From Clostridia bacterium (GTDB taxonomy: Bacteria > Bacillota > Clostridia > TANB77 > UBA1234): a stretch of DNA of 64,000 bases. The notes under the pieces are model-generated. The model had not been told where the DNA came from. It searched no databases and saw only the letters and a list, made by a program, of their open reading frames with translations. The position numbers and the translations under genes are program-made. This document shows, piece after piece, positions 1-64,000 of the stretch. Numbering within the stretch: the stretch's first letter is position 1; every line of letters starts with the position of its first letter. The DNA is taken from NCBI GenBank assembly GCA_017469545.1, contig JAFUGE010000006.1:95167-159166 (forward strand). The letters are read 5' to 3'.

Positions 1-873
1 ATTAGAGATATTGCAGAAGGCATTGAGTTGTGGAGCGGGGTATTTACAGGAATTGCAGTGACAGGATATTTGGCAATACTGCTTTATATGGGCATCCAAA
101 TATTAATTAATTCGACATCTAGCAGAAGAGCAGAGTTTAAGAGATTTTTAATTGACTGGATTGTGGGGCTTGGAATTCTATTCTTTACGCCACTTTTGGT
201 TAAGTATGCGATAGAAATGAATGACGATTTGGTGGCATCAATTGAAAATCAAAAGGTTGCGGCAGCGCAGTCTACAACGCAATTAACGAATGCAAAACCA
301 AATATGAGTATTAGTGCTGACGCAAAGGCACCTGATATAAATGCATGGTCGAAGTCCTTAGACGAAAATCCTTTTCAAAATAGCAGTAATTATATGGCAC
401 AGATGGCAAATCAAGCAGAAAGTACGAAGAGACTTTCTTATGCTGTTGTATATTTGATTATGGCTTGGCAATTATTATTGATTGTCGTGGCTTATTATAG
501 AAGATTGTTCTTAATTGGATTTTTGCTAGTGCTATTTCCACTTGTTGCACTTAGCTACGCAGTGGATAAGGTCAGAGATGGAAAGTCGCAAGCGTTTGAT
601 AGATGGGCAAAAGAAATTTTCCTTAATATCTTTCTTCAGACATTCCACGCCATTATTTATGTGTTTGCGATTAATGCAAGTTTTGTTGGCGGCAAGACGA
701 ACGACTGGATTATTATGATATTAGGTGTTTCTTTCTTATTCAAAGGAGAAGAAATTATCAAAGGATTGTTTGGACAGAAGTCGGATACAGCAGCGTCACT
801 TGCTAGTAGTGCAGCTAGGACGATTGCTACGTTTACTGCCGTGAAAGAGCGGAGGCAAGCGATTAAAGGATAA
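1..873 (+). CDS. multi-pass membrane protein, 5' end truncated by the window edge (possibly TrbL/VirB6-like)
   Basis: The frame is open from nt 1. It has several hydrophobic helices and no diagnostic motif. Confidence 0.45.
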   Translation: MRDIAEGIELWSGVFTGIAVTGYLAILLYMGIQILINSTSSRRAEFKRFLIDWIVGLGILFFTPLLVKYAIEMNDDLVASIENQKVAAAQSTTQLTNAKPNMSISADAKAPDINAWSKSLDENPFQNSSNYMAQMANQAESTKRLSYAVVYLIMAWQLLLIVVAYYRRLFLIGFLLVLFPLVALSYAVDKVRDGKSQAFDRWAKEIFLNIFLQTFHAIIYVFAINASFVGGKTNDWIIMILGVSFLFKGEEIIKGLFGQKSDTAASLASSAARTIATFTAVKERRQAIKG

Positions 874-895
874 TGTTATTGGAAAGAACAGCCAT

Positions 896-2494
896 TTGGG
901 AAGAGCAATTACTGCTAATCGAGAGGCAAGAAAATATGAGTTAATGGCAGATAATTTTGATGTACTTTCAAGTACAGGGCCTGAATTTAAAATGCCTGCA
1001 GCAAGTGCTTTGGCTCATGCACCAGCTGTGATGGACGCTGATGCAGAGCAAATTGGAGAGGCAATTCAAGTTTGGAACAATCGTGAATTTGTGCCTGCGG
1101 CAAAACTTGCGATTGCCATGGATAGAATTGCAAATTATCATGGCACGCATCCAGAAATGCTTCAAGATTTGAAGGCAAGCGGTGGAGCTTCTGGTATTGC
1201 AAGACTACAAGATGTGAAAGAGAATGCGATTAGGCAGTTAAATTCTGGAGTAGACAAGGCTACCGTAGAGCAGAATATTAAGCTTGAATTAGACACGATG
1301 TTTGAGGAGAAGGACGTGGAGAGAGTACAGCAAGCCTTGTATCGTCAGATGGCAATGCCACTAAATTCAAATCACTTGAAGCGTAATACTTTTGAGGGCT
1401 TTGTGAAAGCAGAGGTTAATGACGCAAGAGATAGACAGAAGGAAATTGCTAAGAGTTATTCAAATCTTAGTCCAACAGATGGAAGAATTGGCCGAGCTGT
1501 AAACAATGAGGCAAATGATTTGCTTGATAAAGTTTATGGCACAACAACGACGACAAGTGACCAAAAGGAGATGGCTAAGCAAGTTACAATTGTTGCAAAT
1601 AGAGCTTCTGGAAAGTTTAGTGAAAAGCAGCAAATAGAAGCTATGAGATATATTGCAGAGCATAAGGGTGACGACCAGAAATATCAGGATATGCTTGATA
1701 CTGCGCTTGACCAAGACTTTGACGAGCTTAATGCAAGCCTTGCAATTAGTGTAAGAGATAAAATTTCTGGTGGTGAGAACTATTCAGAGGATGTAAGGAA
1801 GTGGGCAGTAGATACAAAACAGCATTATGTGGACGAAGATAATGCTGCAGAAGAAATTAGTGTAGTTACGCTTTATAACGAAAGACTAAAGTCTGACGAC
1901 GAAATTGTGAAAGATATTGTCAATGAGAGGATTGCAATGAATCGCGACGAAGCTGAGATGCTTAGAAAATTTGCGGAAGATCTTGTTGTAGAGGAGAAAG
2001 CACCTGAAGCGACTGTCAATGGAATGACGAGAGACGATATCTTGGATAAGGCACAAATAGAAAGAGAAAAGGCTTCTGAAGAAGCTGTGAGAGCGACGGT
2101 TACGTCTGCTAGTGCAATACTTGCTAATCCGATTGGGGCAGCGGCAGGAATTGCGTTTGCTGAGACAGATAAGGGCCCATTTGCAGAGGGAGCAGCTGGT
2201 GCTTTTACTGGAATGGTTGCAGGAGACGCGGTTGCTGAGACTGTGATGGGTGGCACGAGAACAAGAACGTATAAAATGAGAAACCCTTATACTGGCGAGA
2301 TTGAAGAAGTAACATTGCGAGTGGGCGGAGCTTTTGCTGAAAATATCCAATCGTACAATGACCCTAGCTTGCCGTCAGATGTTTCTGCTAGAATCAGAGA
2401 CCAGTTCTTAGATACGAAAATTAAAAAGCAAAAAGCTGAAGACGAAGCGAGAAGAAAAGCGATTGACGCAGCAAATAAGAGAAATAAAATGTAA
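896..2494 (+). CDS. hypothetical acidic protein with a Gly/Ala-rich C-terminal segment
   Basis: A 532-aa ORF that begins 23 nt after the previous gene, with the same composition. No recognisable domain. Confidence 0.5.
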   Translation: MGRAITANREARKYELMADNFDVLSSTGPEFKMPAASALAHAPAVMDADAEQIGEAIQVWNNREFVPAAKLAIAMDRIANYHGTHPEMLQDLKASGGASGIARLQDVKENAIRQLNSGVDKATVEQNIKLELDTMFEEKDVERVQQALYRQMAMPLNSNHLKRNTFEGFVKAEVNDARDRQKEIAKSYSNLSPTDGRIGRAVNNEANDLLDKVYGTTTTTSDQKEMAKQVTIVANRASGKFSEKQQIEAMRYIAEHKGDDQKYQDMLDTALDQDFDELNASLAISVRDKISGGENYSEDVRKWAVDTKQHYVDEDNAAEEISVVTLYNERLKSDDEIVKDIVNERIAMNRDEAEMLRKFAEDLVVEEKAPEATVNGMTRDDILDKAQIEREKASEEAVRATVTSASAILANPIGAAAGIAFAETDKGPFAEGAAGAFTGMVAGDAVAETVMGGTRTRTYKMRNPYTGEIEEVTLRVGGAFAENIQSYNDPSLPSDVSARIRDQFLDTKIKKQKAEDEARRKAIDAANKRNKM

Positions 2495-2541
2495 AAAATA
2501 ATGACCGGATTTCCACGAAATAGGAAGTTCGGTCATTTCAA

Positions 2542-3603
2542 TTAATTCTTTAATATGCAGTCTATTTTCATTTCTGCACTTTGCTCAAAAATGCTATAGA
2601 ATACGTCATTGAATACGGCGTTGATTAGCGCAATGACGTTATTAAAGTTTTTATATTTGCAAGTAATTTTGTATTGATTATCATTTTCTAGCAGTACGGG
2701 AATGTTGTTGTTATATAGTTCGTTTAATACGGTTAAGGAGATGTCCTCCAAGTATAACTCGCCGAGTAACTCTGCCGGTTTGTGACCAAATTTAATGGCA
2801 ATTCTGCCGAGCGGCGATTTCATATAGGCCTTTTCCTGAAATTCATTTGCTTTATTTTCAACGATGGACTGAATGGCGTTCTCTAGATTTGTGTAGGATA
2901 TTTGGATTTCACAGTTGCCAGCGTTGTCAAATGAATTTCCTTCAAAATAACTATTTTCATTAATTAGTTTACAAACGGTAGATAAATCAAAGCGCGAGAC
3001 GTACCTGTCTAGGAACTTTCCAAAGTCATAGATAAAATTACCAATCATAATGTTATTGGCTTCGTTGTCGTCTTCTTTGAGCTCACAGTTTGTATATTCT
3101 TCGATATAATCTTTGACAGATTTAAAAGGGTCTACTTCATTCGTGAGTAATTTGATGTAGGTAGGAATGTCGTAGATGTTCCTGATATCAATGTTTTTCG
3201 AGATGCACCATTTAATAAAAGCAAAAGAGTTTAGACCATATTTTACTGGTTTTTCTTTAGCAATGAAAGTACCAATGAGCGCGCTGCTGATAGAATTTAG
3301 CCTAATCACATAGGTTTTTCTTTGGTCAGTGGTAACATACAATTTCGAGAAATTTGCCGTTGGATTTAAGCTAATATAACTGCTATTTTCAATGGCGGCC
3401 ATGGACTCTAAAAAGTCTTGATCGTCTGCAATGTAGATAATTTCATTGTCGCTCGTCTCTTCAAATTTGATTGAAGTAAATTCCAACAAGAACTTTTCGA
3501 TTTCGTCCGGATTTTCAATACTTTGCAAGTCGGAAATCAAAGAGCGTGTGCCGTTTAATTTGCCAGACAAAAGAACCTTTTTACTCTCTAAAGTAGTATC
3601 CAT
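2542..3603 (-). CDS. hypothetical Asn-rich protein
   Basis: A 353-aa ORF, lower in GC than its neighbours, divergent from truA. No motif recognised. Confidence 0.5.
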   Translation of the reverse strand: MDTTLESKKVLLSGKLNGTRSLISDLQSIENPDEIEKFLLEFTSIKFEETSDNEIIYIADDQDFLESMAAIENSSYISLNPTANFSKLYVTTDQRKTYVIRLNSISSALIGTFIAKEKPVKYGLNSFAFIKWCISKNIDIRNIYDIPTYIKLLTNEVDPFKSVKDYIEEYTNCELKEDDNEANNIMIGNFIYDFGKFLDRYVSRFDLSTVCKLINENSYFEGNSFDNAGNCEIQISYTNLENAIQSIVENKANEFQEKAYMKSPLGRIAIKFGHKPAELLGELYLEDISLTVLNELYNNNIPVLLENDNQYKITCKYKNFNNVIALINAVFNDVFYSIFEQSAEMKIDCILKN

Positions 3604-3720
3604 AAAACATCCTCCTTACTTAAAAACATCACATCTGTCTTCCATAGGAATTATAGCATACGAGTTGCTTGTTTTCAATAATTGTGGTAAAATTATGCAA
3701 ATGATAGGAAATGAGGGCGA

Positions 3721-4464
3721 ATGATGCGAAATATAAAAATAATCATTGAATATGATGGGAAGAATTTTGCTGGCTGGCAAAATCAACCTGGAAAAGTAAG
3801 CGTGCAAGGAGAAATTGAAAGAGCGCTTCATGAAGTAACTGACGAAGAAATCAATGTCATGGCTTCTGGCAGAACGGATGCGGGAGTGCATGCGCTTGGA
3901 CAAGTTGCAAATTTTCATACGAATACGAATATAGAAATTCATAAAATTCCTTATGCGATTAATTCGAAACTTCCAAAGAGCATTAGGGTAACGAGTGCGG
4001 AAGAAGTAGAAGAAAGGTTCCATGCGAGATATAATTGCAAGGGGAAGACGTATCGATATATCATTAATAATCATGAATTTCCTTCGGCATTAAATCGTTT
4101 TCGAGAGTTTCATATTGCACAAGAATTAAATGTGGAGGAAATGAAAAAGGCCTTGCAATTTTTTGAGGGAACGCACGATTTTAAAGGCTTTAAGTCTTCT
4201 GGGGGAAGCGAAAAGAAAACGACAGTTAGGACCCTAACTAAGTGCGAATTGAAGGAAGAAAATAAAATCATTACTGTGGAATTATCGGGGGATGGATTTT
4301 TATATAACATGGTTAGAATTATTGTGGGAACGATTGTGGATGTTGGACTAGGGAAAATCAAGGCGGACGATATCCCAGATATTATTGCTTCTTGTGACAG
4401 GACAAAAGCGGGAAAAACCTTGCCACCACACGGATTATATCTCGTACAAGTAAATTATCTGTAG
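3721..4464 (+). CDS. truA: tRNA pseudouridine(38-40) synthase TruA
   Basis: The N-terminal IEYDGxxFxGWQxQ and RTDAGVHA motifs are present. The TAG stop lies inside a REP-like repeat. Confidence 0.9.
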   Translation: MMRNIKIIIEYDGKNFAGWQNQPGKVSVQGEIERALHEVTDEEINVMASGRTDAGVHALGQVANFHTNTNIEIHKIPYAINSKLPKSIRVTSAEEVEERFHARYNCKGKTYRYIINNHEFPSALNRFREFHIAQELNVEEMKKALQFFEGTHDFKGFKSSGGSEKKTTVRTLTKCELKEENKIITVELSGDGFLYNMVRIIVGTIVDVGLGKIKADDIPDIIASCDRTKAGKTLPPHGLYLVQVNYL

Positions 4465-4486
4465 GGGCGGCGTAATACGCCGCCCG
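4460..4486 (+). repeat. REP-like GTAG-hairpin repeat (variant GGGCGGCG...CGCCGCCC)
   Basis: TGTAGGGG followed by an 8-bp GC stem, a loop and its complement, then CCCG. It donates the truA TAG stop. Confidence 0.8.
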
Positions 4487-4606
4487 CGCGTTCTTAATGA
4501 TATTTGTCACTTTTTTGAAAATGTTAGAACTTTTGTTTGACAAGAACACCTATTTGTGATATTATCTTTTTGAACAATCATATCTTAGAAAGGGTGTTGT
4601 TAAAAA

Positions 4607-5302
4607 ATGAAAGAAACAAAAACTACAAAAACCACAAAATCGACTAAGAAAGAGGATAATGTTGTCAATATATCAGAGGCAAAAGTGACAGATAAACAAA
4701 TGCGTGTTTTGAACTACGTCAAAGAATGTATTAGAAGAGATGGTTATGCACCATCAGTTAGAGATATTTGCAAGGCGCTAGATTTGAAGTCTACTTCTAC
4801 GGTTCACGGATACTTGGTAAGACTTCAAAAGAAAGGTTTAATTCAAAAGGCCGCATTAAAGCCTAGAACCATTACAATTACAGGCGATAATCATTCAAGC
4901 GAAGATAAGCCTTTTTATACTTCAAAAGAAATGGTAGACGTGCCAATTGTCGGAAAAGTTACTGCAGGCGAGCCAATTTTGGCTGTGGAAAATATAGAGG
5001 ATTCCTTCCCACTTCCAATTGATTTCGTTGGAAATTCGGAAACATTCATGCTTAGAGTTCGCGGGGATAGTATGATTGAAGCCGGCATTTTGAGCGGCGA
5101 CTTAGTGCTAGTAAAACAGCAAAATACCGCTGAAAATGGCGATATTGTAGTAGCACTAATCGAGGACGAAGCTACAGTAAAAACATTCTACAAAGAAAAA
5201 GGATTTATTCGTTTGCAGCCGCAAAATAGTTTCATGCAGCCAATTATTGTGCCTACTTGTACAATACTAGGAAAAGTGGCTGGCGTATTTAGAAAATTAT
5301 AG
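4607..5302 (+). CDS. lexA: LexA repressor (S24 peptidase) with a Lys/Thr-rich N-terminal extension
   Basis: HTH region, AGEP cleavage-site context and [12 protein letters not shown] plus GDIVVA motifs. A candidate Cheo-like box GAACTTTTGTTT overlaps the -35. Confidence 0.9.
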
Positions 5303-5351
5303 TATAAAATAAAATTACCTCCTAATAATATCATTATTAGGAGGTTTGTTT

Positions 5352-5534
5352 ATGAAAAAATCTTTTTTAAATAAGCTAGGGCTAAACAATGCCAATGTAA
5401 GAAGAAAAGGAAGCGGAATCATTGAGGATAGAACAGAATATGGAGAATTTATTGCAAGCTTTGATGCGTGGATGACGCCAGAAGAGCAGAAAAAACGAGC
5501 AGAACACTTGCAAAACTTAGGAAAGAAGAAATGA
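5352..5534 (+). CDS. small hypothetical protein (60 aa)
   Basis: AGGAGG lies 7 nt upstream of the ATG. That RBS is base-paired within a perfect hairpin (5318-5344). Confidence 0.35.
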   Translation: MKKSFLNKLGLNNANVRRKGSGIIEDRTEYGEFIASFDAWMTPEEQKKRAEHLQNLGKKK

Positions 5535-5536
5535 AC

Positions 5537-5620
5537 TATCCAAGGGGGACTATCCAAGGGGGACGGAGGAAAATGGATAAAACCTTATCCATTTTCCTCC
5601 GTCCCCCTTGGATAGTTAAT
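5537..5620. terminator. bidirectional terminator with a 27-bp perfect stem between convergent genes
   Basis: CCAAGGGGGACGGAGGAAAATGGATAA and its reverse complement, plus a direct repeat ACTATCCAAGGGGG x2. Confidence 0.6.
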
Positions 5621-6344
5621 CTTCTTTTACCAAGTACACATTCCACTTCTGTCTGCCAAGTTTTAATGCGTAGCTTTTATCGAATACGGCGTAATCAAAA
5701 CGGTATTTCCCTTTGACGGCGTTTCCAGTGTCCATTGCAACTACATAGCCAAGGCCTTCTACATAGAACTTGGTTCCTAATTTCCAATATTTTGTGTCTA
5801 CTGCAATAGAAACTCCTGCAATGATTGGCTTTCCGGAAGCGGTATACCCTAGATTATTGCTACATTCTTCCACGCTTGGCGTATAAGCAGTGCCTTCAAA
5901 TTCTCCAACATATTCTAATTTGCTATAGTCAACAGGAGAAGTTACTTCTTCTGCTTGTCCATAGTTTTGAGGCTTGATGCCTACGTCGGCGGCTGTTTTC
6001 AATGACTGTTGCAATTTAATGTTTTCTTGTGCAAGATAAAGATTGTTTTTTGCAATGATTTCAGCTTCTTCTAGCATTTGCTGTCTTTCTTCTTCTAATT
6101 GGTCTTTTTCCTCTTGAATCTGAGCCTTCTGCTCTTCTAACTCACTTGTTTGCTGATTTAGCACTTCATGTTTTTTGGCATACTGTGCAATCGTGTCTTG
6201 AGAATAAAGCCCAACAAGTGCTGTAACAGCAAAAAGGCTGAGGCAAGCACAAGAAATTCCTTTGATTAATTTTTTATGTTTCATTTCATTTTTTCTAAAA
6301 TTAAATATTGATTTATACTGAGGAGCAATATCCGATCTGCTCAT
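5616..6344 (-). CDS. 3D-domain (MltA-like) cell-wall protein with signal anchor and coiled coil
   Basis: C-terminal 3D domain (GTAYTP...AVDTKYWKLGTKFYVEGLGYVVAMDTG). Start was set at MSRSD, which has an AGGAGG RBS, because the longer ORF would overlap the tmRNA. Confidence 0.75.
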   Translation of the reverse strand: MSRSDIAPQYKSIFNFRKNEMKHKKLIKGISCACLSLFAVTALVGLYSQDTIAQYAKKHEVLNQQTSELEEQKAQIQEEKDQLEEERQQMLEEAEIIAKNNLYLAQENIKLQQSLKTAADVGIKPQNYGQAEEVTSPVDYSKLEYVGEFEGTAYTPSVEECSNNLGYTASGKPIIAGVSIAVDTKYWKLGTKFYVEGLGYVVAMDTGNAVKGKYRFDYAVFDKSYALKLGRQKWNVYLVKED

Positions 6345-6367
6345 TATTTTCCTCCTAATAGCAAGTT

Positions 6368-6716
6368 TGGTGGAGCTGACGAGAATTGAACTCGTGTCCG
6401 AATACCCTAAAATATCAACTTCTCCGAGTGCAGTTTGTTTTTTAAAATTTCCGCGATAAAACGCCAACAAACAGGCTTTTTATTTTGGTAACTTGATCAA
6501 ATACCCACTATCGCAAAGTTTTGATAGTTTCGTTTCCACTTTATTTGACGCCCGATGCTAGCCAAGTGGCACACTAGGTCGAACGAAGCCGCACTTAGGC
6601 AGCTAATGCGAAATTATTTTCGTTAATTATTTTTTCTCTCGTTTTTTAGATGGCCTACGAGAATCCATCACTCGCTATTGATATCCGCAGATAACCGTCG
6701 AAACCATTACAGCCCC
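6368..6716 (-). ncRNA. ssrA: tmRNA (SsrA)
   Basis: tRNA-like 3' end GGACACGAGTTCAATTCTCGTCAGCTCCACCA, a 5' GGGGCTG acceptor strand, and an internal tag reading frame ending ...NENNFALAA followed by TAA. Confidence 0.8.
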
Positions 6717-6845
6717 ATATACGGATGAACGGCTTTGCCGTTACATAGTTATTATAACAGATTATTATTTTTTTAGCAATGGAAATTATGATTGATTTCT
6801 TTTTTGTTTTATTATATGATAATTACCATAGAGGAGGAAGAACGA

Positions 6846-8126
6846 ATGAAGAAAATAATTGTTTTAGTGGTAATAATTTTAATAGTTGCTTTTGGCATAT
6901 TTTATTTGGCAACTGATACGCTAAAGCCAACGGAGACACTAAGTGATTTGGAGGCGTCAAAGCTTGCGAATGAGGCGTATTTAGATATATTAATTGATAT
7001 GGAGCAGTATGATAAAGATTCTGTGGAGAAATATAGGCTTTTAGAGACGGCGATGCGAATTGCAAGAGAGCTTGATTTGGTGCAAAGCATCGAAGAGCCG
7101 ATTTACAGAGAATATGTGCCGAGAGAGACAGTGCATACCATCATTCAGGAATTGACCGGAATTACCCTAGAGGGGCCGATTGTGGAGGAAGATTTCTATT
7201 ATTTGTATGACGACGAGAATGATTATTATTATATTGTTCCTGTTGGTACGGATTGGATTCACTTGGGGAAAGTGAAAGAGGCTATCAAGAAAGGAAACCT
7301 TTATACTATCAATTGCACAGGCGTTGTGAGTGATTATAACGGCGGCACAGACACTGTGTACGACAATATGAAAGTGACATTGCTTAAGAGAGACGATTAT
7401 AAGTATGTAAAGTACCAGCTTGGAGGAATTGAGACTTCTGAGAGAAAACAATTTGATGCGTATAATCCTTATGAGGCAAATGAGTATGGCATAAGTGAGC
7501 TAGGAAGAAGTTTAGTGGCCTATTCTTTTACGCCAAGTGCTTATGACAGGACGATTTTGCTTAATTTTGAGATTCACGGGTTTGAAGATAAATTTGACAG
7601 AGATGGTCAGGTTTTGGTAGATACAGCCAATCGATTGATGGAATACTATAACGAAAATCCGGAAGCCTACAGAAATACTAGAATTGTGATTGTTCCATCG
7701 GCAAACCCAGATGGATTAGCAGAGGGGACATCGAATAATGGTTTTGGACGTTGCAATGCGAGCGGTATTGATTTAAACCGAGATTTTGATGCGGAATATA
7801 AAGTGTTTACGAATGAGAGAAACAAGACTTTAGAGGCTTTTTCAGCGCCAGAGTCTAGGGCATTACGTGATTTGGTTTTGCAATATGACCCGGATGTAGT
7901 AATTGATTTTCACGGCTGGGAGAATGACACGATTGGTGATGGTTCGATTGCGGAAATCTTTGAAGAAGAGCTAAATTTAGCGCATAAGACGGAATTTAAT
8001 GTAAATTGCAGCGGCTATTTTTCATACTGGGCACATCTAAACGGCGCCGAGGCACTACTTGTAGAATTTACAGACGAAAACATCCCATTTGATAATTTAG
8101 TAAAAGCATTAGACAAAATTATATAA
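6846..8126 (+). CDS. M14-family zinc carboxypeptidase / gamma-D-glutamyl-diamino-acid peptidase-like, N-terminal membrane anchor
   Basis: HGxE, NPDG and NRDF motifs of the M14 fold. RBS GAGGAGGAAG precedes the ATG at 6846. Confidence 0.7.
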   Translation: MKKIIVLVVIILIVAFGIFYLATDTLKPTETLSDLEASKLANEAYLDILIDMEQYDKDSVEKYRLLETAMRIARELDLVQSIEEPIYREYVPRETVHTIIQELTGITLEGPIVEEDFYYLYDDENDYYYIVPVGTDWIHLGKVKEAIKKGNLYTINCTGVVSDYNGGTDTVYDNMKVTLLKRDDYKYVKYQLGGIETSERKQFDAYNPYEANEYGISELGRSLVAYSFTPSAYDRTILLNFEIHGFEDKFDRDGQVLVDTANRLMEYYNENPEAYRNTRIVIVPSANPDGLAEGTSNNGFGRCNASGIDLNRDFDAEYKVFTNERNKTLEAFSAPESRALRDLVLQYDPDVVIDFHGWENDTIGDGSIAEIFEEELNLAHKTEFNVNCSGYFSYWAHLNGAEALLVEFTDENIPFDNLVKALDKII

Positions 8127-8139
8127 AACATCTTCGCAT

Positions 8140-8167
8140 GCAGCACGGTATCACCGTGCTGCATTTT
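8140..8167 (+). terminator. rho-independent terminator after the M14 peptidase gene
   Basis: GCAGCACGGT-ATC-ACCGTGCTGC followed by ATTTT. Confidence 0.6.
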
Positions 8168-8318
8168 CGGGGTGGCAGAAAAGTGAGTGCCCTGGCAGAA
8201 ATTGGAAACGTGCGCATTTTCGGCGTCGCTGAAAATGCGCATTCTGGAAGAAATTGGAAAGATGCGCGTTTTGGGGGTGGCGGAAAAGTGTGCATCGCGA
8301 TTGCCCCTGCATTTTGTG
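8168..8318. repeat. two degenerate ~50-bp tandem units with internal hairpins, upstream of the prfA promoter
   Basis: ...GGCAGAAATTGGAAACGTGCGCATTTTCGG... and ...GGAAGAAATTGGAAAGATGCGCGTTTTGGG.... The hairpin GCGCATTTTCGGCGTCGCTGAAAATGCGC is present. Confidence 0.5.
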
Positions 8319-8383
8319 CTTGAATAAGTAGCTGGTGTGTAGTATAATAGTAGCGCAAAAATAAACTAAATTAGAGGTGCGAT

Positions 8384-9439
8384 ATGTTTGATAAACTAGA
8401 GAGCGTGGAGAAGCGCTATGAAGAATTGAATATGAAAATCAGCGACCCTGAGGTGATTGCGAATCAATCAGAGTGGAAAAAGCTTATGAAAGAGCACGCT
8501 GATATTGAGGATATTGTGGAGAAGTATCGAGAGTACAAAAAAGTTGTTAATACCATAGAAGAACTAAAGGAAATGCTAAATGACAAGGAAATGCACGATT
8601 TAGCGCAGGCCGAGCTAGACGAGAGTAAGGAAAAACTTCCTAAAATCGAAGAAGAATTGAAGCTTTTATTAGTTCCGAAGGACCCAAATGACGATAAAAA
8701 CGTTATTATGGAGATTAGAGGCGGTGCTGGCGGAGAAGAGTCTTCTCTTTTTGCGGCAGATTTGTTCAGAATGTACAGTATGTATGCGGAGAAGAAGAGA
8801 TGGAAGTTTGAAGTAATGAACTTGAATGAAACAGAGCTTGGCGGCATCAAAGAGGCATCCATTATGATAACGGGTAAGGGCGCATACAGCAGATTGAAAT
8901 TTGAGAGTGGCGTGCATAGAGTGCAAAGGGTTCCAGAGACGGAGACGAGCGGTAGAATTCACACTTCTACGGCTACGGTGGCTGTGTTGCCGGAAGTAGA
9001 CGATGTGGAGATTGAAATCAATCCTACTGATTTGAAGATAGATACATTCCGTTCTAGCGGCGCCGGTGGACAGCACATTAACAAGACGGAGTCTGCTATT
9101 AGAATTACGCATATTCCGACGGGCGTGGTAGTGGAATGTCAAACAGAGCGTTCTCAAATCCAAAACAGAGAATCGGCTATGAAAATGCTTCGCTCGAAAC
9201 TTTATGAAACAGAGCTTGAAAAGCAGAATTCAGAGCTTGCAGCCGCAAGAAGAAGCCAGGTTGGAAGCGGCGATAGAAGCGAGAAAATCAGGACTTACAA
9301 CTTCCCACAAGGAAGAATTACAGACCACAGAATTGGCCTTAGTATGTTCCAAGTAGACGAGTTTATGAATGGCGGCATAGACGAGATGGTGGATGCGCTT
9401 AATGCGGCGGATCAAGCAGCTAAACTAAGTGATGAGTAA
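8384..9439 (+). CDS. prfA: peptide chain release factor 1
   Basis: GGQ motif ([14 protein letters not shown]) and an RF1-type PxT region (QRVPETE). Confidence 0.9.
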
Positions 9440-9443
9440 AATC

Positions 9444-9470
9444 TGTAGGGGCAGCGTATTACGCTGCCCG
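9444..9470 (+). repeat. REP-like GTAG-hairpin repeat
   Basis: TGTAGGGGCAGCGTATTACGCTGCCCG. Confidence 0.85.
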
Positions 9471-9510
9471 TTTTGCGATTTTATCAATTGAAAAACAATA
9501 TTGAAATTTG

Positions 9511-9538
9511 CGGGCGGCGTGCTACGCCGCCCCTACGG
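9511..9538 (-). repeat. REP-like repeat, inverse orientation (GGGCGGCG variant)
   Basis: CGGGCGGCGTGCTACGCCGCCCCTACGG. Confidence 0.85.
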
Positions 9539-9626
9539 AAACAAATAAAAAACAAGAAAAATGTGTTGACTTATTAGACAGAAGATGTTAAAATATAAAT
9601 TGTTATTGTTAAATGGAATAATTATG

Positions 9627-9872
9627 CAAAAGACATACGGAAAGGCGAGTTTTGAAGCAATGAAATGCGTAGGATTAAAACAAGTGCTAAAGGCAATTGA
9701 GGCAAACGAGGTAACAAGAGTTTATATCGGAAAAGACGCGGAACAACACGTGCTTGACAGGATTATTAGTGCTTGTGAGGGAAAAGAAATTGAAATTGTA
9801 GAAGTTGATACAATGAAAAAGCTGGGCGAAATGTCTGGCATTGAGATTGGGGCTGCTACGGCAGCAGAATAA
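9627..9872 (+). CDS. ribosomal protein L7Ae-family protein (YbxF/RplGB-like) at the head of the str operon
   Basis: About 81 aa with the L7Ae fold signature (KQVLKAIEANEV...GKDAE...KLGEMSGIEIGAA), upstream of rpsL as in Bacillus. Confidence 0.7.
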   Translation, partial: QKTYGKASFEAMKCVGLKQVLKAIEANEVTRVYIGKDAEQHVLDRIISACEGKEIEIVEVDTMKKLGEMSGIEIGAATAAE

Positions 9873-9884
9873 TGTGAATATAAT

Positions 9885-9911
9885 TGTAGGGGTCGGCGTC
9901 TCGACGACCCG
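9885..9911 (+). repeat. REP-like repeat, compensatory stem variant
   Basis: TGTAGGGGTCGGCGTCTCGACGACCCG. Confidence 0.8.
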
Positions 9912-9964
9912 CGCCCATACAATATATATATAATATTTATTTCAAGGAGGTGAATTAAGAAGAA

Positions 9965-10378
9965 ATGCCAACGATTAACCAATTAGTTAGAAAAGGAAGA
10001 AAAGACAAGACATCTAAATCAAAGGCTCCTGCATTGCAGAAGGGCTACAACTCTAAACTAAAAAAGGTAACTAACCAATCAGCACCACAAAAGAGAGGAG
10101 TTTGCACAGTCGTTAAAACAACGACACCTAAAAAGCCAAACTCAGCTTTAAGAAAGGTTGCAAGGGTAAGACTTACAAATACGCAAGAAGTTACTGCTTA
10201 CATCCCAGGTGTTGGACACAACCTACAAGAGCACAGCGTTGTTCTTATTAGAGGCGGAAGAGTAAAAGACCTTCCAGGTGTTCGTTACCACATTATTAGA
10301 GGTACGCTAGACACAGCTGGTGTGAAAGATAGACAACAAGCTAGATCTAGATACGGAGCTAAAAAGTCTAAAAAGTAA
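9965..10378 (+). CDS. rpsL: 30S ribosomal protein S12
   Basis: [12 protein letters not shown]...PNSALRK. Confidence 0.95.
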
Positions 10379-10496
10379 TTGATTTAGAAGGTGCTTTTAA
10401 TATATAGATTAGTTTATAGATAAAAGCACTTACGGAAAGCGATAATGCTTTCAGAGTACCTTGTTATGCGAGTTTTCGCATACGAAGAAATTTTAA

Positions 10497-10982
<486 letters not shown>

Positions 10983-11028
10983 TTGATTGCAAATTAATTT
11001 ACAAATTTGATAAAGAGGAGGAAATAAA

Positions 11029-13113
11029 GTGGCAACCGGAAAGAGAGAGTTTTCTTTAGAGAAGACTAGAAATATCGGAATAATGGCTCACATTGATGCT
11101 GGTAAAACAACAACAACAGAGCGTATATTATTCTATACAGGTAAGACACATAAAATCGGTGAAGTTCACGATGGTGCTGCTACTATGGACTGGATGGTTC
11201 AAGAGCAAGAAAGAGGTATTACAATTACTTCTGCTGCTACAACTTGTTTCTGGAAAGGCCATAGAATCAATATCATTGATACACCGGGCCACGTTGACTT
11301 TACAGTTGAGGTTGAGAGATCTTTAAGAGTACTTGACGGTAGCGTTGCAGTATTCACAGCAAAAGATGGTGTACAACCACAATCTGAGACGGTTTGGAGA
11401 CAAGCTAACAAGTACAACGTTCCAAGACTTGCGTATGTTAATAAAATGGATACAACAGGTGCAGATTTCTACAATGTTGTAAACAAAATTAGAGATAGAT
11501 TACACGCAAATCCAGTTCCAATACAATTACCAATTGGAGCGGAAGATACTTTCGTAGGTATCGTTGACCTTATGAAAATGAGAGCTTTCATTCATAAGGA
11601 CGACCTTGGAAAAGAAATTGAGGAAACAGATATTCCAGCTGACTTGAAAGAGAAAGCTGAAGAGTTCAGAGCGCAAATGATTGAAGCTGCTGCCGAACAA
11701 GACGATGCATTGATGGAGAAATATTTAGAGGGCGGCGAATTGACGATTGAAGAAATCAAGAAAGGCCTAAGAATAGGAACACTTGCTTGTAAGCTTACAG
11801 TTGTAACTTGCGGTTCTTCATATAAGAATAAAGGCGTTCAAGAATTACTTGACGCAATTCTTGATTACATGCCTGCTCCAATCGATGTACCAGCAATTAA
11901 GGGCGTTAACCCAGAAACAGGCGAAGAGGAAGAGAGACCTTCTTCAGACGAAGAGCCTTTCGCAGCGTTAGCATTTAAGATTGCGACAGACCCATTCGTT
12001 GGAAAGCTTTGCTTCTTCAGAGTTTATTCAGGAACTCTTGAGACAGGTACAACAGTACTTAATACAAACAAAGATAAGAGAGAAAGATTTGGTAGAATTC
12101 TATTAATGCACTCTAACCACAGAGAAGATATCGAGAAAGTATATTCTGGAGATATCGCTGCGGCTGTAGGACTAAAGGATGTTACTACTGGCGAAACACT
12201 TTGTGATCCAGCACATCCAATCGTTCTTGAGTCAATGGAATTCCCAGAACCAGTTATTTCTGTTGCAATCGAGCCTAAGACAAAGGCTGACCAAGAAAAG
12301 ATGGGTATTGCACTTTCAAAGCTTGCTGAGGAAGACCCAACTTTCAAGACGTATACAGACCAAGAAACTGGCCAAACAATTATTTCTGGTATGGGTGAGC
12401 TACACCTTGACATTATCGTTGACCGTTTGAAGAGAGAATTCAAGGTTGAATGTAATGTTGGTGCACCACAAGTTGCATACAAAGAAACAATTAGAAATAA
12501 AGTAAAAGCACAAGGTAAATTCATTAGACAGTCTGGTGGTAAAGGACAATACGGTGACGTATGGCTAGAGCTTGAGCCACTTGAACCAGGAACTGGAATT
12601 CAGTTCGAGTCTAAAATCGTTGGTGGTGCCGTTCCTAAGGAATACATCAAACCAACAGAAGATGGATTTAGAGAGGCTTGCAATACTGGTATCCTTGCTG
12701 GTTACCCAGTAGTAGATGTCAAAGCAACATTAGTAGATGGTTCATATCACGAAGTTGACTCTTCAGAAATGGCCTTCAAGATTGCTGCATCTATGGCATT
12801 CAAAGAGTGCTGTAAGCTAGGAAAATCAGTTCTTTTAGAGCCGATTATGAAAGTTGAAATTGTTGTTCCAGAAGAATATATGGGCGACGTTATCGGCGAT
12901 GTCAACTCAAGAAGAGGTAGGCTAGAAGGAATGGAAGCACAATCTGGTAACCAAGTAATCCATGCATTCATTCCACTTTCAGAGATGTTTGGTTATGCAA
13001 CAGACTTAAGATCTAGAACACAAGGTAGAGGAACTTATTCTATGGAACCAAGCCATAACGAAGAAGTGCCTAAGTCAATTCTAGAGGCAATTACAGCGCA
13101 AAGAGCAAAATAA
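11029..13113 (+). CDS. fusA: elongation factor G
   Basis: AHIDAGKTT and DTPGHVDF G-domain motifs, 694 aa. Confidence 0.95.
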
Positions 13114-13134
13114 AAATGGATATTATGAATAATC

Positions 13135-13161
13135 CGTAGGGGTTGCGTACGACGCAACCCG
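13135..13161 (+). repeat. REP-like repeat, variant GGGTTGCG...CGCAACCC
   Basis: CGTAGGGGTTGCGTACGACGCAACCCG between fusA and tuf. Confidence 0.8.
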
Positions 13162-13272
13162 CAAGAAAAATTAAAAACATCTTGAAAATTTGAGATATAA
13201 TTAGTAAAATGTTTTTAACAAAAATGATTTCAAAATTTAAAAATATAAAAAAATAAAAGGAGGAAATTTATA

Positions 13273-14475
13273 ATGGCTAAAGAGACATTCGTAAGAAACA
13301 AACCACACGTTAACATTGGTACAATCGGACACGTTGACCATGGCAAAACTACTTTAACAGCTGCTATCACAAAAGTATTATCTTTAAAGGGAGAAGCTGA
13401 ATTCAAAGCTTATGACCAAATCGACGGTGCTCCAGAAGAAAGAGCAAGAGGTATTACAATCAATACTGCTCACGTTGAGTATGAAACAGAAAACAGACAC
13501 TATGCACACGTTGACTGCCCAGGACACGCTGACTATGTTAAAAACATGATCACTGGTGCTGCACAAATGGATGGTGCTATCCTAGTTTTATCTCCAGCTG
13601 ATGGCCCAATGCCACAAACAAGAGATCACATTATACTAGCTCGTCAGGTAGGCGTTCCTTATATCGTAGTATTCCTAAACAAATGCGATATGGTTGACGA
13701 CCCAGAAATATTAGACTTAGTTGAAATGGAAGTTAGAGAATTATTATCTAAATATGACTTCCCAGGCGACGACACACCAATCATTAAGGGCAGCGCTCTT
13801 AAAGTTTTGGAAAGCACATCAACAGATCCAAATGCTCCAGAATATGCTTGCATTAAAGAGTTAATGGATACAATTGATAGCTATATCCCAACTCCAGAAA
13901 GACCAGTTGACCAACCATTCCTAATGCCAGTTGAAGACGTATTCACAATTACTGGTAGAGGAACAGTTGCTACAGGTAGAGTTGAAAGAGGAACAGTTAA
14001 ACTTCAAGACGAAGTTGAAATCGTTGGTATCGCTAAAGAGACAAAGAAGACAGTTGTTACAGGTGTTGAGATGTTCAGAAAACTTCTTGACCAAGCTGAG
14101 GCTGGTGATAACATCGGTGTTCTTTTAAGAGGTATTCAAAGAAACGAAATTGAAAGAGGCCAAGTATTAGCTAAACCAGGTACAATTCACCCACACACAA
14201 AGTTCAAGGGTCAAGTATACGTTTTAACTAAGGAAGAGGGCGGAAGACATACACCATTCTTCAACAACTACAGACCACAATTCTATTTCAGAACAACTGA
14301 CGTTACAGGTGTTGTTCAATTACCTGCTGGTACAGAAATGGTTATGCCAGGTGATAACATCACAATGGATATCGAAATTATCTCTCCTATCGCTATTGAG
14401 CAAGGATTGAAGTTCGCTATTCGTGAAGGTGGTAGAACAGTTGGCGCTGGTATCGTTACAGAAATCGAAGCGTAA
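13273..14475 (+). CDS. tuf: elongation factor Tu
   Basis: [14 protein letters not shown] and NKCD motifs. Confidence 0.95.
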
Positions 14476-14498
14476 TTGATATTTAGGCATAAATTTTA

Positions 14499-14530
14499 AA
14501 AAAGGCGACGTGAAAACGTTGCCTTTTTTT
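14499..14530 (+). terminator. rho-independent terminator after tuf
   Basis: AAAAAGGCGACGTGAAAACGTTGCCTTTTTTTG. Confidence 0.65.
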
Positions 14531-14643
14531 GTGTCTTGTATTATAATCTTAAAAGTATACTACTTGGTCAAATTGATTGAAAAATATAATAAATGTAGTA
14601 CAATATACATATATCTGTATCAAAGCAGATGAAAGGAGCAGGT

Positions 14644-15654
14644 ATGAAAATATTACTTGACGCAATGGGCGGAGACAATAGTCCTGACGAAATGATTAAG
14701 GGCGCCGTAGAGGCGATTCCAGATTTAGAGTCAGAGATTATTTTAATCGGTGACGAAAATGTCATAAAAAACAAAGTCAAGGAAATATATAATAAAGAGG
14801 ATATTTCAGAAATTAGTCCTAGATTGAAAATCAAACACGCATCAGAAGTCATTTCTAATGAAGAAACGCCTACAGAGGCCATCAAAACCAAAAAAGATTC
14901 TTCGATGGTAGTTGGTTTCCAAATGCTAAAAAATGGCGAGGGAGACGTATTTGTATCGGCAGGAAGCACAGGTGCTTTTATGGCAGGAGGATTACTTCAA
15001 GTGGGCAGAATTAAAGGCGTTGATAGGCCAGCGCTATGTCCAATGCTTCCTACGTATGACGGAAAAGGTTTTATGCTAATTGATTGTGGCGCTAATACGA
15101 ATTGCCGCCCTATTAATTTAGTCCAGTTTGCGAAGATTGGCTCGATTTATATGCAGCAAGTGGAGAAGAGGGAAAATCCTAAGGTGGGACTTCTTAACAT
15201 TGGTGCCGAGGAAAGCAAGGGAAACGACTTATTAAAAGAGTCTTATGCACAGCTTAAAGAGGCAAAGGATATTCATTTTTACGGTAACGTAGAGGGAAGA
15301 TATATCTTTGATGGCGATGTAGATATCGTGGTTGCCGATGGTTTTACCGGAAATATTACCTTAAAGGTAATCGAAGGAATGGGCGCGACGGTCAATAAAA
15401 TGCTGAAAGAAGAACTTTACAAAACGCCTTGGAGAAAATTTTTAGCATTTTTGCTAATGCCAGCATTTAAAAATTTCAAAAAGAGAATGGACTATAGCGA
15501 GTATGGAGGCGCTTTGCTATTAGGTATCAATAAGCCTATGGTAAAATGCCACGGAAGCGCGAAAGCAAAGCTTGTAAAAATTACTTTATTACAAGCAGAG
15601 AAATTTGCAAAGAATAAAGTAGTAGAAAGTATACAAGAAAATATTGACAAATAA
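14644..15654 (+). CDS. plsX: phosphate acyltransferase PlsX
   Basis: MKILLDAMGGDNSP... The gene lies directly after tuf instead of rpsJ, which is unusual synteny. Confidence 0.9.
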   Translation: MKILLDAMGGDNSPDEMIKGAVEAIPDLESEIILIGDENVIKNKVKEIYNKEDISEISPRLKIKHASEVISNEETPTEAIKTKKDSSMVVGFQMLKNGEGDVFVSAGSTGAFMAGGLLQVGRIKGVDRPALCPMLPTYDGKGFMLIDCGANTNCRPINLVQFAKIGSIYMQQVEKRENPKVGLLNIGAEESKGNDLLKESYAQLKEAKDIHFYGNVEGRYIFDGDVDIVVADGFTGNITLKVIEGMGATVNKMLKEELYKTPWRKFLAFLLMPAFKNFKKRMDYSEYGGALLLGINKPMVKCHGSAKAKLVKITLLQAEKFAKNKVVESIQENIDK

Positions 15655-15714
15655 TTAATTATATAATATTGTTATTCTATGAGTAGTAGAAAACAAAAGA
15701 AGGGGGTTTTTGGA

Positions 15715-15954
15715 GTGAATCCAGATGCAATTTTAGAAAAAGTAAAAGAGGTAATTGTTGATCAACTAGGTGTTGACGAAGAAATCATTAAGACGGATAC
15801 GTCTTTCATTGACGATTTAGGCGCAGACTCTTTGGATATTGTTGAGTTAATTTTGGCATTAGAAGAAGAATTCGATATTCAAATTCCAGATAACGAAGCT
15901 GAGAAGATTTCTACAGTGGGAGATGTAGTAGAGTATATTAAAAATAACCAATAA
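15715..15954 (+). CDS. acpP: acyl carrier protein (GTG start)
   Basis: [14 protein letters not shown] phosphopantetheine-attachment motif. RBS GAAGGGGG lies before the GTG. Confidence 0.85.
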
Positions 15955-15971
15955 ATTTTATTAATGTGTAT

Positions 15972-15998
15972 TGTAGGGGCAGCGTATCACGCTGCCCG
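15972..15998 (+). repeat. REP-like GTAG-hairpin repeat
   Basis: TGTAGGGGCAGCGTATCACGCTGCCCG, followed by the ACGAACTGCGTTA module. Confidence 0.85.
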
Positions 15999-16034
15999 TT
16001 TCGTACGAACTGCGTTATATAAGGAGGTGAATAT

Positions 16035-16682
16035 ATGAGTATTGAACAAGAAATTAATTATGAGTTTCATAATAAAGAATTGTTGCAAGTGGCATTGGCG
16101 CACACTTCTTATGCTAACGAGCATAAGGGACAAGCTAGCAATGAGCGAACGGAGTATTTGGGAGATGCCGTTTTAGAGCTAATTTCTAGCGAGTATATTT
16201 TTAAAAATTACCCGAATTTATCGGAGGGCGAAATGACGAAAGCCAGAGCATATGCAGTTTGCGAGAATTCTTTAGTAAAGGTGGCAAGCAAATATCATTT
16301 TGAAAAATTTTTGCTGTTAGGAAAGTGTGAAACATCTGGGCCAAGGCCTTCTATGCTAGCAGATAGTGTGGAGGCTGTGATTGGCGCAATCTTCTTAGAT
16401 AGCGGATTTGAAGCCGCCAAAGCCTTTATTTTGCCAAACATTATTCCGTTTATCGAAGAGTTTGTCAAAGGCGGAAATAAAGATTATAAAACACAATTGC
16501 AAGAGAAATTGCAAGTTCACGGCGATGTCAAAATCGAGTATAAACTAATTGCAGAAAGAGGCGAAGACCACGAAAAAGTCTTCGAAGTAGAAGTATATTG
16601 CGACAGCAAATTATTAGGCAAAGGACAGGGAAAGAGCAAAAAAGAAGCAGAGATGGAGGCCGCAAAGGCAGCACTACAATAA
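16035..16682 (+). CDS. rnc: ribonuclease III
   Basis: ERLEYLGDAVLEL catalytic signature and a C-terminal dsRBD. Confidence 0.9.
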   Translation: MSIEQEINYEFHNKELLQVALAHTSYANEHKGQASNERTEYLGDAVLELISSEYIFKNYPNLSEGEMTKARAYAVCENSLVKVASKYHFEKFLLLGKCETSGPRPSMLADSVEAVIGAIFLDSGFEAAKAFILPNIIPFIEEFVKGGNKDYKTQLQEKLQVHGDVKIEYKLIAERGEDHEKVFEVEVYCDSKLLGKGQGKSKKEAEMEAAKAALQ

Positions 16683-16686
16683 GATT

Positions 16687-16713
16687 TGTAGGGGCAGCGT
16701 ATCACGCTGCCCG
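16687..16713 (+). repeat. REP-like GTAG-hairpin repeat
   Basis: TGTAGGGGCAGCGTATCACGCTGCCCG, followed by AAAACGAATTGCGTTA. Confidence 0.85.
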
Positions 16714-16760
16714 CTAGCAAAAACGAATTGCGTTAGAGCCACAAAAAACGAATGCCAGAA

Positions 16761-16795
16761 AAAATACCAACAAATAGTTGGTATTTTTTTGTTGT
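16761..16795 (+). terminator. terminator downstream of rnc
   Basis: AAATACCAAC-AAAT-AGTTGGTATTTTTTT. Confidence 0.6.
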
Positions 16796-16826
16796 TGTGA
16801 TACAATTGTCTCGTAGGAGTGATGGT

Positions 16827-17918
16827 ATGAAAAACGTGCTAATATCGGGCTATTATGGATTTAACAATACGGGCGACGAAGCAATGATTGAGACGATGTC
16901 AAACATCCTTGCCAAGCGTAATTATGGCCTTATTGTGTTATCTTCTAATCCAGAAAGAACGAAAGAGTTATATAATGTGAGAGCGTATGATCGATATAAA
17001 CTTTCAGAAGTTATCAAAGCCATTAAGAAAGCGGATGTTGTGGTAAGTGGCGGCGGAACTTTGTTTCAAGATATTACGAGTAAAAAAAGCATTTGGTATT
17101 ATCTTGGTATTGTGAAGCTTGCCCAATTGCTTGGCAAAAAAGTTTGTGTGGCTTATCAGGGTATGGGCCCAATTGATACCAAATTATATCGTCGTATGAC
17201 AAGAAACACACTCAATAAAAAGTCTGTCAAATACGTAGCGCTAAGAGATAATAGTGCGATAGAGTTTGCGAAAAATATTGGAATTAAAGAAGAGAAAATT
17301 TCGTTTTCTTCCGATATGATTTTTATGATGGACCCTCCTGCCAAAGAGAGAAGTCTAAAAATTTTGAGAGATAATTTGCACGGATATAAAGAGGGACAAA
17401 AGTTAATTGGACTATCCATTAGAGAATGGAAAGATAAAGATAGAACCGATTTATTTGCGGAATTTGCGGATAAGCTAGTGGAAGAGTACGATGCGAGAAT
17501 TGTTTTCTTCCCGTTCCACAAGCCAAAGGACGCGGAAATCAGCAAGATTGTGATGCATAAAATGAAGCACGAGGATGCGGCGGCGTTAATCCCAAATCGA
17601 TATTTGCCTTCGGAAGTCCTTGGCACAATGGGACTTATGGATGTTAATATCGGCGTAAGACTACATTCACTGGTTTTCTCAGCCGTTATGAACGTGCCAA
17701 CCATTGGCATATCGTATGACCCGAAAATTGATGGCTTTTTGGAGATGATTGATATGAGGCCGGCATGCACTTACAGCGAATTGTCAGTAGAAAAATTGAT
17801 GGAACATACAAAAAAATATATTGAGGGAGAAAAAGTGGATTACAGCGCCAAGATAAAGGAATTTAGACGCATTGGCGAAGAAACTTTGGACAAAATAATA
17901 GACGAAATAGAAAATTGA
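16827..17918 (+). CDS. csaB: polysaccharide pyruvyl transferase CsaB
   Basis: N-terminal GYYGxxNxGDEA motif of the pyruvyl transferase family. Start set at MKNVL, which has an RBS. Confidence 0.8.
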   Translation: MKNVLISGYYGFNNTGDEAMIETMSNILAKRNYGLIVLSSNPERTKELYNVRAYDRYKLSEVIKAIKKADVVVSGGGTLFQDITSKKSIWYYLGIVKLAQLLGKKVCVAYQGMGPIDTKLYRRMTRNTLNKKSVKYVALRDNSAIEFAKNIGIKEEKISFSSDMIFMMDPPAKERSLKILRDNLHGYKEGQKLIGLSIREWKDKDRTDLFAEFADKLVEEYDARIVFFPFHKPKDAEISKIVMHKMKHEDAAALIPNRYLPSEVLGTMGLMDVNIGVRLHSLVFSAVMNVPTIGISYDPKIDGFLEMIDMRPACTYSELSVEKLMEHTKKYIEGEKVDYSAKIKEFRRIGEETLDKIIDEIEN

Positions 17919-17929
17919 GGACGGATAAA

Positions 17930-18767
17930 ATGAAAAAAGATATTTTTAAATTTGTGTTAGCAATTCTTCGGAGGTGCACTGGTAGGCCTTGCTACTGGAT
18001 GGATACTGCTTCCTCTAAAGCTTTCTACGGGAGGATTTAGCGGAATTTCTACGCTAGTATACTATGTGTTTCACATCCCGGCTGGCTGGGTAACACTTGC
18101 GTTAAACATTCCGTTATTTTTAGTTTCGCTAAAAATGCTAGGAGTTAAATATAGTTTTAAAACATTGGCAAGTATGGTTTCTTTATCGTTTATGCTAGAA
18201 GTGGCACAGAGATGGCAGCCGCTGACGAATGATATGATTCTCGCTTCGATTTTTGGAGGGGTGTTGGTTGGCATTGGCCTTGCGCTTGCCCTAAGAGGAG
18301 AAAGCACAACAGGCGGAACAGATTTAATTGCAAAGCTTATTCAATCGAAAAAACAATATTTGAATATGGGCGATATTTTGTTATTAATTGATGGACTCAT
18401 TATTTTGGCTTCTTCTTTTACGTTTGAAAGTATCGAAGTTGCTTTGTATTCAGGCATTGCAGTATTCGTTATGACGAAGATAATTGATTTGATTTTGGAT
18501 GGCGGAAATTACGCAAAAGCAATGTTTATCATTTCAGATAAATCGGAAGAAATTTCAAGGTATATTACCAATGAAATCGGCTTGGGAGCTACGATTTTAG
18601 ACGGTAAGGGCGCCTACTCGCACAAAGATAAAAATGTACTTTTGTGTGTGGCAAACAAAAGAGAAATTCCAAAATTGAAAGACAAGATAAAAGAAATAGA
18701 CGATAGATGCTTTATCATAATTACTACGGTGACGGAGGCGATTGGCGAGGGCTGGAATGAAAAATAA
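17930..18767 (+). pseudogene. YitT-family membrane protein (DUF161 + DUF2179), broken by a +1 frameshift near 17969
   Basis: MKKDIFKFVLAIL is in frame 1. The remainder (FFGGALVGLATGW...) continues in frame 2 into ORF 18066..18767. Removing C17969 restores ...LAILGGALVGL. Confidence 0.6.
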
Positions 18768-18780
18768 ATGTATCAAAACG

Positions 18781-18807
18781 CGTAGGGGCAGCGTATGACG
18801 CTGCCCG
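18781..18807 (+). repeat. REP-like repeat
   Basis: CGTAGGGGCAGCGTATGACGCTGCCCG. Confidence 0.8.
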
Positions 18808-18824
18808 AAATGAAAGGAGATTTT

Positions 18825-19592
18825 ATGGAACTAACTGAAATTGCAAGAGAAGTGAGAAAAGATATTTTGCTCCAAGTGTACAGTGCACAGTCGGGGCACC
18901 CAGGAGGAGCACTTTCGTGTGCAGATTTACTTACGAGCATTTATTTTGATTTGATTAACGAGGGAGATAAAGTGGTTCTATCGAAAGGGCACGCATCTCC
19001 AGCGTTATATGCTGTGCTTGCGGAGAAAGGATTTTTTCCAAAAGAAGAGTTAACGACATTTCGAAAAATCAATAGTCATTTGCAGGGGCATCCATCGCTT
19101 TTAAAAACAAATGGGGTTGATGCTTCCAGTGGTTCTTTGGGGCAGGGGCTATCGATTGCAAATGGAATGGCGCTTGCGTTTAAAATGGACAACAAGCCAA
19201 ATACAGTATATGCTATTTTAGGTGATGGCGAATTGCAAGAGGGCCAAATTTGGGAAGCGGCTATGACAGCAAATCAGTATCGTTTAAATAATTTGATTGT
19301 GTTTGTGGATTATAACAAGTTGCAGATTGATGGCTCGAATGACGAAGTAATGCAGGTTGCGCCTGTCAAAGAAAAATTTGAAGCATTTGGTTTTTTTGCA
19401 CAAGAAATTGATGGACACAATTTTGAAGCAATTAGAGAAGCGGTTATGAAAGCGAAAGCACAAGAAAAGCCAAGTGTCATTGTCGCCAACACCATAAAAG
19501 GAAAAGGTGTGTTGTTTATGGAAAATCAAGTTTCATGGCACGGTAAGGCACCAAACAAAGAACAATATGAAAAGGCGGTGAAAGAACTGTAG
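18825..19592 (+). CDS. transketolase, N-terminal (TPP-binding) subunit
   Basis: SGHPGGALS and GDGELQEG motifs. Its TAG stop is supplied by the REP-like repeat. Confidence 0.85.
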   Translation: MELTEIAREVRKDILLQVYSAQSGHPGGALSCADLLTSIYFDLINEGDKVVLSKGHASPALYAVLAEKGFFPKEELTTFRKINSHLQGHPSLLKTNGVDASSGSLGQGLSIANGMALAFKMDNKPNTVYAILGDGELQEGQIWEAAMTANQYRLNNLIVFVDYNKLQIDGSNDEVMQVAPVKEKFEAFGFFAQEIDGHNFEAIREAVMKAKAQEKPSVIVANTIKGKGVLFMENQVSWHGKAPNKEQYEKAVKEL

Positions 19593-19642
19593 GGGTGGCG
19601 TATTACGCCACCCGCGGGCAGCGTGCTACGCTGCCCCTACAG
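19588..19642. repeat. inverted pair of REP-like repeats forming a 55-nt palindrome
   Basis: CTGTAGGGGTGGCGTATTACGCCACCCG + CGGGCAGCGTGCTACGCTGCCCCTACAG. Confidence 0.85.
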
Positions 19643-19748
19643 TAATTTTGGGGGGCTCAAATGGAATTTATTAAGATGGCAAAAATGGGTTTCGCATTTT
19701 TGCAAGAGCCCCCAAAAACGAATTGCGTTACATTAAGGAGGTAATGAA

Positions 19749-20660
19749 ATGATTTCGACAAGAGAGGCATACGGCAAGGCTTTGGCGGAATTGGGAGAGA
19801 AGTACAAGGATGTGGTAGTTTTGGATGCGGATTTGGCCGAGGCTACCAAAACAATTGAATTTAAGAAAAAGTTTCCAGATAGATTTTTTGATATAGGTAT
19901 TGCAGAACAAGATTTAATCGGCACGGCAGCGGGACTTTCGCTTGCTGGCAAAATTCCGTTTGCAAGTACTTTTGCTGTTTTTGCAACGGGAAGAGCGTAC
20001 GATCAAATTAGAAATGCAGTTGCTTATTCTAAATTAAATGTGAAGATTGCGGCTACTCATGCTGGCATTACTGTTGGCGAGGATGGGGCTTCCCATCAAG
20101 CTTTGGAGGATTTGGCATTGATGCGAGCTGTACCAAACATGGTGGTTTGCTCTCCTTCTGATGGGACACAAACAAGGTGGTTAATGGAAGAAGCAATCAA
20201 ATATAAAGGGCCAATGTATCTACGTTTAACGAGACCAAATACAGAAGAAGTTTATAGTTCGGGTACTAACTTTGAAATTGGAAAGGGAATACAACACGGT
20301 GAAGGAACAGCTGCTACTATATTTGCAACAGGTGTTACAGTTAGTGAAGCATTAAAAGCACAGAAAATTCTTCACGACGGGGGAATCGACATTAGAGTGG
20401 TAGATATGCATACGATTAAACCGATTGACGAAGAGCTGATTATCAAATGTGCAAAAGAAACAGAAAAATTAATTACAATCGAAGACCATAATATTATTGG
20501 AGGACTAGGAAGCGCGGTTTGTGAAGTGCTTTGCGATAAATATCCTAAGCAAGTTACGAGAATGGGCATCAACGACGAATTTGGCCAATCAGGAAAATGG
20601 AATGAACTAATGGATTACTATAAAATAACAGCAGAGCATATTATAAAAAATGTCATATAA
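19749..20660 (+). CDS. transketolase, C-terminal subunit
   Basis: Pyrimidine-binding and C-terminal domains. Follows the N-terminal subunit, as in split tkt genes. Confidence 0.85.
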   Translation: MISTREAYGKALAELGEKYKDVVVLDADLAEATKTIEFKKKFPDRFFDIGIAEQDLIGTAAGLSLAGKIPFASTFAVFATGRAYDQIRNAVAYSKLNVKIAATHAGITVGEDGASHQALEDLALMRAVPNMVVCSPSDGTQTRWLMEEAIKYKGPMYLRLTRPNTEEVYSSGTNFEIGKGIQHGEGTAATIFATGVTVSEALKAQKILHDGGIDIRVVDMHTIKPIDEELIIKCAKETEKLITIEDHNIIGGLGSAVCEVLCDKYPKQVTRMGINDEFGQSGKWNELMDYYKITAEHIIKNVI

Positions 20661-20662
20661 TT

Positions 20663-20689
20663 TGTAGGGGCAGCGCACTACGCTGCCCG
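20663..20689 (+). repeat. REP-like repeat
   Basis: TGTAGGGGCAGCGCACTACGCTGCCCG. Confidence 0.85.
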
Positions 20690-20837
20690 TGCTATGTTGC
20701 CTGCATTAAATGCCAGATAAAAATATTATTTTGTGAAAAAAGTGTGAATTTTGCACTTTTTTCTTTTTTATGTCAAACTAGGGGTTGATTTTATCGAATT
20801 TTATTGATAAAATTTATTTGCCAATTGAAATTCAATC

Positions 20838-20864
20838 CGTAGGGGTCGGCGTCTCGACGACCCG
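20838..20864 (+). repeat. REP-like repeat, GTCGGCG variant
   Basis: CGTAGGGGTCGGCGTCTCGACGACCCG, just upstream of ftsE. Confidence 0.8.
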
Positions 20865-20945
20865 AAAATGAAAATCAGATATGAATGCAGAAACCCCTAC
20901 AACATACCAAAGATAAGTGTATTAGTGAGTTCAGGGAGGTTAATA

Positions 20946-21638
20946 ATGATAAGGTTTGAAGAAGTGTCTAAGACTTATACTACAGGCGTTGAAGCTGTTA
21001 AGAACACTAACCTAGAAATCGACAAAGGAGAATTTGTTTTCATTGTAGGAAGCAGCGGTTGTGGAAAATCTACAATGATAAAAATGATTTTAAAAGAAGT
21101 TGAACCAAGTGAAGGAAGAATATATATAAATGGAAAAGATATTACAAGATTACCAAAAAGCAGAGTACCATATTTGAGAAGAAGTATGGGTATTGTGTTC
21201 CAAGATTTCAGATTGTTAGAAGATAAAACAGTTTATGAAAATGTTGCCTACGCAATGAGGGTTATCGGAGCAAACCCTAGAGCAATTAAAAAGCAAGTTC
21301 CGAATGTGTTATCGTTAGTTGGACTTTTAAATAAAGAATCGGCTTATCCAAATGAACTTTCTGGCGGAGAACAGCAGAGAGTGGCCGTGGCTAGGGCGAT
21401 TGTCAATAATCCAGTTATGCTAATTGCTGACGAGCCTACGGGTAATCTAGACCCAGAGACAGCTTGGGAGATTATGTCTTTATTAAACGACATTAATCGT
21501 CGCGGAACTACGGTTGTAGTGGCTACGCACGCGAAAGAAATCGTGGACAAGATGGAGAAGCGTGTTGTGGCAATTGATAAAGGTGTTATCTATAGCGACA
21601 TCAAGAAAGGCGGGTATGTAGAGCATGGGTACAATTAG
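20946..21638 (+). CDS. ftsE: cell division ATP-binding protein FtsE
   Basis: Walker A GSSGCGKST, LSGGEQQR signature. Overlaps the ftsX start. Confidence 0.9.
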   Translation: MIRFEEVSKTYTTGVEAVKNTNLEIDKGEFVFIVGSSGCGKSTMIKMILKEVEPSEGRIYINGKDITRLPKSRVPYLRRSMGIVFQDFRLLEDKTVYENVAYAMRVIGANPRAIKKQVPNVLSLVGLLNKESAYPNELSGGEQQRVAVARAIVNNPVMLIADEPTGNLDPETAWEIMSLLNDINRRGTTVVVATHAKEIVDKMEKRVVAIDKGVIYSDIKKGGYVEHGYN

Positions 21639-22506
21639 TTATTGGTTTTATGATGCTATTTCTAGTATGAAAAAGAATTTGAAAAATGTTTCTATTTCCA
21701 TTGGAACCATGATTGCAACCATGCTAGTAGTTGCGATTGCATTTATTGTGGTTGAGAATGCAAAGTATATGATTAATTTGCAAAAGGATAAAGCATCAAA
21801 GATTACAGCATATTTGACGCCAGATGTTACAGACGAACAAGTGGTAGAGATTCGAAATGAGCTTAATAAAATGAGCGGTGTAAAGGAGTTTTCTTATACG
21901 ACTAAAGAAGAGGCTATCAAGAAAACAAGAGAGGAAAATCCTACACTTTTGAAAGGGTATACAGACGAAGTGGTGGAGTCATTCTTTTCCGCCTATTATA
22001 CAATCACTTTTGAGTCATTAGAAGCGGAAGAAAATATTGTTGCTGCACTAAGAGTCATGGACGGAGTTGGCAAAGAAAAAGAAGATATTCAAGTGACAGA
22101 TAGTGCTGTGGAAGCAATCAAAAAAGCGAGAACCGTTCAGGCAATTGGTTTGACGCTCCTATTACTTGTTGTGGAATTATCCGTTTTCTTGATTATGAAT
22201 TCTACGAAATTAATGCTTTATGCGAAGAGAAAAGAAATTTCGATTATGAAGTACGTAGGAGCGACGGATGGATTTATTAAGGTGCCATTTATTATTCAGG
22301 CGATTATCATTGCGCTGATTGCGGCGCTTGTGACAATGCTATTGGTGAATATCTTTTATGGAATTGTGGCTGGTAAGATGGCTACATATAATTTACTTGC
22401 GAGCGAAGACATTATGTTTAAATTGACATTAATTTTATTAGCGGTAGGTACGGGAATTGGTATTATTGGAAGTTCAGTATCTATGAATAAGTATTTGGAT
22501 GTATAA
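21625..22506 (+). CDS. ftsX: cell division permease FtsX
   Basis: Four-TM FtsX topology. Directly follows ftsE. Confidence 0.85.
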   Translation: MGTISYWFYDAISSMKKNLKNVSISIGTMIATMLVVAIAFIVVENAKYMINLQKDKASKITAYLTPDVTDEQVVEIRNELNKMSGVKEFSYTTKEEAIKKTREENPTLLKGYTDEVVESFFSAYYTITFESLEAEENIVAALRVMDGVGKEKEDIQVTDSAVEAIKKARTVQAIGLTLLLLVVELSVFLIMNSTKLMLYAKRKEISIMKYVGATDGFIKVPFIIQAIIIALIAALVTMLLVNIFYGIVAGKMATYNLLASEDIMFKLTLILLAVGTGIGIIGSSVSMNKYLDV

Positions 22507-22545
22507 ATTTTTATTGAGATTGTTCAATAAAAGAGGAGGGAACAA

Positions 22546-23676
22546 ATGAAAAAATTTATTTCGATTTTGGTGCTGATAGTACTGAGCGCTTCTACCGTTC
22601 TTGGGGCTACGCAGACTCAATTGAATAACAAAAAAACGGAGTTAAATAATGCTAAGACTCAGCTAAATAATGTTAAGAAAGAAGAGAGCTCAACGCTAAA
22701 CCAGATTAACAATTTGGACCAAAGCATTAACTCTACTGAGACGCAGATTGAAAATACAGAAATTGAAATAGGAAGAATTGAAGAAAGTATTAAAATTACA
22801 GAACAAAATATTGAGTATGCCCAAAAGGAATATGACGAGAAGTATGCACTAAGAACAGAGAGAGTACTTGTTTATTACAAGCTTGGCGCAAGCTCTGTGT
22901 GGGACGTTGAATATTCTGTGGAAGACGAGACAGAGGCACTTCATTTGAAGAGACTCATGTGCAAAATAATGGATTATGATAATAATCTTGTGGACGAGTT
23001 GGAAGCAGACAGAATTGCTTTGGACGAAAAAAAGACTGCATTAGAAGAAGAGCAAGTAAGATGTGCCAATTTAAAGGCAGAATTGGAAGAGAAAAAACTA
23101 GCGTTAGAAGAGACAAGAGAAAAAAGGGTGGCCTATATGGCTGAGCTTAAATCTTCGGAGTCGGCGTTGTCAGCTTCTGTAGATAAGCTAAATGCAGAGG
23201 CGAAGGCTTTGGAGGCAGAACTTGCCAAAGCGGCTGCTAGCAGCTCTTCTACCAAATATACTGGTGGTTCTATGACATGGCCACTTCCTGGCTATTATAT
23301 TATTACATCGCCATTTGGCAATCGATTACACCCAATCCTTAAAGTGTATAAGTTACATACAGGTGTTGATATTGCGGGCGCTGGATGTAATGGGGCTTCT
23401 GTTGTGGCAGCCAATAGTGGAACAGTCATTAAAGCTACGTACAGCACAGCTTATGGAAATTATATTGTCATTGACCATGGCGGTGGAATCACGACGCTTT
23501 ATGCTCACTCTAGCAAGTTGCTAGTAAAGGCAGGCGATTACGTAACAAAAGGCCAAGAAATCATGAAAGTAGGAACAACAGGCTATTCTACAGGACCACA
23601 CTTACACTTTGAAGTAAGAGAGAATGGAACATATGTAAATCCGCTGGATGCTTCAAAAGGTTATTTAAAGAATTAA
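22546..23676 (+). CDS. coiled-coil M23 metallopeptidase (PcsB/EnvC-like)
   Basis: N-terminal signal and coiled coil, C-terminal HxxxD...HLHFE M23 domain. Conserved ftsEX-M23 arrangement. Confidence 0.8.
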   Translation: MKKFISILVLIVLSASTVLGATQTQLNNKKTELNNAKTQLNNVKKEESSTLNQINNLDQSINSTETQIENTEIEIGRIEESIKITEQNIEYAQKEYDEKYALRTERVLVYYKLGASSVWDVEYSVEDETEALHLKRLMCKIMDYDNNLVDELEADRIALDEKKTALEEEQVRCANLKAELEEKKLALEETREKRVAYMAELKSSESALSASVDKLNAEAKALEAELAKAAASSSSTKYTGGSMTWPLPGYYIITSPFGNRLHPILKVYKLHTGVDIAGAGCNGASVVAANSGTVIKATYSTAYGNYIVIDHGGGITTLYAHSSKLLVKAGDYVTKGQEIMKVGTTGYSTGPHLHFEVRENGTYVNPLDASKGYLKN

Positions 23677-23678
23677 TT

Positions 23679-23705
23679 TGTAGGGGCAGCGTATCACGCT
23701 GCCCG
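23679..23705 (+). repeat. REP-like repeat
   Basis: TGTAGGGGCAGCGTATCACGCTGCCCG. Confidence 0.85.
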
Positions 23706-23958
23706 TTTTTGTGAGATGCATATTTTTTGTTTGCCTTGCAATATACCACTTTTGACGCGAATTTTGTGTGAAAGATTGGCTAAATTTGACAGTTAACATA
23801 AAATATGATATAATATATTTGTTCCATAGGAACATTATTAAAATTGGCTGTTCCGTGCGTTTGGATGCTATTTTAACCCTTGTGTTGATAAAGAACATAA
23901 GATACGTTAATTTAGCTGAAAAAAGCCACTAGGAATGGTCAAAAAGGAGGTTTCCGTT

Positions 23959-24312
23959 ATGAAGATGCGGAAATTCGTAGCCATGTTTACTTTGCTAACC
24001 TTGGTGTTGGCGCTGACTGTGCCTGCTATGGCGGGGGATAATCCTCCGGAAGAACCAGAATTGCTAATTGTCAATCCGGAACCGGAATGGGTACAAGGCC
24101 CCGGGGTCATTTGGGTTACTCAGAGTGGAGTAGCTGCGTACCTCGAAAGCCAAGGAATCGAGGTAACTAACACCTGGGCAGCGAAGGATGCCATGGGCAT
24201 TGAACTTGCCAGTGGCTATGTTCTTTCCATTCCGGCAAAAGAAGATGGCATGATTCGGCTGGATTCGTTAAAAGACGTTATTTGGTCGAATTGGGAGGTA
24301 TTCTTCCGTTAA
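23959..24312 (+). CDS. small secreted hypothetical protein (117 aa) in a GC-rich (~50%) single-gene island
   Basis: Signal peptide MKMRKFVAMFTLLTLVLALTVPAMA. Strong promoter TTGACA-17-TGATATAAT at ~23789-23817 with a ~140-nt leader, and a GC-rich terminator. Confidence 0.5.
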   Translation: MKMRKFVAMFTLLTLVLALTVPAMAGDNPPEEPELLIVNPEPEWVQGPGVIWVTQSGVAAYLESQGIEVTNTWAAKDAMGIELASGYVLSIPAKEDGMIRLDSLKDVIWSNWEVFFR

Positions 24313-24363
24313 TGCGAAAAGCCCGCGGACGATAAGTTCGCGGGCTTCCTCCGTTTTAGATGG

Positions 24364-24390
24364 CGGGCGGCGTATTACGCCGCCCCTACG
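24364..24390 (-). repeat. REP-like repeat, inverse orientation
   Basis: CGGGCGGCGTATTACGCCGCCCCTACG. Confidence 0.8.
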
Positions 24391-24456
24391 AAACAAATGA
24401 ATTGATTTTCATTGATAGATATTATATACTATAGGCATGAACGGAGGGCGAAAATA

Positions 24457-25176
24457 ATGGAAAAAGTGGATGTTTTAGGCGTGAAATTTGATAATGTGAA
24501 TATGGAAGAGGCAATAGAGAGATGTAAAGAGTTTTTGAAAGGCGACCAGGGAAATTTGATTGTTACTCCAAACCCTGAAATCGTAATGATTGCGAAAGAT
24601 AATGAAGAGTTTAAAGAGATAATTAATCATGCAGCACTTGTGATTCCCGATGGAATCGGAATTATCAAGGCGGGGAATATTCTAGGAACTCCGCTTAAAG
24701 AGCGTGTTGCGGGCTACGATTTGATTTGTAATCTATTGGAATTAGGGAAAAACGGGAGCATTTCTTTCTATTTTTTGGGCAGCAAGCCAGGATATGCGGA
24801 AGAGGCAAAGCGAAAAATGGAAGAAAAATACCCAGATATTAGGATTTTAGGCACACATGATGGTTATTTCAAGCCCGAAGAAGAGGGAACCATTATGGAA
24901 GAAATTAAGTCTCTAAAACCAGATGTTCTGCTTGTGGGAATAGGAATGCAAAAGCAGGAAAAATTGATTAATAAGTACTTAAATGATGGTATTTTTAAAA
25001 TTGGAATCGGCTGTGGAGGCTCAATAGACGTGCTTTCCGGCAATGTCAAGAGGGCGCCAAAGCTATTTATTAAAATGCATATGGAATGGGCTTGGAGGCT
25101 ATTAAAAGAGCCTAGCAGACTTGGCAGAATGATGGTCTTGCCGAAGTTTTTACAAGAAGTGAAGAAAATTAAATAA
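24457..25176 (+). CDS. tagA: WecB/TagA/CpsF-family glycosyltransferase (UDP-ManNAc transferase TagA-like)
   Basis: LIVTPNPE and IPDGIG motifs of the family. Confidence 0.8.
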   Translation: MEKVDVLGVKFDNVNMEEAIERCKEFLKGDQGNLIVTPNPEIVMIAKDNEEFKEIINHAALVIPDGIGIIKAGNILGTPLKERVAGYDLICNLLELGKNGSISFYFLGSKPGYAEEAKRKMEEKYPDIRILGTHDGYFKPEEEGTIMEEIKSLKPDVLLVGIGMQKQEKLINKYLNDGIFKIGIGCGGSIDVLSGNVKRAPKLFIKMHMEWAWRLLKEPSRLGRMMVLPKFLQEVKKIK

Positions 25177-25177
25177 T

Positions 25178-25204
25178 GGTAGGGGCAGCGTATCACGCTG
25201 CCCG
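25178..25204 (+). repeat. REP-like repeat
   Basis: GGTAGGGGCAGCGTATCACGCTGCCCG. Confidence 0.85.
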
Positions 25205-25312
25205 TGCAATATGTCGGGATATTATTGCAGGCCGCACCCTACAAATTCACATAAAACCATTGAAAAATCCTGTATTTATAGTATAATATTATGGAAAAAT
25301 GATTAGGGGTGA

Positions 25313-25756
25313 TTGACTTTGATAGCAATTGGTTGTGACCATGGTGGATATATTTTGAAACAAAAAATAATGGATTATTATCGTGGGTTAGAGTTTAAGG
25401 ATTTTGGAACGATGTCAGAGGAATCTGTGGATTTCCCAGACTTTGCCATTCCGGTTGCGGAAAGTGTGGCAAGCGGAGAATGCGAAAAGGGAATTTTGCT
25501 ATGTCGCAGTGGGATTGGCATGTCTATTGCGGCGAATAAAGTAAAAGGAATTCGTTGCGCTTTGTGTTATAGCACGGCTACGGCTATTTCTGCAAAGAGG
25601 CATAATAACGCCAATGTGATTGCAGTTGGAGCAGACGAATTAGACTTTGAAGAAGTAAAAAATATTATTGATTTTTGGCTTAAGGAGGAATTCTTGGGTG
25701 GAAAATATCAGCTTAGACTAGACAAAATTAGTGAGTATGAAGAAAGAATGAGGTAA
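25313..25756 (+). CDS. rpiB: ribose-5-phosphate isomerase B (TTG start)
   Basis: IAIGCDHGG and CRSGIGMSIAANK motifs. Confidence 0.8.
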   Translation: MTLIAIGCDHGGYILKQKIMDYYRGLEFKDFGTMSEESVDFPDFAIPVAESVASGECEKGILLCRSGIGMSIAANKVKGIRCALCYSTATAISAKRHNNANVIAVGADELDFEEVKNIIDFWLKEEFLGGKYQLRLDKISEYEERMR

Positions 25757-25760
25757 TTTT

Positions 25761-27998
25761 ATGATTTTAAATATGGTAATAGCCTTTGTGGTTGCTGCGA
25801 TAGCCGCTGCAATATTTACGCCTTTTACGATTCGATTGGCGTATAGAGTTGGCGCTATTGACGTGCCAAAAGACGAAAGAAAGATACACAATAAGCCAAT
25901 TCCGAGAATTGGTGGTTTGGCATTTATTGGTGGTTTTTTCATTTCAACGGCGCTTATTTTTCTTTGCTGTGAAATCGATAAAACAATTAATTTTACCGAC
26001 GTGAATTTACTGGGCTTTTTTGCGGGAGCCATTATTATTGCCATTACAGGTTTTATAGACGACGTCAGAGATATCAAGCCATGGATGAAACTTTTAGGAC
26101 AAGCCTTGGCGGCCATTTGTGTTATTTTAAGTGGTGTTAGAATTGGATTTGTGAATATTCCTTTTTTTAATATTTACGGATTACATGAAGCAATTTCTAT
26201 TATTGTTACATTTTTCTGGATTATTGGCGTTACGAATGCCATTAATTTGATTGATGGCTTAGATGGCCTAGCGAGTGGTGTTTCGGCAATCGCTACGGTA
26301 TCACTTTTAGTGATTTTCCTATTAAACAATGCTGCAGAAATTCCACTTATCATTGTAGCAGCGTTGCTTGGAGCTTTAATTGGATTTTTGCCATACAATT
26401 TTAACCCAGCCAAAACTTTTATGGGCGATGCGGGCTCGAATTTCTTAGGATATACTTTGGCTACGATTTCTATGATGGGCATGGCAAAAACATATACAGC
26501 GATGGCAATCGTACTTCCAATTATTGTTTTGGCACTTCCGATTTTTGATACTTTATTTGCCATGGCGAGAAGGATTCTTTCTGGCAGATCTATTATGCAA
26601 GCTGACAGAGGGCATTTGCATCATAGATTGTTAGACGCAGGGCTTACACAAAAACAAGCCGTTTTGATTTTATATGCAGTGACAGCACTTCTTGGATTAT
26701 TTGCAATCGTGTTAATGCAGAGTAGTGTTTGGAAAGTGGTTGGCTTTCTTGCAATTATACTACTTCTTATTGTTTTGGAATCTAAGAATGTTTCAAACAG
26801 CAGAAGAAAAGTGATTGACTCTCCAGAGCCAGAGAATTTATCAAATGGTGGAAAGCTAAAAGTAATGACTGTTTTTGGTACGAGACCAGAAGCAATTAAG
26901 ATGTGTCCATTAGTGTTAAAGTTAAAAGAAAATCCGGAGATTAATACGGTGGTGTGCGTGACGGCACAACATAGACAAATGCTAGATCAAGTAATGGAAG
27001 CATTTGATGTTAATCCTGACTACGATTTAAATGTTATGAAAGATAAGCAAACATTATCTCATATTACAGCAGCTGTTTTAGAAGGACTTTTTGATGTCAT
27101 TAATCGAGAAAAGCCAGACATCATTTTAGTCCATGGTGATACAACGACGACTTTTGCTGCTGCACTGGCAGCCTTTTACACTAAAACAAAAGTGGGGCAT
27201 GTAGAAGCAGGGCTAAGAACTTATGATAAATATTCGCCATATCCAGAGGAGGCAAATAGACAAATGGTAACGAAACTAACAGACATCTATTTTGCACCAA
27301 CGGTGAATAACAAGAATAATTTGCTAAAAGAAATGATTGACGAAGATTTGATTTACGTTACAGGAAATACGGTAATTGACGCACTTAAGACTACAGTAAG
27401 AGAAGATTATACCTTTGACCATCCCGTACTTTCTCAAATCGATTTTCATAAAAAAGTAATTTTTATGACAGCGCATAGAAGAGAAAATCTTGGCGAGCCT
27501 CTAAGAAATATATGTGAGGCAGTAAAAGAGATTGCAGTAAATAACCCTGAGGTAGAAGTGGTATATCCAGTGCATTTAAACCCTGCTGTGCAAGAAGTGG
27601 CGCATGGCGTGCTTGACAACATTCCAAATGTGCATTTGATTGAACCGCTTGATGTCATGACAACACATAATTTGATTAATCAATCGACATTAGTGCTTAC
27701 TGATTCTGGCGGCATTCAAGAAGAGGCACCATCTCTTGGCAAACCTGTATTAGTACTTAGAAGCGAGACGGAAAGACCAGAAGCAGTAGAAGCAGGAACG
27801 GTTAAAATAGTAGGAACCAACAAAGAATTAATTGTGAGCGAAACACAAAAACTATTATCTGATAGTTATGAGTATATGAAAATGAGCAAGGCTGCTAATC
27901 CTTATGGAGATGGAGAAGCTTGCGGCAGAATTGTGGACGCAATTTTGCATTACTTTGGTTTAAAAGAAGAAAGACCAAAAGATATTTATGAGGGCTAG
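25761..27998 (+). CDS. fusion protein: N-terminal MraY/WecA-family UDP-GlcNAc:undecaprenyl-phosphate GlcNAc-1-P transferase (TagO-like) + C-terminal UDP-GlcNAc 2-epimerase (MnaA/WecB)
   Basis: Residues 1-340 hold ~10 TM helices and the DDxxD motif FIDDVRD. From ~aa 365 the sequence KVMTVFGTRPEAIKMCP...HVEAGLRT is the non-hydrolysing 2-epimerase. One uninterrupted 745-aa frame. Confidence 0.75.
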   Translation: MILNMVIAFVVAAIAAAIFTPFTIRLAYRVGAIDVPKDERKIHNKPIPRIGGLAFIGGFFISTALIFLCCEIDKTINFTDVNLLGFFAGAIIIAITGFIDDVRDIKPWMKLLGQALAAICVILSGVRIGFVNIPFFNIYGLHEAISIIVTFFWIIGVTNAINLIDGLDGLASGVSAIATVSLLVIFLLNNAAEIPLIIVAALLGALIGFLPYNFNPAKTFMGDAGSNFLGYTLATISMMGMAKTYTAMAIVLPIIVLALPIFDTLFAMARRILSGRSIMQADRGHLHHRLLDAGLTQKQAVLILYAVTALLGLFAIVLMQSSVWKVVGFLAIILLLIVLESKNVSNSRRKVIDSPEPENLSNGGKLKVMTVFGTRPEAIKMCPLVLKLKENPEINTVVCVTAQHRQMLDQVMEAFDVNPDYDLNVMKDKQTLSHITAAVLEGLFDVINREKPDIILVHGDTTTTFAAALAAFYTKTKVGHVEAGLRTYDKYSPYPEEANRQMVTKLTDIYFAPTVNNKNNLLKEMIDEDLIYVTGNTVIDALKTTVREDYTFDHPVLSQIDFHKKVIFMTAHRRENLGEPLRNICEAVKEIAVNNPEVEVVYPVHLNPAVQEVAHGVLDNIPNVHLIEPLDVMTTHNLINQSTLVLTDSGGIQEEAPSLGKPVLVLRSETERPEAVEAGTVKIVGTNKELIVSETQKLLSDSYEYMKMSKAANPYGDGEACGRIVDAILHYFGLKEERPKDIYEG

Positions 27999-28007
27999 GC
28001 AATGTGC

Positions 28008-28058
28008 GGTAGGGGCAGCGTATTACGCTGCCCGTCACGCTGCCCGTCGCGCTGCCCG
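28008..28058 (+). repeat. REP-like repeat with two extra tandem half-arms
   Basis: GGTAGGGGCAGCGTATTACGCTGCCCG-TCACGCTGCCCG-TCGCGCTGCCCG. Confidence 0.8.
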
Positions 28059-28083
28059 ATTATCGATATTGGAGGATAAATGT

Positions 28084-29361
28084 ATGACAGCACGAGAACT
28101 GGTAGTAAATTTGCTGTATAAAATTGAAGTGGGCGAGGCTTATTCGAATACCACACTCGATAAAGAATTAAATAAAAGCGATTTGAGCAGAGAAGATAAG
28201 GCACTTGCTTCTCAAATTTTTTACGGTGTTCTAACTTGGAAATTGACGATAGACGAAATTATCAAACAATATTCAAATATTAGATTAAAAAAGATTTCTC
28301 CTTGGATTTTAAATATCCTAAGGATTGCCATTTATCAAATTGTTTGGCTTGATAAAATTCCGGTAAGTGCCGCAGTCAATGAGAGCGTGAATCTTGCCAA
28401 GAAATATGGCCATCCAGCCTCGGTAAGTTTTACCAATGCCATTTTAAGAAAAGTAAGCAAAGATGAGCTGGATAAACTCTTTACATACTTGCAAAAAAAG
28501 ATTTTAACGGAAGACGAAATTATTGCAATTACAACTTCGCATCCACAATGGTTAGTGGCCGAACTATTGAAAGAATATGATATCAAATTTGTGACAGAGC
28601 TATTAGACGCCAACAATCAAATTCCTGAAACAACACTAAGAGTCAATACGCTAAAGACAACAGTGGACGAAGTGAAGAAACTGTTGGATTTAAAAAGGAT
28701 AGACTGCAAGAAAGGTAATCTGCCAGATAGTATTATTGCGAAAAAAATCAATGAATTTGATACACCACTTTATGTGGTACAAGACGAAGCGGCGCAGCTT
28801 GCTTGCATTATGCTAGCACCAAAAGAAGGAGAGTTGGTTTTAGATGCTTGCAGTGCTCCAGGAGGAAAAACTACTTATCTTGCACAGCTTATGAATAATA
28901 AGGGAGAGATTGATGCTTGGGATATTCATGAGCACCGTGTAAAATTAGTGGAAGAAACGGCAAAGAGATTGGGAGTAGAAATTATATCTGTGAAAGTCAA
29001 TGACGCGACAATCTATGATACTTATTGTTTTGAAAAGTATGATAAGATTTTATTAGATGTGCCTTGCAGTGGAATTGGTGTAATTAGAAAAAAGCCAGAA
29101 ATCAAGTGGACAAGAAAAGAAGAGGATATTCCGGAATTAGTAAAAATTCAAGCGCAAATTTTGGATAACGGCGCAAGATATTTAAAACGTGGCGGAACGT
29201 TAATATATAGTACTTGCACTGTATTGAAGCAAGAAAACGAAGAACAAATTCAGAAATTCTTAAGTAATCATAAAGATTTTGAATTGGTAGAAGAAAAGAA
29301 ATTATATCCACACATCGACAACACAGACGGCTTCTACATCGCGAAGCTGGCTAGGAGGTAG
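28084..29361 (+). CDS. rsmB: 16S rRNA m5C967 methyltransferase RsmB/Sun
   Basis: N-terminal NusB-like domain and C-terminal SAM methyltransferase (DACSAPGGKT). Start at MTAREL has an RBS; the longer ORF reads through the repeat. Confidence 0.85.
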   Translation: MTARELVVNLLYKIEVGEAYSNTTLDKELNKSDLSREDKALASQIFYGVLTWKLTIDEIIKQYSNIRLKKISPWILNILRIAIYQIVWLDKIPVSAAVNESVNLAKKYGHPASVSFTNAILRKVSKDELDKLFTYLQKKILTEDEIIAITTSHPQWLVAELLKEYDIKFVTELLDANNQIPETTLRVNTLKTTVDEVKKLLDLKRIDCKKGNLPDSIIAKKINEFDTPLYVVQDEAAQLACIMLAPKEGELVLDACSAPGGKTTYLAQLMNNKGEIDAWDIHEHRVKLVEETAKRLGVEIISVKVNDATIYDTYCFEKYDKILLDVPCSGIGVIRKKPEIKWTRKEEDIPELVKIQAQILDNGARYLKRGGTLIYSTCTVLKQENEEQIQKFLSNHKDFELVEEKKLYPHIDNTDGFYIAKLARR

Positions 29362-29363
29362 AA

Positions 29364-30380
29364 ATGAAAAACCTAAGAGACCTTTATTTATCAGAAATTG
29401 AAGAAGAACTTGTGAATATGGGAGAAAAGAAATATCGCGCGAAGCAAATTTTTGCTTGGCTTTATCGAGGCGTGGATTCTTTCGACGAAATGACGGATTT
29501 ATCAAAAGATTTGATTCAGAAATTAAAAGAGAATTACGAAATCAAATGCCTTGAAGTTGCCAAATTTCAAAAGTCCAAAGATGGTACCATTAAATATTTG
29601 ATGGAGCTAAAAGATGGCAATGCGGTAGAGAGCGTTTTAATGAAGTACAAGTATGGAAATACGGCTTGTCTATCCAATCAAATAGGTTGCAAAATGGGCT
29701 GCAATTTTTGCGCGTCTGCTAAGATTGGATTTGTTAGAAATTTAACGCCAGGAGAAATTATTTCTCAGATTTTAGAAATTGAAAAACATAGTGGTGAGAA
29801 AATTTCAAATATTGTTTTTATGGGGATTGGAGAACCGCTTGATAATTATGATAATGTTATGAAAGCAATTCGTCTTATTAATGACCCGAAAGGACTAAAC
29901 ATTGGCGCAAGACATATTAGCATTTCTACTTGCGGATTGGTGCCAAATATTATTAGACTTGCAGACGAGAATATGCAATGCAATCTTTGCATTTCGCTTC
30001 ACAGCAGTAAGGACGATGTGAGATCTTCCATGATGCCGATTAACAATCGATATTCGATTGCAGAAGTGATGGAGGCGTGCAAAGAATATATTCAAAAGAC
30101 GAATAGAAGAATTACTTTTGAATATGCTTTAGTGGACGGGGTAAATGATTCGCTAGCAGATGCAGATCATTTAGCAAAGCTACTTCGTGGAATGCTTTGC
30201 CACGTAAATTTAATCCCTATTAATAAGATTAAAGGCGGAAATTATGAGAAGAGTAGTACAGAAAAAATACTAGCTTTTCGTGATTATTTGAATGATAAAG
30301 GAATTGTAGCAACCGTAAGAAGAGAACTTGGCTCCGATATTGATGCGGCCTGCGGCCAACTCGTGCGCAGTCAAAAGTAG
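29364..30380 (+). CDS. rlmN: 23S rRNA/tRNA m2A methyltransferase RlmN (radical SAM)
   Basis: CxxxCxxC cluster CKMGCNFCA and the conserved C-terminal Cys. Confidence 0.9.
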   Translation: MKNLRDLYLSEIEEELVNMGEKKYRAKQIFAWLYRGVDSFDEMTDLSKDLIQKLKENYEIKCLEVAKFQKSKDGTIKYLMELKDGNAVESVLMKYKYGNTACLSNQIGCKMGCNFCASAKIGFVRNLTPGEIISQILEIEKHSGEKISNIVFMGIGEPLDNYDNVMKAIRLINDPKGLNIGARHISISTCGLVPNIIRLADENMQCNLCISLHSSKDDVRSSMMPINNRYSIAEVMEACKEYIQKTNRRITFEYALVDGVNDSLADADHLAKLLRGMLCHVNLIPINKIKGGNYEKSSTEKILAFRDYLNDKGIVATVRRELGSDIDAACGQLVRSQK

Positions 30381-30451
30381 AAAACGAAAATTTTGTAGAC
30401 AAATATCAATTTTACATATATAATAAACGTGACGATAAATCAGAAATTGAG

Positions 30452-31201
30452 GTGAGAAATTTGCGCTTTTATGGACTTACAGATCGAGGTAAACAAAGAG
30501 AGAATAACGAAGATTGCATTTACGTTTGCAATGTGACCGACGACTTAAAGCTTTTTATTATGGCTGACGGAATGGGCGGAGCTAACGCCGGCGAGGTTGC
30601 AAGTAAAGATGCAATAGAATGTGTGGAAGGATATATTCAGTCTGAGTTTCCTAAAATCCAGCCTGAGAAGGAGCAAATTGAAAATTTAATTAGAACGGCA
30701 ATTGAACGCGCGAATAAATATATATTTGAAAAATCAAAAACGATGCCAGAGTATAAAGGGATGGGCACAACGATTGTCGTTGTGATTGTATATAAAGGCA
30801 AGGCATATATTGGGCACGTTGGCGATAGTAGAGTATATCGATTTAGAAAACACATCATTAGGCAGCTAACGAAGGATCATTCCTACGTACAGGCCTTGGT
30901 GAAAGAAGGTACCATTACAAGGGAGGAAGCCAGAAACCATCCACAGAAAAATGTATTGTTAAAAGTTTTGGGTGGCGAGAAAACGGTTGAGCCGGATGTC
31001 ATTACGAAGGGGTTTGTCAAGGACGACATACTTTTAATTTGCACGGACGGATTAACGAACATGTTGGAAGAGAAAGACATTTATGAGACAATTATGAAGC
31101 ATAAGGATTATTTAAAAAATGCTTGTAAAGCGCTAATAGATAATGCCAATATGCTTGGCGGTTATGATAATATCAGTGTAATACTAATTTCTAATGACTA
31201 G
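30452..31201 (+). CDS. stp: PP2C-family Ser/Thr phosphatase (Stp/PrpC)
   Basis: MADGMGG and GDSR motifs. Precedes prkC. Confidence 0.85.
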   Translation: MRNLRFYGLTDRGKQRENNEDCIYVCNVTDDLKLFIMADGMGGANAGEVASKDAIECVEGYIQSEFPKIQPEKEQIENLIRTAIERANKYIFEKSKTMPEYKGMGTTIVVVIVYKGKAYIGHVGDSRVYRFRKHIIRQLTKDHSYVQALVKEGTITREEARNHPQKNVLLKVLGGEKTVEPDVITKGFVKDDILLICTDGLTNMLEEKDIYETIMKHKDYLKNACKALIDNANMLGGYDNISVILISND

Positions 31202-31215
31202 CGGAGGTTAATAGT

Positions 31216-33249
31216 ATGGAAATGATCGGAAAAGTTTTAGGAAATAGATATGAGATAAAGGAACTTATTGGCACAGGCGGAATGGCTACTGTGTATAAAG
31301 CAGGAGATAAACTTTTAAATAGAAATGTTGCTGTCAAAATTTTAAAAGACGAATTTGCTAACGATGCAGAATTTTTAAAACGCTTTCAAGTAGAGGCGCA
31401 AGCAGCGGCAAGTTTATCACATCCTAATATCGTTTCGATTTATGATGTAGGAGATCAAAACGAGCTTCATTACATTGTAATGGAATTGATTAATGGAAAA
31501 ACGCTAAAAGAATTGATTAAAGAAAAAGGAAGACTTCCTTGGAAAGAGGCAGTACGAATTGCATCTCAAATTGCTTCTGGCTTGGAACAAGCACATAAAA
31601 ATCATATCATTCATAGAGATATCAAACCACACAATATTATCATGACGAAAGATGGTGTGGCAAAGATTACAGATTTCGGAATTGCAAAAGCGGTATCTAA
31701 TTCTACGATTAATGCTTTTGGAACAACAGTAGGAAGCGTACATTATTTTTCGCCAGAGCATGCAAGAGGTGGCTACACAGACGAGAAGTCAGATATCTAT
31801 TCTCTAGGTGTTGTACTTTATGAAATGCTGACAGGCAAGCTTCCGTTTGATGCAGAAACACCAGTGAGCGTTGCACTAAAACATCTGCAAGAAACTCCAG
31901 TAGAGCCATCAGAGCTTGTTCCTGATATACCGCTTGGCGTTAACAATATTGTTATGAGAGCAATGCAAAAAGATGTCAATGAAAGATATGCATCTGCTAC
32001 GGCAATGTACAATGATTTGCAAAAGACGCTTAGAACGCCTGGTGGCGATATGTCAGCGACAATTACCTTGGATGGAAGAAGAGATTTTCCAACACAAAAA
32101 GTTCCAATTGTTGGTGCTGTGAGAAATGATGTGGAAGAAAAGCATGTGCAAAAAAATGTAAAGTATGGTGAGGACGATATGGGTAGTAGAAAAGGAAAGA
32201 AAACAAAAAAGCAAGCTGTAACAAAATTATTAATATTTATTTTGCTTGCAATAGCTTTGTTCTGTGGAGCATTTACGATAGCACTAAAAGTTGCTCCAGC
32301 AATATTTGGTGAGAGTAATCCGGAAGTTCCAAGTATTGTTGGACTTCATAAAGACGAGGCGCAAAAGCTATTAGAAGAAAGAGGACTAAAAATGGAAGTA
32401 CAATCTACTTCTGCAAGTAGTGAGTATCCAAAAGACTATGTCACATATCAGCAATATGCAGAAGGCTTTGGTTTAAAGAAAGGCGCTACGGTTGGTGTTA
32501 GAATTAGTAAAGGCGCTGAAACAGTATTTGTGCCAAATGTTACGACTATGACAGTCGAGGCTGCTAAGATTGAAATCGAGAAATATAATTTAGTATATAA
32601 AGAAGAAACAGAAGCAAGCAACACTGTCCCGAAGGGAAGTATTACAAGGCAATTACCTGTATTCAATACAGAAGTAGAAGTTGGTGCAACTGTTACCGTA
32701 TATATCAGCGCTGGTCCAGTAGATGGAATGATGGAGACACCTAATGTAGTTGGTCAAACAGAAGCAGCAGCGAGAGAAATTTTAGTAGCAGCAAACCTAG
32801 TTCCTAAGGTAGAGTACGTCAAGAGCCCTACAGGAAAAGAGGGAGAGGTTATTAGCCAATCACCTGAAAAAGGCGAGTTTATTTCTGAGTTAACAGAGGT
32901 TGTTATCATTGTCAATAAGCAAGAAGAAGAACCTACTACTCCTAATAATAATGATAACATTACTGGTAATAACAATCAAACAGGAAATGGCAACGGAAAT
33001 GGTACAACGACGAAGCCTACGACGAATGCTAAAACAATTTCTATTGACTTATCCAACAAAGGTACAAGAGATACGTTTGTTGTAAAAGTAGAATTACAAA
33101 GTTCAAAAATAGGAACAAAGATATTACATGAAGAAGTACATCAAAGAAAAGACGGAAAGATAACCGTGGAATTACCAGATGGTTCTGAAGGCAGTATGAT
33201 TAAAGTATATATTGACGATAATCTTGATTCTGAAATGATTGTCAAATAA
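31216..33249 (+). CDS. prkC: Hanks-type Ser/Thr kinase with PASTA repeats (PrkC)
   Basis: GxGxxAxV, HRDIKP and DFG motifs. TM segment, PASTA domains, then an Asn/Gly/Thr-rich C-terminal low-complexity tail. Confidence 0.85.
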   Translation: MEMIGKVLGNRYEIKELIGTGGMATVYKAGDKLLNRNVAVKILKDEFANDAEFLKRFQVEAQAAASLSHPNIVSIYDVGDQNELHYIVMELINGKTLKELIKEKGRLPWKEAVRIASQIASGLEQAHKNHIIHRDIKPHNIIMTKDGVAKITDFGIAKAVSNSTINAFGTTVGSVHYFSPEHARGGYTDEKSDIYSLGVVLYEMLTGKLPFDAETPVSVALKHLQETPVEPSELVPDIPLGVNNIVMRAMQKDVNERYASATAMYNDLQKTLRTPGGDMSATITLDGRRDFPTQKVPIVGAVRNDVEEKHVQKNVKYGEDDMGSRKGKKTKKQAVTKLLIFILLAIALFCGAFTIALKVAPAIFGESNPEVPSIVGLHKDEAQKLLEERGLKMEVQSTSASSEYPKDYVTYQQYAEGFGLKKGATVGVRISKGAETVFVPNVTTMTVEAAKIEIEKYNLVYKEETEASNTVPKGSITRQLPVFNTEVEVGATVTVYISAGPVDGMMETPNVVGQTEAAAREILVAANLVPKVEYVKSPTGKEGEVISQSPEKGEFISELTEVVIIVNKQEEEPTTPNNNDNITGNNNQTGNGNGNGTTTKPTTNAKTISIDLSNKGTRDTFVVKVELQSSKIGTKILHEEVHQRKDGKITVELPDGSEGSMIKVYIDDNLDSEMIVK

Positions 33250-33265
33250 TGTTATCATAGCATAT

Positions 33266-33292
33266 TGTAGGGGCAGCGTAACACGCTGCCCG
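33266..33292 (+). repeat. REP-like repeat
   Basis: TGTAGGGGCAGCGTAACACGCTGCCCG. Confidence 0.85.
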
Positions 33293-33303
33293 CAAAATAG
33301 GAG

Positions 33304-34161
33304 ATGGTTATCATTCAAGGGATAATTACAAAAGTTTATTCTGATAGATACAGAGTAAAAGTGGAAAATGAATATTTTGATTGCACAGCAAGAGGCTTGT
33401 TTAAATTAAAAAATAGCAAGCCTCTTGTAGGCGATAGGGTAGAAATAAAAAATAATCATATTGAAAAAATTTTGCCGAGAAAAAATGAATTTGTAAGGCC
33501 GCCCATTGCCAACATTGATCAGCTCATTATTGTGGTAGCGACGGCGAATCCAAAGCCTGATTTATTGCTCTTAGACAAGCAATTAATGATGGCAATTAAA
33601 AATAACGTAGAGCCAGTGATTTGTATCAATAAAATTGATTTTGAAGAAAGCTATGAAGAGATAGTGAATGTTTATGAGAATATTGGCTATCAAGTTATTA
33701 CAACAGACGCGAAGAACAAAGTAGGCATTGAAAAATTGATGCTTTTGCTTCAAAATAAAATCACGGCATTTGCAGGAAATTCAGGAGTCGGGAAATCGAC
33801 GTTAACGAATAACATTATGGGCCACACGGTATCAGAAGAGGGATTAACCTCTGAAAAACTGGAACGAGGAAAGCATACGACAAAGTATGTGGAACTATAT
33901 GAAGCGGCAGAAAATACATACGTGGCAGATACTCCAGGTTTCTCTACATATGAAGTACAAGATATTTCATATAAAGAATTAGAAAACTATTATGAAGAAT
34001 TTACTCCGTATATGAAAGATTGCAAATATCGTGGTTGCACACACATCAAGGAAGACGAGTGCGGAATTAAAAATGCCGTGAAGAAGAGAAAGATTGATAA
34101 AGGCAGATATGAAAGATATTGCGAGCTATATGAAAAGTTGAAGGGAGAAAAGAAATGGTAG
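33304..34161 (+). CDS. rsgA: ribosome small-subunit-dependent GTPase RsgA
   Basis: Circularly permuted GTPase motifs (GNSGVGKST) and a C-terminal zinc knuckle CxxxGCxHxxExxC. Confidence 0.85.
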   Translation: MVIIQGIITKVYSDRYRVKVENEYFDCTARGLFKLKNSKPLVGDRVEIKNNHIEKILPRKNEFVRPPIANIDQLIIVVATANPKPDLLLLDKQLMMAIKNNVEPVICINKIDFEESYEEIVNVYENIGYQVITTDAKNKVGIEKLMLLLQNKITAFAGNSGVGKSTLTNNIMGHTVSEEGLTSEKLERGKHTTKYVELYEAAENTYVADTPGFSTYEVQDISYKELENYYEEFTPYMKDCKYRGCTHIKEDECGIKNAVKKRKIDKGRYERYCELYEKLKGEKKW

Positions 34162-34793
34162 AAATTGCAGCGTCAATTTTAGCTGCCGACGAGGAGAGGC
34201 TGGAAGAAGAAATTGCTGATGTTATCGCATCTGGAGCGGATGCAATTCATATTGATGTAATGGACGGCGTTTTTGTGAATAATACCACGGATGGTGAAAA
34301 AATGATCAAAGCCGCCAAAGAAAATACGGAGGCTTTTTTAGATGTGCATTTGATGGTTGAAAATCCATTAGCATATTTGGAAAAGTTTCAAGAGGCGGAT
34401 AGAATTACTTTTCACATGGAAGCTGTGAATGAAAATGAGGCAAACGAGATTATCGAAACATTGCATCAACGCGGAAAAAAAGTGGGAATTGCAATCAAAC
34501 CTAATACCAAAATCAGTGCACTGAAGAAATATCTTGAAAGAATTGATATGGTATTAATTATGACTGTCGAACCTGGATTTGGAGGACAAAAATTAATTCC
34601 AGAAACTTTGGAGAAAGTAAGAAAACTAAGAAGCAAAAATGCTTCGCTTGCCATAGAAGTAGATGGAGGAATTAATTTAGAAACATCCCGTGATGCAATA
34701 AAGGCAGGGGCAAACATCTTGGTGGCTGGCACGGCAATATTTAAGCATCAGAATAGGCGCGAAATAATAGATAGGCTAAGAAATAATTCTTGA
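34155..34793 (+). CDS. rpe: ribulose-phosphate 3-epimerase
   Basis: DVHLMV and EPGFGGQ motifs. Classic stp-prkC-rsgA-rpe synteny. Confidence 0.85.
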   Translation: MVEIAASILAADEERLEEEIADVIASGADAIHIDVMDGVFVNNTTDGEKMIKAAKENTEAFLDVHLMVENPLAYLEKFQEADRITFHMEAVNENEANEIIETLHQRGKKVGIAIKPNTKISALKKYLERIDMVLIMTVEPGFGGQKLIPETLEKVRKLRSKNASLAIEVDGGINLETSRDAIKAGANILVAGTAIFKHQNRREIIDRLRNNS

Positions 34794-34989
34794 CAGAAGA
34801 CGGCAAAAATAATATCATAATATTGCTAAGCAGGGGCGTAAATTTCTTTGGGTTTCAGATACACAAAACCAATATTTGTGACTTGTTGAAAATTGATGCG
34901 CTTCCTACTAACAAGCACAGTAAAGGGACCTCTTATGATTGGTCCCTTTTACTTAAAATTTTGTAAGTACAATATACGAGGAGGATAAT

Positions 34990-36186
34990 ATGAAAAAGTT
35001 TTGTACTGTTTTAGTATTTTGTATTGTAATGTTGTTTGGAGTTTTATATGCGGCGGAAAATGTGGTATTGAAGGATGCGCCAGATTTTGAAGTGTTTTAT
35101 CATAACGGAAAAGTTGCTGTGATTTCAAGTATCAAAAATGACGAGACACTTAGCAAAGACATTGTTGCAAACAATCACTTGGTAGAGAGATATTCAGTCT
35201 ATTTACCACTTTATCTTCAAATAGATAATGACGGACTAATTACGCGAGCTATGTTAGTGAAGAATGGCCAAAACACGGCTACTGAAAAAGAATTGATTCC
35301 GACTAATTTAGGAGACAAATTAGAAGTAGGTATCGAGCAAATCGTGGGTATGCCTGATGGTGTGGGAATGATGGCGGAAACGATTTATCAAAGTCACAAA
35401 ATATATAAGTATGAAATTAATTGGACAGTAAGAGGATTAGTGCAGAAAGTGACTCATTTAGATGTCGTTGTGCTACGTGAATTGCAAATCAGAAATTATG
35501 ATTATATTTATGAAAAAATGATTAACAAGGACTATACGGATATTTATTCTATCGTTATGTCTATGACAAATGGAGAGTTAACAGCATTGGAAACATATTT
35601 GACAGCAAAGTATGGTGTAGAATGGGACGTTGACGCAAAATTGATGCAGGAAATGCGTGAAATCAATATATCTCAAATCACTTTTACGGACGTTTTAGAA
35701 AATCATTGGGCATATAACGTGATTAAAAGCATGGCCATCAAAGGCATATTAAATGGTTATGAAGATAAAACTTTTAGACCGGAAAATTATTTAACGAGAG
35801 CAGAGGCAGCACAGGTTTTGGCAAAGACTTTTGGACTTACTGAAGTAAATAAAGAGGAACTTCGTGATGTTTCGGAGGATTATTGGGGATATGATGCCAT
35901 CAGAAAAGCGAGCCGATATATTCCTATGAACGGTAATGATTTTGATAGTGAAACGAATATTACTCGTAAAGATTTTATTGTAGCCATCATGAGAATTTTG
36001 GGAGAAGAGAACAAAGCGAATGGAAATGCTTTTTCGGATTTGGAAGGACTAAGTGAGGAAGAGATTGCTAAAATCAATTTGGCTCATTCGCTTAATATTG
36101 TGAATGGCTATGAAGATGGTACATTTAGACCAAATGAACCTTTAACGAGAGCAGAAGCTTGTGCAATTTTAGCAAGAACGAAATAA
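34990..36186 (+). CDS. secreted protein with three C-terminal SLH (S-layer homology) domains
   Basis: Signal peptide. C-terminal repeats FxDVxxxHWAxxxI and TRAEAA typical of SLH. Confidence 0.7.
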   Translation: MKKFCTVLVFCIVMLFGVLYAAENVVLKDAPDFEVFYHNGKVAVISSIKNDETLSKDIVANNHLVERYSVYLPLYLQIDNDGLITRAMLVKNGQNTATEKELIPTNLGDKLEVGIEQIVGMPDGVGMMAETIYQSHKIYKYEINWTVRGLVQKVTHLDVVVLRELQIRNYDYIYEKMINKDYTDIYSIVMSMTNGELTALETYLTAKYGVEWDVDAKLMQEMREINISQITFTDVLENHWAYNVIKSMAIKGILNGYEDKTFRPENYLTRAEAAQVLAKTFGLTEVNKEELRDVSEDYWGYDAIRKASRYIPMNGNDFDSETNITRKDFIVAIMRILGEENKANGNAFSDLEGLSEEEIAKINLAHSLNIVNGYEDGTFRPNEPLTRAEACAILARTK

Positions 36187-36201
36187 TTGCATACAATGAA
36201 A

Positions 36202-36228
36202 TGTAGGGGCAGCGTTATACGCTGCCCG
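36202..36228 (+). repeat. REP-like repeat
   Basis: TGTAGGGGCAGCGTTATACGCTGCCCG. Confidence 0.85.
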
Positions 36229-36269
36229 CAAACAAAATTTGCAAAACAAATTTTGAAGGAGGAAAGACA

Positions 36270-37352
36270 ATGAAAGTAATTATTGCAGCAGGAGGTACTG
36301 GCGGCCACATCAATCCTGGAATTGCAATTGCGAATATGCTAAAAGAGCACGGGCATCAAGTAATCTTTGTTGGTACAGAAAGAGGAATGGAAAATGATTT
36401 AGTTCCCAAAGCGGGATACCCTTTAGTACATATCCATTCACAGGGATTAGAAAGAGGGATGTCGCTTAAAAATATTGGCACAATGGTTACACTTTGCAAA
36501 GGGATCAGCGAATGCAAAAGATTAATCAAGGAAGAAAAACCGGATTTGCTTATTGGCACGGGAGGGTATGTGACGGCCCCACTTATGATAGCCGGAGTAT
36601 CGAAAAAAGTGCCAACCATGATACACGAAAGCAATGCTTTGCCAGGAAAAACTACGATATGGCTTTCTTCAAAAGTAGACACGGTTGCTCTTGGATTTGA
36701 AGCGGCAATGAAAAAGCTTCCTAAGGCCAAACATGCTGTATATACGGGAAATCCTACCAAAATGAAGCCTCATGATAATAAAGAGAATATGAAGAAAAAG
36801 TTAGGTCTTGACGAGAAAAGCCTCGTACTGGTTTTTGGAGGAAGCCAAGGAGCGAAGAAAATTAACGAAGTAATGGTAGAAATGATTAATCATAATGACT
36901 TAAAGAGCTGTAATTTGATTTATGCGACGGGGCCTAAACATTATGAAGAAATCATGTCAAAGATAAAGAATATACCGGAAAATGTAAAAATTGAGAAATA
37001 TATTTATAACATGGACGAAGTAATGGCGGCCAGTGATTTGCTAGTATGCAGAAGCGGAGCGCTTACCACAAGCGAAATTGGGATTGTAGGTGTGCCTGCC
37101 ATACTGATTCCTTTCCCATATGCAGCCGAAAATCACCAATTTTTTAATGCAAAAACACTAGAAGATGTGGGCGGCGCTGTCATTATTGAAGAAAAGGACT
37201 TAAGCAAAGAAAAATTGGCCTCTATGATTAATGATTTGATAGCAAATAAGAGCAATTTAAAGCAAATGGGAGAAAATGCTAGAAAAATTGGAAATACAAA
37301 AGCAATCGAAAAGATACAATATGAGGTTGACAAGCTTACCAAATTATGTTAA
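36270..37352 (+). CDS. murG: UDP-GlcNAc:lipid I GlcNAc transferase MurG
   Basis: GGTGGHINP motif and GT28 architecture. Confidence 0.9.
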   Translation: MKVIIAAGGTGGHINPGIAIANMLKEHGHQVIFVGTERGMENDLVPKAGYPLVHIHSQGLERGMSLKNIGTMVTLCKGISECKRLIKEEKPDLLIGTGGYVTAPLMIAGVSKKVPTMIHESNALPGKTTIWLSSKVDTVALGFEAAMKKLPKAKHAVYTGNPTKMKPHDNKENMKKKLGLDEKSLVLVFGGSQGAKKINEVMVEMINHNDLKSCNLIYATGPKHYEEIMSKIKNIPENVKIEKYIYNMDEVMAASDLLVCRSGALTTSEIGIVGVPAILIPFPYAAENHQFFNAKTLEDVGGAVIIEEKDLSKEKLASMINDLIANKSNLKQMGENARKIGNTKAIEKIQYEVDKLTKLC

Positions 37353-37418
37353 TATATTATAGGAAAACTGAATATTTCTATCTATATAAATACTAATTAA
37401 TATTAGGAGGAGCAAAAA

Positions 37419-38027
37419 ATGATGTTAGCAGAGCGGGTAAGAGGGAATTATCTAACCCTGAAGCAGGAATTGTTCAATAAAGGAATTGTTGAGCCGTATT
37501 GCTTTAAGAAGTTCGTTGAAAATGAGCTACCTGAGGAGCTGCCGGAGGTCGTTTCGTTCGACTCGGCATTTCAGCGGGGGCAAAAGCTATTGCGGAATGA
37601 CGAAATCGATCCAATTTTATATGGGCGGGAAAATGAGGAAATCTTTGCTGTCGAGTACACTTGGTTTGAGCAGCGGAGATTGACGATTTTCCTCTACGGG
37701 ATTGATTATCGGGCGGCATTCGCCCACATAATCAAGAAAAATATCCCTGATATTCCTCTGGGACTGGCAACAAAGATTTCGCAGGAGCTAACCCATGACG
37801 ACTACTACTTAATCCGGCCTTTTAACTACTATCGCAATGCACTTTTGTATTCCAATGCGATAGTTAATAGAAGCAGGTATTACGTGGAGGAAGGAGAGAC
37901 ACTAAAGGATCTCCTAAACGGTGACACGCTGGTATTTAGCGTCAACCGGAAGAGGTATATAGACATCGACGACGAGCTGCCCTCGGCATTCGTTATCGAC
38001 CGCGTTCTGTATATCTATCAACCTTAA
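37419..38027 (+). CDS. hypothetical protein in a GC-rich (~48%) single-gene island
   Basis: 202-aa ORF with codon usage unlike its neighbours. No recognised domain. Followed by the terminator AAAAGCAACTGTTGTTATAACAGTTGCTTTTT. Confidence 0.5.
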   Translation: MMLAERVRGNYLTLKQELFNKGIVEPYCFKKFVENELPEELPEVVSFDSAFQRGQKLLRNDEIDPILYGRENEEIFAVEYTWFEQRRLTIFLYGIDYRAAFAHIIKKNIPDIPLGLATKISQELTHDDYYLIRPFNYYRNALLYSNAIVNRSRYYVEEGETLKDLLNGDTLVFSVNRKRYIDIDDELPSAFVIDRVLYIYQP

Positions 38028-38136
38028 AATCAAAAGCAACTGTTGTTATAACAGTTGCTTTTTGCTGTTTAGTAGTATAAAATACAGGTATGTTGAGGTA
38101 GCCCTCTTAGGCTGCCTGTGAGAAAAAGGAGAAAAC

Positions 38137-40065
38137 GTGAAAAAAGTTATTATTGCGGAAAAACCAAGCGTTGCAATGGAATTTGCAAAGGCTTTGAAAA
38201 TCAATACAACGAGAAAAAATGGCTATTTAGAGTCGGAGGAGTATATTGTGACTTGGTGTGTCGGCCATTTAGTGACCATGAGTTACCCGGAAGTGTATGA
38301 CGAAAAATACAAGATGTGGAGATACGACACATTGCCTTTTATTCCGGACGAATGGAAGTATGAGGTAATCGATAACGTCAAAGCACAATTCGAGGTCGTA
38401 AAAGGCATCCTGACGCGTGAGGACGTGGATACGATTTATGTCTGCACCGACTCTGGGCGTGAGGGAGAGTATATTTATCGCTTAGTAGACAGTATGGCAA
38501 ATGTGCAGGGAAAGCAAAAAAAGAGAGTCTGGATTGATTCACAGACGGAAGAAGAGATTTTAAGAGGCATCAGGGAGGCAAAAGATTTATCAGAATATGA
38601 TTCTTTGTCAGACAGCGCTTACTTGAGGGCACAAGAAGATTACTTAATTGGAATTAATTTTTCAAGACTACTTACCTTGATGTATGGCAAAAAAGTGGCT
38701 AGTATGAATGGCGAAGAGCGCGTATCGATTTCAATTGGCAGAGTTATGACTTGCGTTCTTGGTATGGTTGTTGACAAAGAAAATGAAATCAGAAATTTCG
38801 TGAAGACGAAGTTTTATAAAATTCAATCGCAGCTAGAGGGAGAAGTGACGGCTGAGTGGAAGCTAGATAGTGAAAAAGTGGACAAGCCGGATGTCTTAAA
38901 AATGGCGTTTGAAAAGAACTTATTGTACAACGATAATGGCTTCAAAAATGAGGGAGACGCCAAAGCCTTCATAGAGGCACTAAAGGCAAATGCTACGAAC
39001 GCCGTTGTAACAGAAGTGACGAAGAAAAAGCAAAAAGAAAATGCTCCACTGTTATATAATTTGGCGGAGATTCAAAATGACTGTACGAAAAAGTTTAAAA
39101 TTTCTCCCGACCAAACGCTAGAAATCATACAAGAGCTATATGAGAAAAAATTAGTTACTTATCCAAGAACAGACGCCAGAGTGCTTTCTACGGCCGTGGC
39201 GAAAGAAATTAGCAAGAACTTAAATGGCCTTGCGAAATGGGGAAAAAACGAGGAAATCAAGAACATCATTCAAAATATGATAGAAAACAAATATAGCACG
39301 GATATCGTAAAAAGCAAATATGTTGACGACTCTAAAATCACCGACCACTATGCGATTATTCCTACCGGGCAAGGATTGGAAAACTTCGACAAAGTTTCGG
39401 AGTTGCATCAGAAGGTATATCAATTGATTGTCAAAAGATTTTTAAGTATTTTCTTCCCGCCCGCAGAGTATAGCAAGCTTGCAATTACACTAGAAATCGA
39501 CGGGCAAAAATTTTATGCCAATAGCAAAATATGCACTAATAGGGGATATTTGTTTGTTATTTCGGAAGAAAAAGAGGCACAAGTGGATAACGATACCACA
39601 GAAAAACTTGCCAAATTAAAGAAAGGGCAAACGCTTGCCATCAGTGATATTGTTATCAAAGAGGGAGAGACGACGCCGCCTAGCCGATATACTTCCGGCT
39701 CTATGATTTTAGCGATGGAGAATGCAGGAAAATTAATTGAGGACGAAAAATTAAGAGAGCAAATTAAGGGAAGTGGCATTGGCACGAGCGCAACAAGAGC
39801 CGAAATTATCAAGAAATTAAATCGTATTGGTTACTTAGAAACAAATGCCAAAACGCAGGTTTTGACGCCAACAAATAAAGGAGAACTTATTTATAAAGTG
39901 GTAAGATATTCGATGCCAGATATGCTTAATCCACAGCTAACAGCAAGCTGGGAGAAAGGGCTAGATATGGTGGCGAAAAAGGAAATTCACTCAGACGAAT
40001 TCAAAGGAAAGCTAGAGAATTACATCAGATCAAAAGTAGGAAAACTAAAATCGTTATCCTGGTAG
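38137..40065 (+). CDS. topB: DNA topoisomerase III (GTG start)
   Basis: Toprim N-terminus IIAEKPS and a type IA catalytic core. Confidence 0.85.
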   Translation: MKKVIIAEKPSVAMEFAKALKINTTRKNGYLESEEYIVTWCVGHLVTMSYPEVYDEKYKMWRYDTLPFIPDEWKYEVIDNVKAQFEVVKGILTREDVDTIYVCTDSGREGEYIYRLVDSMANVQGKQKKRVWIDSQTEEEILRGIREAKDLSEYDSLSDSAYLRAQEDYLIGINFSRLLTLMYGKKVASMNGEERVSISIGRVMTCVLGMVVDKENEIRNFVKTKFYKIQSQLEGEVTAEWKLDSEKVDKPDVLKMAFEKNLLYNDNGFKNEGDAKAFIEALKANATNAVVTEVTKKKQKENAPLLYNLAEIQNDCTKKFKISPDQTLEIIQELYEKKLVTYPRTDARVLSTAVAKEISKNLNGLAKWGKNEEIKNIIQNMIENKYSTDIVKSKYVDDSKITDHYAIIPTGQGLENFDKVSELHQKVYQLIVKRFLSIFFPPAEYSKLAITLEIDGQKFYANSKICTNRGYLFVISEEKEAQVDNDTTEKLAKLKKGQTLAISDIVIKEGETTPPSRYTSGSMILAMENAGKLIEDEKLREQIKGSGIGTSATRAEIIKKLNRIGYLETNAKTQVLTPTNKGELIYKVVRYSMPDMLNPQLTASWEKGLDMVAKKEIHSDEFKGKLENYIRSKVGKLKSLSW

Positions 40066-40075
40066 GAGAATGTAT

Positions 40076-40528
40076 ATGAACGAAAAATTTATGAAGCTGG
40101 CACTAAAAGAGGCTAAGAAAGCCTATGAAAAGCAGGAAGTGCCAATTGGCGCCGTGATTGTAAAAGACGACATTGTGATAGCAAAGGCACATAATTTAAG
40201 AGAAGTCAAAAATCAGGCCTGTGCCCACGCTGAAATATTGGCAATTGAAAAAGCGTGCAAAAAGCTTGATAATTGGCGATTAGAGGAATGTGATATGTAT
40301 GTGACGCTAGAGCCTTGTGCGATGTGCGCAGGGGCTATATTAAACGCTAGAATGAGAAATGTGTATATTGCGGCAAAAGAACCAAGAAGCGGCGCCTGCG
40401 GCTCACAAATCAATTTGTTTGAAGACTACGTCTATAATCATAAAGTGCACTACGAGACAGGAATTCTAGAAGAAGAGGCCAGAACACTAATGCAAAGCTT
40501 CTTCAAAGAACGCAGAGAGTCCAAATGA
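40076..40528 (+). CDS. tadA: tRNA adenosine(34) deaminase TadA
   Basis: CAHAEILAI and LEPCAMCAGAI zinc-binding motifs. Confidence 0.85.
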   Translation: MNEKFMKLALKEAKKAYEKQEVPIGAVIVKDDIVIAKAHNLREVKNQACAHAEILAIEKACKKLDNWRLEECDMYVTLEPCAMCAGAILNARMRNVYIAAKEPRSGACGSQINLFEDYVYNHKVHYETGILEEEARTLMQSFFKERRESK

Positions 40529-40643
40529 TACAAGCCGTGCCGTAAAGCGAGTGATACGGCAATTGTTCACACAAAATTCATTTGACAAAACCTCTAATAA
40601 TTAGTATACTAACTATCGTATGCTAATTAAAGGAGGTATTTTT

Positions 40644-41060
40644 ATGGAAAAAGAACTAGGAGAATATTTTAGAGAAATTAACACGGCGGTGTATAACAAA
40701 TTAGAAGAAAGACTTGCCAAATATGAATTAGTAAAGGGTCAAGCAAGACTTCTTTTGCTAATCAAAGATAACGATGGCTGCACCCAAAAGGAACTTGCTA
40801 ATTTTGTTGGTGTCAAATATTCGTCAATGAGTGAGAGATTAAATAAGCTAGAAAGAAACGGATACATTGAGAGAGTATCTGACGAAGAGAACATGAAGTA
40901 CAAGAGAATTTTTATCACGCCAGAGGGAAAGACGGCCGTGGTACAATGCAGAAAAATCCTAAAAGAAATTGACGAGCAAATATTCAAAGGAATGACCAAA
41001 AAGGATAAAGTACAATTTGAAACATATTTAAATAAAATTATTAAAAATTTGTCTAAATAA
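40644..41060 (+). CDS. MarR-family transcriptional regulator
   Basis: Winged-HTH MarR architecture. Precedes two ABC exporters. Confidence 0.8.
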   Translation: MEKELGEYFREINTAVYNKLEERLAKYELVKGQARLLLLIKDNDGCTQKELANFVGVKYSSMSERLNKLERNGYIERVSDEENMKYKRIFITPEGKTAVVQCRKILKEIDEQIFKGMTKKDKVQFETYLNKIIKNLSK

Positions 41061-41062
41061 AT

Positions 41063-41089
41063 TGTAGGGGCAGCGTAGCACGCTGCCCG
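41063..41089 (+). repeat. REP-like repeat
   Basis: TGTAGGGGCAGCGTAGCACGCTGCCCG. Confidence 0.85.
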
Positions 41090-41141
41090 TAAATGGCATT
41101 ATATGCCAAAGTAATAATTGCAAAAATTAAGGAGAAAAAAG

Positions 41142-42863
41142 ATGTTAAAGTATTTAAAAAAATATTGGTATGCTGTGATTCTGGCGCCACTACTTATGAT
41201 AGTAGAAGTATATGGCGACTTAACAATACCAAAGCTAGTTGCGAGAGTAATTGACGAGGGAATCGCAGTGCAAAATGAGGCGATAGTAAATGAAGTAGGA
41301 TTAAAAATAATTCTACTTACGTTATTAATGCTAGTTGGTGGAGTAGGATGCGCGATATTTGCAAGTATTGCAGGCCAAGGATTTGGTGCAGAACTAAGAA
41401 AAGATATGTATAAAAATATACAGAGTTTTTCTTTTGCAAATATTAATAAATTTAAGACATCTTCACTGATTACAAGACTTACTAATGATGTAACGATGTT
41501 AGAACAATTAGTAAAAATGGGACTTAGAATGATGGTTCGTGCGCCTATTATGTTTGTTGGCGGAATCATTATGGCGATTTCTATTAATGCAAGGCTTGGT
41601 TTAATTATTGCCGTTGTTCTTCCTGTTATGATTATCATTGCGGCAATTATTGCTAAAAAAGGACTACCATTTTTTAATATCGTGCAACAAAAAATTGATA
41701 GAGTCAATAACGTTATCAGAGAAAATTTAATTGGTGCCAGAGTAGTAAAAGTATTCACGAGAGAAGAACATGAGGAAGAACGATTTGAAGTAGCGAATAA
41801 CGATTTAATGAATACAACCATCACAGGATTAGGAATTGTAATGTGGATTATTCCAGTGATATCGTTAATTATGAATTTAAGTATTGTGGCAGTTGTTTGG
41901 GTTGGCGCTAAGTTAGTTGGTGTGAATGGATTTGAAGTAGGAGATATCACTTCTTGTATTACCTACATTACACAAATTTTATTCTCATTAATTATGCTTT
42001 CGACTGCCATCATGAACTTAGCAAGATCAAAGGCGTCTTACGACAGAGTCAAAGAAGTGCTAAAAGAGAAAAGTGATGTAGTCAATGGTGAGAATCCTAT
42101 TGAGAAAGAGATTGAAAATGGCGAAATAGAATTTAAAAATGTTTGCTTTGCCTATAAAGATTCGGATGGCTCATATATCTTAAATGACTTAAACTTCAAA
42201 ATCAATCCTGGCGAAATTGTTGCCGTGCTTGGCTCTACGGGATCTGGTAAAACTACTTTGGTAAATTTGATTCCAAGAATGTTTGATGTATCCGAGGGAG
42301 AAGTTTCGATTGATGGCATCAATGTCAAAGATTATGATTTGAAAATTTTAAGAGAAAACATTGGATTAGTTTTGCAAAAGAATATCTTATTCTCGGGAAC
42401 AATTGCGGAAAATATGCGCTGGGGAAAAGAAGACGCCACAGACGAAGAAATTGAGAAGGCTTGCGAAATAGCACAAATAAGAGACTTTGTAGAAGGACTT
42501 CCGGAAAAATATAATACGCTTGTCGGACAAAGGGGCGTAAACTTTTCTGGCGGTCAAAAGCAGAGGCTTTGTATTGCCAGAGCAATTATCAAGAAGCCTA
42601 AGATATTAATCTTAGACGATAGTATGAGTGCTCTTGATAATTCTACAGAAAACAAATTAAGAGAAGCTTTGAAAAAAGAAATGAAAGATACTACTGTGGT
42701 AATGATTGCCCAAAGAATTAATACGGCCAAAAATGCAGATAAAATTATTGTGCTTGATAAAACGAGAATCGTTGGAATGGGCACACACGACGAATTAATT
42801 AACAAAAATGAAGTGTATACGGAAATATATAATTCACAAATGGAGGTGACATCAAATGGCTAA
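41142..42863 (+). CDS. ABC exporter, fused permease/ATPase (multidrug-type), first subunit
   Basis: Six-TM domain plus an NBD (GSTGSGKTT, LSGGQKQR, ILILDD). Confidence 0.85.
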   Translation: MLKYLKKYWYAVILAPLLMIVEVYGDLTIPKLVARVIDEGIAVQNEAIVNEVGLKIILLTLLMLVGGVGCAIFASIAGQGFGAELRKDMYKNIQSFSFANINKFKTSSLITRLTNDVTMLEQLVKMGLRMMVRAPIMFVGGIIMAISINARLGLIIAVVLPVMIIIAAIIAKKGLPFFNIVQQKIDRVNNVIRENLIGARVVKVFTREEHEEERFEVANNDLMNTTITGLGIVMWIIPVISLIMNLSIVAVVWVGAKLVGVNGFEVGDITSCITYITQILFSLIMLSTAIMNLARSKASYDRVKEVLKEKSDVVNGENPIEKEIENGEIEFKNVCFAYKDSDGSYILNDLNFKINPGEIVAVLGSTGSGKTTLVNLIPRMFDVSEGEVSIDGINVKDYDLKILRENIGLVLQKNILFSGTIAENMRWGKEDATDEEIEKACEIAQIRDFVEGLPEKYNTLVGQRGVNFSGGQKQRLCIARAIIKKPKILILDDSMSALDNSTENKLREALKKEMKDTTVVMIAQRINTAKNADKIIVLDKTRIVGMGTHDELINKNEVYTEIYNSQMEVTSNG

Positions 42864-44653
42864 TACTAATAACAATTCACCTCAAAGACCTATGGGAAGA
42901 GGAAGAGGTAGAGTAGCTTTTGAGAGTGCAAAGGATACAAAGGGAACTTTGAAGAGACTACTTAAGTACATTGAAAAAGATAAGAAAAAATTAGTTGTTG
43001 TATTTTTACTGGTTATCGTAAGTTCACTTACCAGCATTCTATCTACCTCAATTTTAAAACCTATCGTGGACGATTATATCGCTCCGAAGGATTGGCCAGG
43101 ACTAATTAGAATGATTGGACTAATGATTTTACTTGCTGTGATAGGCGCACTTGCAACTTTAGTGCAAAATAGAATTATGCTTAAGATATCACAAACTACG
43201 GTAAGAGATTTGAGAAGAGATGTATTCAATCAGCTAGTAAAACTACCAATTCGATATTATGATACGCATTCTAGCGGCGAGCTTATGAGTAGAATTACGA
43301 ATGACCTTCAAAACGTGACGGATATTTTATCTAGTAGTATTGTCAGTATCTTTTCCAATGTGCTTACATTTGTAGGAGTAACCGTGGCAATGCTAATGAT
43401 AAGCCCTACACTGACACTTTTAAATATTATAGCAATTCCAATTATTATATTGATCACTTCTAAAATTGCAAAAATCAATAGAAAACAATTTATGGCACAA
43501 CAAGCGGAACTACGGAAGAATCAATGGATTTATCGAAGAAAGAATTTCAGGCCAATATGTTGTCAAAGCTTTTGAAATGGAAAACAAGAGTATGGAGGAA
43601 TTTTCTGTTATCAATAATGATTACAGAAAAGTAGGAATCAAAGCAGAAGCTTTTGCGGGACTTGTCATGCCACTTGCAAGAAACTTAAATGGATTAACTT
43701 ATGCAGCTACCATAGTTGTTGCTGGAATATTAGGCGTAAGAGGAACATTATCAATTGGAGATTTTACGACATTGACGAGATTTGCAAGACAGTTTGGACA
43801 ACCGATTAATGAAATCGCAAATCAGTTTAGTTCGATTCAATTAGGATTAGCAAGTGCAGAGAGATGTTTTGAAATCATTGACGAGAAAATAGAGATTGCA
43901 GACGATATCAGTAAAGTGGAATTGGAAAATGTTAAGGGCGAAGTAAAAATCGAGGGCGTTTATTTTGGTTATGACGAGGGTAAAACAGTCCTTAAAAATA
44001 TCAATCTGGACGTGAAGCCTGGTGAAGTAATCGCGATTGTGGGCCCTACTGGTGCAGGAAAGACGACGATTGTGAACTTACTTACTCGTTTTTACGATGT
44101 TAACAAAGGCAGAATTTTGATAGACGGAATCGATATTAGAGATATGTCAAGAAAATCACTTCGTGAAGCAATTGGCATGGTGTTGCAAGACACGGTTTTA
44201 TTTGCAGAAACAGTGAGAAATAATATCCTATTTGGAAAGCTTGACGCCACAGAAAAAGAATTAGAGACAGCATCAGAAATGGCAAGAGCAGACGAGTTTA
44301 TTAATCACTTACGTGATGGCTATGATACACTTCTTAATGAAGACGGAGGCAACTTAAGTGTTGGTCAAAGACAGCTTTTAAACATTGCAAGAGTGTTTAT
44401 TAATCAACCTAAGATTTTAATCTTAGACGAAGCAACAAGTAATGTTGACACAAGAACAGAAGTAAAAATTCAAGAAGCAATGTTGGAGCTAATGAAAGGA
44501 AGAACAAGTTTTGTCATTGCCCATCGACTTTCCACCATTAGAAATGCTGATAAAATTATTGTCATTGACAATGGCCAAATCATAGAAGCGGGCACGCATA
44601 AGGAACTAATTGAAAAACAAGGAAGATATTATCAGCTATATACTGGTGTGTAA
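42856..44653 (+). pseudogene. ABC exporter, fused permease/ATPase, second subunit, interrupted by a +1 frameshift near 43513
   Basis: ORFs 42856..43575 and 43466..44653 are contiguous in sequence (...FMAQQAEL | GRINGFIEERISGQ...). Removing C43513 restores the frame. NBD motifs GPTGAGKTT and LSVGQRQL follow. Confidence 0.65.
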
Positions 44654-44662
44654 AGAGAAAAT

Positions 44663-44689
44663 TGTAGGGGCGGCGTATTACGCCGCCCA
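44663..44689 (+). repeat. REP-like repeat (3' CCCAC variant)
   Basis: TGTAGGGGCGGCGTATTACGCCGCCCAC. Confidence 0.8.
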
Positions 44690-44699
44690 CACACGTTTT

Positions 44700-45608
44700 T
44701 TACATTTTTTCGATTTCTTCTACTGAAAGGCCAGTGATTTCAGCAATTGTTTCTACTGGAATTCCTTTGTCCTTAGATTTTTTTGCAATTTCAATTTGCT
44801 TTTCTTTTCTACCACGTTTTTCGCCGCGTTTCTCACCACGTTTCTCACCACGTTTCTCGCCAACCTTTTCGCCCTCTGTTCTAGCATACTGTATTCCACT
44901 ATTGTAGTCTAGCTCCCATTTTCTCTTTAAAAAAGCTAATCTTCTTACAGCTTCGTCTCCCACTAAATATTCATATTCTTCGGAAGCTTCTTTGATTAAA
45001 TTATTTTTCTCCTCAGCCATTTTTACTAACTCCTTTCGTGAGTAATCAATGAATAAAAGCCATTGATCTAATTTCCTGTCAATATTGATTTCACTTCTTA
45101 AGAACTTAGGCAGTTCTATGAAGTGTATCTCTTGTTCTTCTAATGTTTTGCTTTTATTATGCTGCTCTGTCATTTTCCAGATAGTATGGTGCTCCTTAAT
45201 ATCTTTAAAATAATCGAAATTTAAGATACCAATGGCAATTGCTTTGTTTAATTCATTATATGTTTTTCCTTTTTGCAAATCGCTTGTATATAGCTGGTTT
45301 AAATAGTATGTCAATCTTTTTTCAATATTGCCTTGATTCACATTTTGCATTTCAATATCGATAAGAGTGCCATCGTCAAATTCGGCTCTAACATCTAATA
45401 TACCAACTTTATCGTCCAGGTTTTCAGGCAATAATTCTGTCTCTTTTTCGAGAATCACATCTTTGATTCTAATATTCAGAATAGCCTCAAGGAACTCTTT
45501 CACTTTCTCTTTACTTTTTACTCTGCCAAATAGCCTCTTAAAAATCACATCATTTTTAGGCACCAAAATTTCTTCTTCATTAATCATATTATACATCATT
45601 CCTTTCAA
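44700..45608 (-). CDS. Rpn-family (YhgA-like, PD-(D/E)XK) recombination-promoting nuclease / putative transposase
   Basis: N-terminal PKNDVIFKRLFG and ILDVRAEFDDGTLIDIEMQ nuclease core. Internal 12-bp tandem repeats encode (GEKR)4. C-terminal ...ITGLSVEEIEK. Confidence 0.7.
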   Translation of the reverse strand: MKGMMYNMINEEEILVPKNDVIFKRLFGRVKSKEKVKEFLEAILNIRIKDVILEKETELLPENLDDKVGILDVRAEFDDGTLIDIEMQNVNQGNIEKRLTYYLNQLYTSDLQKGKTYNELNKAIAIGILNFDYFKDIKEHHTIWKMTEQHNKSKTLEEQEIHFIELPKFLRSEINIDRKLDQWLLFIDYSRKELVKMAEEKNNLIKEASEEYEYLVGDEAVRRLAFLKRKWELDYNSGIQYARTEGEKVGEKRGEKRGEKRGEKRGRKEKQIEIAKKSKDKGIPVETIAEITGLSVEEIEKM

Positions 45609-45872
45609 ATTTACTAGTCCTTTTATATCTTTTTGTCATTTGCATGGTTAATGATAAACTTCCTCCTTTCTTTTTATATTTCTTGTTTGGAAAAATTCTT
45701 GTAGCGGATGCTACAAAATAGAATTTGTTTAGATAGGCGAGAAGCCTATCTAAAGATTAAGTACATGTTACATTGGAATTTTTTATTTGTCAATACAAAT
45801 TTTGGAAAAATTTGTTGCTTTTTCGTTTTTAATTTGCTAGAATTTAATTGTAGGAAATTCACGGGCGTAATC

Positions 45873-45899
45873 GGGCGGCGTGATACGCCGCCCCTACAA
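45873..45899 (-). repeat. REP-like repeat, inverse orientation (first of a cluster at 45848-46327)
   Basis: CGGGCGGCGTGATACGCCGCCCCTACAA, preceded by a truncated forward copy TGTAGGAAATTCACGGGCG. Confidence 0.8.
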
Positions 45900-45932
45900 A
45901 TGTACGTCAATGTGGGCGCAAACCCGTATGCC

Positions 45933-45960
45933 TGTAAGGGCAGCGTAATACGTTGCCCAC
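45933..45960 (+). repeat. REP-like repeat, degenerate (GTAAGGG head)
   Basis: TGTAAGGGCAGCGTAATACGTTGCCCAC. Confidence 0.65.
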
Positions 45961-46049
45961 AAACAGGGTTGATACACGTTAATTGCAACAAAGATATAAA
46001 AATTGGAGGAAACAAATGAGAAATAAAAACCATGTAACCGTTGGGGCTG

Positions 46050-46067
46050 TACACACACACACACACA
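46050..46067. repeat. (AC)9 dinucleotide microsatellite
   Basis: ACACACACACACACACAC, ~300 bp upstream of the DGR target gene. Confidence 0.9.
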
Positions 46068-46100
46068 CACACGAACGTTTCGTTAAACATAGAATTTGCT

Positions 46101-46128
46101 CGTAAGGGTGGCGAATTACGCCGCCCAC
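46101..46128 (+). repeat. REP-like repeat, degenerate
   Basis: CGTAAGGGTGGCGAATTACGCCGCCCAC. Confidence 0.65.
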
Positions 46129-46246
46129 AGAACGCGTGCGAGAATAATAGAATAAGAGACGGATAAAATAGAGGCTGGCTTTGTGTCTTTTGGCACGAGG
46201 CTGGTCTTTTTGCGTTCTCGTGGTGGGCATGGCGGGCGGCGCAATC

Positions 46247-46327
46247 GGGCGGCGTAATACGCCGCCCCTACAAAATATGCATCAATGAGGGATACATGCC
46301 TGTAGGGGCAGCGTATCACGCTGCCCG
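46247..46327. repeat. inverse + forward REP-like pair
   Basis: CGGGCGGCGTAATACGCCGCCCCTACAA ... CTGTAGGGGCAGCGTATCACGCTGCCCG. Confidence 0.85.
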
Positions 46328-46362
46328 AAAAGAGAAATTAAAACGGAAGGAATGATTTAAAA

Positions 46363-47316
46363 ATGAAAAATAAAAAAGGTATTTCATTAATCAGTTTAAT
46401 TATTACAATTGTTGTGATTATTATTTTAGCAACAATTGTAATCAGAGGCACAGGAGATTCTGCAGAAGAAGCAAGGTTTGCAAGATTTGCACAAGAGTTT
46501 TCGGATTTCCAAGATGCAATTGACCAACAATTTTTATTTGCATACAAAAGATATGCCTTAAAAGCGCAGAGTGTTTCTAAGGCACAAATCTATTATGGCC
46601 TAGCGACGGGACAAACAGTAACGAGCAGTACGACACCAGTGGCTGCAGGCACGGTGGCTAGCCTTAGTATTCAGCCGAGTGCGCTTTTAGGCACAAATTA
46701 TTACGAAATTGCAAATGATACGAATATTCCAAATTGGTCGGAGGATAAAGGGTACACAACAGCGAGAAGTGCAGAGCATCACTACATTACAGACGAAGGA
46801 GAACTATTTACTCTACCAGGATATACGTATAGAGAAAATGGCACAACGAGTTACTATGTGAATGCCAGCAAGTATTATACAGGCAGCATGATAGACGTAG
46901 AAGATTTAGCAAGTGGTGGGACAGATTTGGAGAAGTTACAAGCTTTGCTTTTAGGAGATCAATATTATCCTGGATATAGTTTAAGCTTATCTGATGGCAC
47001 GAGTGCAATGTGGCTAGATTATAATACGACTACAGGTGATTTTATAGTAGGATATAACGACGTAGCGTACAGAGTCGTGTATGGCGAGGATACTAATGGA
47101 GATTGGGTAATCACAAGCGTCACATCTGCAGGTAGTGTTAATTTAAGTAGCTTAGGAATGCACAGTGGATCACTTGTGACATATAGAGGAACATTTACGA
47201 GTAGCCAATACTCACAAAATAGAAGTATCTATTGGGTAAATAATATTGATAGTACAGGCTATGATTTTGGATATGATGCTTCGGGGGCGCTCGTGTCTTA
47301 CCGGATTACCGGCTAA
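46363..47316 (+). CDS. candidate DGR target protein: prepilin-like N-terminus (MKNKKG|ISLISL + hydrophobic helix), Tyr/Gly/Thr-rich body, variable-region candidate at the extreme C-terminus
   Basis: The 3' end (47278..47349) shares an adenine-free 18-nt block and a 36-nt post-stop block with the TR at 48333..48416. Between them the gene has TCTTACCGGATTACCGGC where the TR has an A-rich segment. Confidence 0.55.
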   Translation: MKNKKGISLISLIITIVVIIILATIVIRGTGDSAEEARFARFAQEFSDFQDAIDQQFLFAYKRYALKAQSVSKAQIYYGLATGQTVTSSTTPVAAGTVASLSIQPSALLGTNYYEIANDTNIPNWSEDKGYTTARSAEHHYITDEGELFTLPGYTYRENGTTSYYVNASKYYTGSMIDVEDLASGGTDLEKLQALLLGDQYYPGYSLSLSDGTSAMWLDYNTTTGDFIVGYNDVAYRVVYGEDTNGDWVITSVTSAGSVNLSSLGMHSGSLVTYRGTFTSSQYSQNRSIYWVNNIDSTGYDFGYDASGALVSYRITG

Positions 47317-47349
47317 GTGAGCCGTTGCCAGCGGTGTGAGTCGGCGCAG
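47278..47349 (+). other. DGR variable-region (VR) candidate plus IMH-like 3' element
   Basis: GCTTCGGGGGCGCTCGTG (no adenines) + an 18-nt variable segment + TAAGTGAGCCGTTGCCAGCGGTGTGAGTCGGCGCAG. Both flanks are identical to those of the TR. Confidence 0.5.
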
Positions 47350-47404
47350 TTTCTATCCTCTAAAATCCATGGCGCAGAGCGTAACATGTCAGTAAAGTGA
47401 AATA

Positions 47405-47432
47405 CGGGCAGCGTACTACGCTGCCCCTACGG
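47405..47432 (-). repeat. REP-like repeat, inverse
   Basis: CGGGCAGCGTACTACGCTGCCCCTACGG. Confidence 0.85.
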
Positions 47433-47522
47433 ATTGTGCATACATATAATAATTACATGGAAACGTCATTTACCTTCGTGCCCACTTGGCACAACGTATT
47501 TTAAACAAGGAGAAAAACAATA

Positions 47523-47966
47523 ATGAATAAAATCATGATTGCTGTGAAAGAGGTACATCCTCAAGATATATGTATGTATAAAAAAGGCTCGTTTTACCAT
47601 GTGTATGATAAAGATGCTAACATAATGGCGTATTTTTTTGGCTATAAAATAAAAGAGATAAGAGGCGGTGAGATACAGGCGGGTTTTCCGCAAGTCTCTC
47701 TTCAAAAAGTATTGAATAAACTAGAAGAATATCAAATTAATTATGTGGTAATGGATAGAAGAAATCAGTATGATGTAGATTTTAAAAAGAATTTTGCGTT
47801 GGCAAATCAATATGAATTATACTGTCGTTTGGCTCGTAAGTATACGAACTGTTTGAAGCGTATTGATAAGCTATCTCGTTTTTTGAAAGAGAATATTCAT
47901 AAGGAAGAATTTTTAGAATTAATTTCTAGATTGGAAAAAATAGCATATGAGAGAAGAAAAGTTTAA
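47523..47966 (+). CDS. hypothetical protein (147 aa) within the DGR island, low GC
   Basis: ORF with RBS AAGGAG. Overlaps the avd start by 20 nt. No HuH or other recognised motif. Confidence 0.4.
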   Translation: MNKIMIAVKEVHPQDICMYKKGSFYHVYDKDANIMAYFFGYKIKEIRGGEIQAGFPQVSLQKVLNKLEEYQINYVVMDRRNQYDVDFKKNFALANQYELYCRLARKYTNCLKRIDKLSRFLKENIHKEEFLELISRLEKIAYERRKV

Positions 47967-48300
47967 AGTCATTCAGTTTATACGAAAATTAATTTTGGAA
48001 GTGGACAAAGAGCTTGAAAATTTTCCTAAAAAGGATTTAGAGATAAAGAATAGACTTAGAACTTCAAGTTATGATTTGTTGGAACTTGCGTATGAAGCAA
48101 ATTCCACAAAAAATTTGGAGTTTAAGCAGGAATTACTAACGCGAATGATTGCAAAGATAAAAATAATGGACTTTTTACTTAATTTAAGTTATGACAAAAA
48201 TCTACTAACGGAGAGAAAGTATTTGAAGTTAGCAAAAATCATTGACGATATTGCCAAGTATACTAATGGTTGGCAAAAAAATATCGTAGGGCAAAGTTGA
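47947..48300 (+). CDS. avd: four-helix-bundle protein, DGR accessory variability determinant (Avd)-like
   Basis: About 117 aa, with a pattern matching the four-helix-bundle/Avd family (FPKK...L..Q...S). Lies immediately upstream of the TR. Confidence 0.65.
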   Translation: MREEKFKVIQFIRKLILEVDKELENFPKKDLEIKNRLRTSSYDLLELAYEANSTKNLEFKQELLTRMIAKIKIMDFLLNLSYDKNLLTERKYLKLAKIIDDIAKYTNGWQKNIVGQS

Positions 48301-48332
48301 GAAAAGCGCACTTTTTTGGTTAGGGCATTATT

Positions 48333-48416
48333 GCTTCGGGGGCGCTCGTGAATTACGAAAAACCAAAAACCGAAAAATAATAAGTGAGCCGTTGCCAGCG
48401 GTGTGAGTCGGCGCAG
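48333..48416 (+). other. DGR template repeat (TR) candidate with IMH*-like 3' element
   Basis: GCTTCGGGGGCGCTCGTG + AATTACGAAAAACCAAAAACCGAAAAATAA (21 of 30 nt are A) + TAAGTGAGCCGTTGCCAGCGGTGTGAGTCGGCGCAG. Confidence 0.5.
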
Positions 48417-48575
48417 CTTCTAAAAAACTGTGGTTGCATTGACCAATTGTAATGCAAGAGAAGTTTTAGATAGAAACAGATTTTGTCCTTTCGCTTAAAT
48501 AGCGATAAAATAAAAATAGATAATCAAATTTGTTAGTAGCTTGATAGCGAAGGGGAGTTTGATTTAGTACTATTT

Positions 48576-49541
48576 TTAATGGTGCCTTAGTATTAAGGTG
48601 CCATTTTTACATAGGGCTTTGTAAAATACCAATGTTGAGCAAAGGCCATAGAGCGAAACGTTACCACATTGATATCTATGATATTTTAACTTTGTTTTTT
48701 TCTTTATCCTTTGATGCTTAGCATAAATGCCGGCAGTATTTCTTCCTAAAAAGATAAAGTTATTTTTATGATTATAAATTCTCGTTTTCGAATTTAAAGT
48801 GAGTTTTTCTTTTGCTAGAAATTTTTTGATTTCTTCCAGACAGTGTTTTAAATAGTCTTTTGATGGGTGAAATAGTAAAAAATCGTCTTGATATCTCACA
48901 TAGTATTTTACTTTTAGTTGTTCTTTGATAAAGTGATCAAGATCATTTAAATAAAATAAAGCTAGCATTTGACTTGTCATAGTACCGATATGGAGGCCTT
49001 CAGCATTACTGTCGATAATATCAAATACGATTTTTAATGCATCTTTATCTTTGATTCTGCGTGAAATTTTTTGCTTTAAAATATCATGATTAATACTGGC
49101 AAAGAATTTGGTAATATCGCATTTTAAAATATAAAAATTTTTGTATTTTATTTTACATTTTCTTCTATACATATTTGCAAGAGCAATTCCTTTGTTTGTT
49201 CCCATTCTCTTTCTAGAGGCGACGTTTGCGTCTGACAAACACGGAAGTAGGGAGGGATATAGAATATATTTTGTTACTAGGTGATTCACGATTTTATCTT
49301 CTATGCCTTGACTATAAATTTCTCTTGTTTTGGTGTCATGAATAATAAATCTATTATATTTTCCTACTTGATAATTTCTTTCGGATAATGTTTTGTAAGT
49401 CCTTGCGATGTATATAGATTGATAGTCACGAAGCAATTCTTTTTTACGCTTGCTCATTATATTCTGCGAAATCTTTTGATAGGCGTATTTGATATTTTGA
49501 ATATTGCACATGTTTTCATACAAATTATTTTTTCTTTTCAT
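48576..49541 (-). CDS. DGR-type reverse transcriptase
   Basis: RT motifs closely parallel the Bordetella phage Brt: NLYEN..AYQK, KCDITKFFASINH, the DGR-specific motif-4 IGTMTSQ (IGxxxSQ), YVRYQDDFLLF (YxDD), and NFIFLGRN. Start at MKRKNN has RBS GGAGAA. Confidence 0.85.
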   Translation of the reverse strand: MKRKNNLYENMCNIQNIKYAYQKISQNIMSKRKKELLRDYQSIYIARTYKTLSERNYQVGKYNRFIIHDTKTREIYSQGIEDKIVNHLVTKYILYPSLLPCLSDANVASRKRMGTNKGIALANMYRRKCKIKYKNFYILKCDITKFFASINHDILKQKISRRIKDKDALKIVFDIIDSNAEGLHIGTMTSQMLALFYLNDLDHFIKEQLKVKYYVRYQDDFLLFHPSKDYLKHCLEEIKKFLAKEKLTLNSKTRIYNHKNNFIFLGRNTAGIYAKHQRIKKKTKLKYHRYQCGNVSLYGLCSTLVFYKALCKNGTLILRHH

Positions 49542-49564
49542 AAATTTCTCCAATGTGCAGAAAT

Positions 49565-49597
49565 AAAAATGACTTCTCATTTTGAGAAGTCATTTTT
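49565..49597. terminator. bidirectional hairpin between the AKP gene and the RT
   Basis: AAAAATGACTTCTC-AAAAT-GAGAAGTCATTTTT, a perfect 14-bp stem with A/T tails on both sides. Confidence 0.6.
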
Positions 49598-49606
49598 ATT
49601 TCAAAA

Positions 49607-49951
49607 CTATTTTTTTGCTACGGCTTTTTTAGCAACAGCTTTTTTAGCTGGAGCCTTCTTAGCGGCTGGTTTAGCAGCTACTTTTTTAGCTGGAGCTTTC
49701 TTAGCAGCTGGTTTAGCAGCTACCTTTTTAGCTGGAGCTTTCTTAGCAGCTGGTTTAGCAGCTACCTTTTTAGCTGGAGCAGCTTTCTTAGCAGCTGGTT
49801 TAGCAGCTACTTTTTTAGCTGGAGCAGCTTTCTTAGCAGCTGGTTTAGCAGCTGTCTTTTTAGCTGGAGCAGCTTTCTTAGCAGCTGGTTTAGCAGCTAC
49901 CTTTTTAGCTGGAGCAGCTTTTTTAGCTGCAGTTTTCTTTGCTACTGGCAT
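49607..49951 (-). CDS. Ala/Lys/Pro-repeat histone-H1-like basic protein (tandem 36-bp repeats)
   Basis: MPVAKKTAAKKAAPAKKVAAKPAAKK... RBS AGAAGGGGGGG lies upstream. The plus-strand ORF 49419..49976 (AFLAG repeats) is its mirror image. Confidence 0.6.
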   Translation of the reverse strand: MPVAKKTAAKKAAPAKKVAAKPAAKKAAPAKKTAAKPAAKKAAPAKKVAAKPAAKKAAPAKKVAAKPAAKKAPAKKVAAKPAAKKAPAKKVAAKPAAKKAPAKKAVAKKAVAKK

Positions 49952-50239
49952 TGGATTGCCCCCCCTTCTTTTGTAAAACTTTTTTGAAAAAAGTTTTTAT
50001 ATACATTTTCAATTTATACTACAATTAAAATATAACTAATTTCAACATTTTTTGCAATACTTTATCGAAAAATTTTTAAAAAAGTTTGATGGTTAGTCGA
50101 CTAACTATCAAAAATAAATTCGATAAACGCAGTAATATCAATAGATGCAAAGAATGTAAATAAAATGTAAAACTTTTTCAAAAAATCGCTAGTATTTTAA
50201 AAAAGAATATATTATAATGAGAATAAAGGTGGTGGATGT

Positions 50240-51379
50240 ATGGAATACGATAAACTGCTAAGAGAAGAAAAAAGAAAAATTGCTAATTTAATTAATCATG
50301 AATTTGTAAATTTAGATTTTTCAAATTTGAAAATGATTTTAGATAATAACTATAACGAACCAAGATGGATGGATGTATACATCTTACTATATAAAGCGAA
50401 ATTGCCAGCGGATATTGAAGCATATGATATTTTACTTGAGAAATTATCAAAGCCGTTATTAAAATTTTATTTTAAAAATGAAGATGAAAAAAGATATATT
50501 GTGAGTGCCAACGACAGAATTATGAACGAGTATGTGAGGTATTTAATTACGAAAGAAAAAGTTCCATACAGTTTTGAAGCACAATATATGCCGGATAAAG
50601 AGTACATCAAAGAAATTTTGAAATATAATAAATTTAGAAAATGTGGTATCTATGTAAAACACATTAATGAAAATGAATTTTTACTAGAACCGATTAATTA
50701 CAAAATAACAAATATAGAAGAAGCAAAAGAAGTTTATGAAAAAATATTTGAAGCTTACGATTTATTTGTTAATTTAAAAATGGATAAGAAAAATTTCTTG
50801 GAAAATTTTGATATGTGTATTGAGTTGGGACACGACAAGAGAATGATTGCAACGCTTAGTACAATGCTTACGTACTTTGATATTGATTTTGTTGTTGAGA
50901 ATGATTACATTACGATTCAAAATACTAAGATTAAAATTGAAGACGAAGAAAGTGCCAAATATTTTCAAGAGCGTTTGTTAGACGCTTATCAATTTTTTAG
51001 AAATGTAATCAATAGTGAAAACAAAAGAGACATTGTCAGTGAAGTATATAACAGAAAAGTTTCTCCGGAGATTATGAAACAATTTACAAGCGAAATTGCT
51101 AGATATTTAAATATCATAGAGAATAAGGATTTAGCTGATTGGATTGTTACGATTTCGAGAGAGAGCAAATATACATTAAAGATAACATTTGACGAGCAAG
51201 GCGTGTTTTACATAGAAGACGCGATTATTGTGACTCCGTTAGACGCCAGAGAATACTACATTGATTATATGGAGCACAAGAAAGATAAGGTAAGTATGGT
51301 GGCATATCAAAATACCATTTTAAATCGTATCAAAAAGGTTTGGAATGTCATTAAGAGCAAATTTGGGAAAAAGAGATAG
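50240..51379 (+). CDS. hypothetical protein (379 aa), very low GC (~27%)
   Basis: Long ORF with RBS AAAGGTGGTGGATG. Lys/Glu/Asn/Tyr-rich. No recognisable motif. Confidence 0.5.
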   Translation: MEYDKLLREEKRKIANLINHEFVNLDFSNLKMILDNNYNEPRWMDVYILLYKAKLPADIEAYDILLEKLSKPLLKFYFKNEDEKRYIVSANDRIMNEYVRYLITKEKVPYSFEAQYMPDKEYIKEILKYNKFRKCGIYVKHINENEFLLEPINYKITNIEEAKEVYEKIFEAYDLFVNLKMDKKNFLENFDMCIELGHDKRMIATLSTMLTYFDIDFVVENDYITIQNTKIKIEDEESAKYFQERLLDAYQFFRNVINSENKRDIVSEVYNRKVSPEIMKQFTSEIARYLNIIENKDLADWIVTISRESKYTLKITFDEQGVFYIEDAIIVTPLDAREYYIDYMEHKKDKVSMVAYQNTILNRIKKVWNVIKSKFGKKR

Positions 51380-51408
51380 TTGACATTCATAGCAATTCGT
51401 GCTAGAAT
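51380..51408 (+). promoter_or_regulatory. sigma-A promoter of the SRP RNA gene
   Basis: TTGACA-17 nt-TAGAAT. Confidence 0.65.
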
Positions 51409-51414
51409 GAAGAA

Positions 51415-61851: not shown

Positions 61852-62355
61852 GTGTGGAATGATTTAATTAAACAGAAGATTATCGACGAATTGAATGAGC
61901 AATTTGATATTATTAATCCAATTGCGCCTACTGAGAATCATTCTTATGCGGACTCCATATTTTCTCCTGCAACAGCTAGTATGTTTAAACCAATTAGCAC
62001 AGATGTTTTGAATACGCCTAATTATTTTGAAACTACTATCAATAAGACTAGAACAATAAAGGAAATTCCGGTTCATACGATTGCTTTTTCGGATTCGTTT
62101 GACACCAATACGGTTTCTAATATAAGTTTAGCGTATGCACCTTCTCCTATTAATGAGGAAAATGTATATGATATGGATCAAATAATCAATAGCGCAAATG
62201 CAATTACATTTTCTCTTACGCCAGAGCAAAGAGGGGTAGCAATTGCAAAGAAGGCTAGCTGGAAGGACGTGTTATTTCACGATGCTAGTTTGATAGGAAA
62301 TACTGACTTTGGTGTGGCAGTGAAGAAGTTCTGTAGTATGCAAATTAAAATTTAA
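61852..62355 (+). CDS. hypothetical protein (GTG start), paralog of the next gene
   Basis: Promoter TTGCAT-18-TAGAAT lies upstream. C-terminus ...DFGVAVKKFCSMQIKI resembles ...DLGGAIKKFCGIQVKF of 62382..62669. Confidence 0.4.
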   Translation: MWNDLIKQKIIDELNEQFDIINPIAPTENHSYADSIFSPATASMFKPISTDVLNTPNYFETTINKTRTIKEIPVHTIAFSDSFDTNTVSNISLAYAPSPINEENVYDMDQIINSANAITFSLTPEQRGVAIAKKASWKDVLFHDASLIGNTDFGVAVKKFCSMQIKI

Positions 62356-62381
62356 AAATATATATTTGGGAGGGGAAACAA

Positions 62382-62669
62382 ATGACAAATACTGTTGAAA
62401 CATCTAATGAATATGAAACATTAGAAGCAAGGGGAGTGGCAGTAAAGAAAAAAACGACGGCGAAAGATATCTTCTTTGGAGATATTGATTGGAAGGCTTG
62501 CGGAAAGACATTGACTAGAGAAGTAAGCTTTGAGGGCTTTAAGAGAGTAATGACAAGTGACGTTGATTTCGGCGCAATTAAAACAGCTTTACTTAGCCCT
62601 GTTCCTGATGTAAGCATAGATTTGGGTGGCGCAATTAAAAAATTCTGCGGCATTCAAGTAAAATTTTAA
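62382..62669 (+). CDS. hypothetical small protein, paralog of the previous gene (possibly spore-associated)
   Basis: RBS GGGAGGGG. Shares the C-terminal ...KKFCxxQxK motif with the previous gene. Confidence 0.4.
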   Translation: MTNTVETSNEYETLEARGVAVKKKTTAKDIFFGDIDWKACGKTLTREVSFEGFKRVMTSDVDFGAIKTALLSPVPDVSIDLGGAIKKFCGIQVKF

Positions 62670-62677
62670 AAACGAAA

Positions 62678-62777
62678 TGTAGGGGCAGCGTATCACGCTG
62701 CCCGATTTGTTTGTCAAAAATAGAAAACATGTGAAAAATTTTGATTTTACGGGCAGCGTGATACGCTGCCCCTACGG
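62678..62777. repeat. forward + inverse REP-like pair
   Basis: TGTAGGGGCAGCGTATCACGCTGCCCG ... CGGGCAGCGTGATACGCTGCCCCTACGG. Confidence 0.85.
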
Positions 62778-62864
62778 TTTTTTACGAAGAAATATCTCTT
62801 TTCACTTGACAAACAGCAAAAATGGGTGTAAACTATTTTAGGTTTACAGATAGGGAGCGTTTGA

Positions 62865-62891
62865 TGTAGGGGACGCATATCATGCGACCCG
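62865..62891 (+). repeat. REP-like repeat inside the ylxM 5' UTR (GGGGACGCA variant)
   Basis: TGTAGGGGACGCATATCATGCGACCCG, downstream of the promoter TTGACA-17-TAAACT. Confidence 0.8.
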
Positions 62892-62912
62892 TGCAAAGAG
62901 AGGATTGTTTTT

Positions 62913-63242
62913 ATGGAAAAAAGCGTTCATGTAAGTATGTTGCTTGAGATTTATGGAAAATTGCTTACAGATAAGCAAAGAGACATCATTGATTTGTACT
63001 ATAATGATAACTTATCTCTCAGTGAAATTGCCGAAGAGCTTGGCATCACAAGACAAGGCGTTCACAAGAATTTAATTGACGCTGAAAACAAACTGTTTGA
63101 TTATGAAGAAAAACTAATGGTTTTGAAGCGAAAACTGGAAGAGCAAGAAGCATTAGAAGAAATCATAAAAAAAATAAAGGACAAAAACATAAAGACGGAA
63201 CTACAAGTTTTCGAAGAAAACTTTTTTCCGGGGCTTAATTGA
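62913..63242 (+). CDS. ylxM: UPF0122/YlxM-family putative DNA-binding protein (sigma-70 region-4-like HTH)
   Basis: LTDKQRDIIDLYYNDNLSLSEIAEELGITRQGV. Precedes ffh as in many Firmicutes. Confidence 0.75.
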   Translation: MEKSVHVSMLLEIYGKLLTDKQRDIIDLYYNDNLSLSEIAEELGITRQGVHKNLIDAENKLFDYEEKLMVLKRKLEEQEALEEIIKKIKDKNIKTELQVFEENFFPGLN

Positions 63243-63284
63243 ATTTTATAATATAGTGCAAATGCCTAAGCATTTGCACCAGAG

Positions 63285-63412
63285 CCCCGGAAAACGAACT
63301 GTGTTACACTTATTTGGGGCGCGGCAAGGCCCCCGGAAAACGAACTGTGTTACACTTATTTGGGGCGTTGCAAGGCCCCCGGAAAACGAACTACGTTACA
63401 CTTATTTGGGGG
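63285..63412 (+). repeat. tandem array, 2.8 copies of a ~46-bp unit CCCCGGAAAACGAACTGTGTTACACTTATTTGGGGCGCGGCAAGGC
   Basis: Direct, contiguous repeats with no spacers. The unit contains the AAAACGAACTGYGTTACA module also seen at 16008-16027, 16720-16738 and 19712-19729. Confidence 0.85.
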
Positions 63413-63436
63413 GCGAACGCACACGACGAAACAATA

Positions 63437-63464
63437 CGGGCGGCGTGGTACGCCGCCCCTACGG
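63437..63464 (-). repeat. REP-like repeat, inverse
   Basis: CGGGCGGCGTGGTACGCCGCCCCTACGG. Confidence 0.85.
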
Positions 63465-63500
63465 ACAGAGATACAAACTGGCAGGAAGGAGGAAAACAAA

Positions 63501-64000
63501 TGGCATTTGAGGGACTTTCAGAGAAATTTCAAGGTATTATCAATAACCTTAAGGGAAAATCAAGAATTACGGAAAATGACGTCAAGGAGATTACGAGAGA
63601 AGTAAAATTGGCGCTTTTAGAAGCGGACGTTAACTATAAAGTGGTAAAAGATTTTACTAATAAAATTTCTGAAAAAGCTTTGGGACAAGATGTTTTAAAA
63701 AGTCTAACACCTGGTCAACAAGTAGTGAAAATCGTTCACGAGGAATTGACGAACTTGTTAGGTTCGAAAGAAGAAAAACTTAACTTATCGCCAAATCCTC
63801 CTACGATTATTATGCTAGTAGGATTGCAAGGTTCTGGTAAGACAACGATGGCAGGAAAACTTTCAAATATGCTTAGAAAGCAAGGGAAAAATCCGATTTT
63901 AGTTGCCTGCGACGTATACAGACCGGCCGCGATTGACCAGTTGGAAGTACTAGGAAAACAGCTTAATATTCCGGTTTATGCGAATCGAGAAACGAAAGAT
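63501..64000 (+). CDS. ffh: signal recognition particle protein Ffh, 3' end truncated by the window edge
   Basis: MAFEGLSEKFQGI... N domain and start of the G domain (GLQGSGKTT). RBS GGAAGGAGG. Confidence 0.85.

Follow-up and report, generated by a model that had tools for sequence, protein, structure and literature searches.

A dense family of GTAG-tagged REP hairpins in the genome of a low-GC rumen Clostridia

The window, i.e., the 64 kb stretch of DNA analysed here, belongs to an uncultured ruminant-gut (rumen) Clostridia with a genome GC content of 38% and carries, e.g., fusA, tuf, acpP, rnc, ftsE, ctsR, clpC, and ffh. Distributed between its genes are 38 distinct REP copies with a GC content of ~80% (positions 4461-63462, Table 1), 28 on the plus and 10 on the minus strand. 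The same 38 copies were obtained from a structure-aware catalogue and from a covariance model with filters switched off, and two head-only remnants occur besides them. A preliminary description had reported a dense family of ~40 copies in 64 kb, approximately one per 1.6 kb and in both orientations, which is in good agreement with the density of one copy per 1.68 kb observed here. REPs of E. coli occur roughly once per 8 kb, compared to once per 1.7 kb in the window. The 12-mer GTAGGGGCAGCG matches at 39 sites with at most 2 mismatches versus 1.59 expected, and none of 100 shuffles reached this number. The same copies were recovered when at least three samples were assembled independently, and thus an assembly artefact was rejected as their source. 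The identical element is also present on 13 other low-GC metagenome contigs.

Table 1. REP copies and head-only remnants in the window.
Position	Strand	Type	Context
4461..4485	+	REP, G-variant stem GGGCGGCGT/ACGCCGCCC	TAG is stop of pseudouridine synthase gene ending 4464
9445..9469	+	REP, main A-variant	5 nt past prfB-like stop; pair arm 1, heads outward
9512..9536	-	REP, G-variant	arm 2 of pair 9445-9536
9886..9910	+	REP, minor subfamily GGGTCGGCG/CGACGACCC, G.A mismatch	L7Ae/S12 spacer
13136..13160	+	REP, variant GGGTTGCGT/ACGCAACCC	fusA/tuf spacer
15973..15997	+	REP	acpP/rnc spacer; intrinsic terminator there in relatives
16688..16712	+	REP	5 nt past rnc stop; conserved rnc terminator downstream, 16758-16790
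18782..18806	+	REP	spacer from yitT to tktN (transketolase N-terminal-half gene)
19589..19613	+	REP, variant GGGTGGCGT/ACGCCACCC	TAG is tktN stop; half 1 of 52-nt palindrome
19616..19640	-	REP, A-variant	half 2 of 52-nt palindrome
20664..20688	+	REP, loop CACTA	3 nt past stop of tktC (transketolase C-terminal-half gene)
20839..20863	+	REP, minor subfamily GGGTCGGCG	upstream of ftsE
20889..20900	-	head-only remnant GTAGGGGTTTCT	faces copy 20839
23680..23704	+	REP followed by GTTTTTG	sole copy in 8-28 kb passing terminator-like scan
24365..24389	-	REP, G-variant	unpaired, minus orientation
25179..25203	+	REP	2 nt past wecG-like stop
25231..25242	-	head-only remnant GTAGGGTGCGGC	faces copy 25179
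28009..28058	+	REP (28009-28033) with 3' arm ACGCTGCCCGTC in 2.8 tandem repeats	
33267..33291	+	REP	PASTA kinase gene to rsgA spacer; next start codon 12 nt on
36203..36227	+	REP, loop TAT	past SLH-domain protein gene
41064..41088	+	REP	3 nt past MarR gene stop
44664..44688	+	REP, G-variant	convergent-gene spacer
45873..45897	-	REP, G-variant	divergent spacer; partial 3'-arm duplicate adjoins
45934..45958	+	REP, decayed: GTAA head, one stem mismatch	
46102..46126	+	REP, decayed: GTAA head, T.G mismatch	
46247..46271	-	REP, G-variant, 3' arm duplicated (46233-46258)	
46302..46326	+	REP	36 nt upstream of gene starting 46363
47406..47430	-	REP	unpaired, minus orientation
53365..53389	+	REP, G-variant	9 nt past ybaB stop; pair arm 1
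53423..53447	-	REP	arm 2 of pair 53365-53447
55476..55500	+	REP	divergent spacer, 22 nt upstream of gene starting 55523
56984..57008	+	REP	5' region of gene 57037-58107
58104..58129	+	REP, variant GTAGGGTGCGGCGT (extra T)	TAG is stop of gene ending 58107; pair arm 1
58156..58180	-	REP	arm 2 of pair 58104-58180
58284..58308	+	REP, minor subfamily GGGTCGGCC/GGACGACCC, last stem pair compensated	upstream of ctsR
59279..59303	+	REP, variant GGGGCGCA/TGCGACCC, G.A mismatch	UVR-domain gene to clpC spacer
62679..62703	+	REP	9 nt past stop of gene 62382-62669; pair arm 1
62751..62775	-	REP	arm 2 of pair 62679-62775
62866..62890	+	REP, variant GGGACGCAT/ATGCGACCC, A.A mismatch	22 nt upstream of ylxM-like gene
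63438..63462	-	REP, G-variant	upstream of ffh; 46-nt tandem repeat adjoins

The 26-base consensus, YGTAG + GGGC(A/G)GCGT-ANN-ACGC(T/C)GCCC + G, comprises an unpaired 5' YGTAG and a hairpin with a 9-bp stem (closing T-A pair) and a 3-nt loop. This describes the element better than the 8-bp stem and 5-nt loop given before, while the GTAG-headed hairpin as such was retained. As RNA, the stem-loop folds with -17.9 to -19.4 kcal/mol (z-scores of -3.2 to -4.9). Over the 29 copies of the main family, the GTAG head is unmutated in 28, the 16 non-polymorphic stem positions show a single substitution in 464 sites, and two loop bases vary freely, with 26 of 58 variable-loop sites deviating from the majority base. 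Considering all 38 copies, 36 heads are unmutated; the two exceptions carry GTAA together with stem mismatches, as expected for inactive, decaying REPs.

The stem arms co-vary, as had been noticed before: 98.2% of the cells are paired, 29 are changed on both sides, and none of 500 shuffles was as high. In the main family, a single pair covaries frequently (A-T in 20 and G-C in 9 copies, switching in perfect concert) and the remaining variants represent discrete subfamilies, four minor ones in the window, so that few independent compensatory events are seen. The stem variants listed in the preliminary description do exist, but are not all fully paired, since GGGTCGGCG/CGACGACCC contains a conserved G.A mismatch and two copies of the ...CGCA/TGCG... 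type retain a G.A or A.A mismatch. Due to the near-invariant head and stem and the few compensatory events, the sequence is constrained at least as strongly as the structure, and the proposed selection on structure rather than sequence was not upheld.

All 38 copies are intergenic and thus confined to the non-coding 11.3% of the window. Among the 28 plus-strand copies, 20 begin -4 to +22 nt relative to the upstream stop codon, and in case of 3 copies the REP itself supplies the TAG stop. Almost all copies are situated inside transcription units, many of them 12-40 nt upstream of the next cistron of an operon, and some occur in divergent promoter regions (45.6-46.4 kb, 55476). Both of the locations described earlier, cistron 3' ends and 5' UTRs, were found, the latter just upstream of ribosome-binding sites. 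The start of tktN was miscalled by gene callers, with the ATG lying within the loop of the REP at 18782..18806.

Five complete heads-outward inverted pairs were observed, of which only the one at 19589-19640 forms a tight palindrome (52 nt), the unrelated spacers of the other four measuring ~25-47 nt. Two further pairs are oriented heads inward (45873/45934 and 46247/46302), and 24 of the 38 copies are solitary, so that a frequent occurrence of inverted pairs as 55-nt palindromes had been overstated. The genes tktN and tktC, which overlap in relatives, are separated here by a 156-nt insert that starts with a REP dimer, an apparent footprint of REP insertion. Unpaired copies are strongly biased in orientation (21 plus versus 3 minus, binomial p = 3e-4). 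The plus strand of the window is the G-rich leading-strand sequence, i.e., the lagging-strand template, but 90% of the gene bases lie on one strand, the same as the majority of the unpaired REPs, and hence the bias cannot be assigned to replication over transcription. Both directions coincide on other repeat-bearing contigs as well.

No REP copy was found at three syntenic loci of related species (L107, L108, and L121; ~63 kb), whereas the corresponding 20 kb of the window hold 17. The copy between acpP and rnc was not found in L109 and L110. The copy between the L7Ae and S12 genes (9886) is missing in four relatives and occurs in L119 as the same subfamily, but inverted; L118 and L119 encode the identical S12 protein (88% S12 nucleotide identity), yet in L118 this spacer is empty. 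REP positions are thus specific to the host lineage. Identical positions in distant relatives with no RAYT anywhere had been named beforehand as an argument against recent mobility; since positions are not shared with relatives, the comparison favours mobility. Near-identical strains showed no REP insertion polymorphism, and hence there is no sign of ongoing movement.

The GTAG-tagged REP superfamily includes E. coli REP/BIME, Pseudomonas REPs, Stenotrophomonas SMAGs, and Opitutus terrae GTAG repeats (Di Nocera, De Gregorio and Rocco 2013, PMC3733652). The repeats share with it a 5' GTAG that stays unpaired at the base of a short-looped, GC-rich stem (6-13 bp), subfamilies whose stem changes are complementary, dimers with the heads pointing outward or inward, a distance of ~20 nt or less from the upstream ORF end with a variable distance to the next ORF, and a GTAG that often provides the TAG stop. 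The REP architecture recognised in the preliminary description is borne out by these features, and the repeats match every testable feature of GTAG-type REPs, i.e., they are a known REP type at unusual density. In contrast to the survey, in which GTAG repeats were confined to Proteobacteria, Cyanobacteria, Chloroflexi, and the PVC superphylum, the host is a low-GC Clostridia MAG. Furthermore, (T)ANN(A) loops are peculiar to the family of the window, and unlike in the superfamily no associated RAYT was seen in 81 kb of host genome.

Among the matches listed, repeats with this head and stem but different loops are present in multiple copies in Opitutaceae, Chloroflexi, Ignavibacteria, Bacteroidota, and rumen Clostridia MAGs. 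In these, as well as in Lacunisphaera and Oleiharenicola, the tag and 8-bp stem (GTAG GGGC[G/A]GCG ... CGC[C/T]GCCC) are identical, whereas the loops read CTTGA, CTTGT, CTCGC, or TTCAC instead of TATCA or TATTA, and most hosts have 55-70% GC. The covarying G/A position is common to these REPs and those of the window, and inverted pairs are frequent in them.

The repeats resemble the REPIN-RAYT systems of Pseudomonas and Enterobacteria (Bertels and Rainey; PMC5581495) in being short, palindromic, non-autonomous, and tied to a lineage. REPINs, whose copying is attributed to a single-copy domesticated Y1 transposase, are two inverted REPs moving as one unit (PMC5581495), in contrast to the solitary copies and unrelated pair spacers predominating here. 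As in the E. coli TnpA-REP complex (PDB 4ER8; PMC3479197), the substrate would be single-stranded DNA with a 5' GTAG beside a hairpin. TnpA-REP binding requires a bulge or mismatch in the E. coli hairpin (PMC3479197), whereas the 9-bp stem of the main family is perfectly paired; only ~8 of 38 copies have the CT cleavage dinucleotide of that system directly 5' of GTAG, and a homologous protein was not found in the DNA examined.

Taken together, the repeats are REPs of the GTAG-tagged superfamily in a low-GC Clostridia, probably spread by a RAYT in analogy to E. coli TnpA-REP. As already stated in the preliminary description, the window contains no RAYT gene, Pfam lists included. Neither a RAYT nor any Y1 HuH gene was found in 81 kb of the host genome (the window with 9.1 kb before and 7.7 kb after it) or in ~0.9 Mb of loci around related repeats, and mobilisation by a RAYT is therefore a matter of inference. 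The RAYT query sequence is an exact match to PDB 4ER8. To date, REP populations of high copy number have been linked with the proteobacterial RAYT groups 2 and 3, and from Clostridia only group 1 RAYTs with low-copy repeats are reported (PMC5581495). Together with the solitary copies, the unrelated pair spacers, the lack of insertion polymorphism, and the missing RAYT, this counts against a spread by RAYT.

It is conceivable, although less likely, that the hairpins serve the host as RNA elements which set the relative expression of operon genes by 3'-end stabilisation or inter-cistron attenuation, a role compatible with REP spread. Whatever the origin of the copies, their conservation and placement would then be accounted for by selection acting on the transcript. 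Nearly all copies lie directly past stop codons within transcription units, the RNA hairpins are highly stable, the stem stays invariant despite drift of the loop, and after prfB, acpP, and an M23 peptidase gene the REP of the window corresponds in position to an intrinsic terminator of relatives; moreover, many GTAG REPs have been argued to act as RNA (PMC3733652). However, the folding of a perfect palindrome does not depend on its orientation, so that the 21:3 bias of unpaired copies remains unexplained, as does the unpaired GTAG, the most conserved part of the element. Related species maintain the same operons without any REP, and the copies in divergent promoter regions do not fit either.

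Rather doubtful is a relic population, whose copies were spread, perhaps after horizontal transfer from a GC-richer donor, by a RAYT that was later lost, and have been preserved by hairpin-templated correction between the arms or by host selection. The negative RAYT search would be explained, although it covered ~3-4% of a typical genome, and so would the lack of insertion polymorphism, the ~80% GC in a 38% GC genome, and the same head and stem in distant phyla; some REP-bearing species indeed lack REPtrons (PMC3733652), and the concerted A-T/G-C switch is the expected product of arm-to-arm templating. Nevertheless, 36 of 38 heads are unmutated even though the other arm offers no template for correction of the unpaired GTAG, and decay is seen in only two copies.

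Very improbable is movement by another enzyme, either a trans-acting IS200/IS605 TnpA or the PD-(D/E)XK 'transposase'-family nuclease (PF12784) encoded at 44700-45608: this only transposase-like gene of the window adjoins the REP-richest spacer (5 copies in 754 nt) and is followed by a REP 11 nt past its stop, but this is one among ~30 occupied spacers, no link of the nuclease family to GTAG hairpins is known, and RAYTs are described as acting specifically on GTAG plus hairpin (PMC3479197). Equally improbable are ordinary Rho-independent terminators of coincidentally similar sequence, since, although each REP is a GC-rich hairpin past a stop codon and copies 23680 and 9445 are followed by GTTTTTG and GTTTTGCGATTTT, respectively, just one of the 16 copies located in 8-28 kb passes as a terminator, many copies lie shortly before the next cistron, genuine terminators of the window have AT-rich stems and long T runs (one, 16758-16790, downstream of a REP), and terminators do not have a GTAG-tagged stretch of 25 identical nt in common.

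For GTAG-tagged REPs spread by a RAYT, the most likely course would be as follows. The GTAG strand would fold into the hairpin when single-stranded, mainly as lagging-strand template at the replication fork, the template on which IS200/IS605-type enzymes act (PMC6006769). A Y1 HuH tyrosine transposase of the RAYT type, with a single gene at another site of the genome, would bind GTAG plus hairpin and cut and rejoin single-stranded DNA, with single-stranded GTAG-GGGCAGCGTATCACGCTGCCC as the expected substrate. Copies would spread and survive only in narrow non-coding gaps just past stop codons, the post-stop position and TAG donation being reported for GTAG REPs (PMC3733652). Due to their location within transcription units, nearly all copies would be co-transcribed and form stable hairpins in 3' UTRs and intercistronic regions, where some of them may shield the upstream mRNA or reduce read-through. 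The strong sequence constraint is what is expected of an element that is recognised by a protein or was amplified recently.

Repetitive extragenic palindromes (REPs) are textbook repeats of Proteobacteria. In the window, the 12-mer GTAGGGGCAGCG was matched 39 times with at most two mismatches, compared to 1.59 expected matches, and no shuffled sequence came near this number. A structure-aware catalogue and an unfiltered covariance model concur in 38 copies located between positions 4461 and 63462 (28 with the GTAG head on the plus and 10 on the minus strand), to which two head-only remnants have to be added; six further copies were found in the 16.8 kb flanking the window. The dense family of GTAG-headed hairpins proposed in the preliminary description was thus confirmed, with 38 copies in 64 kb where approximately 1.6 are expected.

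The repeat unit consists of Y-GTAG, a 9-bp stem GGGC(A/G)GCGT / ACGC(T/C)GCCC, a 3-nt loop and a terminal G (also abbreviated as GTAGGGGC(A/G)GCG or GTAG-GGGCAGCGTATCACGCTGCCCG), and folds as RNA with -17.9 to -19.4 kcal/mol. The tag occurs on one side only, the rest being a perfect palindrome, and reads GTAG in 36 and GTAA in two of the 38 copies. Among the 29 copies of the main family, 28 have an intact GTAG. One substitution was counted in the 464 sites that make up the 16 non-polymorphic stem positions, and the fifth stem pair is, without exception, either A-T (20 copies) or G-C (9 copies). In 28 copies the loop begins with A, and the second and third loop positions depart from the majority base at 26 of their 58 sites. 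From positions -7 and +2 outwards, the sequences adjacent to the unit are unrelated between copies. Minor subfamilies retain a conserved G.A or A.A mismatch.

The reported covariation of both stem arms is real: in 37 aligned copies, 98.2% of the cells are paired, 29 cells are changed on both sides, distributed across four pairs, and none of 500 shuffles equalled the observed value. The accompanying claim that structure rather than sequence is under selection was not supported in this form, since the sequence itself is near constant. Due to the confinement of covariation to a few discrete subfamilies and this near constancy, a protein-recognised element or a recent amplification fits the conservation better than selection on shape alone. 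Concerted changes of both arms could also be obtained by hairpin-templated correction from arm to arm, a process that cannot preserve the unpaired GTAG.

The arrangement as frequent 55-nt palindromes was overstated. Five complete heads-outward pairs with spans of 52-97 nt and unrelated spacers were detected, among them one tight palindrome of 52 nt (19589-19640), and two pairs face each other with their heads inward, while 24 of the 38 copies stand alone. Unpaired units thus outnumber REPIN-like doublets, and a REPIN as the replicating unit, for which most copies would be doublets with a conserved spacer that fold into one long hairpin, is contradicted by the single copies and the unrelated spacers. 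As a separate observation, the 3' arm is at some sites tandemly duplicated just past the hairpin (ACGCTGCCCGTC in 2.8 and CGGGCGGCGCAAT in two units; see table), so that the 5' arm could pair with alternative partners; slippage and aberrant processing are possibilities for its origin.

GTAG REPs were described by a tag, a short GC-rich stem-loop (stem of 6-13 bp, palindrome of 20-40 bp, short loop), complementary subfamilies, dimers, donation of stop codons and a location up to approximately 20 nt from the upstream ORF end (PMC3733652). Every testable defining feature was found in the window repeats, including the 9-bp stem and the 3-nt loop, and we consider their membership in the GTAG REPs very probable. 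They represent a known kind of element and not a new one, remarkable chiefly for host and density. The hosts of GTAG repeats found in the same survey were Proteobacteria, Cyanobacteria, Chloroflexi and the PVC superphylum, and did not include Firmicutes (PMC3733652). Host, loop and density differ from those of known GTAG REPs, and the main stem is perfect and not bulged as in E. coli REPs.

Other classes of elements were rejected. Intrinsic (Rho-independent) terminators require a hairpin followed by a T run, which was observed for one of 16 copies between 8 and 28 kb; the genuine terminators of the window are separate AT-rich hairpins, one of them downstream of a REP. A miniature IS200/IS605 element (PATE) has two different subterminal imperfect hairpins, as left and right ends around an internal sequence, as compared to the single hairpin of 25-26 nt with unrelated flanks observed here. 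A CRISPR array is contradicted by the occurrence in both orientations, the irregular spacing (a few nt to approximately 5 kb) and the genes between copies. Of the known Rfam families, tmRNA and SRP RNA alone reached their gathering thresholds in the window.

Matches listed from a scan of species-representative genomes, which lie mostly in hosts with 55-70% GC and do not include the organism of the window, carry the same tag and stem with the loops CTTGA, CTTGT, CTCGC and TTCAC. Hosts among these matches are Opitutaceae, Lacunisphaera, Oleiharenicola, Chloroflexi, Ignavibacteria, Bacteroidota and rumen Clostridia MAGs, and the repeats often occur several times per 8 kb and in inverted pairs. 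A metagenome scan yielded 14 short contigs; the exact element including the loop type was found on 13 other metagenome contigs with a GC content of 31-37% and a density below that of the window. No REP was found in a scan of viral contigs. On some of the 13 contigs a second GTAG-tagged family with GGCGCAC stems occurs, which was also seen in L118. In related low-GC genomes (loci L093, L094, L106 and, at 2690-2745, L118) the stems of this second family have 7 bp (GGCGCAC or GGCGGTC), indicating that the clade hosts more than one REP family. In case of L118, a short contig further compared below, one heads-outward dimer of this second family is situated in the S7|fusA spacer.

A comparison of copy positions across relatives, as suggested in the preliminary description, revealed that the sites are not common to them. 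Three syntenic loci of related species (L107, L108, and L121) share the gene order of the window between prfB and the M23 peptidase gene, with RNase III identities of 74% and 68% for L107 and L108, respectively, and an EF-G identity of at least 90% for L121; in approximately 63 kb of these loci no REP copy was found, as compared to 17 copies in the same stretch of the window. The acpP|rnc copy was likewise not found in contigs with 86-88% RNase III identity. L118 and L119, short contigs encoding an S12 protein identical to that of the window (88% nucleotide identity), differ in the L7Ae|S12 spacer, which is empty in L118 and in L119 contains the same minor-subfamily copy in inverted orientation. 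Occupancy of orthologous sites thus differs between related genomes, and the family is very dense with lineage-specific copy positions. Side by side with these differences, a miniature element of approximately 150 nt with the inverted ends GAATTCGCAGT...ACTGCGAATT was observed in relatives, where it fills the spacers acpP|rnc and S12|S7, which in the window hold REPs or nothing.

The genes of the N- and C-terminal transketolase halves, tktN and tktC, overlap in the relatives. In the window they are parted by an insert of 156 nt, which opens with a REP dimer that provides the new tktN stop codon. Downstream of prfB, acpP, and the M23 peptidase gene, a REP in the window takes the place of an intrinsic terminator in the relatives, and in case of rnc the REP is placed between the stop codon and a conserved terminator.

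By exact protein look-ups the window corresponds to the NCBI proteins MBQ9267025-MBQ9267072. Several ruminant-gut assemblies hold contigs that are nearly identical to it, contain the same copies and differ by 4-12 substitutions in 14.7 kb. Due to these identical copies, an assembly artefact was ruled out. No strain-level insertion polymorphism was found among the near-identical assemblies, the sole apparent indel being a run of N, and these strains give no evidence of current REP movement. A further contig, L116, does not differ from the window as far as approximately 11.0 kb, is then approximately 20% divergent across fusA and tuf (window positions 11000-13900), and lacks the fusA|tuf REP; either the assembly is chimeric across a conserved gene or the strain is recombinant.

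All 38 copies are located within the non-coding 7.2 kb (11.3% of the window), of which they make up approximately 14%. Twenty of the 28 plus-strand copies start at -4 to +22 nt relative to the stop of the upstream plus-strand gene, and the TAG of GTAG serves as stop codon for three genes, ending at 4464, 19592, and 58107. Some of the remaining copies precede the next start by 12-45 nt and stand directly before the ribosome-binding site, so that both placements of the preliminary description, at 3' ends of cistrons and in 5' regions, were found. The called tktN start at 18795 is an ATG inside a REP loop; according to the alignment with relatives, the true start is at 18825. REPs distort automatic annotation at starts and stops alike.

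Unpaired copies show a strong orientation bias (21 plus versus 3 minus, p = 3e-4). In the window (GC content 38%), the GC skew is strongly positive along the whole length and the plus strand carries approximately 90% of the gene bases. The plus strand is the leading-strand sequence, so that most GTAG heads are carried by the lagging-strand template, on which enzymes of the IS200/IS605 type act (PMC6006769). Where both have a clear sign, gene direction and GC skew point the same way, in the window and in the JAEEGL metagenome contigs (three contigs have a skew near zero). Since gene and replication direction are confounded in the window and the other REP-bearing contigs, the bias is assignable to neither.

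The REP-associated tyrosine transposase (RAYT) of E. coli recognises GTAG together with the hairpin in single-stranded DNA, and its cleavage site is CT (PMC3479197). The reported lack of a RAYT gene in the window was borne out by motif, phmmer and Pfam searches. Neither the window with its flanks of 9.1 and 7.7 kb (81 kb in total) nor any fetched locus yielded a Y1 HuH gene. No RAYT was detected by the HuH...Y..NP motif in six-frame translations of the window and approximately 90 loci, by phmmer --max with the E. coli TnpA-REP query (checked against 4ER8) in 7,671 ORFs, or in the Pfam lists of window and flanks. With E. coli RayT as the query, the matches listed from a protein database were all from Enterobacteriaceae. 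A representative library contained 8,637 relatives, its entries being without taxon information; among the ten most low-GC-like ones, the few named sequences belong to marine Gammaproteobacteria (Celerinatantimonas) and two clusters are Tara Oceans metagenome sequences. The paper supplements contained no Clostridia RAYT sequences. For Clostridia, group 1 RAYTs were reported, and high-copy repeats are tied to groups 2 and 3 (Bertels and colleagues, PMC5581495). In published surveys, the RAYT groups connected with high-copy populations are those of Gammaproteobacteria.

RAYT genes flanked by family copies (REPtrons) were reported in most GTAG-bearing species and are absent from some (PMC3733652). 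We presume that the copies were probably mobilised by a RAYT encoded elsewhere in the genome. It appears improbable, and is mentioned as a speculation, that the lineage is without a RAYT and that a REP population from GC-richer bacteria, spread or maintained otherwise (for instance by a different nuclease or hairpin-templated copying), reshaped the operons within one species-level lineage, where it would occupy about one third of the spacers, stand in for stop codons and terminators and part translationally coupled genes such as tktN and tktC.

Several other sequence features were observed in the window and in related contigs (see table). The motif AACGAAYTGYGTTA occurs six times (0.85 expected), located 3' of REP copies and directly before the ribosome-binding site of the next gene. 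Three of its copies lie inside a 46-nt tandem repeat of 2.8 units, with a GGGGC...GCCCC hairpin in every unit. The motif may constitute a small repeat family of its own or, comparable to the BIMEs of E. coli, belong to a composite REP cluster. The REP-richest spacer adjoins the PF12784 gene; both of the decayed, GTAA-headed copies of the window are among the five that it contains. Directly upstream of the retron-sized reverse transcriptase gene, a hairpin and a repeat-containing ORF are situated, the latter with a 42-nt deletion in another strain (L114). The split ABC-transporter gene and the yitT 5' end, out of frame compared to relatives, are explained by either frameshifts or assembly errors. 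A long ORF overlaps the tmRNA gene; according to gene calls of other assemblies, the 3D-domain gene ends at approximately 6344.

Coordinates of further features in the window and, where named, in related contigs
Feature	Position	Strand	Remarks
Perfect hairpin	5549-5616		32-bp stem, 4-nt loop, 47% GC; adjoins 3D-domain protein gene
Long ORF	5616-6470
tmRNA gene	6368-6716	(-)	Rfam
52-nt tandem repeat	8155-8294		2.6 units, 77% matches; M14 peptidase gene|prfB; relatives' sequence unrelated there
AACGAAYTGYGTTA motif	16004-16017, 16722-16735, 19717-19730, 63285-63415
yitT 5' end	17919-18135
Duplicated REP 3' arms	28025-28058, 46233-46258, also 45860-45872
ABC-transporter gene	42856-44653		overlapping ORFs 42856-43575 and 43466-44653
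PD-(D/E)XK nuclease-family "transposase" gene	44700-45608	(-)	PF12784
REP-richest spacer	45609-46362
(AC)11 microsatellite	46051-46072		in REP-richest spacer
Reverse transcriptase, 321 aa	48576-49541	(-)	PF00078 RVT_1; single locus
Perfect 20-bp-stem hairpin; ORF of 45-nt tandem repeats	49560-49602, 49641-49927		ORF with 6.6 units
Small SRP RNA gene	51480-51575	(+)	Rfam
Miniature element of relatives	L109 60-185, L110 495-640, L119 880-1000

For sequence analysis in general, the repeats are a warning regarding annotation, with at least three stop codons derived from the repeat and at least one called start codon inside it, and REPs are likely breakpoints of metagenome assemblies. Filled versus empty operons provide a natural comparison for the effect of REP hairpins on mRNA under Gram-positive-type decay. 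With so dense a population in a gut Clostridia genome of 38% GC, and none at the corresponding loci of sister species, the range of hosts known for REPs becomes wider.

Follow-up and report, generated by a model that had tools for sequence, protein, structure and literature searches.

In the diversity-generating retroelement (DGR) of the Bordetella phage BPP-1, the genes are arranged in the order mtd-avd-TR-brt, with the reverse transcriptase (RT) gene co-directional with the others; the target carries the phage tail-fibre lectin fold, and the VR at its 3' end is followed by an IMH-like block. The structured RNA located after the TR of BPP-1 represents the Rfam RT-10 motif (PMC5737381). A second described group, architecture D, is characterized by MSL, an accessory protein containing MutS domain I (Wu et al. 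2018, PMC5758913). The MSL-containing DGRs, among them Legionella and Bacteroides Type V pilus DGRs, are cellular, contain the msl and avd pair and diversify surface or pilus-associated proteins; the domains diversified are C-type lectins, and the TRs are AAY-rich, with 30-45 adenines, and ‘can never’ create stops. The VR of DGRs is usually, although not obligatorily, presented by a fold of the C-type-lectin or Ig-like type, and the general view is that DGRs require a rigid variation-tolerant scaffold and AAY-codon templates, so that stop codons never arise. Differences in length between TR and VR were found in 7% of DGRs, the indels, both in-frame and frameshifting, being ascribed to slippage of an RT that mismatches the majority of its incorporations; DGRs in which the TR and the RT occupy different strands have also been described before (Wu et al. 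2018, PMC5758913).

Analysis of the 64-kb window (the whole stretch of DNA studied, originating from a genome of uncultured gut Clostridia) supports the presence of a genuine DGR, as had been proposed by a sequence-only reading of the locus: the best PDB match of the RT is Bordetella bRT (8ub7), Avd is present, the 3' boundary of the TR/VR pair is that of the family, and sister lineages with the same template design are hypervariable in the VR only. As in BPP-1, the VR lies at the 3' end of the target and precedes an IMH-like block, and a structured RNA is located 3' of the TR. In contrast to BPP-1, the RT gene is convergent, an additional msl gene is present, the stop codon precedes the IMH, and the element, which is chromosomal and not phage-borne, has a pilin-like target; the template of BPP-1 is longer, AAC-rich and stop-free, whereas that of the window consists of 30 nt of A-runs with stop codons. 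The msl and avd pair, the cellular location and a surface or pilus-associated type of target are shared with the MSL DGRs, but AAA codons and the stop itself lie within the template, and the pilin module is type IV-like rather than Type V. The locus is very probably a chromosomal DGR of the MSL+Avd type, with a 30-nt A-run template that would rewrite the C-terminal tail and the stop codon of a pilin-like target and not the binding pocket of a lectin fold.

The RT is encoded on the minus strand at 48576..49541, convergently with the rest of the cassette. The coordinates and the strand agree with the sequence-only reading, but its 322 aa are replaced by 321 aa counted from the Met used by relatives; a longer start, ATG at 49580, is probably not the true one. 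The motifs IGTMTSQ, YVRYQDDF and NFIFLG, named in that reading, were all found, and IGTMTSQ and YQDD are intact and invariant among 30 relatives. The protein matches Pfam RVT_1 (E 1.1e-16), and its match to 8ub7 (E 2.9e-21, residues 15-307) is ahead of group II intron RTs (3e-10) and retron RTs (~2e-8); 1879 homologues were found at E<=1e-10. Motif 4 of the form [ILV]GxxxSQ, YxDD and the nearest solved relative place the RT, as judged from its sequence, in the DGR clade.

The gene msl (47523..47966, plus strand), encoding 147 aa, overlaps by 20 nt the gene avd (accessory variability determinant; 47947..48300, plus strand), encoding 117 aa; the two genes adjoin in most of 80 related loci. The 147-aa ORF, earlier taken for an unknown and unusual insertion, matches Pfam MutS_I in residues 6-69 (E 2.8e-7, 31.2 bits, above the cut-off of 20.6), and by this profile it is the known MSL accessory protein of the architecture D class. 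Avd was predicted correctly, and its full-length match to Pfam bAvd (E 1.7e-9) reaches 38.6 bits, just under the cut-off of 40; the match to NCBIfam DivGenRetAVD (E 2e-11) is also under the cut-off, and for the identical Avd protein in other assemblies a PF22296 match is precomputed. The scores of Avd and of the RNA family RT-14, both just under curated cut-offs, were counted against the main reading.

The target (variable-protein) gene occupies 46363..47316 on the plus strand, as previously suggested, and its ORF encodes 317 aa. Class III signal peptides of type IV pilins and pseudopilins consist of a short basic leader with Gly at position -1 and a hydrophobic helix, usually with Glu at +5. 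The target begins with a pilin-like leader, MKNKKG, followed by the hydrophobic helix ISLISLIITIVVIIILA; after the putative cleavage the stretch reads ISLISLIITIVV, with Ser, not Glu, at +5. The match to Pfam N_methyl (E 0.008, 16.2 bits) is under the cut-off of 21.2, and matches to NCBIfam prepilin models are weak. Over residues 1-180 the protein shows homology to the N-terminal module found in the lectin-type targets of classic DGRs; the AF2 model, confident for these residues only, contains an N-terminal long helix packed on a sheet (pLDDT >90), while pLDDT is below 50 across residues 183-317. Foldseek comparison of the model with PDB gave no match at E<0.05, and no domain was found by Pfam search of the C-terminal half; the lack of a recognisable fold in this half was counted against the main reading. 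The protein ends with DASGALV and the variable tail SYRITG. In translation, the VR does not contain the WLASP...GxRP frame seen in relatives, and GxRP-like DNA is located 3' of the stop codon. The target is pilin-like and not evidently of lectin fold, and its pilin-like module resembles that of type IV (N-terminal methylation) pilins, not Type V. This feature, as well as the very short homopolymer-A template including a stop codon, was missed in the sequence-only reading.

The VR (47277..47349, plus strand) is composed of a 19-nt 5' constant block (47277-47295, TGCTTCGGGGGCGCTCGTG), 18 diversified nucleotides (47296-47313, TCTTACCGGATTACCGGC) encoding SYRITG, and a 36-nt IMH-like block (47314-47349), which is untranslated except for its first 3 nt, the target stop TAA (47314-47316). 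The TR (48332..48416, plus strand) contains the same 19-nt block TGCTTCGGGGGCGCTCGTG (48332-48350), a 30-nt mutagenic template (48351-48380, AATTACGAAAAACCAAAAACCGAAAAATAA) and an IMH*-like block (48381-48416) identical to 47314-47349. The 36-nt repeat had been described correctly, and the adenine-free 18-mer shared by TR and VR is real, although the full block is 19 nt. In the reading frame of the target, the template encodes NYEKPKTEK and a stop, and is represented mostly by A-runs (AAA Lys codons); its adenine content is 20/30, or 67%, instead of the 70% first given. The intervening VR sequence, earlier regarded as unrelated to the TR, aligns with it through 7 A-to-N changes and 1 non-A mismatch (2 counting base 48417), and is 12 nt shorter owing to two deletions. 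This net 12-nt deletion and the one or two non-A mismatches were counted against the main reading. The base differences between TR and VR fall mainly at TR adenines, in a DGR-like manner.

The 19-nt block grows to 25 nt if two mismatches at TR adenines are allowed, and the 36-nt block grows to 42 nt with one mismatch, between T at 47350, where VR homology ends, and C at 48417, the first non-homologous base after the TR. On the alignment, the 36-nt block and the C/T difference after it tell donor from recipient in the manner of an IMH/IMH*-type block, with a putative role in homing. The blocks are collinear, spaced by ~1055-1067 nt and GC-rich in a window of 37.7% GC, so their pairing is not due to chance; further copies of either block are absent elsewhere in the 64 kb. 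When 47300-49700 was compared with both strands of the entire 64 kb in a diagonal scan tolerant of changes at A, this TR/VR pair was the only one revealed, and no other VR was found.

Directly 3' of the TR, at 48417..48565 on the plus strand, lies a structured RNA, in which the DGR RNA presumably has its priming, or ‘spacer’, segment. Three hairpins are predicted here, and TTCTAAAAAAC at the TR 3' edge pairs with GTTTTAGA farther 3'. Rfam RT-14 matches over the full model length (E 1.7e-5) with 46.6 bits, the gathering score of 48.1 not being reached, so that membership in this family is not established; at the gathering threshold, RT-14 gave no match in 16 related loci. Compensatory changes were found in 21 of the 25 predicted pairs in an alignment of 41 loci, and the MFE z-score is -4.99. 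The RNA is conserved, its structure is supported by this covariation, and it probably works like an RT-motif RNA. A hairpin at 48579..48608 (plus strand), which falls within the final codons of the convergent RT, has an 11-bp stem followed by TTTTT, as judged from the MFE fold and sequence, and is likely the intrinsic terminator of the plus-strand msl-avd-TR RNA; a promoter/terminator consensus scan, uninformative for the cassette, did not list it.

The RT family is represented by related loci in uncultured gut and rumen Clostridia. The opposite-strand RT, considered unusual by the sequence-only reading, is the commoner layout: the RT is convergent in 43 of 70 related loci, and together with the msl-avd pair in ~60% of the 70. 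The classic DGRs of the family (L002-L080, P0003-P0038), with RTs 54-67% identical to that of the window, share with it the msl-avd-TR-RNA-RT module, found in both orientations, the TR boundary of AG followed by C/A and TTCTA, and targets with a pilin-like N-terminal module. Unlike the window, most of them contain AAC-rich TRs of 82-180 nt (median 151) serving lectin-type VRs with the WLASP...GxRP frame, after which the protein continues for ~20 more residues. TR and VR were compared in 52 loci containing msl-avd-TR-RT, namely, 51 classic ones and that of the window; mismatches occur at 48% of TR adenines (1115/2323) versus 2.3% of other bases (118/5218). In the 51 relatives, TR and VR are 0.87-1.32 kb apart (median about 1.1), the median mutagenic span is 120 nt and the median longest A-run is 2. 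In all 36 family pairs the TR has C or A after AG where the VR has another base, T in 32 of them; the window obeys this rule, and its TR and VR occupy the same positions as in the related loci. Short templates were sought near the close RTs P0003, P0005, P0007, P0013, P0016, P0032 and P0038, all of which proved to have classic lectin-type TRs or targets; the contig P0044 stops at the RT.

In a neighbor-joining tree of 57 RTs, the window RT forms an exclusive clade with the lineages P0002 and P0006, with BLASTP identities of 70% and 67%, respectively; the RTs of the three lineages differ by 26-35%. All three contain the TR core CCGAAAAATAATAAGT, one P0002 variant of which begins with ACG, and retention of an A-run core across such divergent RTs implies selection on the template. 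In this clade, in contrast to the classic loci, an A-run template with a mutagenic span of 30-38 nt (56-67% adenine, A-runs of 5-7) terminates the protein, covering the last codons and the stop codon of the target.

Polymorphism at TR adenines, expected for an active VR, was found in both sister lineages, where the upstream copy alone varies between samples. In the P0002 lineage, different VRs occur in loci whose RTs are identical and whose sequences outside the VR, compared over ~2.3 kb, show 0 differences; six tails were found after SGALV, namely, QVEERLQ, QDAGDK, RVANRKH, RVCEKYQ, RVADRNIVR and a 22-residue read-through. The P0006 lineage contains two tail alleles, and in its pair L210 there are 12 mismatches at A, 0 at other bases and a single deletion, of 1 nt. 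At least 8 tails of differing length thus occur across the two lineages in near-identical loci, with changes at TR adenines and indels. TR and VR differ in length in every pair examined in the clade (the window, four P0002-lineage alleles and L210), the runs here being of homopolymeric A, while in surveyed length-variant DGRs indels are occasional and lie beside AAC repeats. In the window lineage, five independent assemblies (L081-L083, L225 and the window), compared at the assembly level, share one VR, although at other positions they are distinguished by SNPs, an indel of a 42-nt repeat and a microsatellite; current activity of the window copy is therefore putative. The locus occurs in the ENA metagenome assemblies ERZ28655154, ERZ28655174, ERZ28654170 and ERZ28019184 and in the IJ217 MAG. 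The single VR of the five assemblies was also counted against the main reading.

According to the proposed mechanism, target, msl, avd, TR and structured RNA are carried by the plus strand, probably up to the terminator hairpin, which overlaps the 3' end of the convergent RT gene. Priming by the RT-Avd complex would take place on the structured RNA directly after the TR, the TR would be copied into cDNA with misincorporation opposite adenines, and the cDNA would replace the VR through homology of the 36-nt IMH-like and 19-nt 5' blocks, i.e., by mutagenic retrohoming. MSL may help the heavily mismatched heteroduplex to evade mismatch repair. Since the template spans the last codons and the stop, each event would re-randomise the C-terminal tail of ~6-10 residues of the pilin-like protein, and stops made or lost, together with slippage indels, would alter its length.

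Another explanation is a quiescent or decaying DGR derived from a classic lectin-type ancestor, the target of which lost its lectin VR, with the short TR/VR as a fossil of past homing. Such decay would agree with the identical VR of the five assemblies, with a TR far shorter than in the 51 relatives, with the lack of a confidently modelled fold in the C-terminal half of the target and with the appearance of the 3' block, which may be what is left, untranslated, of the ‘GxRP’ strand of the lectin. However, the ORFs of RT, avd and msl are intact, with catalytic and DGR motifs conserved, the A-run core is kept across the three divergent lineages, two sister lineages clearly diversify, and DGR mutagenesis removes adenines, so that an A-rich TR is not its product; decay is therefore regarded as unlikely.

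The repeats could also be duplication or attachment scars around a mobile msl-avd module, since they are direct, lie ~1.06 kb apart and bracket exactly msl and avd. This is highly improbable, as 51 related loci share the geometry and have their mismatches only at the adenines of one copy, and as the upstream copy forms the in-frame 3' end of a gene and alone varies between sister-lineage samples. An RT of a retron, group II intron, Abi or DRT defence system accompanied by unrelated repeats has a practically negligible probability: group II, Drt3a, retron and UG models are among the weaker NCBIfam/PADLOC matches of the RT, but all are far under cut-offs, and among solved structures bRT leads the matches by 11 orders of magnitude. 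PADLOC detected generic RT models only and no defence-system context at the locus; RT-14 was the sole match in the RNA-family search, intron RNA domains and retron msr/msd not being found, whereas Avd and MSL adjoin and relatives contain textbook A-specific TR/VR pairs.

Returning to a functional MSL+Avd-type DGR, a broader interpretation, to which we give an even chance, is that the clade gave up the lectin or Ig scaffold and the stop-free AAY template, and that with each retrohoming event a conserved homopolymer-A template of Lys codons over the stop rewrites the sequence and length of a short, free tail of pilin-like surface proteins, with A-run slippage as length diversifier, as a natural random-peptide display. 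If the clade is functional, its conserved template, built almost entirely of adenine runs and containing the stop codon, would show that mutagenic retrohoming is able to vary an unstructured tail in sequence as well as in length, here at the very C-terminal end of a pilin-like protein. It would also be a natural test case for an RT on consecutive adenines, slippage and indels, and a highly compact template that could be used to engineer DGR mutagenesis. If the element is a decaying relic only, it is an ordinary DGR. Type-IV-pilin-like proteins of uncultured gut and rumen Clostridia join the list of DGR targets.

A scan of viral contigs for the TR core with the boundary motif gave no match, and a metagenome scan with TTCGGGGGCGCTYGT gave 120 matches, which were attributed to chance: they lie in unrelated, mostly high-GC contigs (mean 62%), none in DGR context. 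The GC-rich hairpin 50 nt 3' of the window VR was rejected as a DGR cruciform; it is absent behind the VRs of the sister lineages, is not DGR-specific, and represents one copy of a genome-wide REP-like element present in more than 30 copies in the window.

The cassette comprises the target gene (46363-47316, plus strand), the gene msl for a 147-aa protein (47523-47966, plus strand), the gene avd for a 117-aa protein (47947-48300, plus strand), overlapping msl by 20 nt, and the gene for a 321-aa reverse transcriptase (RT; 48576-49541, minus strand; length counted from the methionine used by all relatives). These open reading frames lie where the sequence-only reading had placed them, and the motifs that it named in the RT, IGTMTSQ, YVRYQDDF and NFIFLG, are all present. 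The cassette is chromosomal, flanked by ABC transporter and PD-(D/E)XK genes on one side and by dnaX-ybaB-recR on the other, and comes from an uncultured Clostridia MAG.

An RVT_1 domain was found in the RT, the best solved match of which is the Bordetella diversity-generating retroelement (DGR) RT 8ub7 (E 2.9e-21, residues 15-307), with weaker matches to group II RTs (3e-10) and retron RTs (~2e-8); NCBIfam and PADLOC returned generic RT matches, all sub-threshold. Avd is matched over its full length by bAvd (1.7e-9) and NCBIfam DivGenRetAVD (2e-11), just below the curated cut-offs. The 147-aa protein, previously called unknown and unusual, scores above the Pfam cut-off for MutS domain I and is therefore MSL, a known accessory of 'architecture D' DGRs (Wu et al. 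2018, PMC5758913), present also in pilus DGRs of Bacteroides (Bacteroides pilus study). The N-terminus of the target is pilin-like, with weak N_methyl and prepilin matches; AF2 gave a confident N-terminal helix-plus-sheet module and left the C-terminal half without a model, and the PDB fold search with this model found no match.

Two collinear repeats are shared between the 3' end of the target and the intergenic region that separates avd from the RT: TGCTTCGGGGGCGCTCGTG, at 47277-47295 and 48332-48350, and a 36-nt block, at 47314-47349 and 48381-48416, which reaches 42 nt if one mismatch is allowed. No further copies of either were found within the window. Between the blocks, the template repeat (TR, 48332-48416) contains 30 nt with 67% A, AATTACGAAAAACCAAAAACCGAAAAATAA, and the variable repeat (VR, 47277-47349) contains 18 nt, TCTTACCGGATTACCGGC. 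In an alignment tolerating changes at template adenines, the two segments differ by A-to-N changes, a single change at a non-A position and two deletions of 6 nt. The two shared blocks of the sequence-only reading were thereby retained, while its adenine content of 70% was corrected and the VR segment, described as unrelated, proved alignable. In all 36 evaluable pairs of the family, the position after '...AG' is occupied by C or A in the TR and by another base, T in 32/36, in the VR, and TTCT comes next; exactly this pattern is seen in the window (C at 48417, T at 47350).

The 149 nt that follow the TR (48417-48565) match Rfam RT-14, which belongs to the RT-associated RNA motifs, with 46.6 bits, just below the gathering score of 48.1. 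A fold with z = -4.99 was obtained for this segment, the end of which is formed by a hairpin and T-run within the last codons of the RT; alignment of the segment across 41 loci showed three hairpins with compensatory changes in 21/25 pairs. In phage BPP-1, another RT-associated motif, RT-10, is located between TR and brt (PMC5737381).

Homologues of the RT number 1879 at E<=1e-10. Comparison covered 80 genome loci, every one of them from uncultured Clostridia of gut or rumen; in nearly all, msl-avd adjoins the RT. Convergent RTs account for 43 loci and co-directional ones for 27; therefore, the opposite-strand RT, previously considered unusual, is the commoner layout here. Classic TR/VR pairs were found in 51 loci, with AAC-rich TRs of 82-180 nt (median 151) and VRs located 0.87-1.32 kb upstream (median ~1.1), at the end of the gene preceding msl, and encoding a lectin-type WLASP...GxRP segment. 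In 52 pairs, these 51 and the window's own, template adenines are mismatched at 1115/2323 positions versus 118/5218 for other positions. The pilin-like N-terminal module of the window target is common to several classic targets. In loci L212-L215, where the RT (P0016) shares 66% identity with that of the window, neither avd nor msl adjoins the RT gene; directly after it comes a convergent pilin-like gene for 362-368 aa, the C-terminus of which is of the classic lectin type (...WVASPSAG...GFRPLV), and no TR could be recognised beside the RT.

The closest RTs to that of the window all have the same short template, ...CCAAAAACCGAAAAATAATAAGTGAG... in the window, ...GAGAAAAAA(A/C)CGAAAAATAATAAGTAGG... 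in lineage P0002 (RT 70% identical, BLASTP) and ...CCAAAAAAACCGAAAAATAATAAGTAGT... in lineage P0006 (67%, BLASTP), and the RTs of these three lineages make up an exclusive clade in the NJ tree of 57 family RTs. Each of the other close RTs examined, P0003, P0005, P0007, P0013, P0016, P0032, P0038 and that of locus L002, goes with a template of the classic kind or a target of lectin type. Members of the clade have mutagenic spans of 30-38 nt, containing 56-67% A and A-runs of 5-7, versus a median of 120 nt, 36% A and runs of 2 for the classic relatives. In the target frame, the clade templates encode Lys-rich tails, SGALV-NYEKPKTEK with two terminal stops in the window, SGALV-QVEEKK(T/P)KNNK with one in P0002 and EGAFLRS-KIKIPKKPKNNK with one in P0006; the IMH-like block therefore lies 3' of the stop. 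This block, GGTGTGAGTCGGCGCAG, resembles GGNGTNCGNCCNNTAG, encoding 'GVRP' in classic relatives, and seems, by sequence comparison, to be an untranslated remnant of the lectin strand. Apart from the pilin-like N-terminus and the end encoded by the template, the targets of the three lineages are unrelated.

In the P0002 lineage, an identical RT is encoded by six contigs from different samples. Loci L085 and L087/L088 have no differences over ~2.3 kb covering target body, msl, avd, TR and RT, but between their VRs there are numerous substitutions and an indel; L084 and L086 show the same behaviour. After constant SGALV, six tails were found among these contigs and cluster members: QVEERLQ, QDAGDK, RVANRKH, RVCEKYQ, RVADRNIVR and a frameshifted read-through, HVERRFIMSRLSPRRRSFKSKI. 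The substitutions fall at template adenines, and VR length relative to the TR is +1, -6, -7 or -12 nt. The template itself differs among strains of this lineage (L084-L089) in or next to A-runs (AAAAAAACG versus AAAAAACCG; CAAGTG versus CATGTG; e.g., L087 reverse-complement coordinates 2148 and 2164), so the TR is not perfectly invariant within the lineage. The P0006 lineage has two tail alleles, and its TR/VR pair contains 12 adenine mismatches, no other mismatches and a 1-nt deletion removing the stop. In the window lineage, one VR is present in five assemblies; what sets these apart elsewhere is four SNPs, a 42-nt indel in a repeat and a microsatellite.

The locus is a real DGR, one that probably operates through mutagenic retrohoming with this short template. 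The best solved RT match, Avd, MSL and the TR/VR pair bear out the DGR call of the sequence-only reading. The invariant VR and the loss of the lectin segment would also suit a quiescent or decaying copy, but the genes are intact and the template core is conserved across lineages with RTs 26-35% different, which makes such a copy rather unlikely. The family-wide adenine-specific TR/VR pattern contradicts both the reading of the repeats as duplication scars around msl-avd, a highly improbable one, and the assignment of the RT to a non-DGR system, which is less credible still. The short A-run template is of interest, although its activity in the window genome is unproven.

For mutagenic retrohoming, RT-Avd would bind the msl-avd-TR-RNA transcript, and cDNA synthesis would begin at the 3' boundary of the TR, with misincorporation opposite adenines; the cDNA would then replace the VR between both homology blocks. 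Because the template consists of consecutive adenines, most incorporations would be mismatched, favouring RT slippage, which would account for the length change in every TR/VR pair seen in the clade; slippage has been put forward as the cause of indels adjoining AAC repeats (Wu et al. 2018, PMC5758913). AAA codons can become stops and the template's own stops can be lost by mutation, so that tail length would vary too. Canonical AAY templates, in contrast, 'can never' yield a stop (Bacteroides pilus study). Retrohoming in Bacteroides is suppressed 5- to 10-fold by host MutS (Bacteroides pilus study), and MSL may protect the heteroduplex from host MutS. What a pilin-like protein would gain from a variable C-terminal peptide is a matter of speculation; adhesion and evasion are candidates.

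Within this RT family, neither the DGR as such nor the two features regarded as odd are out of the ordinary. MSL accessory genes, split-strand layouts and TR/VR indels, the latter in 7% of DGRs, are already described (Wu et al. 2018, PMC5758913), as are mutagenic regions down to ~30 bp in the DGR literature. A conserved homopolymer-A template including a stop codon, a translated VR without 3' constant residues and a tail-only target on type-IV-pilin-like proteins were not found in the DGR surveys consulted, those of Wu 2018 and Roux 2021 together with the Bacteroides pilus study, the silence of which is not proof of novelty.

The window, of 38% GC, also contains a GC-rich palindromic element, (GTA)GGGGCAGCGTAnnACGCTGCCC(G), at more than 30 intergenic sites (e.g., 46305-46330, 47405-47428, 53368-53393 and 62682-62707), on both strands and often paired, and so behaving as a REP-type repeat; one copy, 50 nt 3' of the VR, is mistakable for a DGR cruciform. 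The REP-rich stretch between genes that precedes the target includes a (CA)n microsatellite (46052-46073), 2 nt longer in some assemblies of the locus than in others. A terminator-like hairpin (~49560-49602) is all that separates the RT from the next gene upstream, which lies on the same strand (49607-49951, minus strand) and encodes a 114-aa Lys/Ala-rich protein with a weak Pfam HC2 histone-H1-like match; this protein is made up of 42-45-nt tandem repeats (AKKAAPAKKVAAKPA...), the number of which varies between assemblies (42-nt indel). The PD-(D/E)XK 'transposase' family protein (44700-45608, minus strand; PF12784, E 7.6e-47) carries a C-terminal (GEKR)n repeat and has 302 versus 295 aa between assemblies. 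Three tandem 46-nt units (CCCCGGAAAACGAACTGTGTTACACTTATTTGGGGCG..GCAAGGC), with a GC hairpin in each, were found at 63285-63422.

Follow-up and report, generated by a model that had tools for sequence, protein, structure and literature searches.

Non-colinear TR and VR in a small subgroup of Clostridia DGRs with short, adenine-rich templates

Diversity-generating retroelements (DGRs) are usually portrayed as exchanging residues on a rigid lectin-like scaffold and leaving length unchanged. The locus studied here raises the question of what an unequal pair of template repeat (TR) and variable repeat (VR) means for such an element. In the window, the 64-kb stretch of DNA that was analysed, identical blocks bracket 30 nt in the TR and 18 nt in the VR. 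These data confirm the mismatch noted in the initial annotation, which had described the pair as belonging to a DGR and had considered template slippage, length-variable retrohoming, or a decayed element as its origin.

The DGR cassette and its TR/VR pair

The window locus is a bona fide DGR with the MSL+Avd architecture. The set is complete and consists of a target gene, a MutS-domain-I-like gene (msl), avd, the TR, a structured RNA, and a convergent RT gene. The features are as follows.

46363..47316, + strand: target gene, 317 aa; prepilin-type N-terminus (KKGISLISLIITIVVIIILA) followed by a module of helix and sheet; ends in ...YDASGALV, SYRITG, and the stop
47277..47295, + strand: left block of the VR; GC-rich, forms the 5' homology segment and matches the TR left block exactly; encodes ASGALV
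47296..47313, + strand: VR variable segment, 18 nt, TCTTACCGGATTACCGGC, encoding SYRITG; 12 nt shorter than the TR segment
47314..47355, + strand: VR right block; opens with the TAA stop (47314-47316), then non-coding, GC-rich and IMH-like; T at 47350, against C in the TR
47358..47370, + strand: CTCTAAAATCCAT, conserved downstream of the VR across the three short-TR lineages; the same DNA in canonical relatives encodes ...VVSLKS
47523..47966, + strand: msl, small MutS-domain-I-like accessory gene, 147 aa; Pfam MutS_I, E=2.8e-7, 31.2 bits, above the cut-off of 20.6
47947..48300, + strand: avd, accessory variability determinant, 117 aa; Pfam bAvd, E=1.7e-9, 38.6 bits against a cut-off of 40
48321..48328, + strand: TAGGGCAT motif just 5' of the TR; common to canonical relatives, absent from both sister short-TR lineages
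48332..48350, + strand: TR left block; same sequence as the left block of the VR
48351..48380, + strand: TR variable segment, 30 nt, AATTACGAAAAACCAAAAACCGAAAAATAA; 67% A, three A5 runs; reads in frame NYEKPKTEK, then TAA
48381..48422, + strand: TR right block, IMH*-like; carries C at 48417, against T in the VR
48417..48565, + strand: structured RNA directly 3' of the TR; Rfam RT-14 (RF02921), 46.6 bits, E=7e-5, full model length
48576..49541, - strand: reverse transcriptase (RT), 321 aa from the ATG at 49541 (ORF extendable to 49580); convergent with the TR transcript

The RT matches Pfam RVT_1 (E=1e-16), the motifs IGTMTSQ and YQDD were read in its translation, and its homologues at 40-65% identity adjoin A-to-N TR/VR pairs. 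The msl gene lies between target and avd in the window, in the sister loci L086-L090, and in the canonical relative L091. MSL is a described DGR accessory gene ('Architecture D'), and the TR and RT can lie on different strands (Wu et al. 2018, PMC5758913). The window cassette resembles Architecture D in having both a small MutS-like gene and avd, and MSL presumably has a role in the element. Avd also matches NCBIfam DivGenRetAVD (E=2e-11, below the family cut-off), and its length is 117 aa across all three short-TR lineages. The full-length RT-14 match sits directly 3' of the TR, a position equivalent to that of RT-10, which in phage BPP-1 separates the TR from the RT; other RT motifs were suggested to serve DGRs (Weinberg et al. 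2017). The score of 46.6 bits falls short of the gathering threshold of 48.1, and RT-14 had no match at the gathering threshold in four related loci. The RNA sequence is strongly conserved in short-TR and canonical relatives alike, and it is presumed to be the binding and priming element for RT-Avd. A promoter and terminator scan gave counts no better than shuffles.

The sequences GCTTCGGGGGCGCTCGTG (47278-47295 and 48333-48350) and TAAGTGAGCCGTTGCCAGCGGTGTGAGTCGGCGCAG (47314-47349 and 48381-48416) each occur exactly twice in the 64-kb window, where 0 copies are expected from shuffles. The full flanking blocks are 19 nt (one more upstream T) and 42 nt (six more downstream bases), and VR and TR differ at one position (T/C) of the 42-nt block. 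An IMH/IMH* feature is thus present at the 3' boundary (VR ...GCAGTTTCT, TR ...GCAGCTTCT), and a VR-T versus TR-C/A mismatch before TTCT was found in every related DGR examined. The VR left block shares homology with canonical TRs at their 5' end (GCTTC..GGGGGC..GTGAATT). The CTCTAAAATCCAT sequence downstream of the VR may act in cis. A GC-rich hairpin after the VR (47405-47425) was considered as a DGR cruciform and rejected; it is a member of a dispersed repeat family in the genome and is missing after the VR in the sister lineages.

No single-gap alignment of the variable segments obeys the A-to-N rule, as the initial annotation had recognised, and 2 non-A mismatches remain with the best placement of one 12-nt gap. 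With two gaps (6 + 6 nt), the best alignment has 1 non-A mismatch and 7 adenine changes. Shuffled VRs fit as well: with at most 1 non-A mismatch, 252 of 300 shuffled 18-mers align to the window TR because this segment is 67% A. The window VR interior is statistically no different from a random 18-mer in this alignment; therefore, within the window alone, the TR/VR kinship rests on the flanks and not on the interior. The first-pass TR/VR scan caught the element only because gaps were permitted. Both short duplications that had been reported are present, AAAAACC twice in the TR and TTACCGG twice in the VR (a 7-nt exact repeat with 8 nt spacing). The TR arrangement CC-A(5-7)-CCG-A5-TAATAAGT is common to the window and a sister lineage, so the TR duplication is ancestral and does not mark a recent event.

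The target protein and canonical DGRs

The target resembles type-IV-pilin-like proteins in its N-terminal part. The KKGISLISLIITIVVIIILA sequence and a modelled helix at residues 9-66 fit a prepilin motif followed by a long hydrophobic helix, the Pfam N_methyl score is 16.2 bits (below the cut-off of 21.2), and residues 1-180 are 40-46% identical to pilin-like proteins. The pilin-like relatives P0005, P0009, P0011, and P0016 end in WL(A/G)S...RPV motifs, as DGR targets do. The window target is much shorter than its homologues. Homologue matches are limited to the N-terminal part (~170-260 residues), and the protein cluster holds no tail variants, only one identical tail. We did not detect a homologue of the C-terminal half among 1.84 billion representatives by exhaustive phmmer, a Pfam domain in the C-terminus, or a relationship between the C-terminus and the canonical target domain (hhalign probability 0.4%). 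The AF2 model is confident for about residues 9-180 only, with pLDDT <50 for residues 184-317, and Foldseek of the model against the PDB gave no match. Modelling of a C-type-lectin or other fold, which had been proposed for the C-terminus, thus gave nothing usable beyond residue 183, and no C-type-lectin or Ig scaffold around the VR was detectable by profile, phmmer, AF2, or Foldseek. A YD/RHS-repeat identity, prompted by the YYDxSGALV motif, had no Pfam support and is kept as a lead only. Among the neighbouring ORFs covered (41.1-54.1 kb), none was recognised as a pilus assembly gene.

In most RT relatives the TR/VR pairs are colinear, AAC-rich, and 110-180 nt long, and they are located in the C-terminal WLAS...RPVVSLKS domains of pilin-like targets; canonical colinear TRs were seen in about 40 of these relatives. 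The relatives from gut Clostridia/Bacilli MAGs (L006, L008, L091) share with the window the target-msl-avd-TR order, the convergent RT, the pilin-like target N-terminus, the TR 5' motif and 3' end, and the downstream RNA. In contrast, their TRs are 110-180 nt long with ~30% A and 5-22 AAC triplets, and are mostly colinear with the VR; their VRs encode 40-58 aa inside a WLAS...RPVVSLKS domain that runs past the VR.

The window locus and the BPP-1-type DGR (target-avd-TR-RT, adenine mutagenesis, IMH/IMH*) both have an RT with IGxxxSQ and YxDD motifs, Avd, GC-rich TR/VR flanks, one TR/VR mismatch at the 3' boundary, and a structured RNA 3' of the TR, and the sister lineages of the window share the concentration of substitutions at template adenines. 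Unlike the BPP-1 type, the variable part of the window TR is just 30 nt and is built of A5-A7 runs rather than AAC/AAT codons, and it holds stops and codons mutable to stops. The window VR consists of the extreme C-terminal tail and the stop codon, its IMH-like block is not translated, the RT gene lies on the opposite strand, and no C-type-lectin/Ig scaffold is detectable around the VR. TR and VR lengths differ in every allele seen in the short-TR group.

Two claims of the initial annotation need to be read against the known range of DGRs. The diversified stretch (SYRITG, 18 nt) is indeed very short for a VR, but mutagenic regions extend down to ~30 bp in the set of Wu et al. 2018 (PMC5758913), with GC-rich flanks of 5-30 bp and 20-40 bp, so the 30-nt segment lies at the stated lower end. 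The unequal lengths are real, but such differences had been described before. TR/VR indels were found in 7% of DGRs, 74% of these indels adjoin AAC repeats, and RT slippage was proposed (PMC5758913). Equal TR/VR length is therefore typical of DGRs and not strictly defining, because ~7% of accepted DGRs also fail it. Slippage by the Bordetella RT was also invoked in a 2026 reconstitution study, in which retrohoming restored 18 missing nt.

VR alleles in the short-TR lineages

The nearest relatives of the window RT are P0046 (70% identity) and P0050 (67%), and these three are mutually closest among the 15 top RT homologues compared. They represent three short-TR lineages (the window, S1, and S2) with RTs that are 67-74% identical to each other. 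Their identity to canonical relatives is 60-69%, compared to 66-92% for canonical relatives among themselves. Sequence signatures are common to the three short-TR RTs among the 32 best RT matches read. These RTs are unusually divergent and may have altered processivity. The TRs of all three lineages are 30-37 nt long with 60-67% A, runs of 5-7 A, and in-frame stops, and all contain the core AAAAA(A/C)CGAAAAATAATAAGT. The window TR core AAAAACCGAAAAATAATAAGT is common to lineages S1 and S2. The flanks of TR and VR are identical inside each lineage, yet they differ between lineages, and continued TR-to-VR transfer is therefore required. Conservation of the short A-rich TR across lineages at this RT identity shows that it is no recent lesion.

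None of the nine distinct VR alleles for which DNA was available is colinear with the TR used for comparison (-15 to +1 nt). The difference, VR minus TR, is -12 in the window, -6, -12, +1, -7, -15, and -8 in S1, and -1 and -2 in S2. All alleles come from metagenome consensus assemblies, and for three of the nine (L092, L093, L094), whose own TR is not on the contig, comparison was made with the TR on another contig of their lineage. Variation in S1 is confined to the VR. L087 and L089 align over 3,330 nt, and all 12 differences fall within the 18-nt VR; L087 and L092 align over 1,159 nt, and all 8 differences fall within the VR. The TR length is fixed at 30 nt in 4/4 S1 loci even though the TR has the longest A runs, which argues against plain DNA replication slippage.

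The changes concentrate at template adenines. With the nine alleles of the three lineages pooled, 56 substitutions are at TR adenines and 11 at other bases, corresponding to 36% of aligned A positions compared to 5% of non-A positions (Fisher p ~5e-15). Of the TR bases lost by deletion, 52 are A and 13 non-A. The protein tails of the S1 type (n = 15) have R/Q/H/P at position 1 in 14/15, V at position 2 in 13/15, and mostly E/A/G/V at position 3, the pattern expected from CAA GTG GAG under adenine-only mutagenesis.

The window lineage is represented by one VR allele. The same VR and TR are present in two other assemblies and a Logan contig, and there is no variation among the three assemblies. 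The missing variation says little because these assemblies are near-clonal (2 SNPs in 6.3 kb plus repeat copy-number differences) and come from one study. An exact-pattern scan of IMG/VR and JGI metagenomes gave 0 matches to the window blocks with a variable gap and 0 matches to the common TR core plus the downstream RNA; the lineage is thus not in those collections, which yield no population sample. By analogy with its relatives, the window copy may be currently active. The comparison with other strains had been suggested as a search for a colinear pair, and none was found: same-species assemblies hold the identical pair, and the nearest lineages are non-colinear too. A one-off decayed allele, a reading prompted by the canonical colinear TRs of about 40 RT relatives and by the TR-only deletion of L009, is not favoured in view of the short TR and variable VRs of the closest RT relatives. 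Judged from these sequences, the non-colinear TR/VR is typical of the subgroup and does not in itself point to a broken copy.

Probable indel-prone retrohoming and its alternatives

The data are probably best explained by a chromosomal MSL+Avd DGR of a small subgroup in which the TR has been reduced to a 30-37-nt segment rich in A runs, with retrohoming that is prone to indels across oligo-A. The + strand transcript would carry the TR followed by the conserved RT-14-like structured RNA. The convergently encoded RT and Avd would prime at the 3' edge of the TR, and the 42-nt GC-rich block would be copied faithfully. In the A-rich segment, misincorporation would occur opposite adenines, and the register would often be lost in A5-A7 runs, mostly by skipping template bases. 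Copying would end on the 19-nt left block, and the cDNA would replace the VR via the two blocks. The 18-versus-30 mismatch of the window would be one such outcome. Since the VR comprises the last codons and the stop, and each of the three frames runs into a stop no more than a few codons further on, the gene tolerates substitutions, in-frame indels, frameshifts, and mutated stops alike. The outcome would be a C-terminal tail, variable in sequence and length, on a type-IV-pilin-like protein. Of the origins proposed initially, template slippage or length-variable retrohoming thus gains support from the related loci. Length differences in ~7% of DGRs were already known. Indels are exceptional and lie by AAC repeats in the DGRs of PMC5758913; here they are the rule (9/9) and lie in oligo-A runs, and frameshifts alter only the length of the terminal tail.

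A decayed or idle element, in which homing stopped and the low-complexity DNA of TR and VR then drifted apart through ordinary replication slippage or short duplications or deletions, is unlikely but deserves weight. No VR variation is seen in the three lineage assemblies, the protein cluster has a single tail, the target is much shorter than its homologues, and its C-terminal half is without a detectable homologue. The exact 7-nt repeat in the VR looks like a DNA-level event; such a duplication is unlike independent random misincorporation and hints at an event after or apart from reverse transcription. Among the relatives, L009 shows that a deletion can arise in the TR with the VR left as it was, and L030 is truly decayed. 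However, the RT, avd, msl, RT-14-like RNA, and both blocks are intact in the window, and the blocks are 100% identical save the family-wide IMH/IMH* mismatch. The initial suggestion of decay is not supported for the subgroup, since the short A-rich TR and intact RT, avd, and msl are kept in three lineages whose RTs have diverged to 67-74% identity, and a sister lineage of the same design is demonstrably variable at the VR only. The near-clonal origin of the three assemblies also weakens the argument from missing variation.

We consider it quite improbable that retrohoming is colinear and that the length changes later on the VR side, by microhomology cDNA integration, mismatch processing, or gene conversion among VR-bearing targets. 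S1 genomes have more than one VR-bearing gene (a second VR in L088 and the remote targets L096 and L098), so paralogue conversion could occur, and the cassette encodes a MutS-domain-I-like protein. Some alleles also carry non-A changes, and L093 has an altered base in the right block. The deleted bases point to the copying step instead, since they are overwhelmingly template adenines in A runs (52 compared to 13). Gene conversion moves diversity but creates none, and the S1 contigs compared (L087, L089, L092) are the same locus with flanks identical for 1-3 kb. We infer that the indels arise at reverse transcription and not at cDNA integration. That the non-colinear VRs are a chimeric or collapsed consensus of mixed populations is very improbable. 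The data are all short-read metagenome assemblies, and several contigs (L083, L086) break inside the repeated blocks, but the window VR recurs in ENA, NCBI, and Logan assemblies made independently. The variable segments (15-37 nt) are shorter than reads and usual k-mers, so each allele is spanned whole, and alleles from different samples and studies each yield an ORF ending at a nearby stop. Against the preferred reading of indel-prone retrohoming, selection for shorter tails, instead of a high indel rate, could lie behind the 9/9 non-colinear alleles.

A tentative extension of indel-prone retrohoming is that the subgroup may have switched from recoding a ligand-binding pocket carried by a fixed scaffold to diversifying, in a programmed way and with no scaffold, a short peptide at the C-terminus. 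The oligo-A runs would then be kept to make the RT slip, so that each retrohoming alters length, frame, stop position, and sequence. If the subgroup does routinely yield length and frame variants from an oligo-A template, it would be a natural setting in which to study how the RT slips at adenine runs, and template composition could tune the indel output in DGR-based mutagenesis. Detection tools that demand TR/VR pairs to be long, ungapped, and AAC-rich will overlook such elements. For the window genome the message is modest, namely that its odd TR/VR pair is typical of its subgroup. For the family, the output of DGRs would be widened, for example to peptide tails on pilus-like surface proteins of gut and rumen Clostridia.

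Parts of the locus and the TR/VR pair

The window locus is a diversity-generating retroelement (DGR) with a reverse transcriptase (RT), an accessory variability determinant (Avd), flanks shared by the template repeat (TR) and the variable repeat (VR), and a mismatch between their 3' boundary motifs, IMH* and IMH.

Features of the window locus
46363-47316, + strand: target gene, prepilin-like N terminus, under the Pfam cut-off
47523-47966, + strand: msl, MutS-domain-I-like gene, Pfam MutS_I 31.2 bits, over the cut-off
47947-48300, + strand: avd, bAvd and DivGenRetAVD
48332-48422, + strand: TR, blocks shared with the VR
48417-48565, + strand: structured RNA, Rfam RT-14, full length, 46.6 bits versus a gathering score of 48.1
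48576-49541, − strand: reverse transcriptase, RVT_1, with IGTMTSQ and YQDD

The neighbors are ordinary chromosomal genes (ABC transporter, dnaX-ybaB-recR). GenBank lists MBQ9267057.1 and MBQ9267060.1 as hypothetical, from a 'Clostridia bacterium' MAG, and the ENA sample labels of the contigs (XIEF21-1, SAMN158299xx) presumably denote a ruminant-gut study. No homolog of the C-terminal half of the target was detected, it was not recognizable as a canonical variable domain, and structure modeling of it gave nothing usable. The near-threshold RT-14 match (48417-48565) is almost invariant in sequence among short-TR and canonical relatives (e.g., contigs L086-L091). Cassettes of msl plus avd have been described, as has placement of the TR and the RT on opposite strands (Wu et al. 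2018, PMC5758913).

The ABC transporter (42856-44653, + strand) seems split into overlapping ORFs (42856-43575 and 43466-44653) that divide its ABC_membrane domain, which suggests a frameshift, pseudogene, or sequencing error. A PD-(D/E)XK family transposase-like (Rpn-type) gene (44700-45608, − strand) with a GEKR x4 repeat close to its C terminus encodes 302 aa in the window; its counterpart in a second assembly of this lineage has 295 aa. GC-rich perfect hairpins, GGGC(G/A)GCGTA.TACGC(C/T)GCCC, occur in six copies and both orientations at 44658-47434 (examples are 44668-44688, 45873-45893, 46247-46267, 46306-46326, and 47405-47425), a 2.8-kb stretch around the target gene that is otherwise AT-rich. 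The family resembles a REP-type dispersed element. The copy found 50 nt 3' of the VR has no counterpart in the sister lineages.

Two sequences, GCTTCGGGGGCGCTCGTG (47278-47295 and 48333-48350) and TAAGTGAGCCGTTGCCAGCGGTGTGAGTCGGCGCAG (47314-47349 and 48381-48416), each have exactly two copies in the window, and neither was found in any shuffled window. Once extended, the shared blocks are 19 and 42 nt long, the latter with one T/C mismatch. The segment that the blocks enclose measures 18 nt in the upstream copy (TCTTACCGGATTACCGGC, 47296-47313) and 30 nt in the downstream one (AATTACGAAAAACCAAAAACCGAAAAATAA, 48351-48380), confirming the description in the initial annotation. The upstream copy closes the ORF at 46363-47316 with ...ASGALV-SYRITG, followed by TAA, with which the right block begins. 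The claim that no single-gap alignment obeys the A-to-N rule was borne out by exhaustive enumeration; the best alignment with a single 12-nt gap has two non-A mismatches. The best two-gap alignment has two 6-nt codon-aligned deletions, seven adenine changes, and one non-A change. It is equaled by 252 of 300 shuffled 18-mers because the template is 67% A, and therefore the TR/VR relation, judged in the window alone, rests on the flanks. The VR holds an exact TTACCGG duplication. Independent misincorporation does not predict it, and it may be a DNA-level event.

RT relatives and the short-TR subgroup

Eighty RT relatives (≤66% identity, best aligned segment) were fetched from GTDB genomes of uncultured gut Clostridia and Bacilli, and most of these loci showed A-biased TR/VR pairs on gap-tolerant self-comparison. 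The pairs of the closer relatives (RT identity 46-65%) are 110-180 nt long, ~30% A, AAC-rich, and usually gap-free. Most of these relatives have the window's gene order, in which TR and RT converge; in a few, both lie on one strand with the TR upstream. The canonical targets have a pilin-like N terminus, as does the window target, and end in WLAS, a VR of 40-58 aa, RPVVSLKS, and ~15-25 further residues. In-frame TR/VR indels at AAC runs were found in five of ~24 close relatives (L009, +15; L010, −3; L011, +6; L025, +6; L032, −3). This is the same phenomenon as the TR/VR indels that occur in 7% of DGRs and are ascribed to RT slippage (Wu et al. 2018, PMC5758913). The L009 TR is short of 15 nt still present in its VR, and the L011 VR exceeds its own TR by two AAC-derived codons. 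The sister of L011, L012, has a TR of the same length and a colinear pair.

The window TR is homologous to canonical TRs on its 5' side (TAGGGCAT...GCTTC..GGGGGC..GTGAATT) and on its 3' side (GCC..GGTGTG..CG.C..AGCTTCTA.AAACTGTGGTT plus downstream RNA), and it is without their central AAC-rich part. The first reading from the canonical relatives, a deletion derivative that was possibly decayed, was revised in view of the closest RT relatives. One contig, L030, is a truly decayed relative, in contrast to the intact window locus. Its msl-like coding sequence runs into the last ~40 nt of the TR and the downstream RNA motif (~9170-9290, − strand reading), and its RT match is partial.

A protein search with the window RT returned 1,474 relatives, of which the nearest are P0046 (70% identity) and P0050 (67%), from sister lineages S1 and S2, respectively. 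The window RT and these two are mutual best matches (67-74%). Their identity to the canonical RTs is only 60-69%, versus 66-92% for the canonical RTs among themselves, and signatures such as FIIHD(T/S)K.REIYSQ are common to the three among the 32 best RT matches read. The S1 and S2 contigs have the window's gene order and short targets (298-327 aa).

TR variable segments and VR length differences (VR variable segment minus TR; alleles L092, L093, and L094 use the TR of a sister contig)
Window: AATTACGAAAAACCAAAAACCGAAAAATAA, 30 nt; VR minus TR, −12 nt
S1: AAGTGGAGGAGAAAAAA(A/C)CGAAAAATAATA, 30 nt; VR minus TR, −6, −12, +1, −7, −15, −8 nt
S2: AGTAAGATTAAAATACCAAAAAAACCGAAAAATAATA, 37 nt; VR minus TR, −1, −2 nt

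The core AAAAA(A/C)CGAAAAATAATAAGT is common to the three TRs, and the RNA element that comes after it is almost unchanged among them. The AAAAACC arrangement that the initial annotation called a duplication is present, but S2 shares it (ACC-A7-CCG) and it is therefore ancestral. Each lineage has flanking blocks of its own, and within a lineage the TR and VR copies of the blocks match exactly, a hallmark of continued TR-to-VR transfer. The VVSLKS-coding DNA of canonical targets (GTAGTTTCTCTAAAATC) is retained untranslated past the stop codon in the short-TR lineages. It seems to be kept as a non-coding cis element, suggesting a cis role in target recognition. DNA resembling CTCTAAAATCCAT lies 3' of the stop at 47358-47370 (+ strand) in the window and after the VRs of L088, L090, L092-L096, and L098.

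Length and sequence variation of the VR

DNA-level VR alleles were taken from RT-bearing contigs and from contigs reached through target protein clusters. All nine alleles are non-colinear with the TR, and only four of the nine length differences are multiples of three. All four S1 loci that include a TR have one of 30 nt. L087 and L089 have 12 differences in 3,330 aligned bases, every one inside the 18-nt VR, and L087 and L092 have 8 in 1,159 bases, every one in the VR. Standard global alignments place 56 substitutions at TR adenines and 11 elsewhere (36% and 5% of the aligned positions, respectively; p about 5e-15), and the template bases deleted in VRs are 52 A versus 13 non-A. Beyond the parts themselves, these data demonstrate conservation of the short A-run TR, constancy of TR length, S1 variation in sequence and length that is confined to the VR, and an adenine bias of both substitutions and deletions.

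A search with the S1 target protein identified ~10 more pilin-like protein clusters that end in ...YYD.SGALV plus a 6-14-residue tail. Tail position 1 is R, Q, H, or P (C-N-N from CAA) in 14 of 15 tails, position 2, from the adenine-free GTG, is V in 13 of 15, and position 3 of the fifteen is mostly E, A, G, or V (G-N-G from GAG), the pattern expected if only the adenines of the S1 TR are mutated. Read-through in one S1 allele gives a 22-residue tail. The YYDxSGALV motif resembles a YD repeat, and Pfam gave no RHS-repeat match for it. In P0181, a homologous pilin-like protein (488 aa; residues ~320-488), ...YYDDSGALV is followed by a Hint/pretoxin-HINT domain instead of a short tail.

S1-type VR blocks are also found on a second gene of the same contig (L088 4175-4226) and on remote pilin-like genes that do not adjoin msl, avd, or a TR (L096 1300-1420, L098 2400-2520). 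It is therefore likely that DGRs of the S1 type act on several targets in trans. Two of the three remote copies away from msl/avd have the same blocks, with variable segments of 21 and 27 nt; in the third, L097, the segment is 41 nt long and the right block is degraded.

Public data hold a single VR allele for the window's own lineage. Two other assemblies (99.8-99.9% identical) have the same VR; what separates them from the window is 2 SNPs, a 2-nt microsatellite indel, and the number of repeats in a histone-like gene. The protein cluster of the window target contains no tail variant. The samples are near-clonal and come from one study, so VR constancy is weak evidence in either direction. 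The indel (46051-46052) falls in a TG/CA microsatellite that reads VCVCVCV on the minus strand. The histone-H1-like protein (Pfam HC2; 49607-49951, − strand) has AKKAAPAKK-type repeats from 42-45-nt tandem DNA repeats and is 114 aa in the window and in one other assembly; a further assembly has a 100-aa version.

Possible decay, proposed mechanism, and relation to known DGRs

The initial annotation offered slippage, length-variable retrohoming, or decay as possible causes of the unequal TR and VR. The relatives support slippage and length variation through their non-colinear alleles, nine of nine with the window's, and their VR-only differences. Decay of the window copy would fit its single allele, seen in near-clonal samples, and its exact duplication, which is unlike independent misincorporation. 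However, its closest RT relatives, S1 and S2, keep the same short A-run TR with variable VRs, and the lineage-specific identity of the flanks bespeaks ongoing transfer. Decay is thus disfavored for the short-TR subgroup, and is possible with respect to the present activity of the window copy.

In the slippage mechanism that we propose, the RT-Avd complex would prime at the TR 3' edge by means of the RT-14-like RNA, by analogy with RT-10 and the BPP-1 spacer, and the RT would copy the GC-rich block faithfully. In the A5-A7 runs it would lose register, mostly with mismatched incorporation there and usually skipping template bases, and the cDNA would integrate via both GC-rich blocks. Indels would be tolerated because the VR is only the tail and stop codon, and every frame ends within a few codons. 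Translated in frame, the window TR reads NYEKPKTEK-stop-stop, and that of S1 reads QVEEKK(T/P)KNNK-stop. A 2026 reconstitution study invokes template slippage by the Bordetella RT and reports that retrohoming is able to restore 18 missing nucleotides; therefore the VR should equal the TR in length after a faithful event.

The adenine rule holds in the sister lineages. The window locus differs from canonical DGRs in colinearity, template composition, and VR position relative to the stop codon, and its target has no recognizable lectin scaffold. The literature already covers unequal TR and VR lengths, slippage by the RT, mutagenic regions of ~30 bp, MSL genes, and cassettes split between strands (PMC5758913). 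What is new is that these known features are combined, as a fixed design, in a clade whose TR/VR pairs are non-colinear as a rule. The RT-14 match after the TR would link RT-14, an orphan motif, with this family of DGRs.

Follow-up and report, generated by a model that had tools for sequence, protein, structure and literature searches.

The window, by which we mean the whole 64-kb stretch of DNA that was analysed, carries a DGR cassette and its candidate target gene. The latter, an ORF at 46363-47316 on the plus strand with a GGAAGGA ribosome-binding site about 10 nt 5' of it, encodes a putative modular type IV pilin-like protein of 317 aa, which is deposited as a 'hypothetical protein' of the MAG Clostridia bacterium (NCBI MBQ9267057.1). 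It is followed on the same strand by an MSL accessory gene (47523-47966; 147 aa), whose MutS domain I-like product matched PF01624 (E 2.8e-07; 31.2 bits, above the cut-off of 20.6), and by an Avd accessory gene (47947-48300; 117 aa), which the MSL ORF overlaps and which gave 38.6 bits with the bAvd model (cut-off 40) and E 2e-11 with DivGenRetAVD. Further downstream lie a short template repeat (TR; 48332-48422, plus strand) and, 3' of it, a spacer RNA (48423-48520, plus strand) with hairpins at 48434-48457 and 48491-48505 and a conserved AGAGAAGTTTTAGATAGAAACA box. The reverse transcriptase (RT) gene is convergent with the TR on the minus strand (48576-49541) and was recognised by RVT_1 (E 1.1e-16) and by its IGTMTSQ and YQDD motifs. 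The RT, Avd and MSL ORFs are all intact, and the TR matches the 3' end of the ORF at 46363-47316. The MSL class of DGRs, or architecture D (Wu et al., 2018; PMC5758913), is defined by a cassette that has both avd and a small MutS-domain-I-like ORF, and the cassette in the window belongs to it.

The arrangement of MSL, Avd and TR with a convergent RT is common to about 30 Clostridia loci. Among 130 RT relatives, those analysed (RT identity 52-66%) possess canonical TR/VR pairs in an identical layout; the gene order is unchanged, and the spacing from VR to TR, 1067 nt in the window, is 1061-1143 nt in relatives with canonical A-to-N pairs. The TAGGGCAT motif (48321-48328, plus strand), by which the 5' boundary of the TR is recognised within this DGR lineage, is kept in those relatives for which it was read (L011, L012, L014, L023, L026 and L033), and compensatory changes were observed at 11 of the 20 predicted pairs of the spacer hairpins across 10 loci. 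Nearly all targets of the related Clostridia loci open with a related pilin-like helix and are closed by a canonical lectin-type VR, and an N-terminus related to G|ITLIALVITIIV was found on the target in 16 of 31 Clostridia-type RT loci. An AKKA-repeat gene upstream of the RT was rejected as a cassette component because it is missing at that position in 20 relatives.

The correspondence between TR and target is made up of two blocks. A 19-nt block free of adenine is shared by the VR (47277-47295) and the 5' end of the TR (48332-48350), and a 42-nt IMH-like block that begins with the stop codon of the target (47314-47355) equals the 3' end of the TR (48381-48422) except for one mismatch, T47350 versus C48417, so that the IMH reads AGTTTCT in the VR and the IMH* reads AGCTTCT in the TR. 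The VR segment enclosed by these blocks (47296-47313) has 18 nt, coding for S Y R I T G; its TR counterpart has 30 nt and is an A-tract core, AATTACGAAAAACCAAAAACCGAAAAATAA, that closes with an in-frame TAA, and a second in-frame TAA opens the next block. The original prediction placed the variable segment at the very C-terminus; the TR match at the 3' end agrees with that position, but its form is unusual, consisting of the last 13 codons (47277-47313, plus strand) and the 42 nt from the stop codon, and the diversifiable stretch amounts to no more than about 6-10 codons at the C-terminus. When the two cores were aligned as well as possible with gaps, 7 of 10 aligned TR adenines were changed versus 1 of 8 other bases; this alignment requires 12 nt of gaps, which can be placed in more than one way. 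Within the 42-nt block, the 36 nt that precede the IMH C/T position contain six adenines, and none of them was changed. At the IMH/IMH* position itself, a C/T or A/T difference was observed in 7 of 8 aligned relatives, with a TR/VR indel there in locus L015, and such indels are known in some DGRs (PMC5758913). A GC-rich hairpin 3' of the IMH (47406-47426, on neither strand in particular) was considered as a DGR cruciform and rejected; it is not DGR-specific, since it is one of 32 copies dispersed over the window.

Gapless scans tolerant of changes at adenines, of the target against the window and of the RT neighbourhood against the window, recovered no canonical TR/VR pair, only the 42-nt block and its edges, and no gapless DGR-type repeat of at least 40-50 nt was present elsewhere in the window. 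In relatives the canonical TR is 110-175 nt long and rich in AAY codons, with a core of about 90-130 nt, compared with the 30-nt core observed here, which is built of A-tracts instead. In addition, remnants of the ancestral VR 3' end (GGTGTG...AGTTTCT...CTCTAAAATC) are now positioned 3' of the stop codon. The mini-TR appears to have been derived from the canonical AAY-rich TR of the relatives through internal replacement. The search for VR variants was negative: five contigs, from at least three samples, carry an identical protein, its 90% cluster has two members, and the contigs, which are consensus assemblies, are 99.85-100% identical.

The N-terminus of the target is of the class III type, with a hydrophilic leader ending in Gly and then 21 hydrophobic residues. 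The leader, MKNKKG (46363-46380, plus strand), aligned in register with geopilin, PilE1 and other pilins, its final Gly falling at the prepilin-peptidase cleavage site of solved pilins. It is followed by the hydrophobic tract of alpha1-N, ISLISLIITIVVIIILATIVI (46381-46443, plus strand), and this combination of leader and tract is unique to the target among the ORFs of the 64 kb. The original prediction is upheld in its description of MKNKKG|ISLISLIITIVVIIILATIV as a basic six-residue leader with a terminal Gly before a hydrophobic stretch (21 uncharged residues), in the Ser that replaces the usual pilin Glu5 at +5, and in the Thr/Ser/Tyr/Gly-rich composition of the protein, these four residues making up 38.8% overall and 44% of residues 61-317, against 21.3% for the window's 33 ORFs that reach 250 aa or more. 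The resemblance to pilins is not a matter of hydrophobicity alone: eleven N-terminal positions (G6, S8, L9, L12, I14, T15, V18, I20, I21, L22 and A23) are invariant among 20 otherwise divergent homologues. The +5 residue is Ser or Val in all 20.

Established pilin models were approached by the target and not reached. PilFind looks for about 21 mainly hydrophobic residues after the cleavage site, one transmembrane segment and a length below 350 aa (PMC3244431). The leader of the target ends in a Gly that lies among the first 35 residues, no charge occurs in residues 7-27, which form the single hydrophobic segment, and the protein has 317 aa. The PilFind-type check that had been proposed nevertheless fails at the motif [GAS]-x4-[DE], and such a rule would reject the protein because it has neither Asp nor Glu at +5. 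Similarly, residues 1-26 matched positions 1-26 of the 27 in Pfam PF07963 (N_methyl) with E 0.008 and 16.2 bits, below the cut-off of 21.2 bits, and NCBIfam PRK10506 and PRK10574 gave 16-17 bits against cut-offs of 138-158. Sub-threshold matches to pilin models were likewise obtained with the targets of related DGR loci. For the pilin module, residues 1 to about 170 (46363-46872, plus strand), AF2 predicted one continuous helix at 9-66, a short helix at 73-82 and five to six beta-strands at 112-173 (pLDDT 86.3, pTM 0.74). Foldseek searches of the PDB returned no pilin among the matches of either the full model (E at least 0.13) or the N-module (E at least 2).

Residues 1-168 of the target aligned with a family of pilins from type IV pilus operons (the operon pilins) by profile-profile hhalign at 99.35% (E 6.3e-21, 163 columns), and the two inputs were independent, one (A4) built from the target and P0002-P0010 without P0032 and the other (A5) from the operon pilins. 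Over the leader and alpha1, the N-termini of the targets of related loci matched the operon pilins at 97.4% (E 1e-11). In each of the four contigs inspected, a member of this homologous family closes a type IV pilus operon, P0032, P0044, P0050 and P0055 each lying downstream of PilD, three small pilins, T2SSE and T2SSF; besides the prepilin peptidase and the three small pilins, the operon encodes PilM/N/O-like proteins, PilC and the PilB ATPase. Its PilD family numbers 3889 proteins, and among the matches listed A24_N_bact occurs in 120 of 120 and Peptidase_A24 in most, some being named prepilin peptidase. The PDB sequences with E below 0.05 to the family profiles were solely type IV pilins, aligned at the cleavage Gly, and pilins accounted for 8 of the 11 PDB matches of the operon-pilin profile. 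The homology extends over the full module of about 170 residues, beyond the helix, and links residues 1-168 to the pilin whose gene ends a conserved operon for type IV pili in Clostridia; the proposal of a type IV pilin-like DGR target is thereby supported. The +5 residue of the operon pilins is Ser, Ala or Thr, none of them having Glu5, and Ser5 is therefore a lineage trait.

No pilus assembly genes were detected in the 64-kb window or in the flanks of related DGR loci, either by motifs or by tblastn with the operon proteins of locus L088. MBQ9279680.1, the nearest match by name, was considered as a prepilin peptidase of the same MAG and set aside; it probably comes from another genome, because about 12,600 accession numbers separate it from the target MBQ9267057.1. 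No RT was found beside the five closest N-module homologues checked (P0002, P0004, P0006, P0008 and P0021).

The remainder of the protein is an orphan module, residues 171-317 approximately (46873-47313, plus strand), which is rich in Thr, Ser, Tyr and Gly. Exhaustive HMMER searches of 1.84 billion representatives with the C-terminal 153 aa brought back nothing but the protein itself and a single match, judged spurious, to a repeat protein, no Pfam domain was found in the module, and hhalign against the lectin-type VR domains of 25 relatives gave a probability of 0.2%. In the AF2 model, pLDDT fell below 50 at residues 184-213 and 265-317, with values of 30-46 within the latter. A lectin fold was not detected by these means, and one too divergent for detection may still be present.

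Three other explanations of the N-terminus and of the DGR have to be weighed. A basic N-terminus followed by a hydrophobic stretch would also be seen in an ordinary Sec-secreted protein whose signal peptide is cut by signal peptidase I. This is very improbable here, as the 21-residue tract runs unbroken into a modelled helix that reaches residue 66 and far exceeds a Sec h-region, no small-x-small cleavage site is present after the tract, and the conserved Gly precedes the tract rather than trailing it. An uncleaved signal-anchor is a stronger competitor: the target would then be a type II membrane protein on the cell surface that never enters a filament, and its likeness to pilins would reflect the ancestry of the module and not its present function. 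The absence of Glu5, the curated models that are not reached, the lack of pilus genes found nearby and the absence of a pilin from the Foldseek matches all fit this reading, as does a large survey in which cellular DGR targets are generally membrane-anchored (PMC8144416). However, a plain anchor would not require that 11 residues be invariant, including the Gly at -1 and those of the pilin-like ILA(A/T)I stretch, nor homology over the whole 170-residue module rather than the helix alone, and the homologous family, itself without Glu5, sits in pilus operons with a prepilin peptidase. We therefore regard an uncleaved anchor as unlikely.

A different possibility concerns the DGR and is compatible with a pilin identity of the N-module. 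The TR would have lost its AAY-rich core and gained stop codons, and a last homing event would have carried these changes into the target and cut off its lectin-type domain, leaving a frozen, undiversified remnant. The reduction of the core relative to the relatives, the TAA TAA within the TR and the vestiges of the ancestral VR 3' end beyond the stop codon may all be read as decay, and so may the orphan C-terminal module, with its low-confidence model and its dissimilarity to the VR domains of relatives, and the cluster of the protein without VR variants. Against this stand the intact RT, Avd and MSL ORFs and the retention of both the spacer hairpins and the IMH/IMH* difference, and the sampled contigs are too clonal for turnover to show. 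In particular, the flanks of 19 and 42 nt match between TR and VR and the core differs mostly at adenines, which points to homing later than the remodelling of the TR. Decay of the DGR is thus a serious possibility, to which we give appreciable though minority credence.

Taken as a whole, the gene is probably a modular type IV pilin-like protein and the cognate target of the adjacent DGR. According to this model, the protein would insert in the membrane, be cut after Gly6 by a prepilin peptidase and join a type IV filament via its alpha1 helix. The extra C-terminal module of 145 residues makes a minor or tip subunit its most likely role, in which that module would face outward. RNA from the TR would be reverse-transcribed with misincorporation at adenines, and the cDNA would replace the stretch between the 19-nt block and the IMH-like block, so that the last 6-10 codons may be rewritten. 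The tail at the C-terminus may also vary in length, as the A-tract core of the TR contains in-frame TAA TAA. Because the first 170 residues of the target are pilin-related and a DGR adjoins the gene, this mutagenic element may be altering the end of a protein displayed on a pilus, here over a very short tail. Ligand-binding variation at a pilus tip, as originally proposed, would be a possible consequence.

GspK-type minor pseudopilins are without Glu5 and cap the filament tip. Our target shares with GspK a pilin-like N-terminus lacking Glu5 and a larger-than-usual globular part, which is consistent with a tip position, but neither sequence nor fold similarity to GspK was found. The absence of Glu5 may not mark a tip subunit in this lineage, because the largest pilin of the operon also lacks it. 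GspK as a tip subunit has been discussed together with the modular type IV pilins of Streptococcus sanguinis, in which PilB bears a vWA module and PilC a lectin module (Raynaud et al., 2021; PMC8179133). Like the target, these two pilins combine an N-terminal pilin module with a bulky C-terminal module that is thought to be displayed on the filament for binding, they occur in a monoderm host, and their genes sometimes lie apart from the assembly operon. Unlike the target, they have canonical IPR012902 signal peptides and processing by PilD proven by experiment, whereas the target has Ser at +5, falls below curated thresholds, carries an orphan extra module and is coupled to a DGR. No such DGR coupling of modular type IV pilins was described in the literature searched.

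Mtd and TvpA are canonical variable proteins with a C-type-lectin fold. The target differs from them in that no lectin fold was detected and only about 6-10 codons would vary. From these proteins and from the MSL DGRs, the locus also departs in the convergence of the RT with the cassette and in a short A-tract TR core with in-frame stops. What it has in common with MSL-containing DGRs of architecture D is the set of components, namely a target, MSL, Avd, TR, RT, a VR at the 3' end and an IMH/IMH* pair (PMC5758913). With regard to filaments, the adhesive components of Bacteroides type V pili are DGR-diversified (bioRxiv 10.1101/2024.11.15.621889), which is the only filament-linked DGR precedent in the literature searched. 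There, as presumably here, the DGR of a gut bacterium is aimed at a subunit of a surface filament and not at a phage tail fibre. Type V pili, however, depend on a lipoprotein and protease-dependent assembly and belong to a diderm phylum, in contrast to the type IV pilin-kind module in Clostridia considered here.

More broadly, we tentatively propose that the chromosomal DGR lineage of gut and rumen Clostridia with MSL-Avd-TR and a convergent RT might diversify modular type IV pilins, although we hold this to be less likely than not. What surveys have counted as the N-terminal TM anchor of cellular targets would in that case represent a class III signal peptide without Glu5, the hypervariable domains would stand on type IV filaments, and the window would represent a reduced form, in which a mini-TR with in-frame stops may vary the sequence and length of a tail without a lectin scaffold. 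Glu5 is generally seen as important to pilin assembly. The lineage also has pilus operons whose largest pilin lacks this residue. The usual description of cellular DGR targets is that of binding proteins anchored in the membrane (PMC8144416). If the targets in Clostridia are instead modules of type IV pilins, retractable, long-reach filaments would carry hypervariable binding domains, modular pilins would gain a built-in diversification mechanism, and the mini-TR would offer a natural test of the minimum template and scaffold for a DGR. Models of abundant gut Firmicutes would then have to treat their adhesion, cell-cell recognition and phage-receptor dynamics differently.

The DGR target, a 317-aa ORF (46363-47316, + strand) preceded by a good ribosome-binding site, was originally predicted to be a type IV pilin-like surface protein, and the reading of its sequence behind that prediction was confirmed. 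The N-terminus, MKNKKG followed by ISLISLIITIVVIIILATIVI, comprises a six-residue basic leader with a terminal Gly and then 21 uncharged residues, with Ser at position +5 in place of the Glu5 usual in type IV pilins, and the target is the sole ORF in the 64-kb window with a motif of this N-terminal type. Its body is indeed rich in Thr, Ser, Tyr and Gly, which together account for 38.8% of the protein versus 21.3% of the window's other long ORFs. The protein is listed at NCBI as MBQ9267057.1, a "hypothetical protein" of a Clostridia MAG from the ruminant gut, and the window (37.7% GC) looks chromosomal, ABC transporters, dnaX, ybaB and recR being among the neighboring genes. A PilFind-type check was negative, since that rule demands [GAS]-x4-[DE] (PMC3244431) and the target has Ser at +5.

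A database search with the target returned 42 matches, and the ten closest homologs (P0002-P0010) show 37-51% identity across 50-81% of the query. These share a module of ~170 residues (the N-module) with the signature HYITDEGEVFxLPGY...WYVNxSKYY; their C-terminal parts are diverse, with Big_2, LRR_5 and DUF6273 among them, and several terminate in WLASP...GVRPVVSL. The N-terminus common to the homologs is near-invariant (G-[IV]-S-L-I-S-L-I-I-T-I-I-V-I-I-I-L-A-A-I), with eleven positions lacking any variation across 20 sequences, a conservation that is far beyond the needs of a membrane anchor. The Pfam N_methyl model aligned in register over positions 1-26 at a sub-threshold 16.2 bits (cut-off 21.2), as was also seen below threshold in targets of related DGRs, and the target reached none of the curated HMM cut-offs for pilins. 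Family profiles compared with all PDB sequences matched almost exclusively type IV pilins, at marginal E-values of 0.006-0.1, including geopilin, S. sanguinis PilE1, PilA, MshA and gonococcal pilin, all of them aligned at the cleavage Gly. A confident AlphaFold model of the N-module (pLDDT 86.3, pTM 0.74) has one unbroken helix at residues 9-66, followed by a second, short one at 73-82 and by five to six strands within 112-173. In overall shape the predicted module resembles a pilin; a Foldseek comparison of target models with the PDB gave no significant match.

The genomic context of one homolog and its relatives provided what we regard as the decisive evidence for the pilin reading. The 262-aa protein P0032, with the N-terminus MKKNQNG followed by VSLISLIITIIVVIILAG, is encoded by the terminal gene of a type IV pilus operon of uncultured Clostridia (L088 1721-10789 and L090 1768-10837; also L094 and L095), in which a PilM/N-like gene (a PilM/N fusion), a PilO-like gene, a small ORF, a prepilin peptidase (PilD), three small pilins, a T2SSE ATPase (PilB) and a T2SSF platform protein (PilC), in this order, precede a pilin of 250-280 aa. 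P0044, P0050 and P0055, which are 36-46% identical to P0032, hold the same slot, so that the terminal position was found in 4/4 family members examined, on contigs of different samples, including one from an NCBI Clostridia MAG. The operon peptidase carries an A24_N_bact domain, and its relatives also carry Peptidase_A24; in its family of 3889 proteins, A24_N_bact occurs in all 120 listed and Peptidase_A24 in most of those, and some members were named prepilin peptidase by their sources. When profiles from independent alignments were compared, with P0032 left out of the target side, the target and P0002-P0010 matched 11 operon pilins over 163 columns (99.35%, E 6.3e-21), spanning target residues 1-168. 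The pilin-like nature of the target is thus supported by both homology and operon context. The canonical GxxxE motif (KG-YSLIEV) is present in only one of the three small pilins of the operon, and position +5 is Ser, Ala or Thr in all operon pilins of the P0032 family, the largest of the operon; the absence of Glu5 thus characterizes the pilins of this lineage and does not count against pilin identity. Neither the 64-kb window nor the flanks of related DGR loci contained any pilus assembly genes.

Downstream of the target, the cassette continues with a 147-aa MutS-domain-I-like ORF of the MSL accessory class (described by Wu et al., 2018; PMC5758913), an Avd ORF, the template repeat (TR) and a convergently oriented RT that bears the motifs IGTMTSQ and YQDD. 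Relatives of the RT (130 matches) are plentiful in MAGs of uncultured gut Clostridia, the closest group being 52-66% identical, and eight of their loci analyzed in detail have the gene order of the window, with a spacing between variable region (VR) and TR of 1061-1143 nt versus 1067 nt in the window. Their TR/VR pairs are canonical, 80-175 nt long, with substitutions almost only at TR adenines. The window retains three landmarks of these relatives: the TAGGGCAT motif at the 5' edge of the TR (48321-48328), the one-base difference between the matching IMH and IMH* blocks (VR AGTTTCT, TR AGCTTCT), and a spacer 3' of the TR (48423-48520) in which a conserved box, AGAGAAGTTTTAGATAGAAACA, lies between two hairpins. 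The region has a match in the related loci L007-L035, with compensatory changes in 11/20 hairpin pairs across 10 loci, and is probably the counterpart of the cDNA-priming spacer in the Bordetella phage DGR. As all three landmarks are present, the cassette looks intact. Directly upstream of the RT and on the same strand lies a histone-H1-like ORF (49607-49951, - strand) with PAAKKA-type repeats (42/45-nt period), whose length varies among samples through repeat number (114 versus 100 aa); this ORF is probably not part of the cassette, as it is absent at that position in 20 related RT loci.

The TR itself (48332-48422) consists of an A-free block of 19 nt that the VR shares exactly, a 30-nt core (AAT TAC GAA AAA CCA AAA ACC GAA AAA TAA) and a 42-nt block (48381-48422) that opens with a second in-frame TAA. 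The VR core comprises only 18 nt (TCT TAC CGG ATT ACC GGC), and the sequence from the target stop codon onward (47314-47355) equals the 42-nt block except for one mismatch, at the IMH position. In the best gapped alignment of the cores, whose two 6-nt gaps are not uniquely placed, differences fall at 7/10 aligned TR adenines versus 1/8 other bases. Within the 42-nt block, TR and VR agree at each of the six adenines found in the 36 nt before the IMH C/T position, an agreement that is mildly unexpected and would reflect either a mutagenesis boundary unusually far from the IMH base or preferential mutation of A-tracts. In the relatives' TR, the (WL)AS start is the counterpart of the 5' block and the GVRPV(A/V)S end that of the 3' block. 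Their AAY-rich core of ~90-130 nt has been replaced in the window; vestiges of the ancestral VR end (GGTGTG...AGTTTCT...CTCTAAAATC) are now found 3' of the target stop codon. The TR appears to have been remodeled first and the change then copied into the target by homing, which would now limit variation to the last 6-10 codons, and possibly to tail length as well.

For residues ~171-317, no homolog other than the protein itself was found among 1.84 billion representatives, a Pfam search returned no domain, and hhalign against VR domains from 25 relatives detected no relationship (probability 0.2%). Together with the low confidence of the model (pLDDT < 50 at 184-213 and 265-317), these results support no claim of a lectin fold. 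Five contigs, drawn from at least 3 samples, encode the identical target protein, and VR variants are absent from its 90% cluster. These five contigs are 99.85-100% identical to the window, all differences lying in a repeat gene, a microsatellite and two other sites, so the absence of variants is only weak evidence against ongoing diversification. We infer that the target may be built into a pilus and may still be diversified today.

A 21-nt GC-rich palindrome, GGGCRGCGTANTACGCYGCCC, has 32 copies in the window, versus 0 expected by shuffling, in a genome of 37.7% GC (for example at 4465, 9449, 16692, 19593, 20668, 23684, 25183, 33271, 36207, 41068, 44668, 45873, 45938, 46106, 46247, 46306, 47406, 53369 and 53423); most lie a few bases 3' of stop codons, five lie within the 750-nt gap preceding the target, and the family looks REP-like or terminator-like. 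The same gap contains an (AC)11 microsatellite (46051-46073), ~290 nt upstream of the start codon, which has one AC unit fewer in L092, a near-identical contig of another sample, and may act as a promoter-region slippage site. Just upstream of this repeat-rich gap lies a PD-(D/E)XK family transposase (44700-45608, - strand; PDDEXK_2, E 7.6e-47) that carries a GEKR repeat at its C-terminus.

One or more ORFs that begin with a related N-terminus (KG followed by ITLIALVITIIVLLILAGV, Ala at +5) were found at 16 of 31 Clostridia-type RT loci and a version with Ala at -1 at a seventeenth, the loci lacking such an ORF being mostly cut by contig ends. Twelve of these ORFs end in a W[LV][AG]S...RP[VL] signature. 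Their N-termini match the operon pilins over the leader and alpha1 (97.4%, E 1e-11, 50 columns) and not beyond. Two tandem pilin-like genes, both with lectin-type VR signatures, occur in L011 (8165-9679 and 10419-11618) and L022 (1491-2624 and 3284-4417); of the L011 pair, the gene nearer the RT (8165-9679) alone has a VR that matches the TR. No RT was found beside the five closest checked homologs of the window's N-module, so the family of pilin modules extends beyond DGR targets.

Among known systems, the closest concept is that of modular type IV pilins, in which a binding module is grafted onto a pilin module (PMC8179133). DGRs have also been described as acting on filament subunits in the type V pili of Bacteroides (bioRxiv 10.1101/2024.11.15.621889), and one survey counted a "GspG-type pilin" among rare VR-bearing domains, with no further analysis there (PMC11661182). 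The large survey of Roux et al. described cellular DGR targets as membrane-anchored and left pili unmentioned (PMC8144416), and our literature search combining DGR with type IV pili, pilin or prepilin found no paper drawing this link. Pilin modules and DGRs are each known; what the comparisons support as new is a DGR target that would be carried on a type IV pilin module, with an atypical mini-TR.
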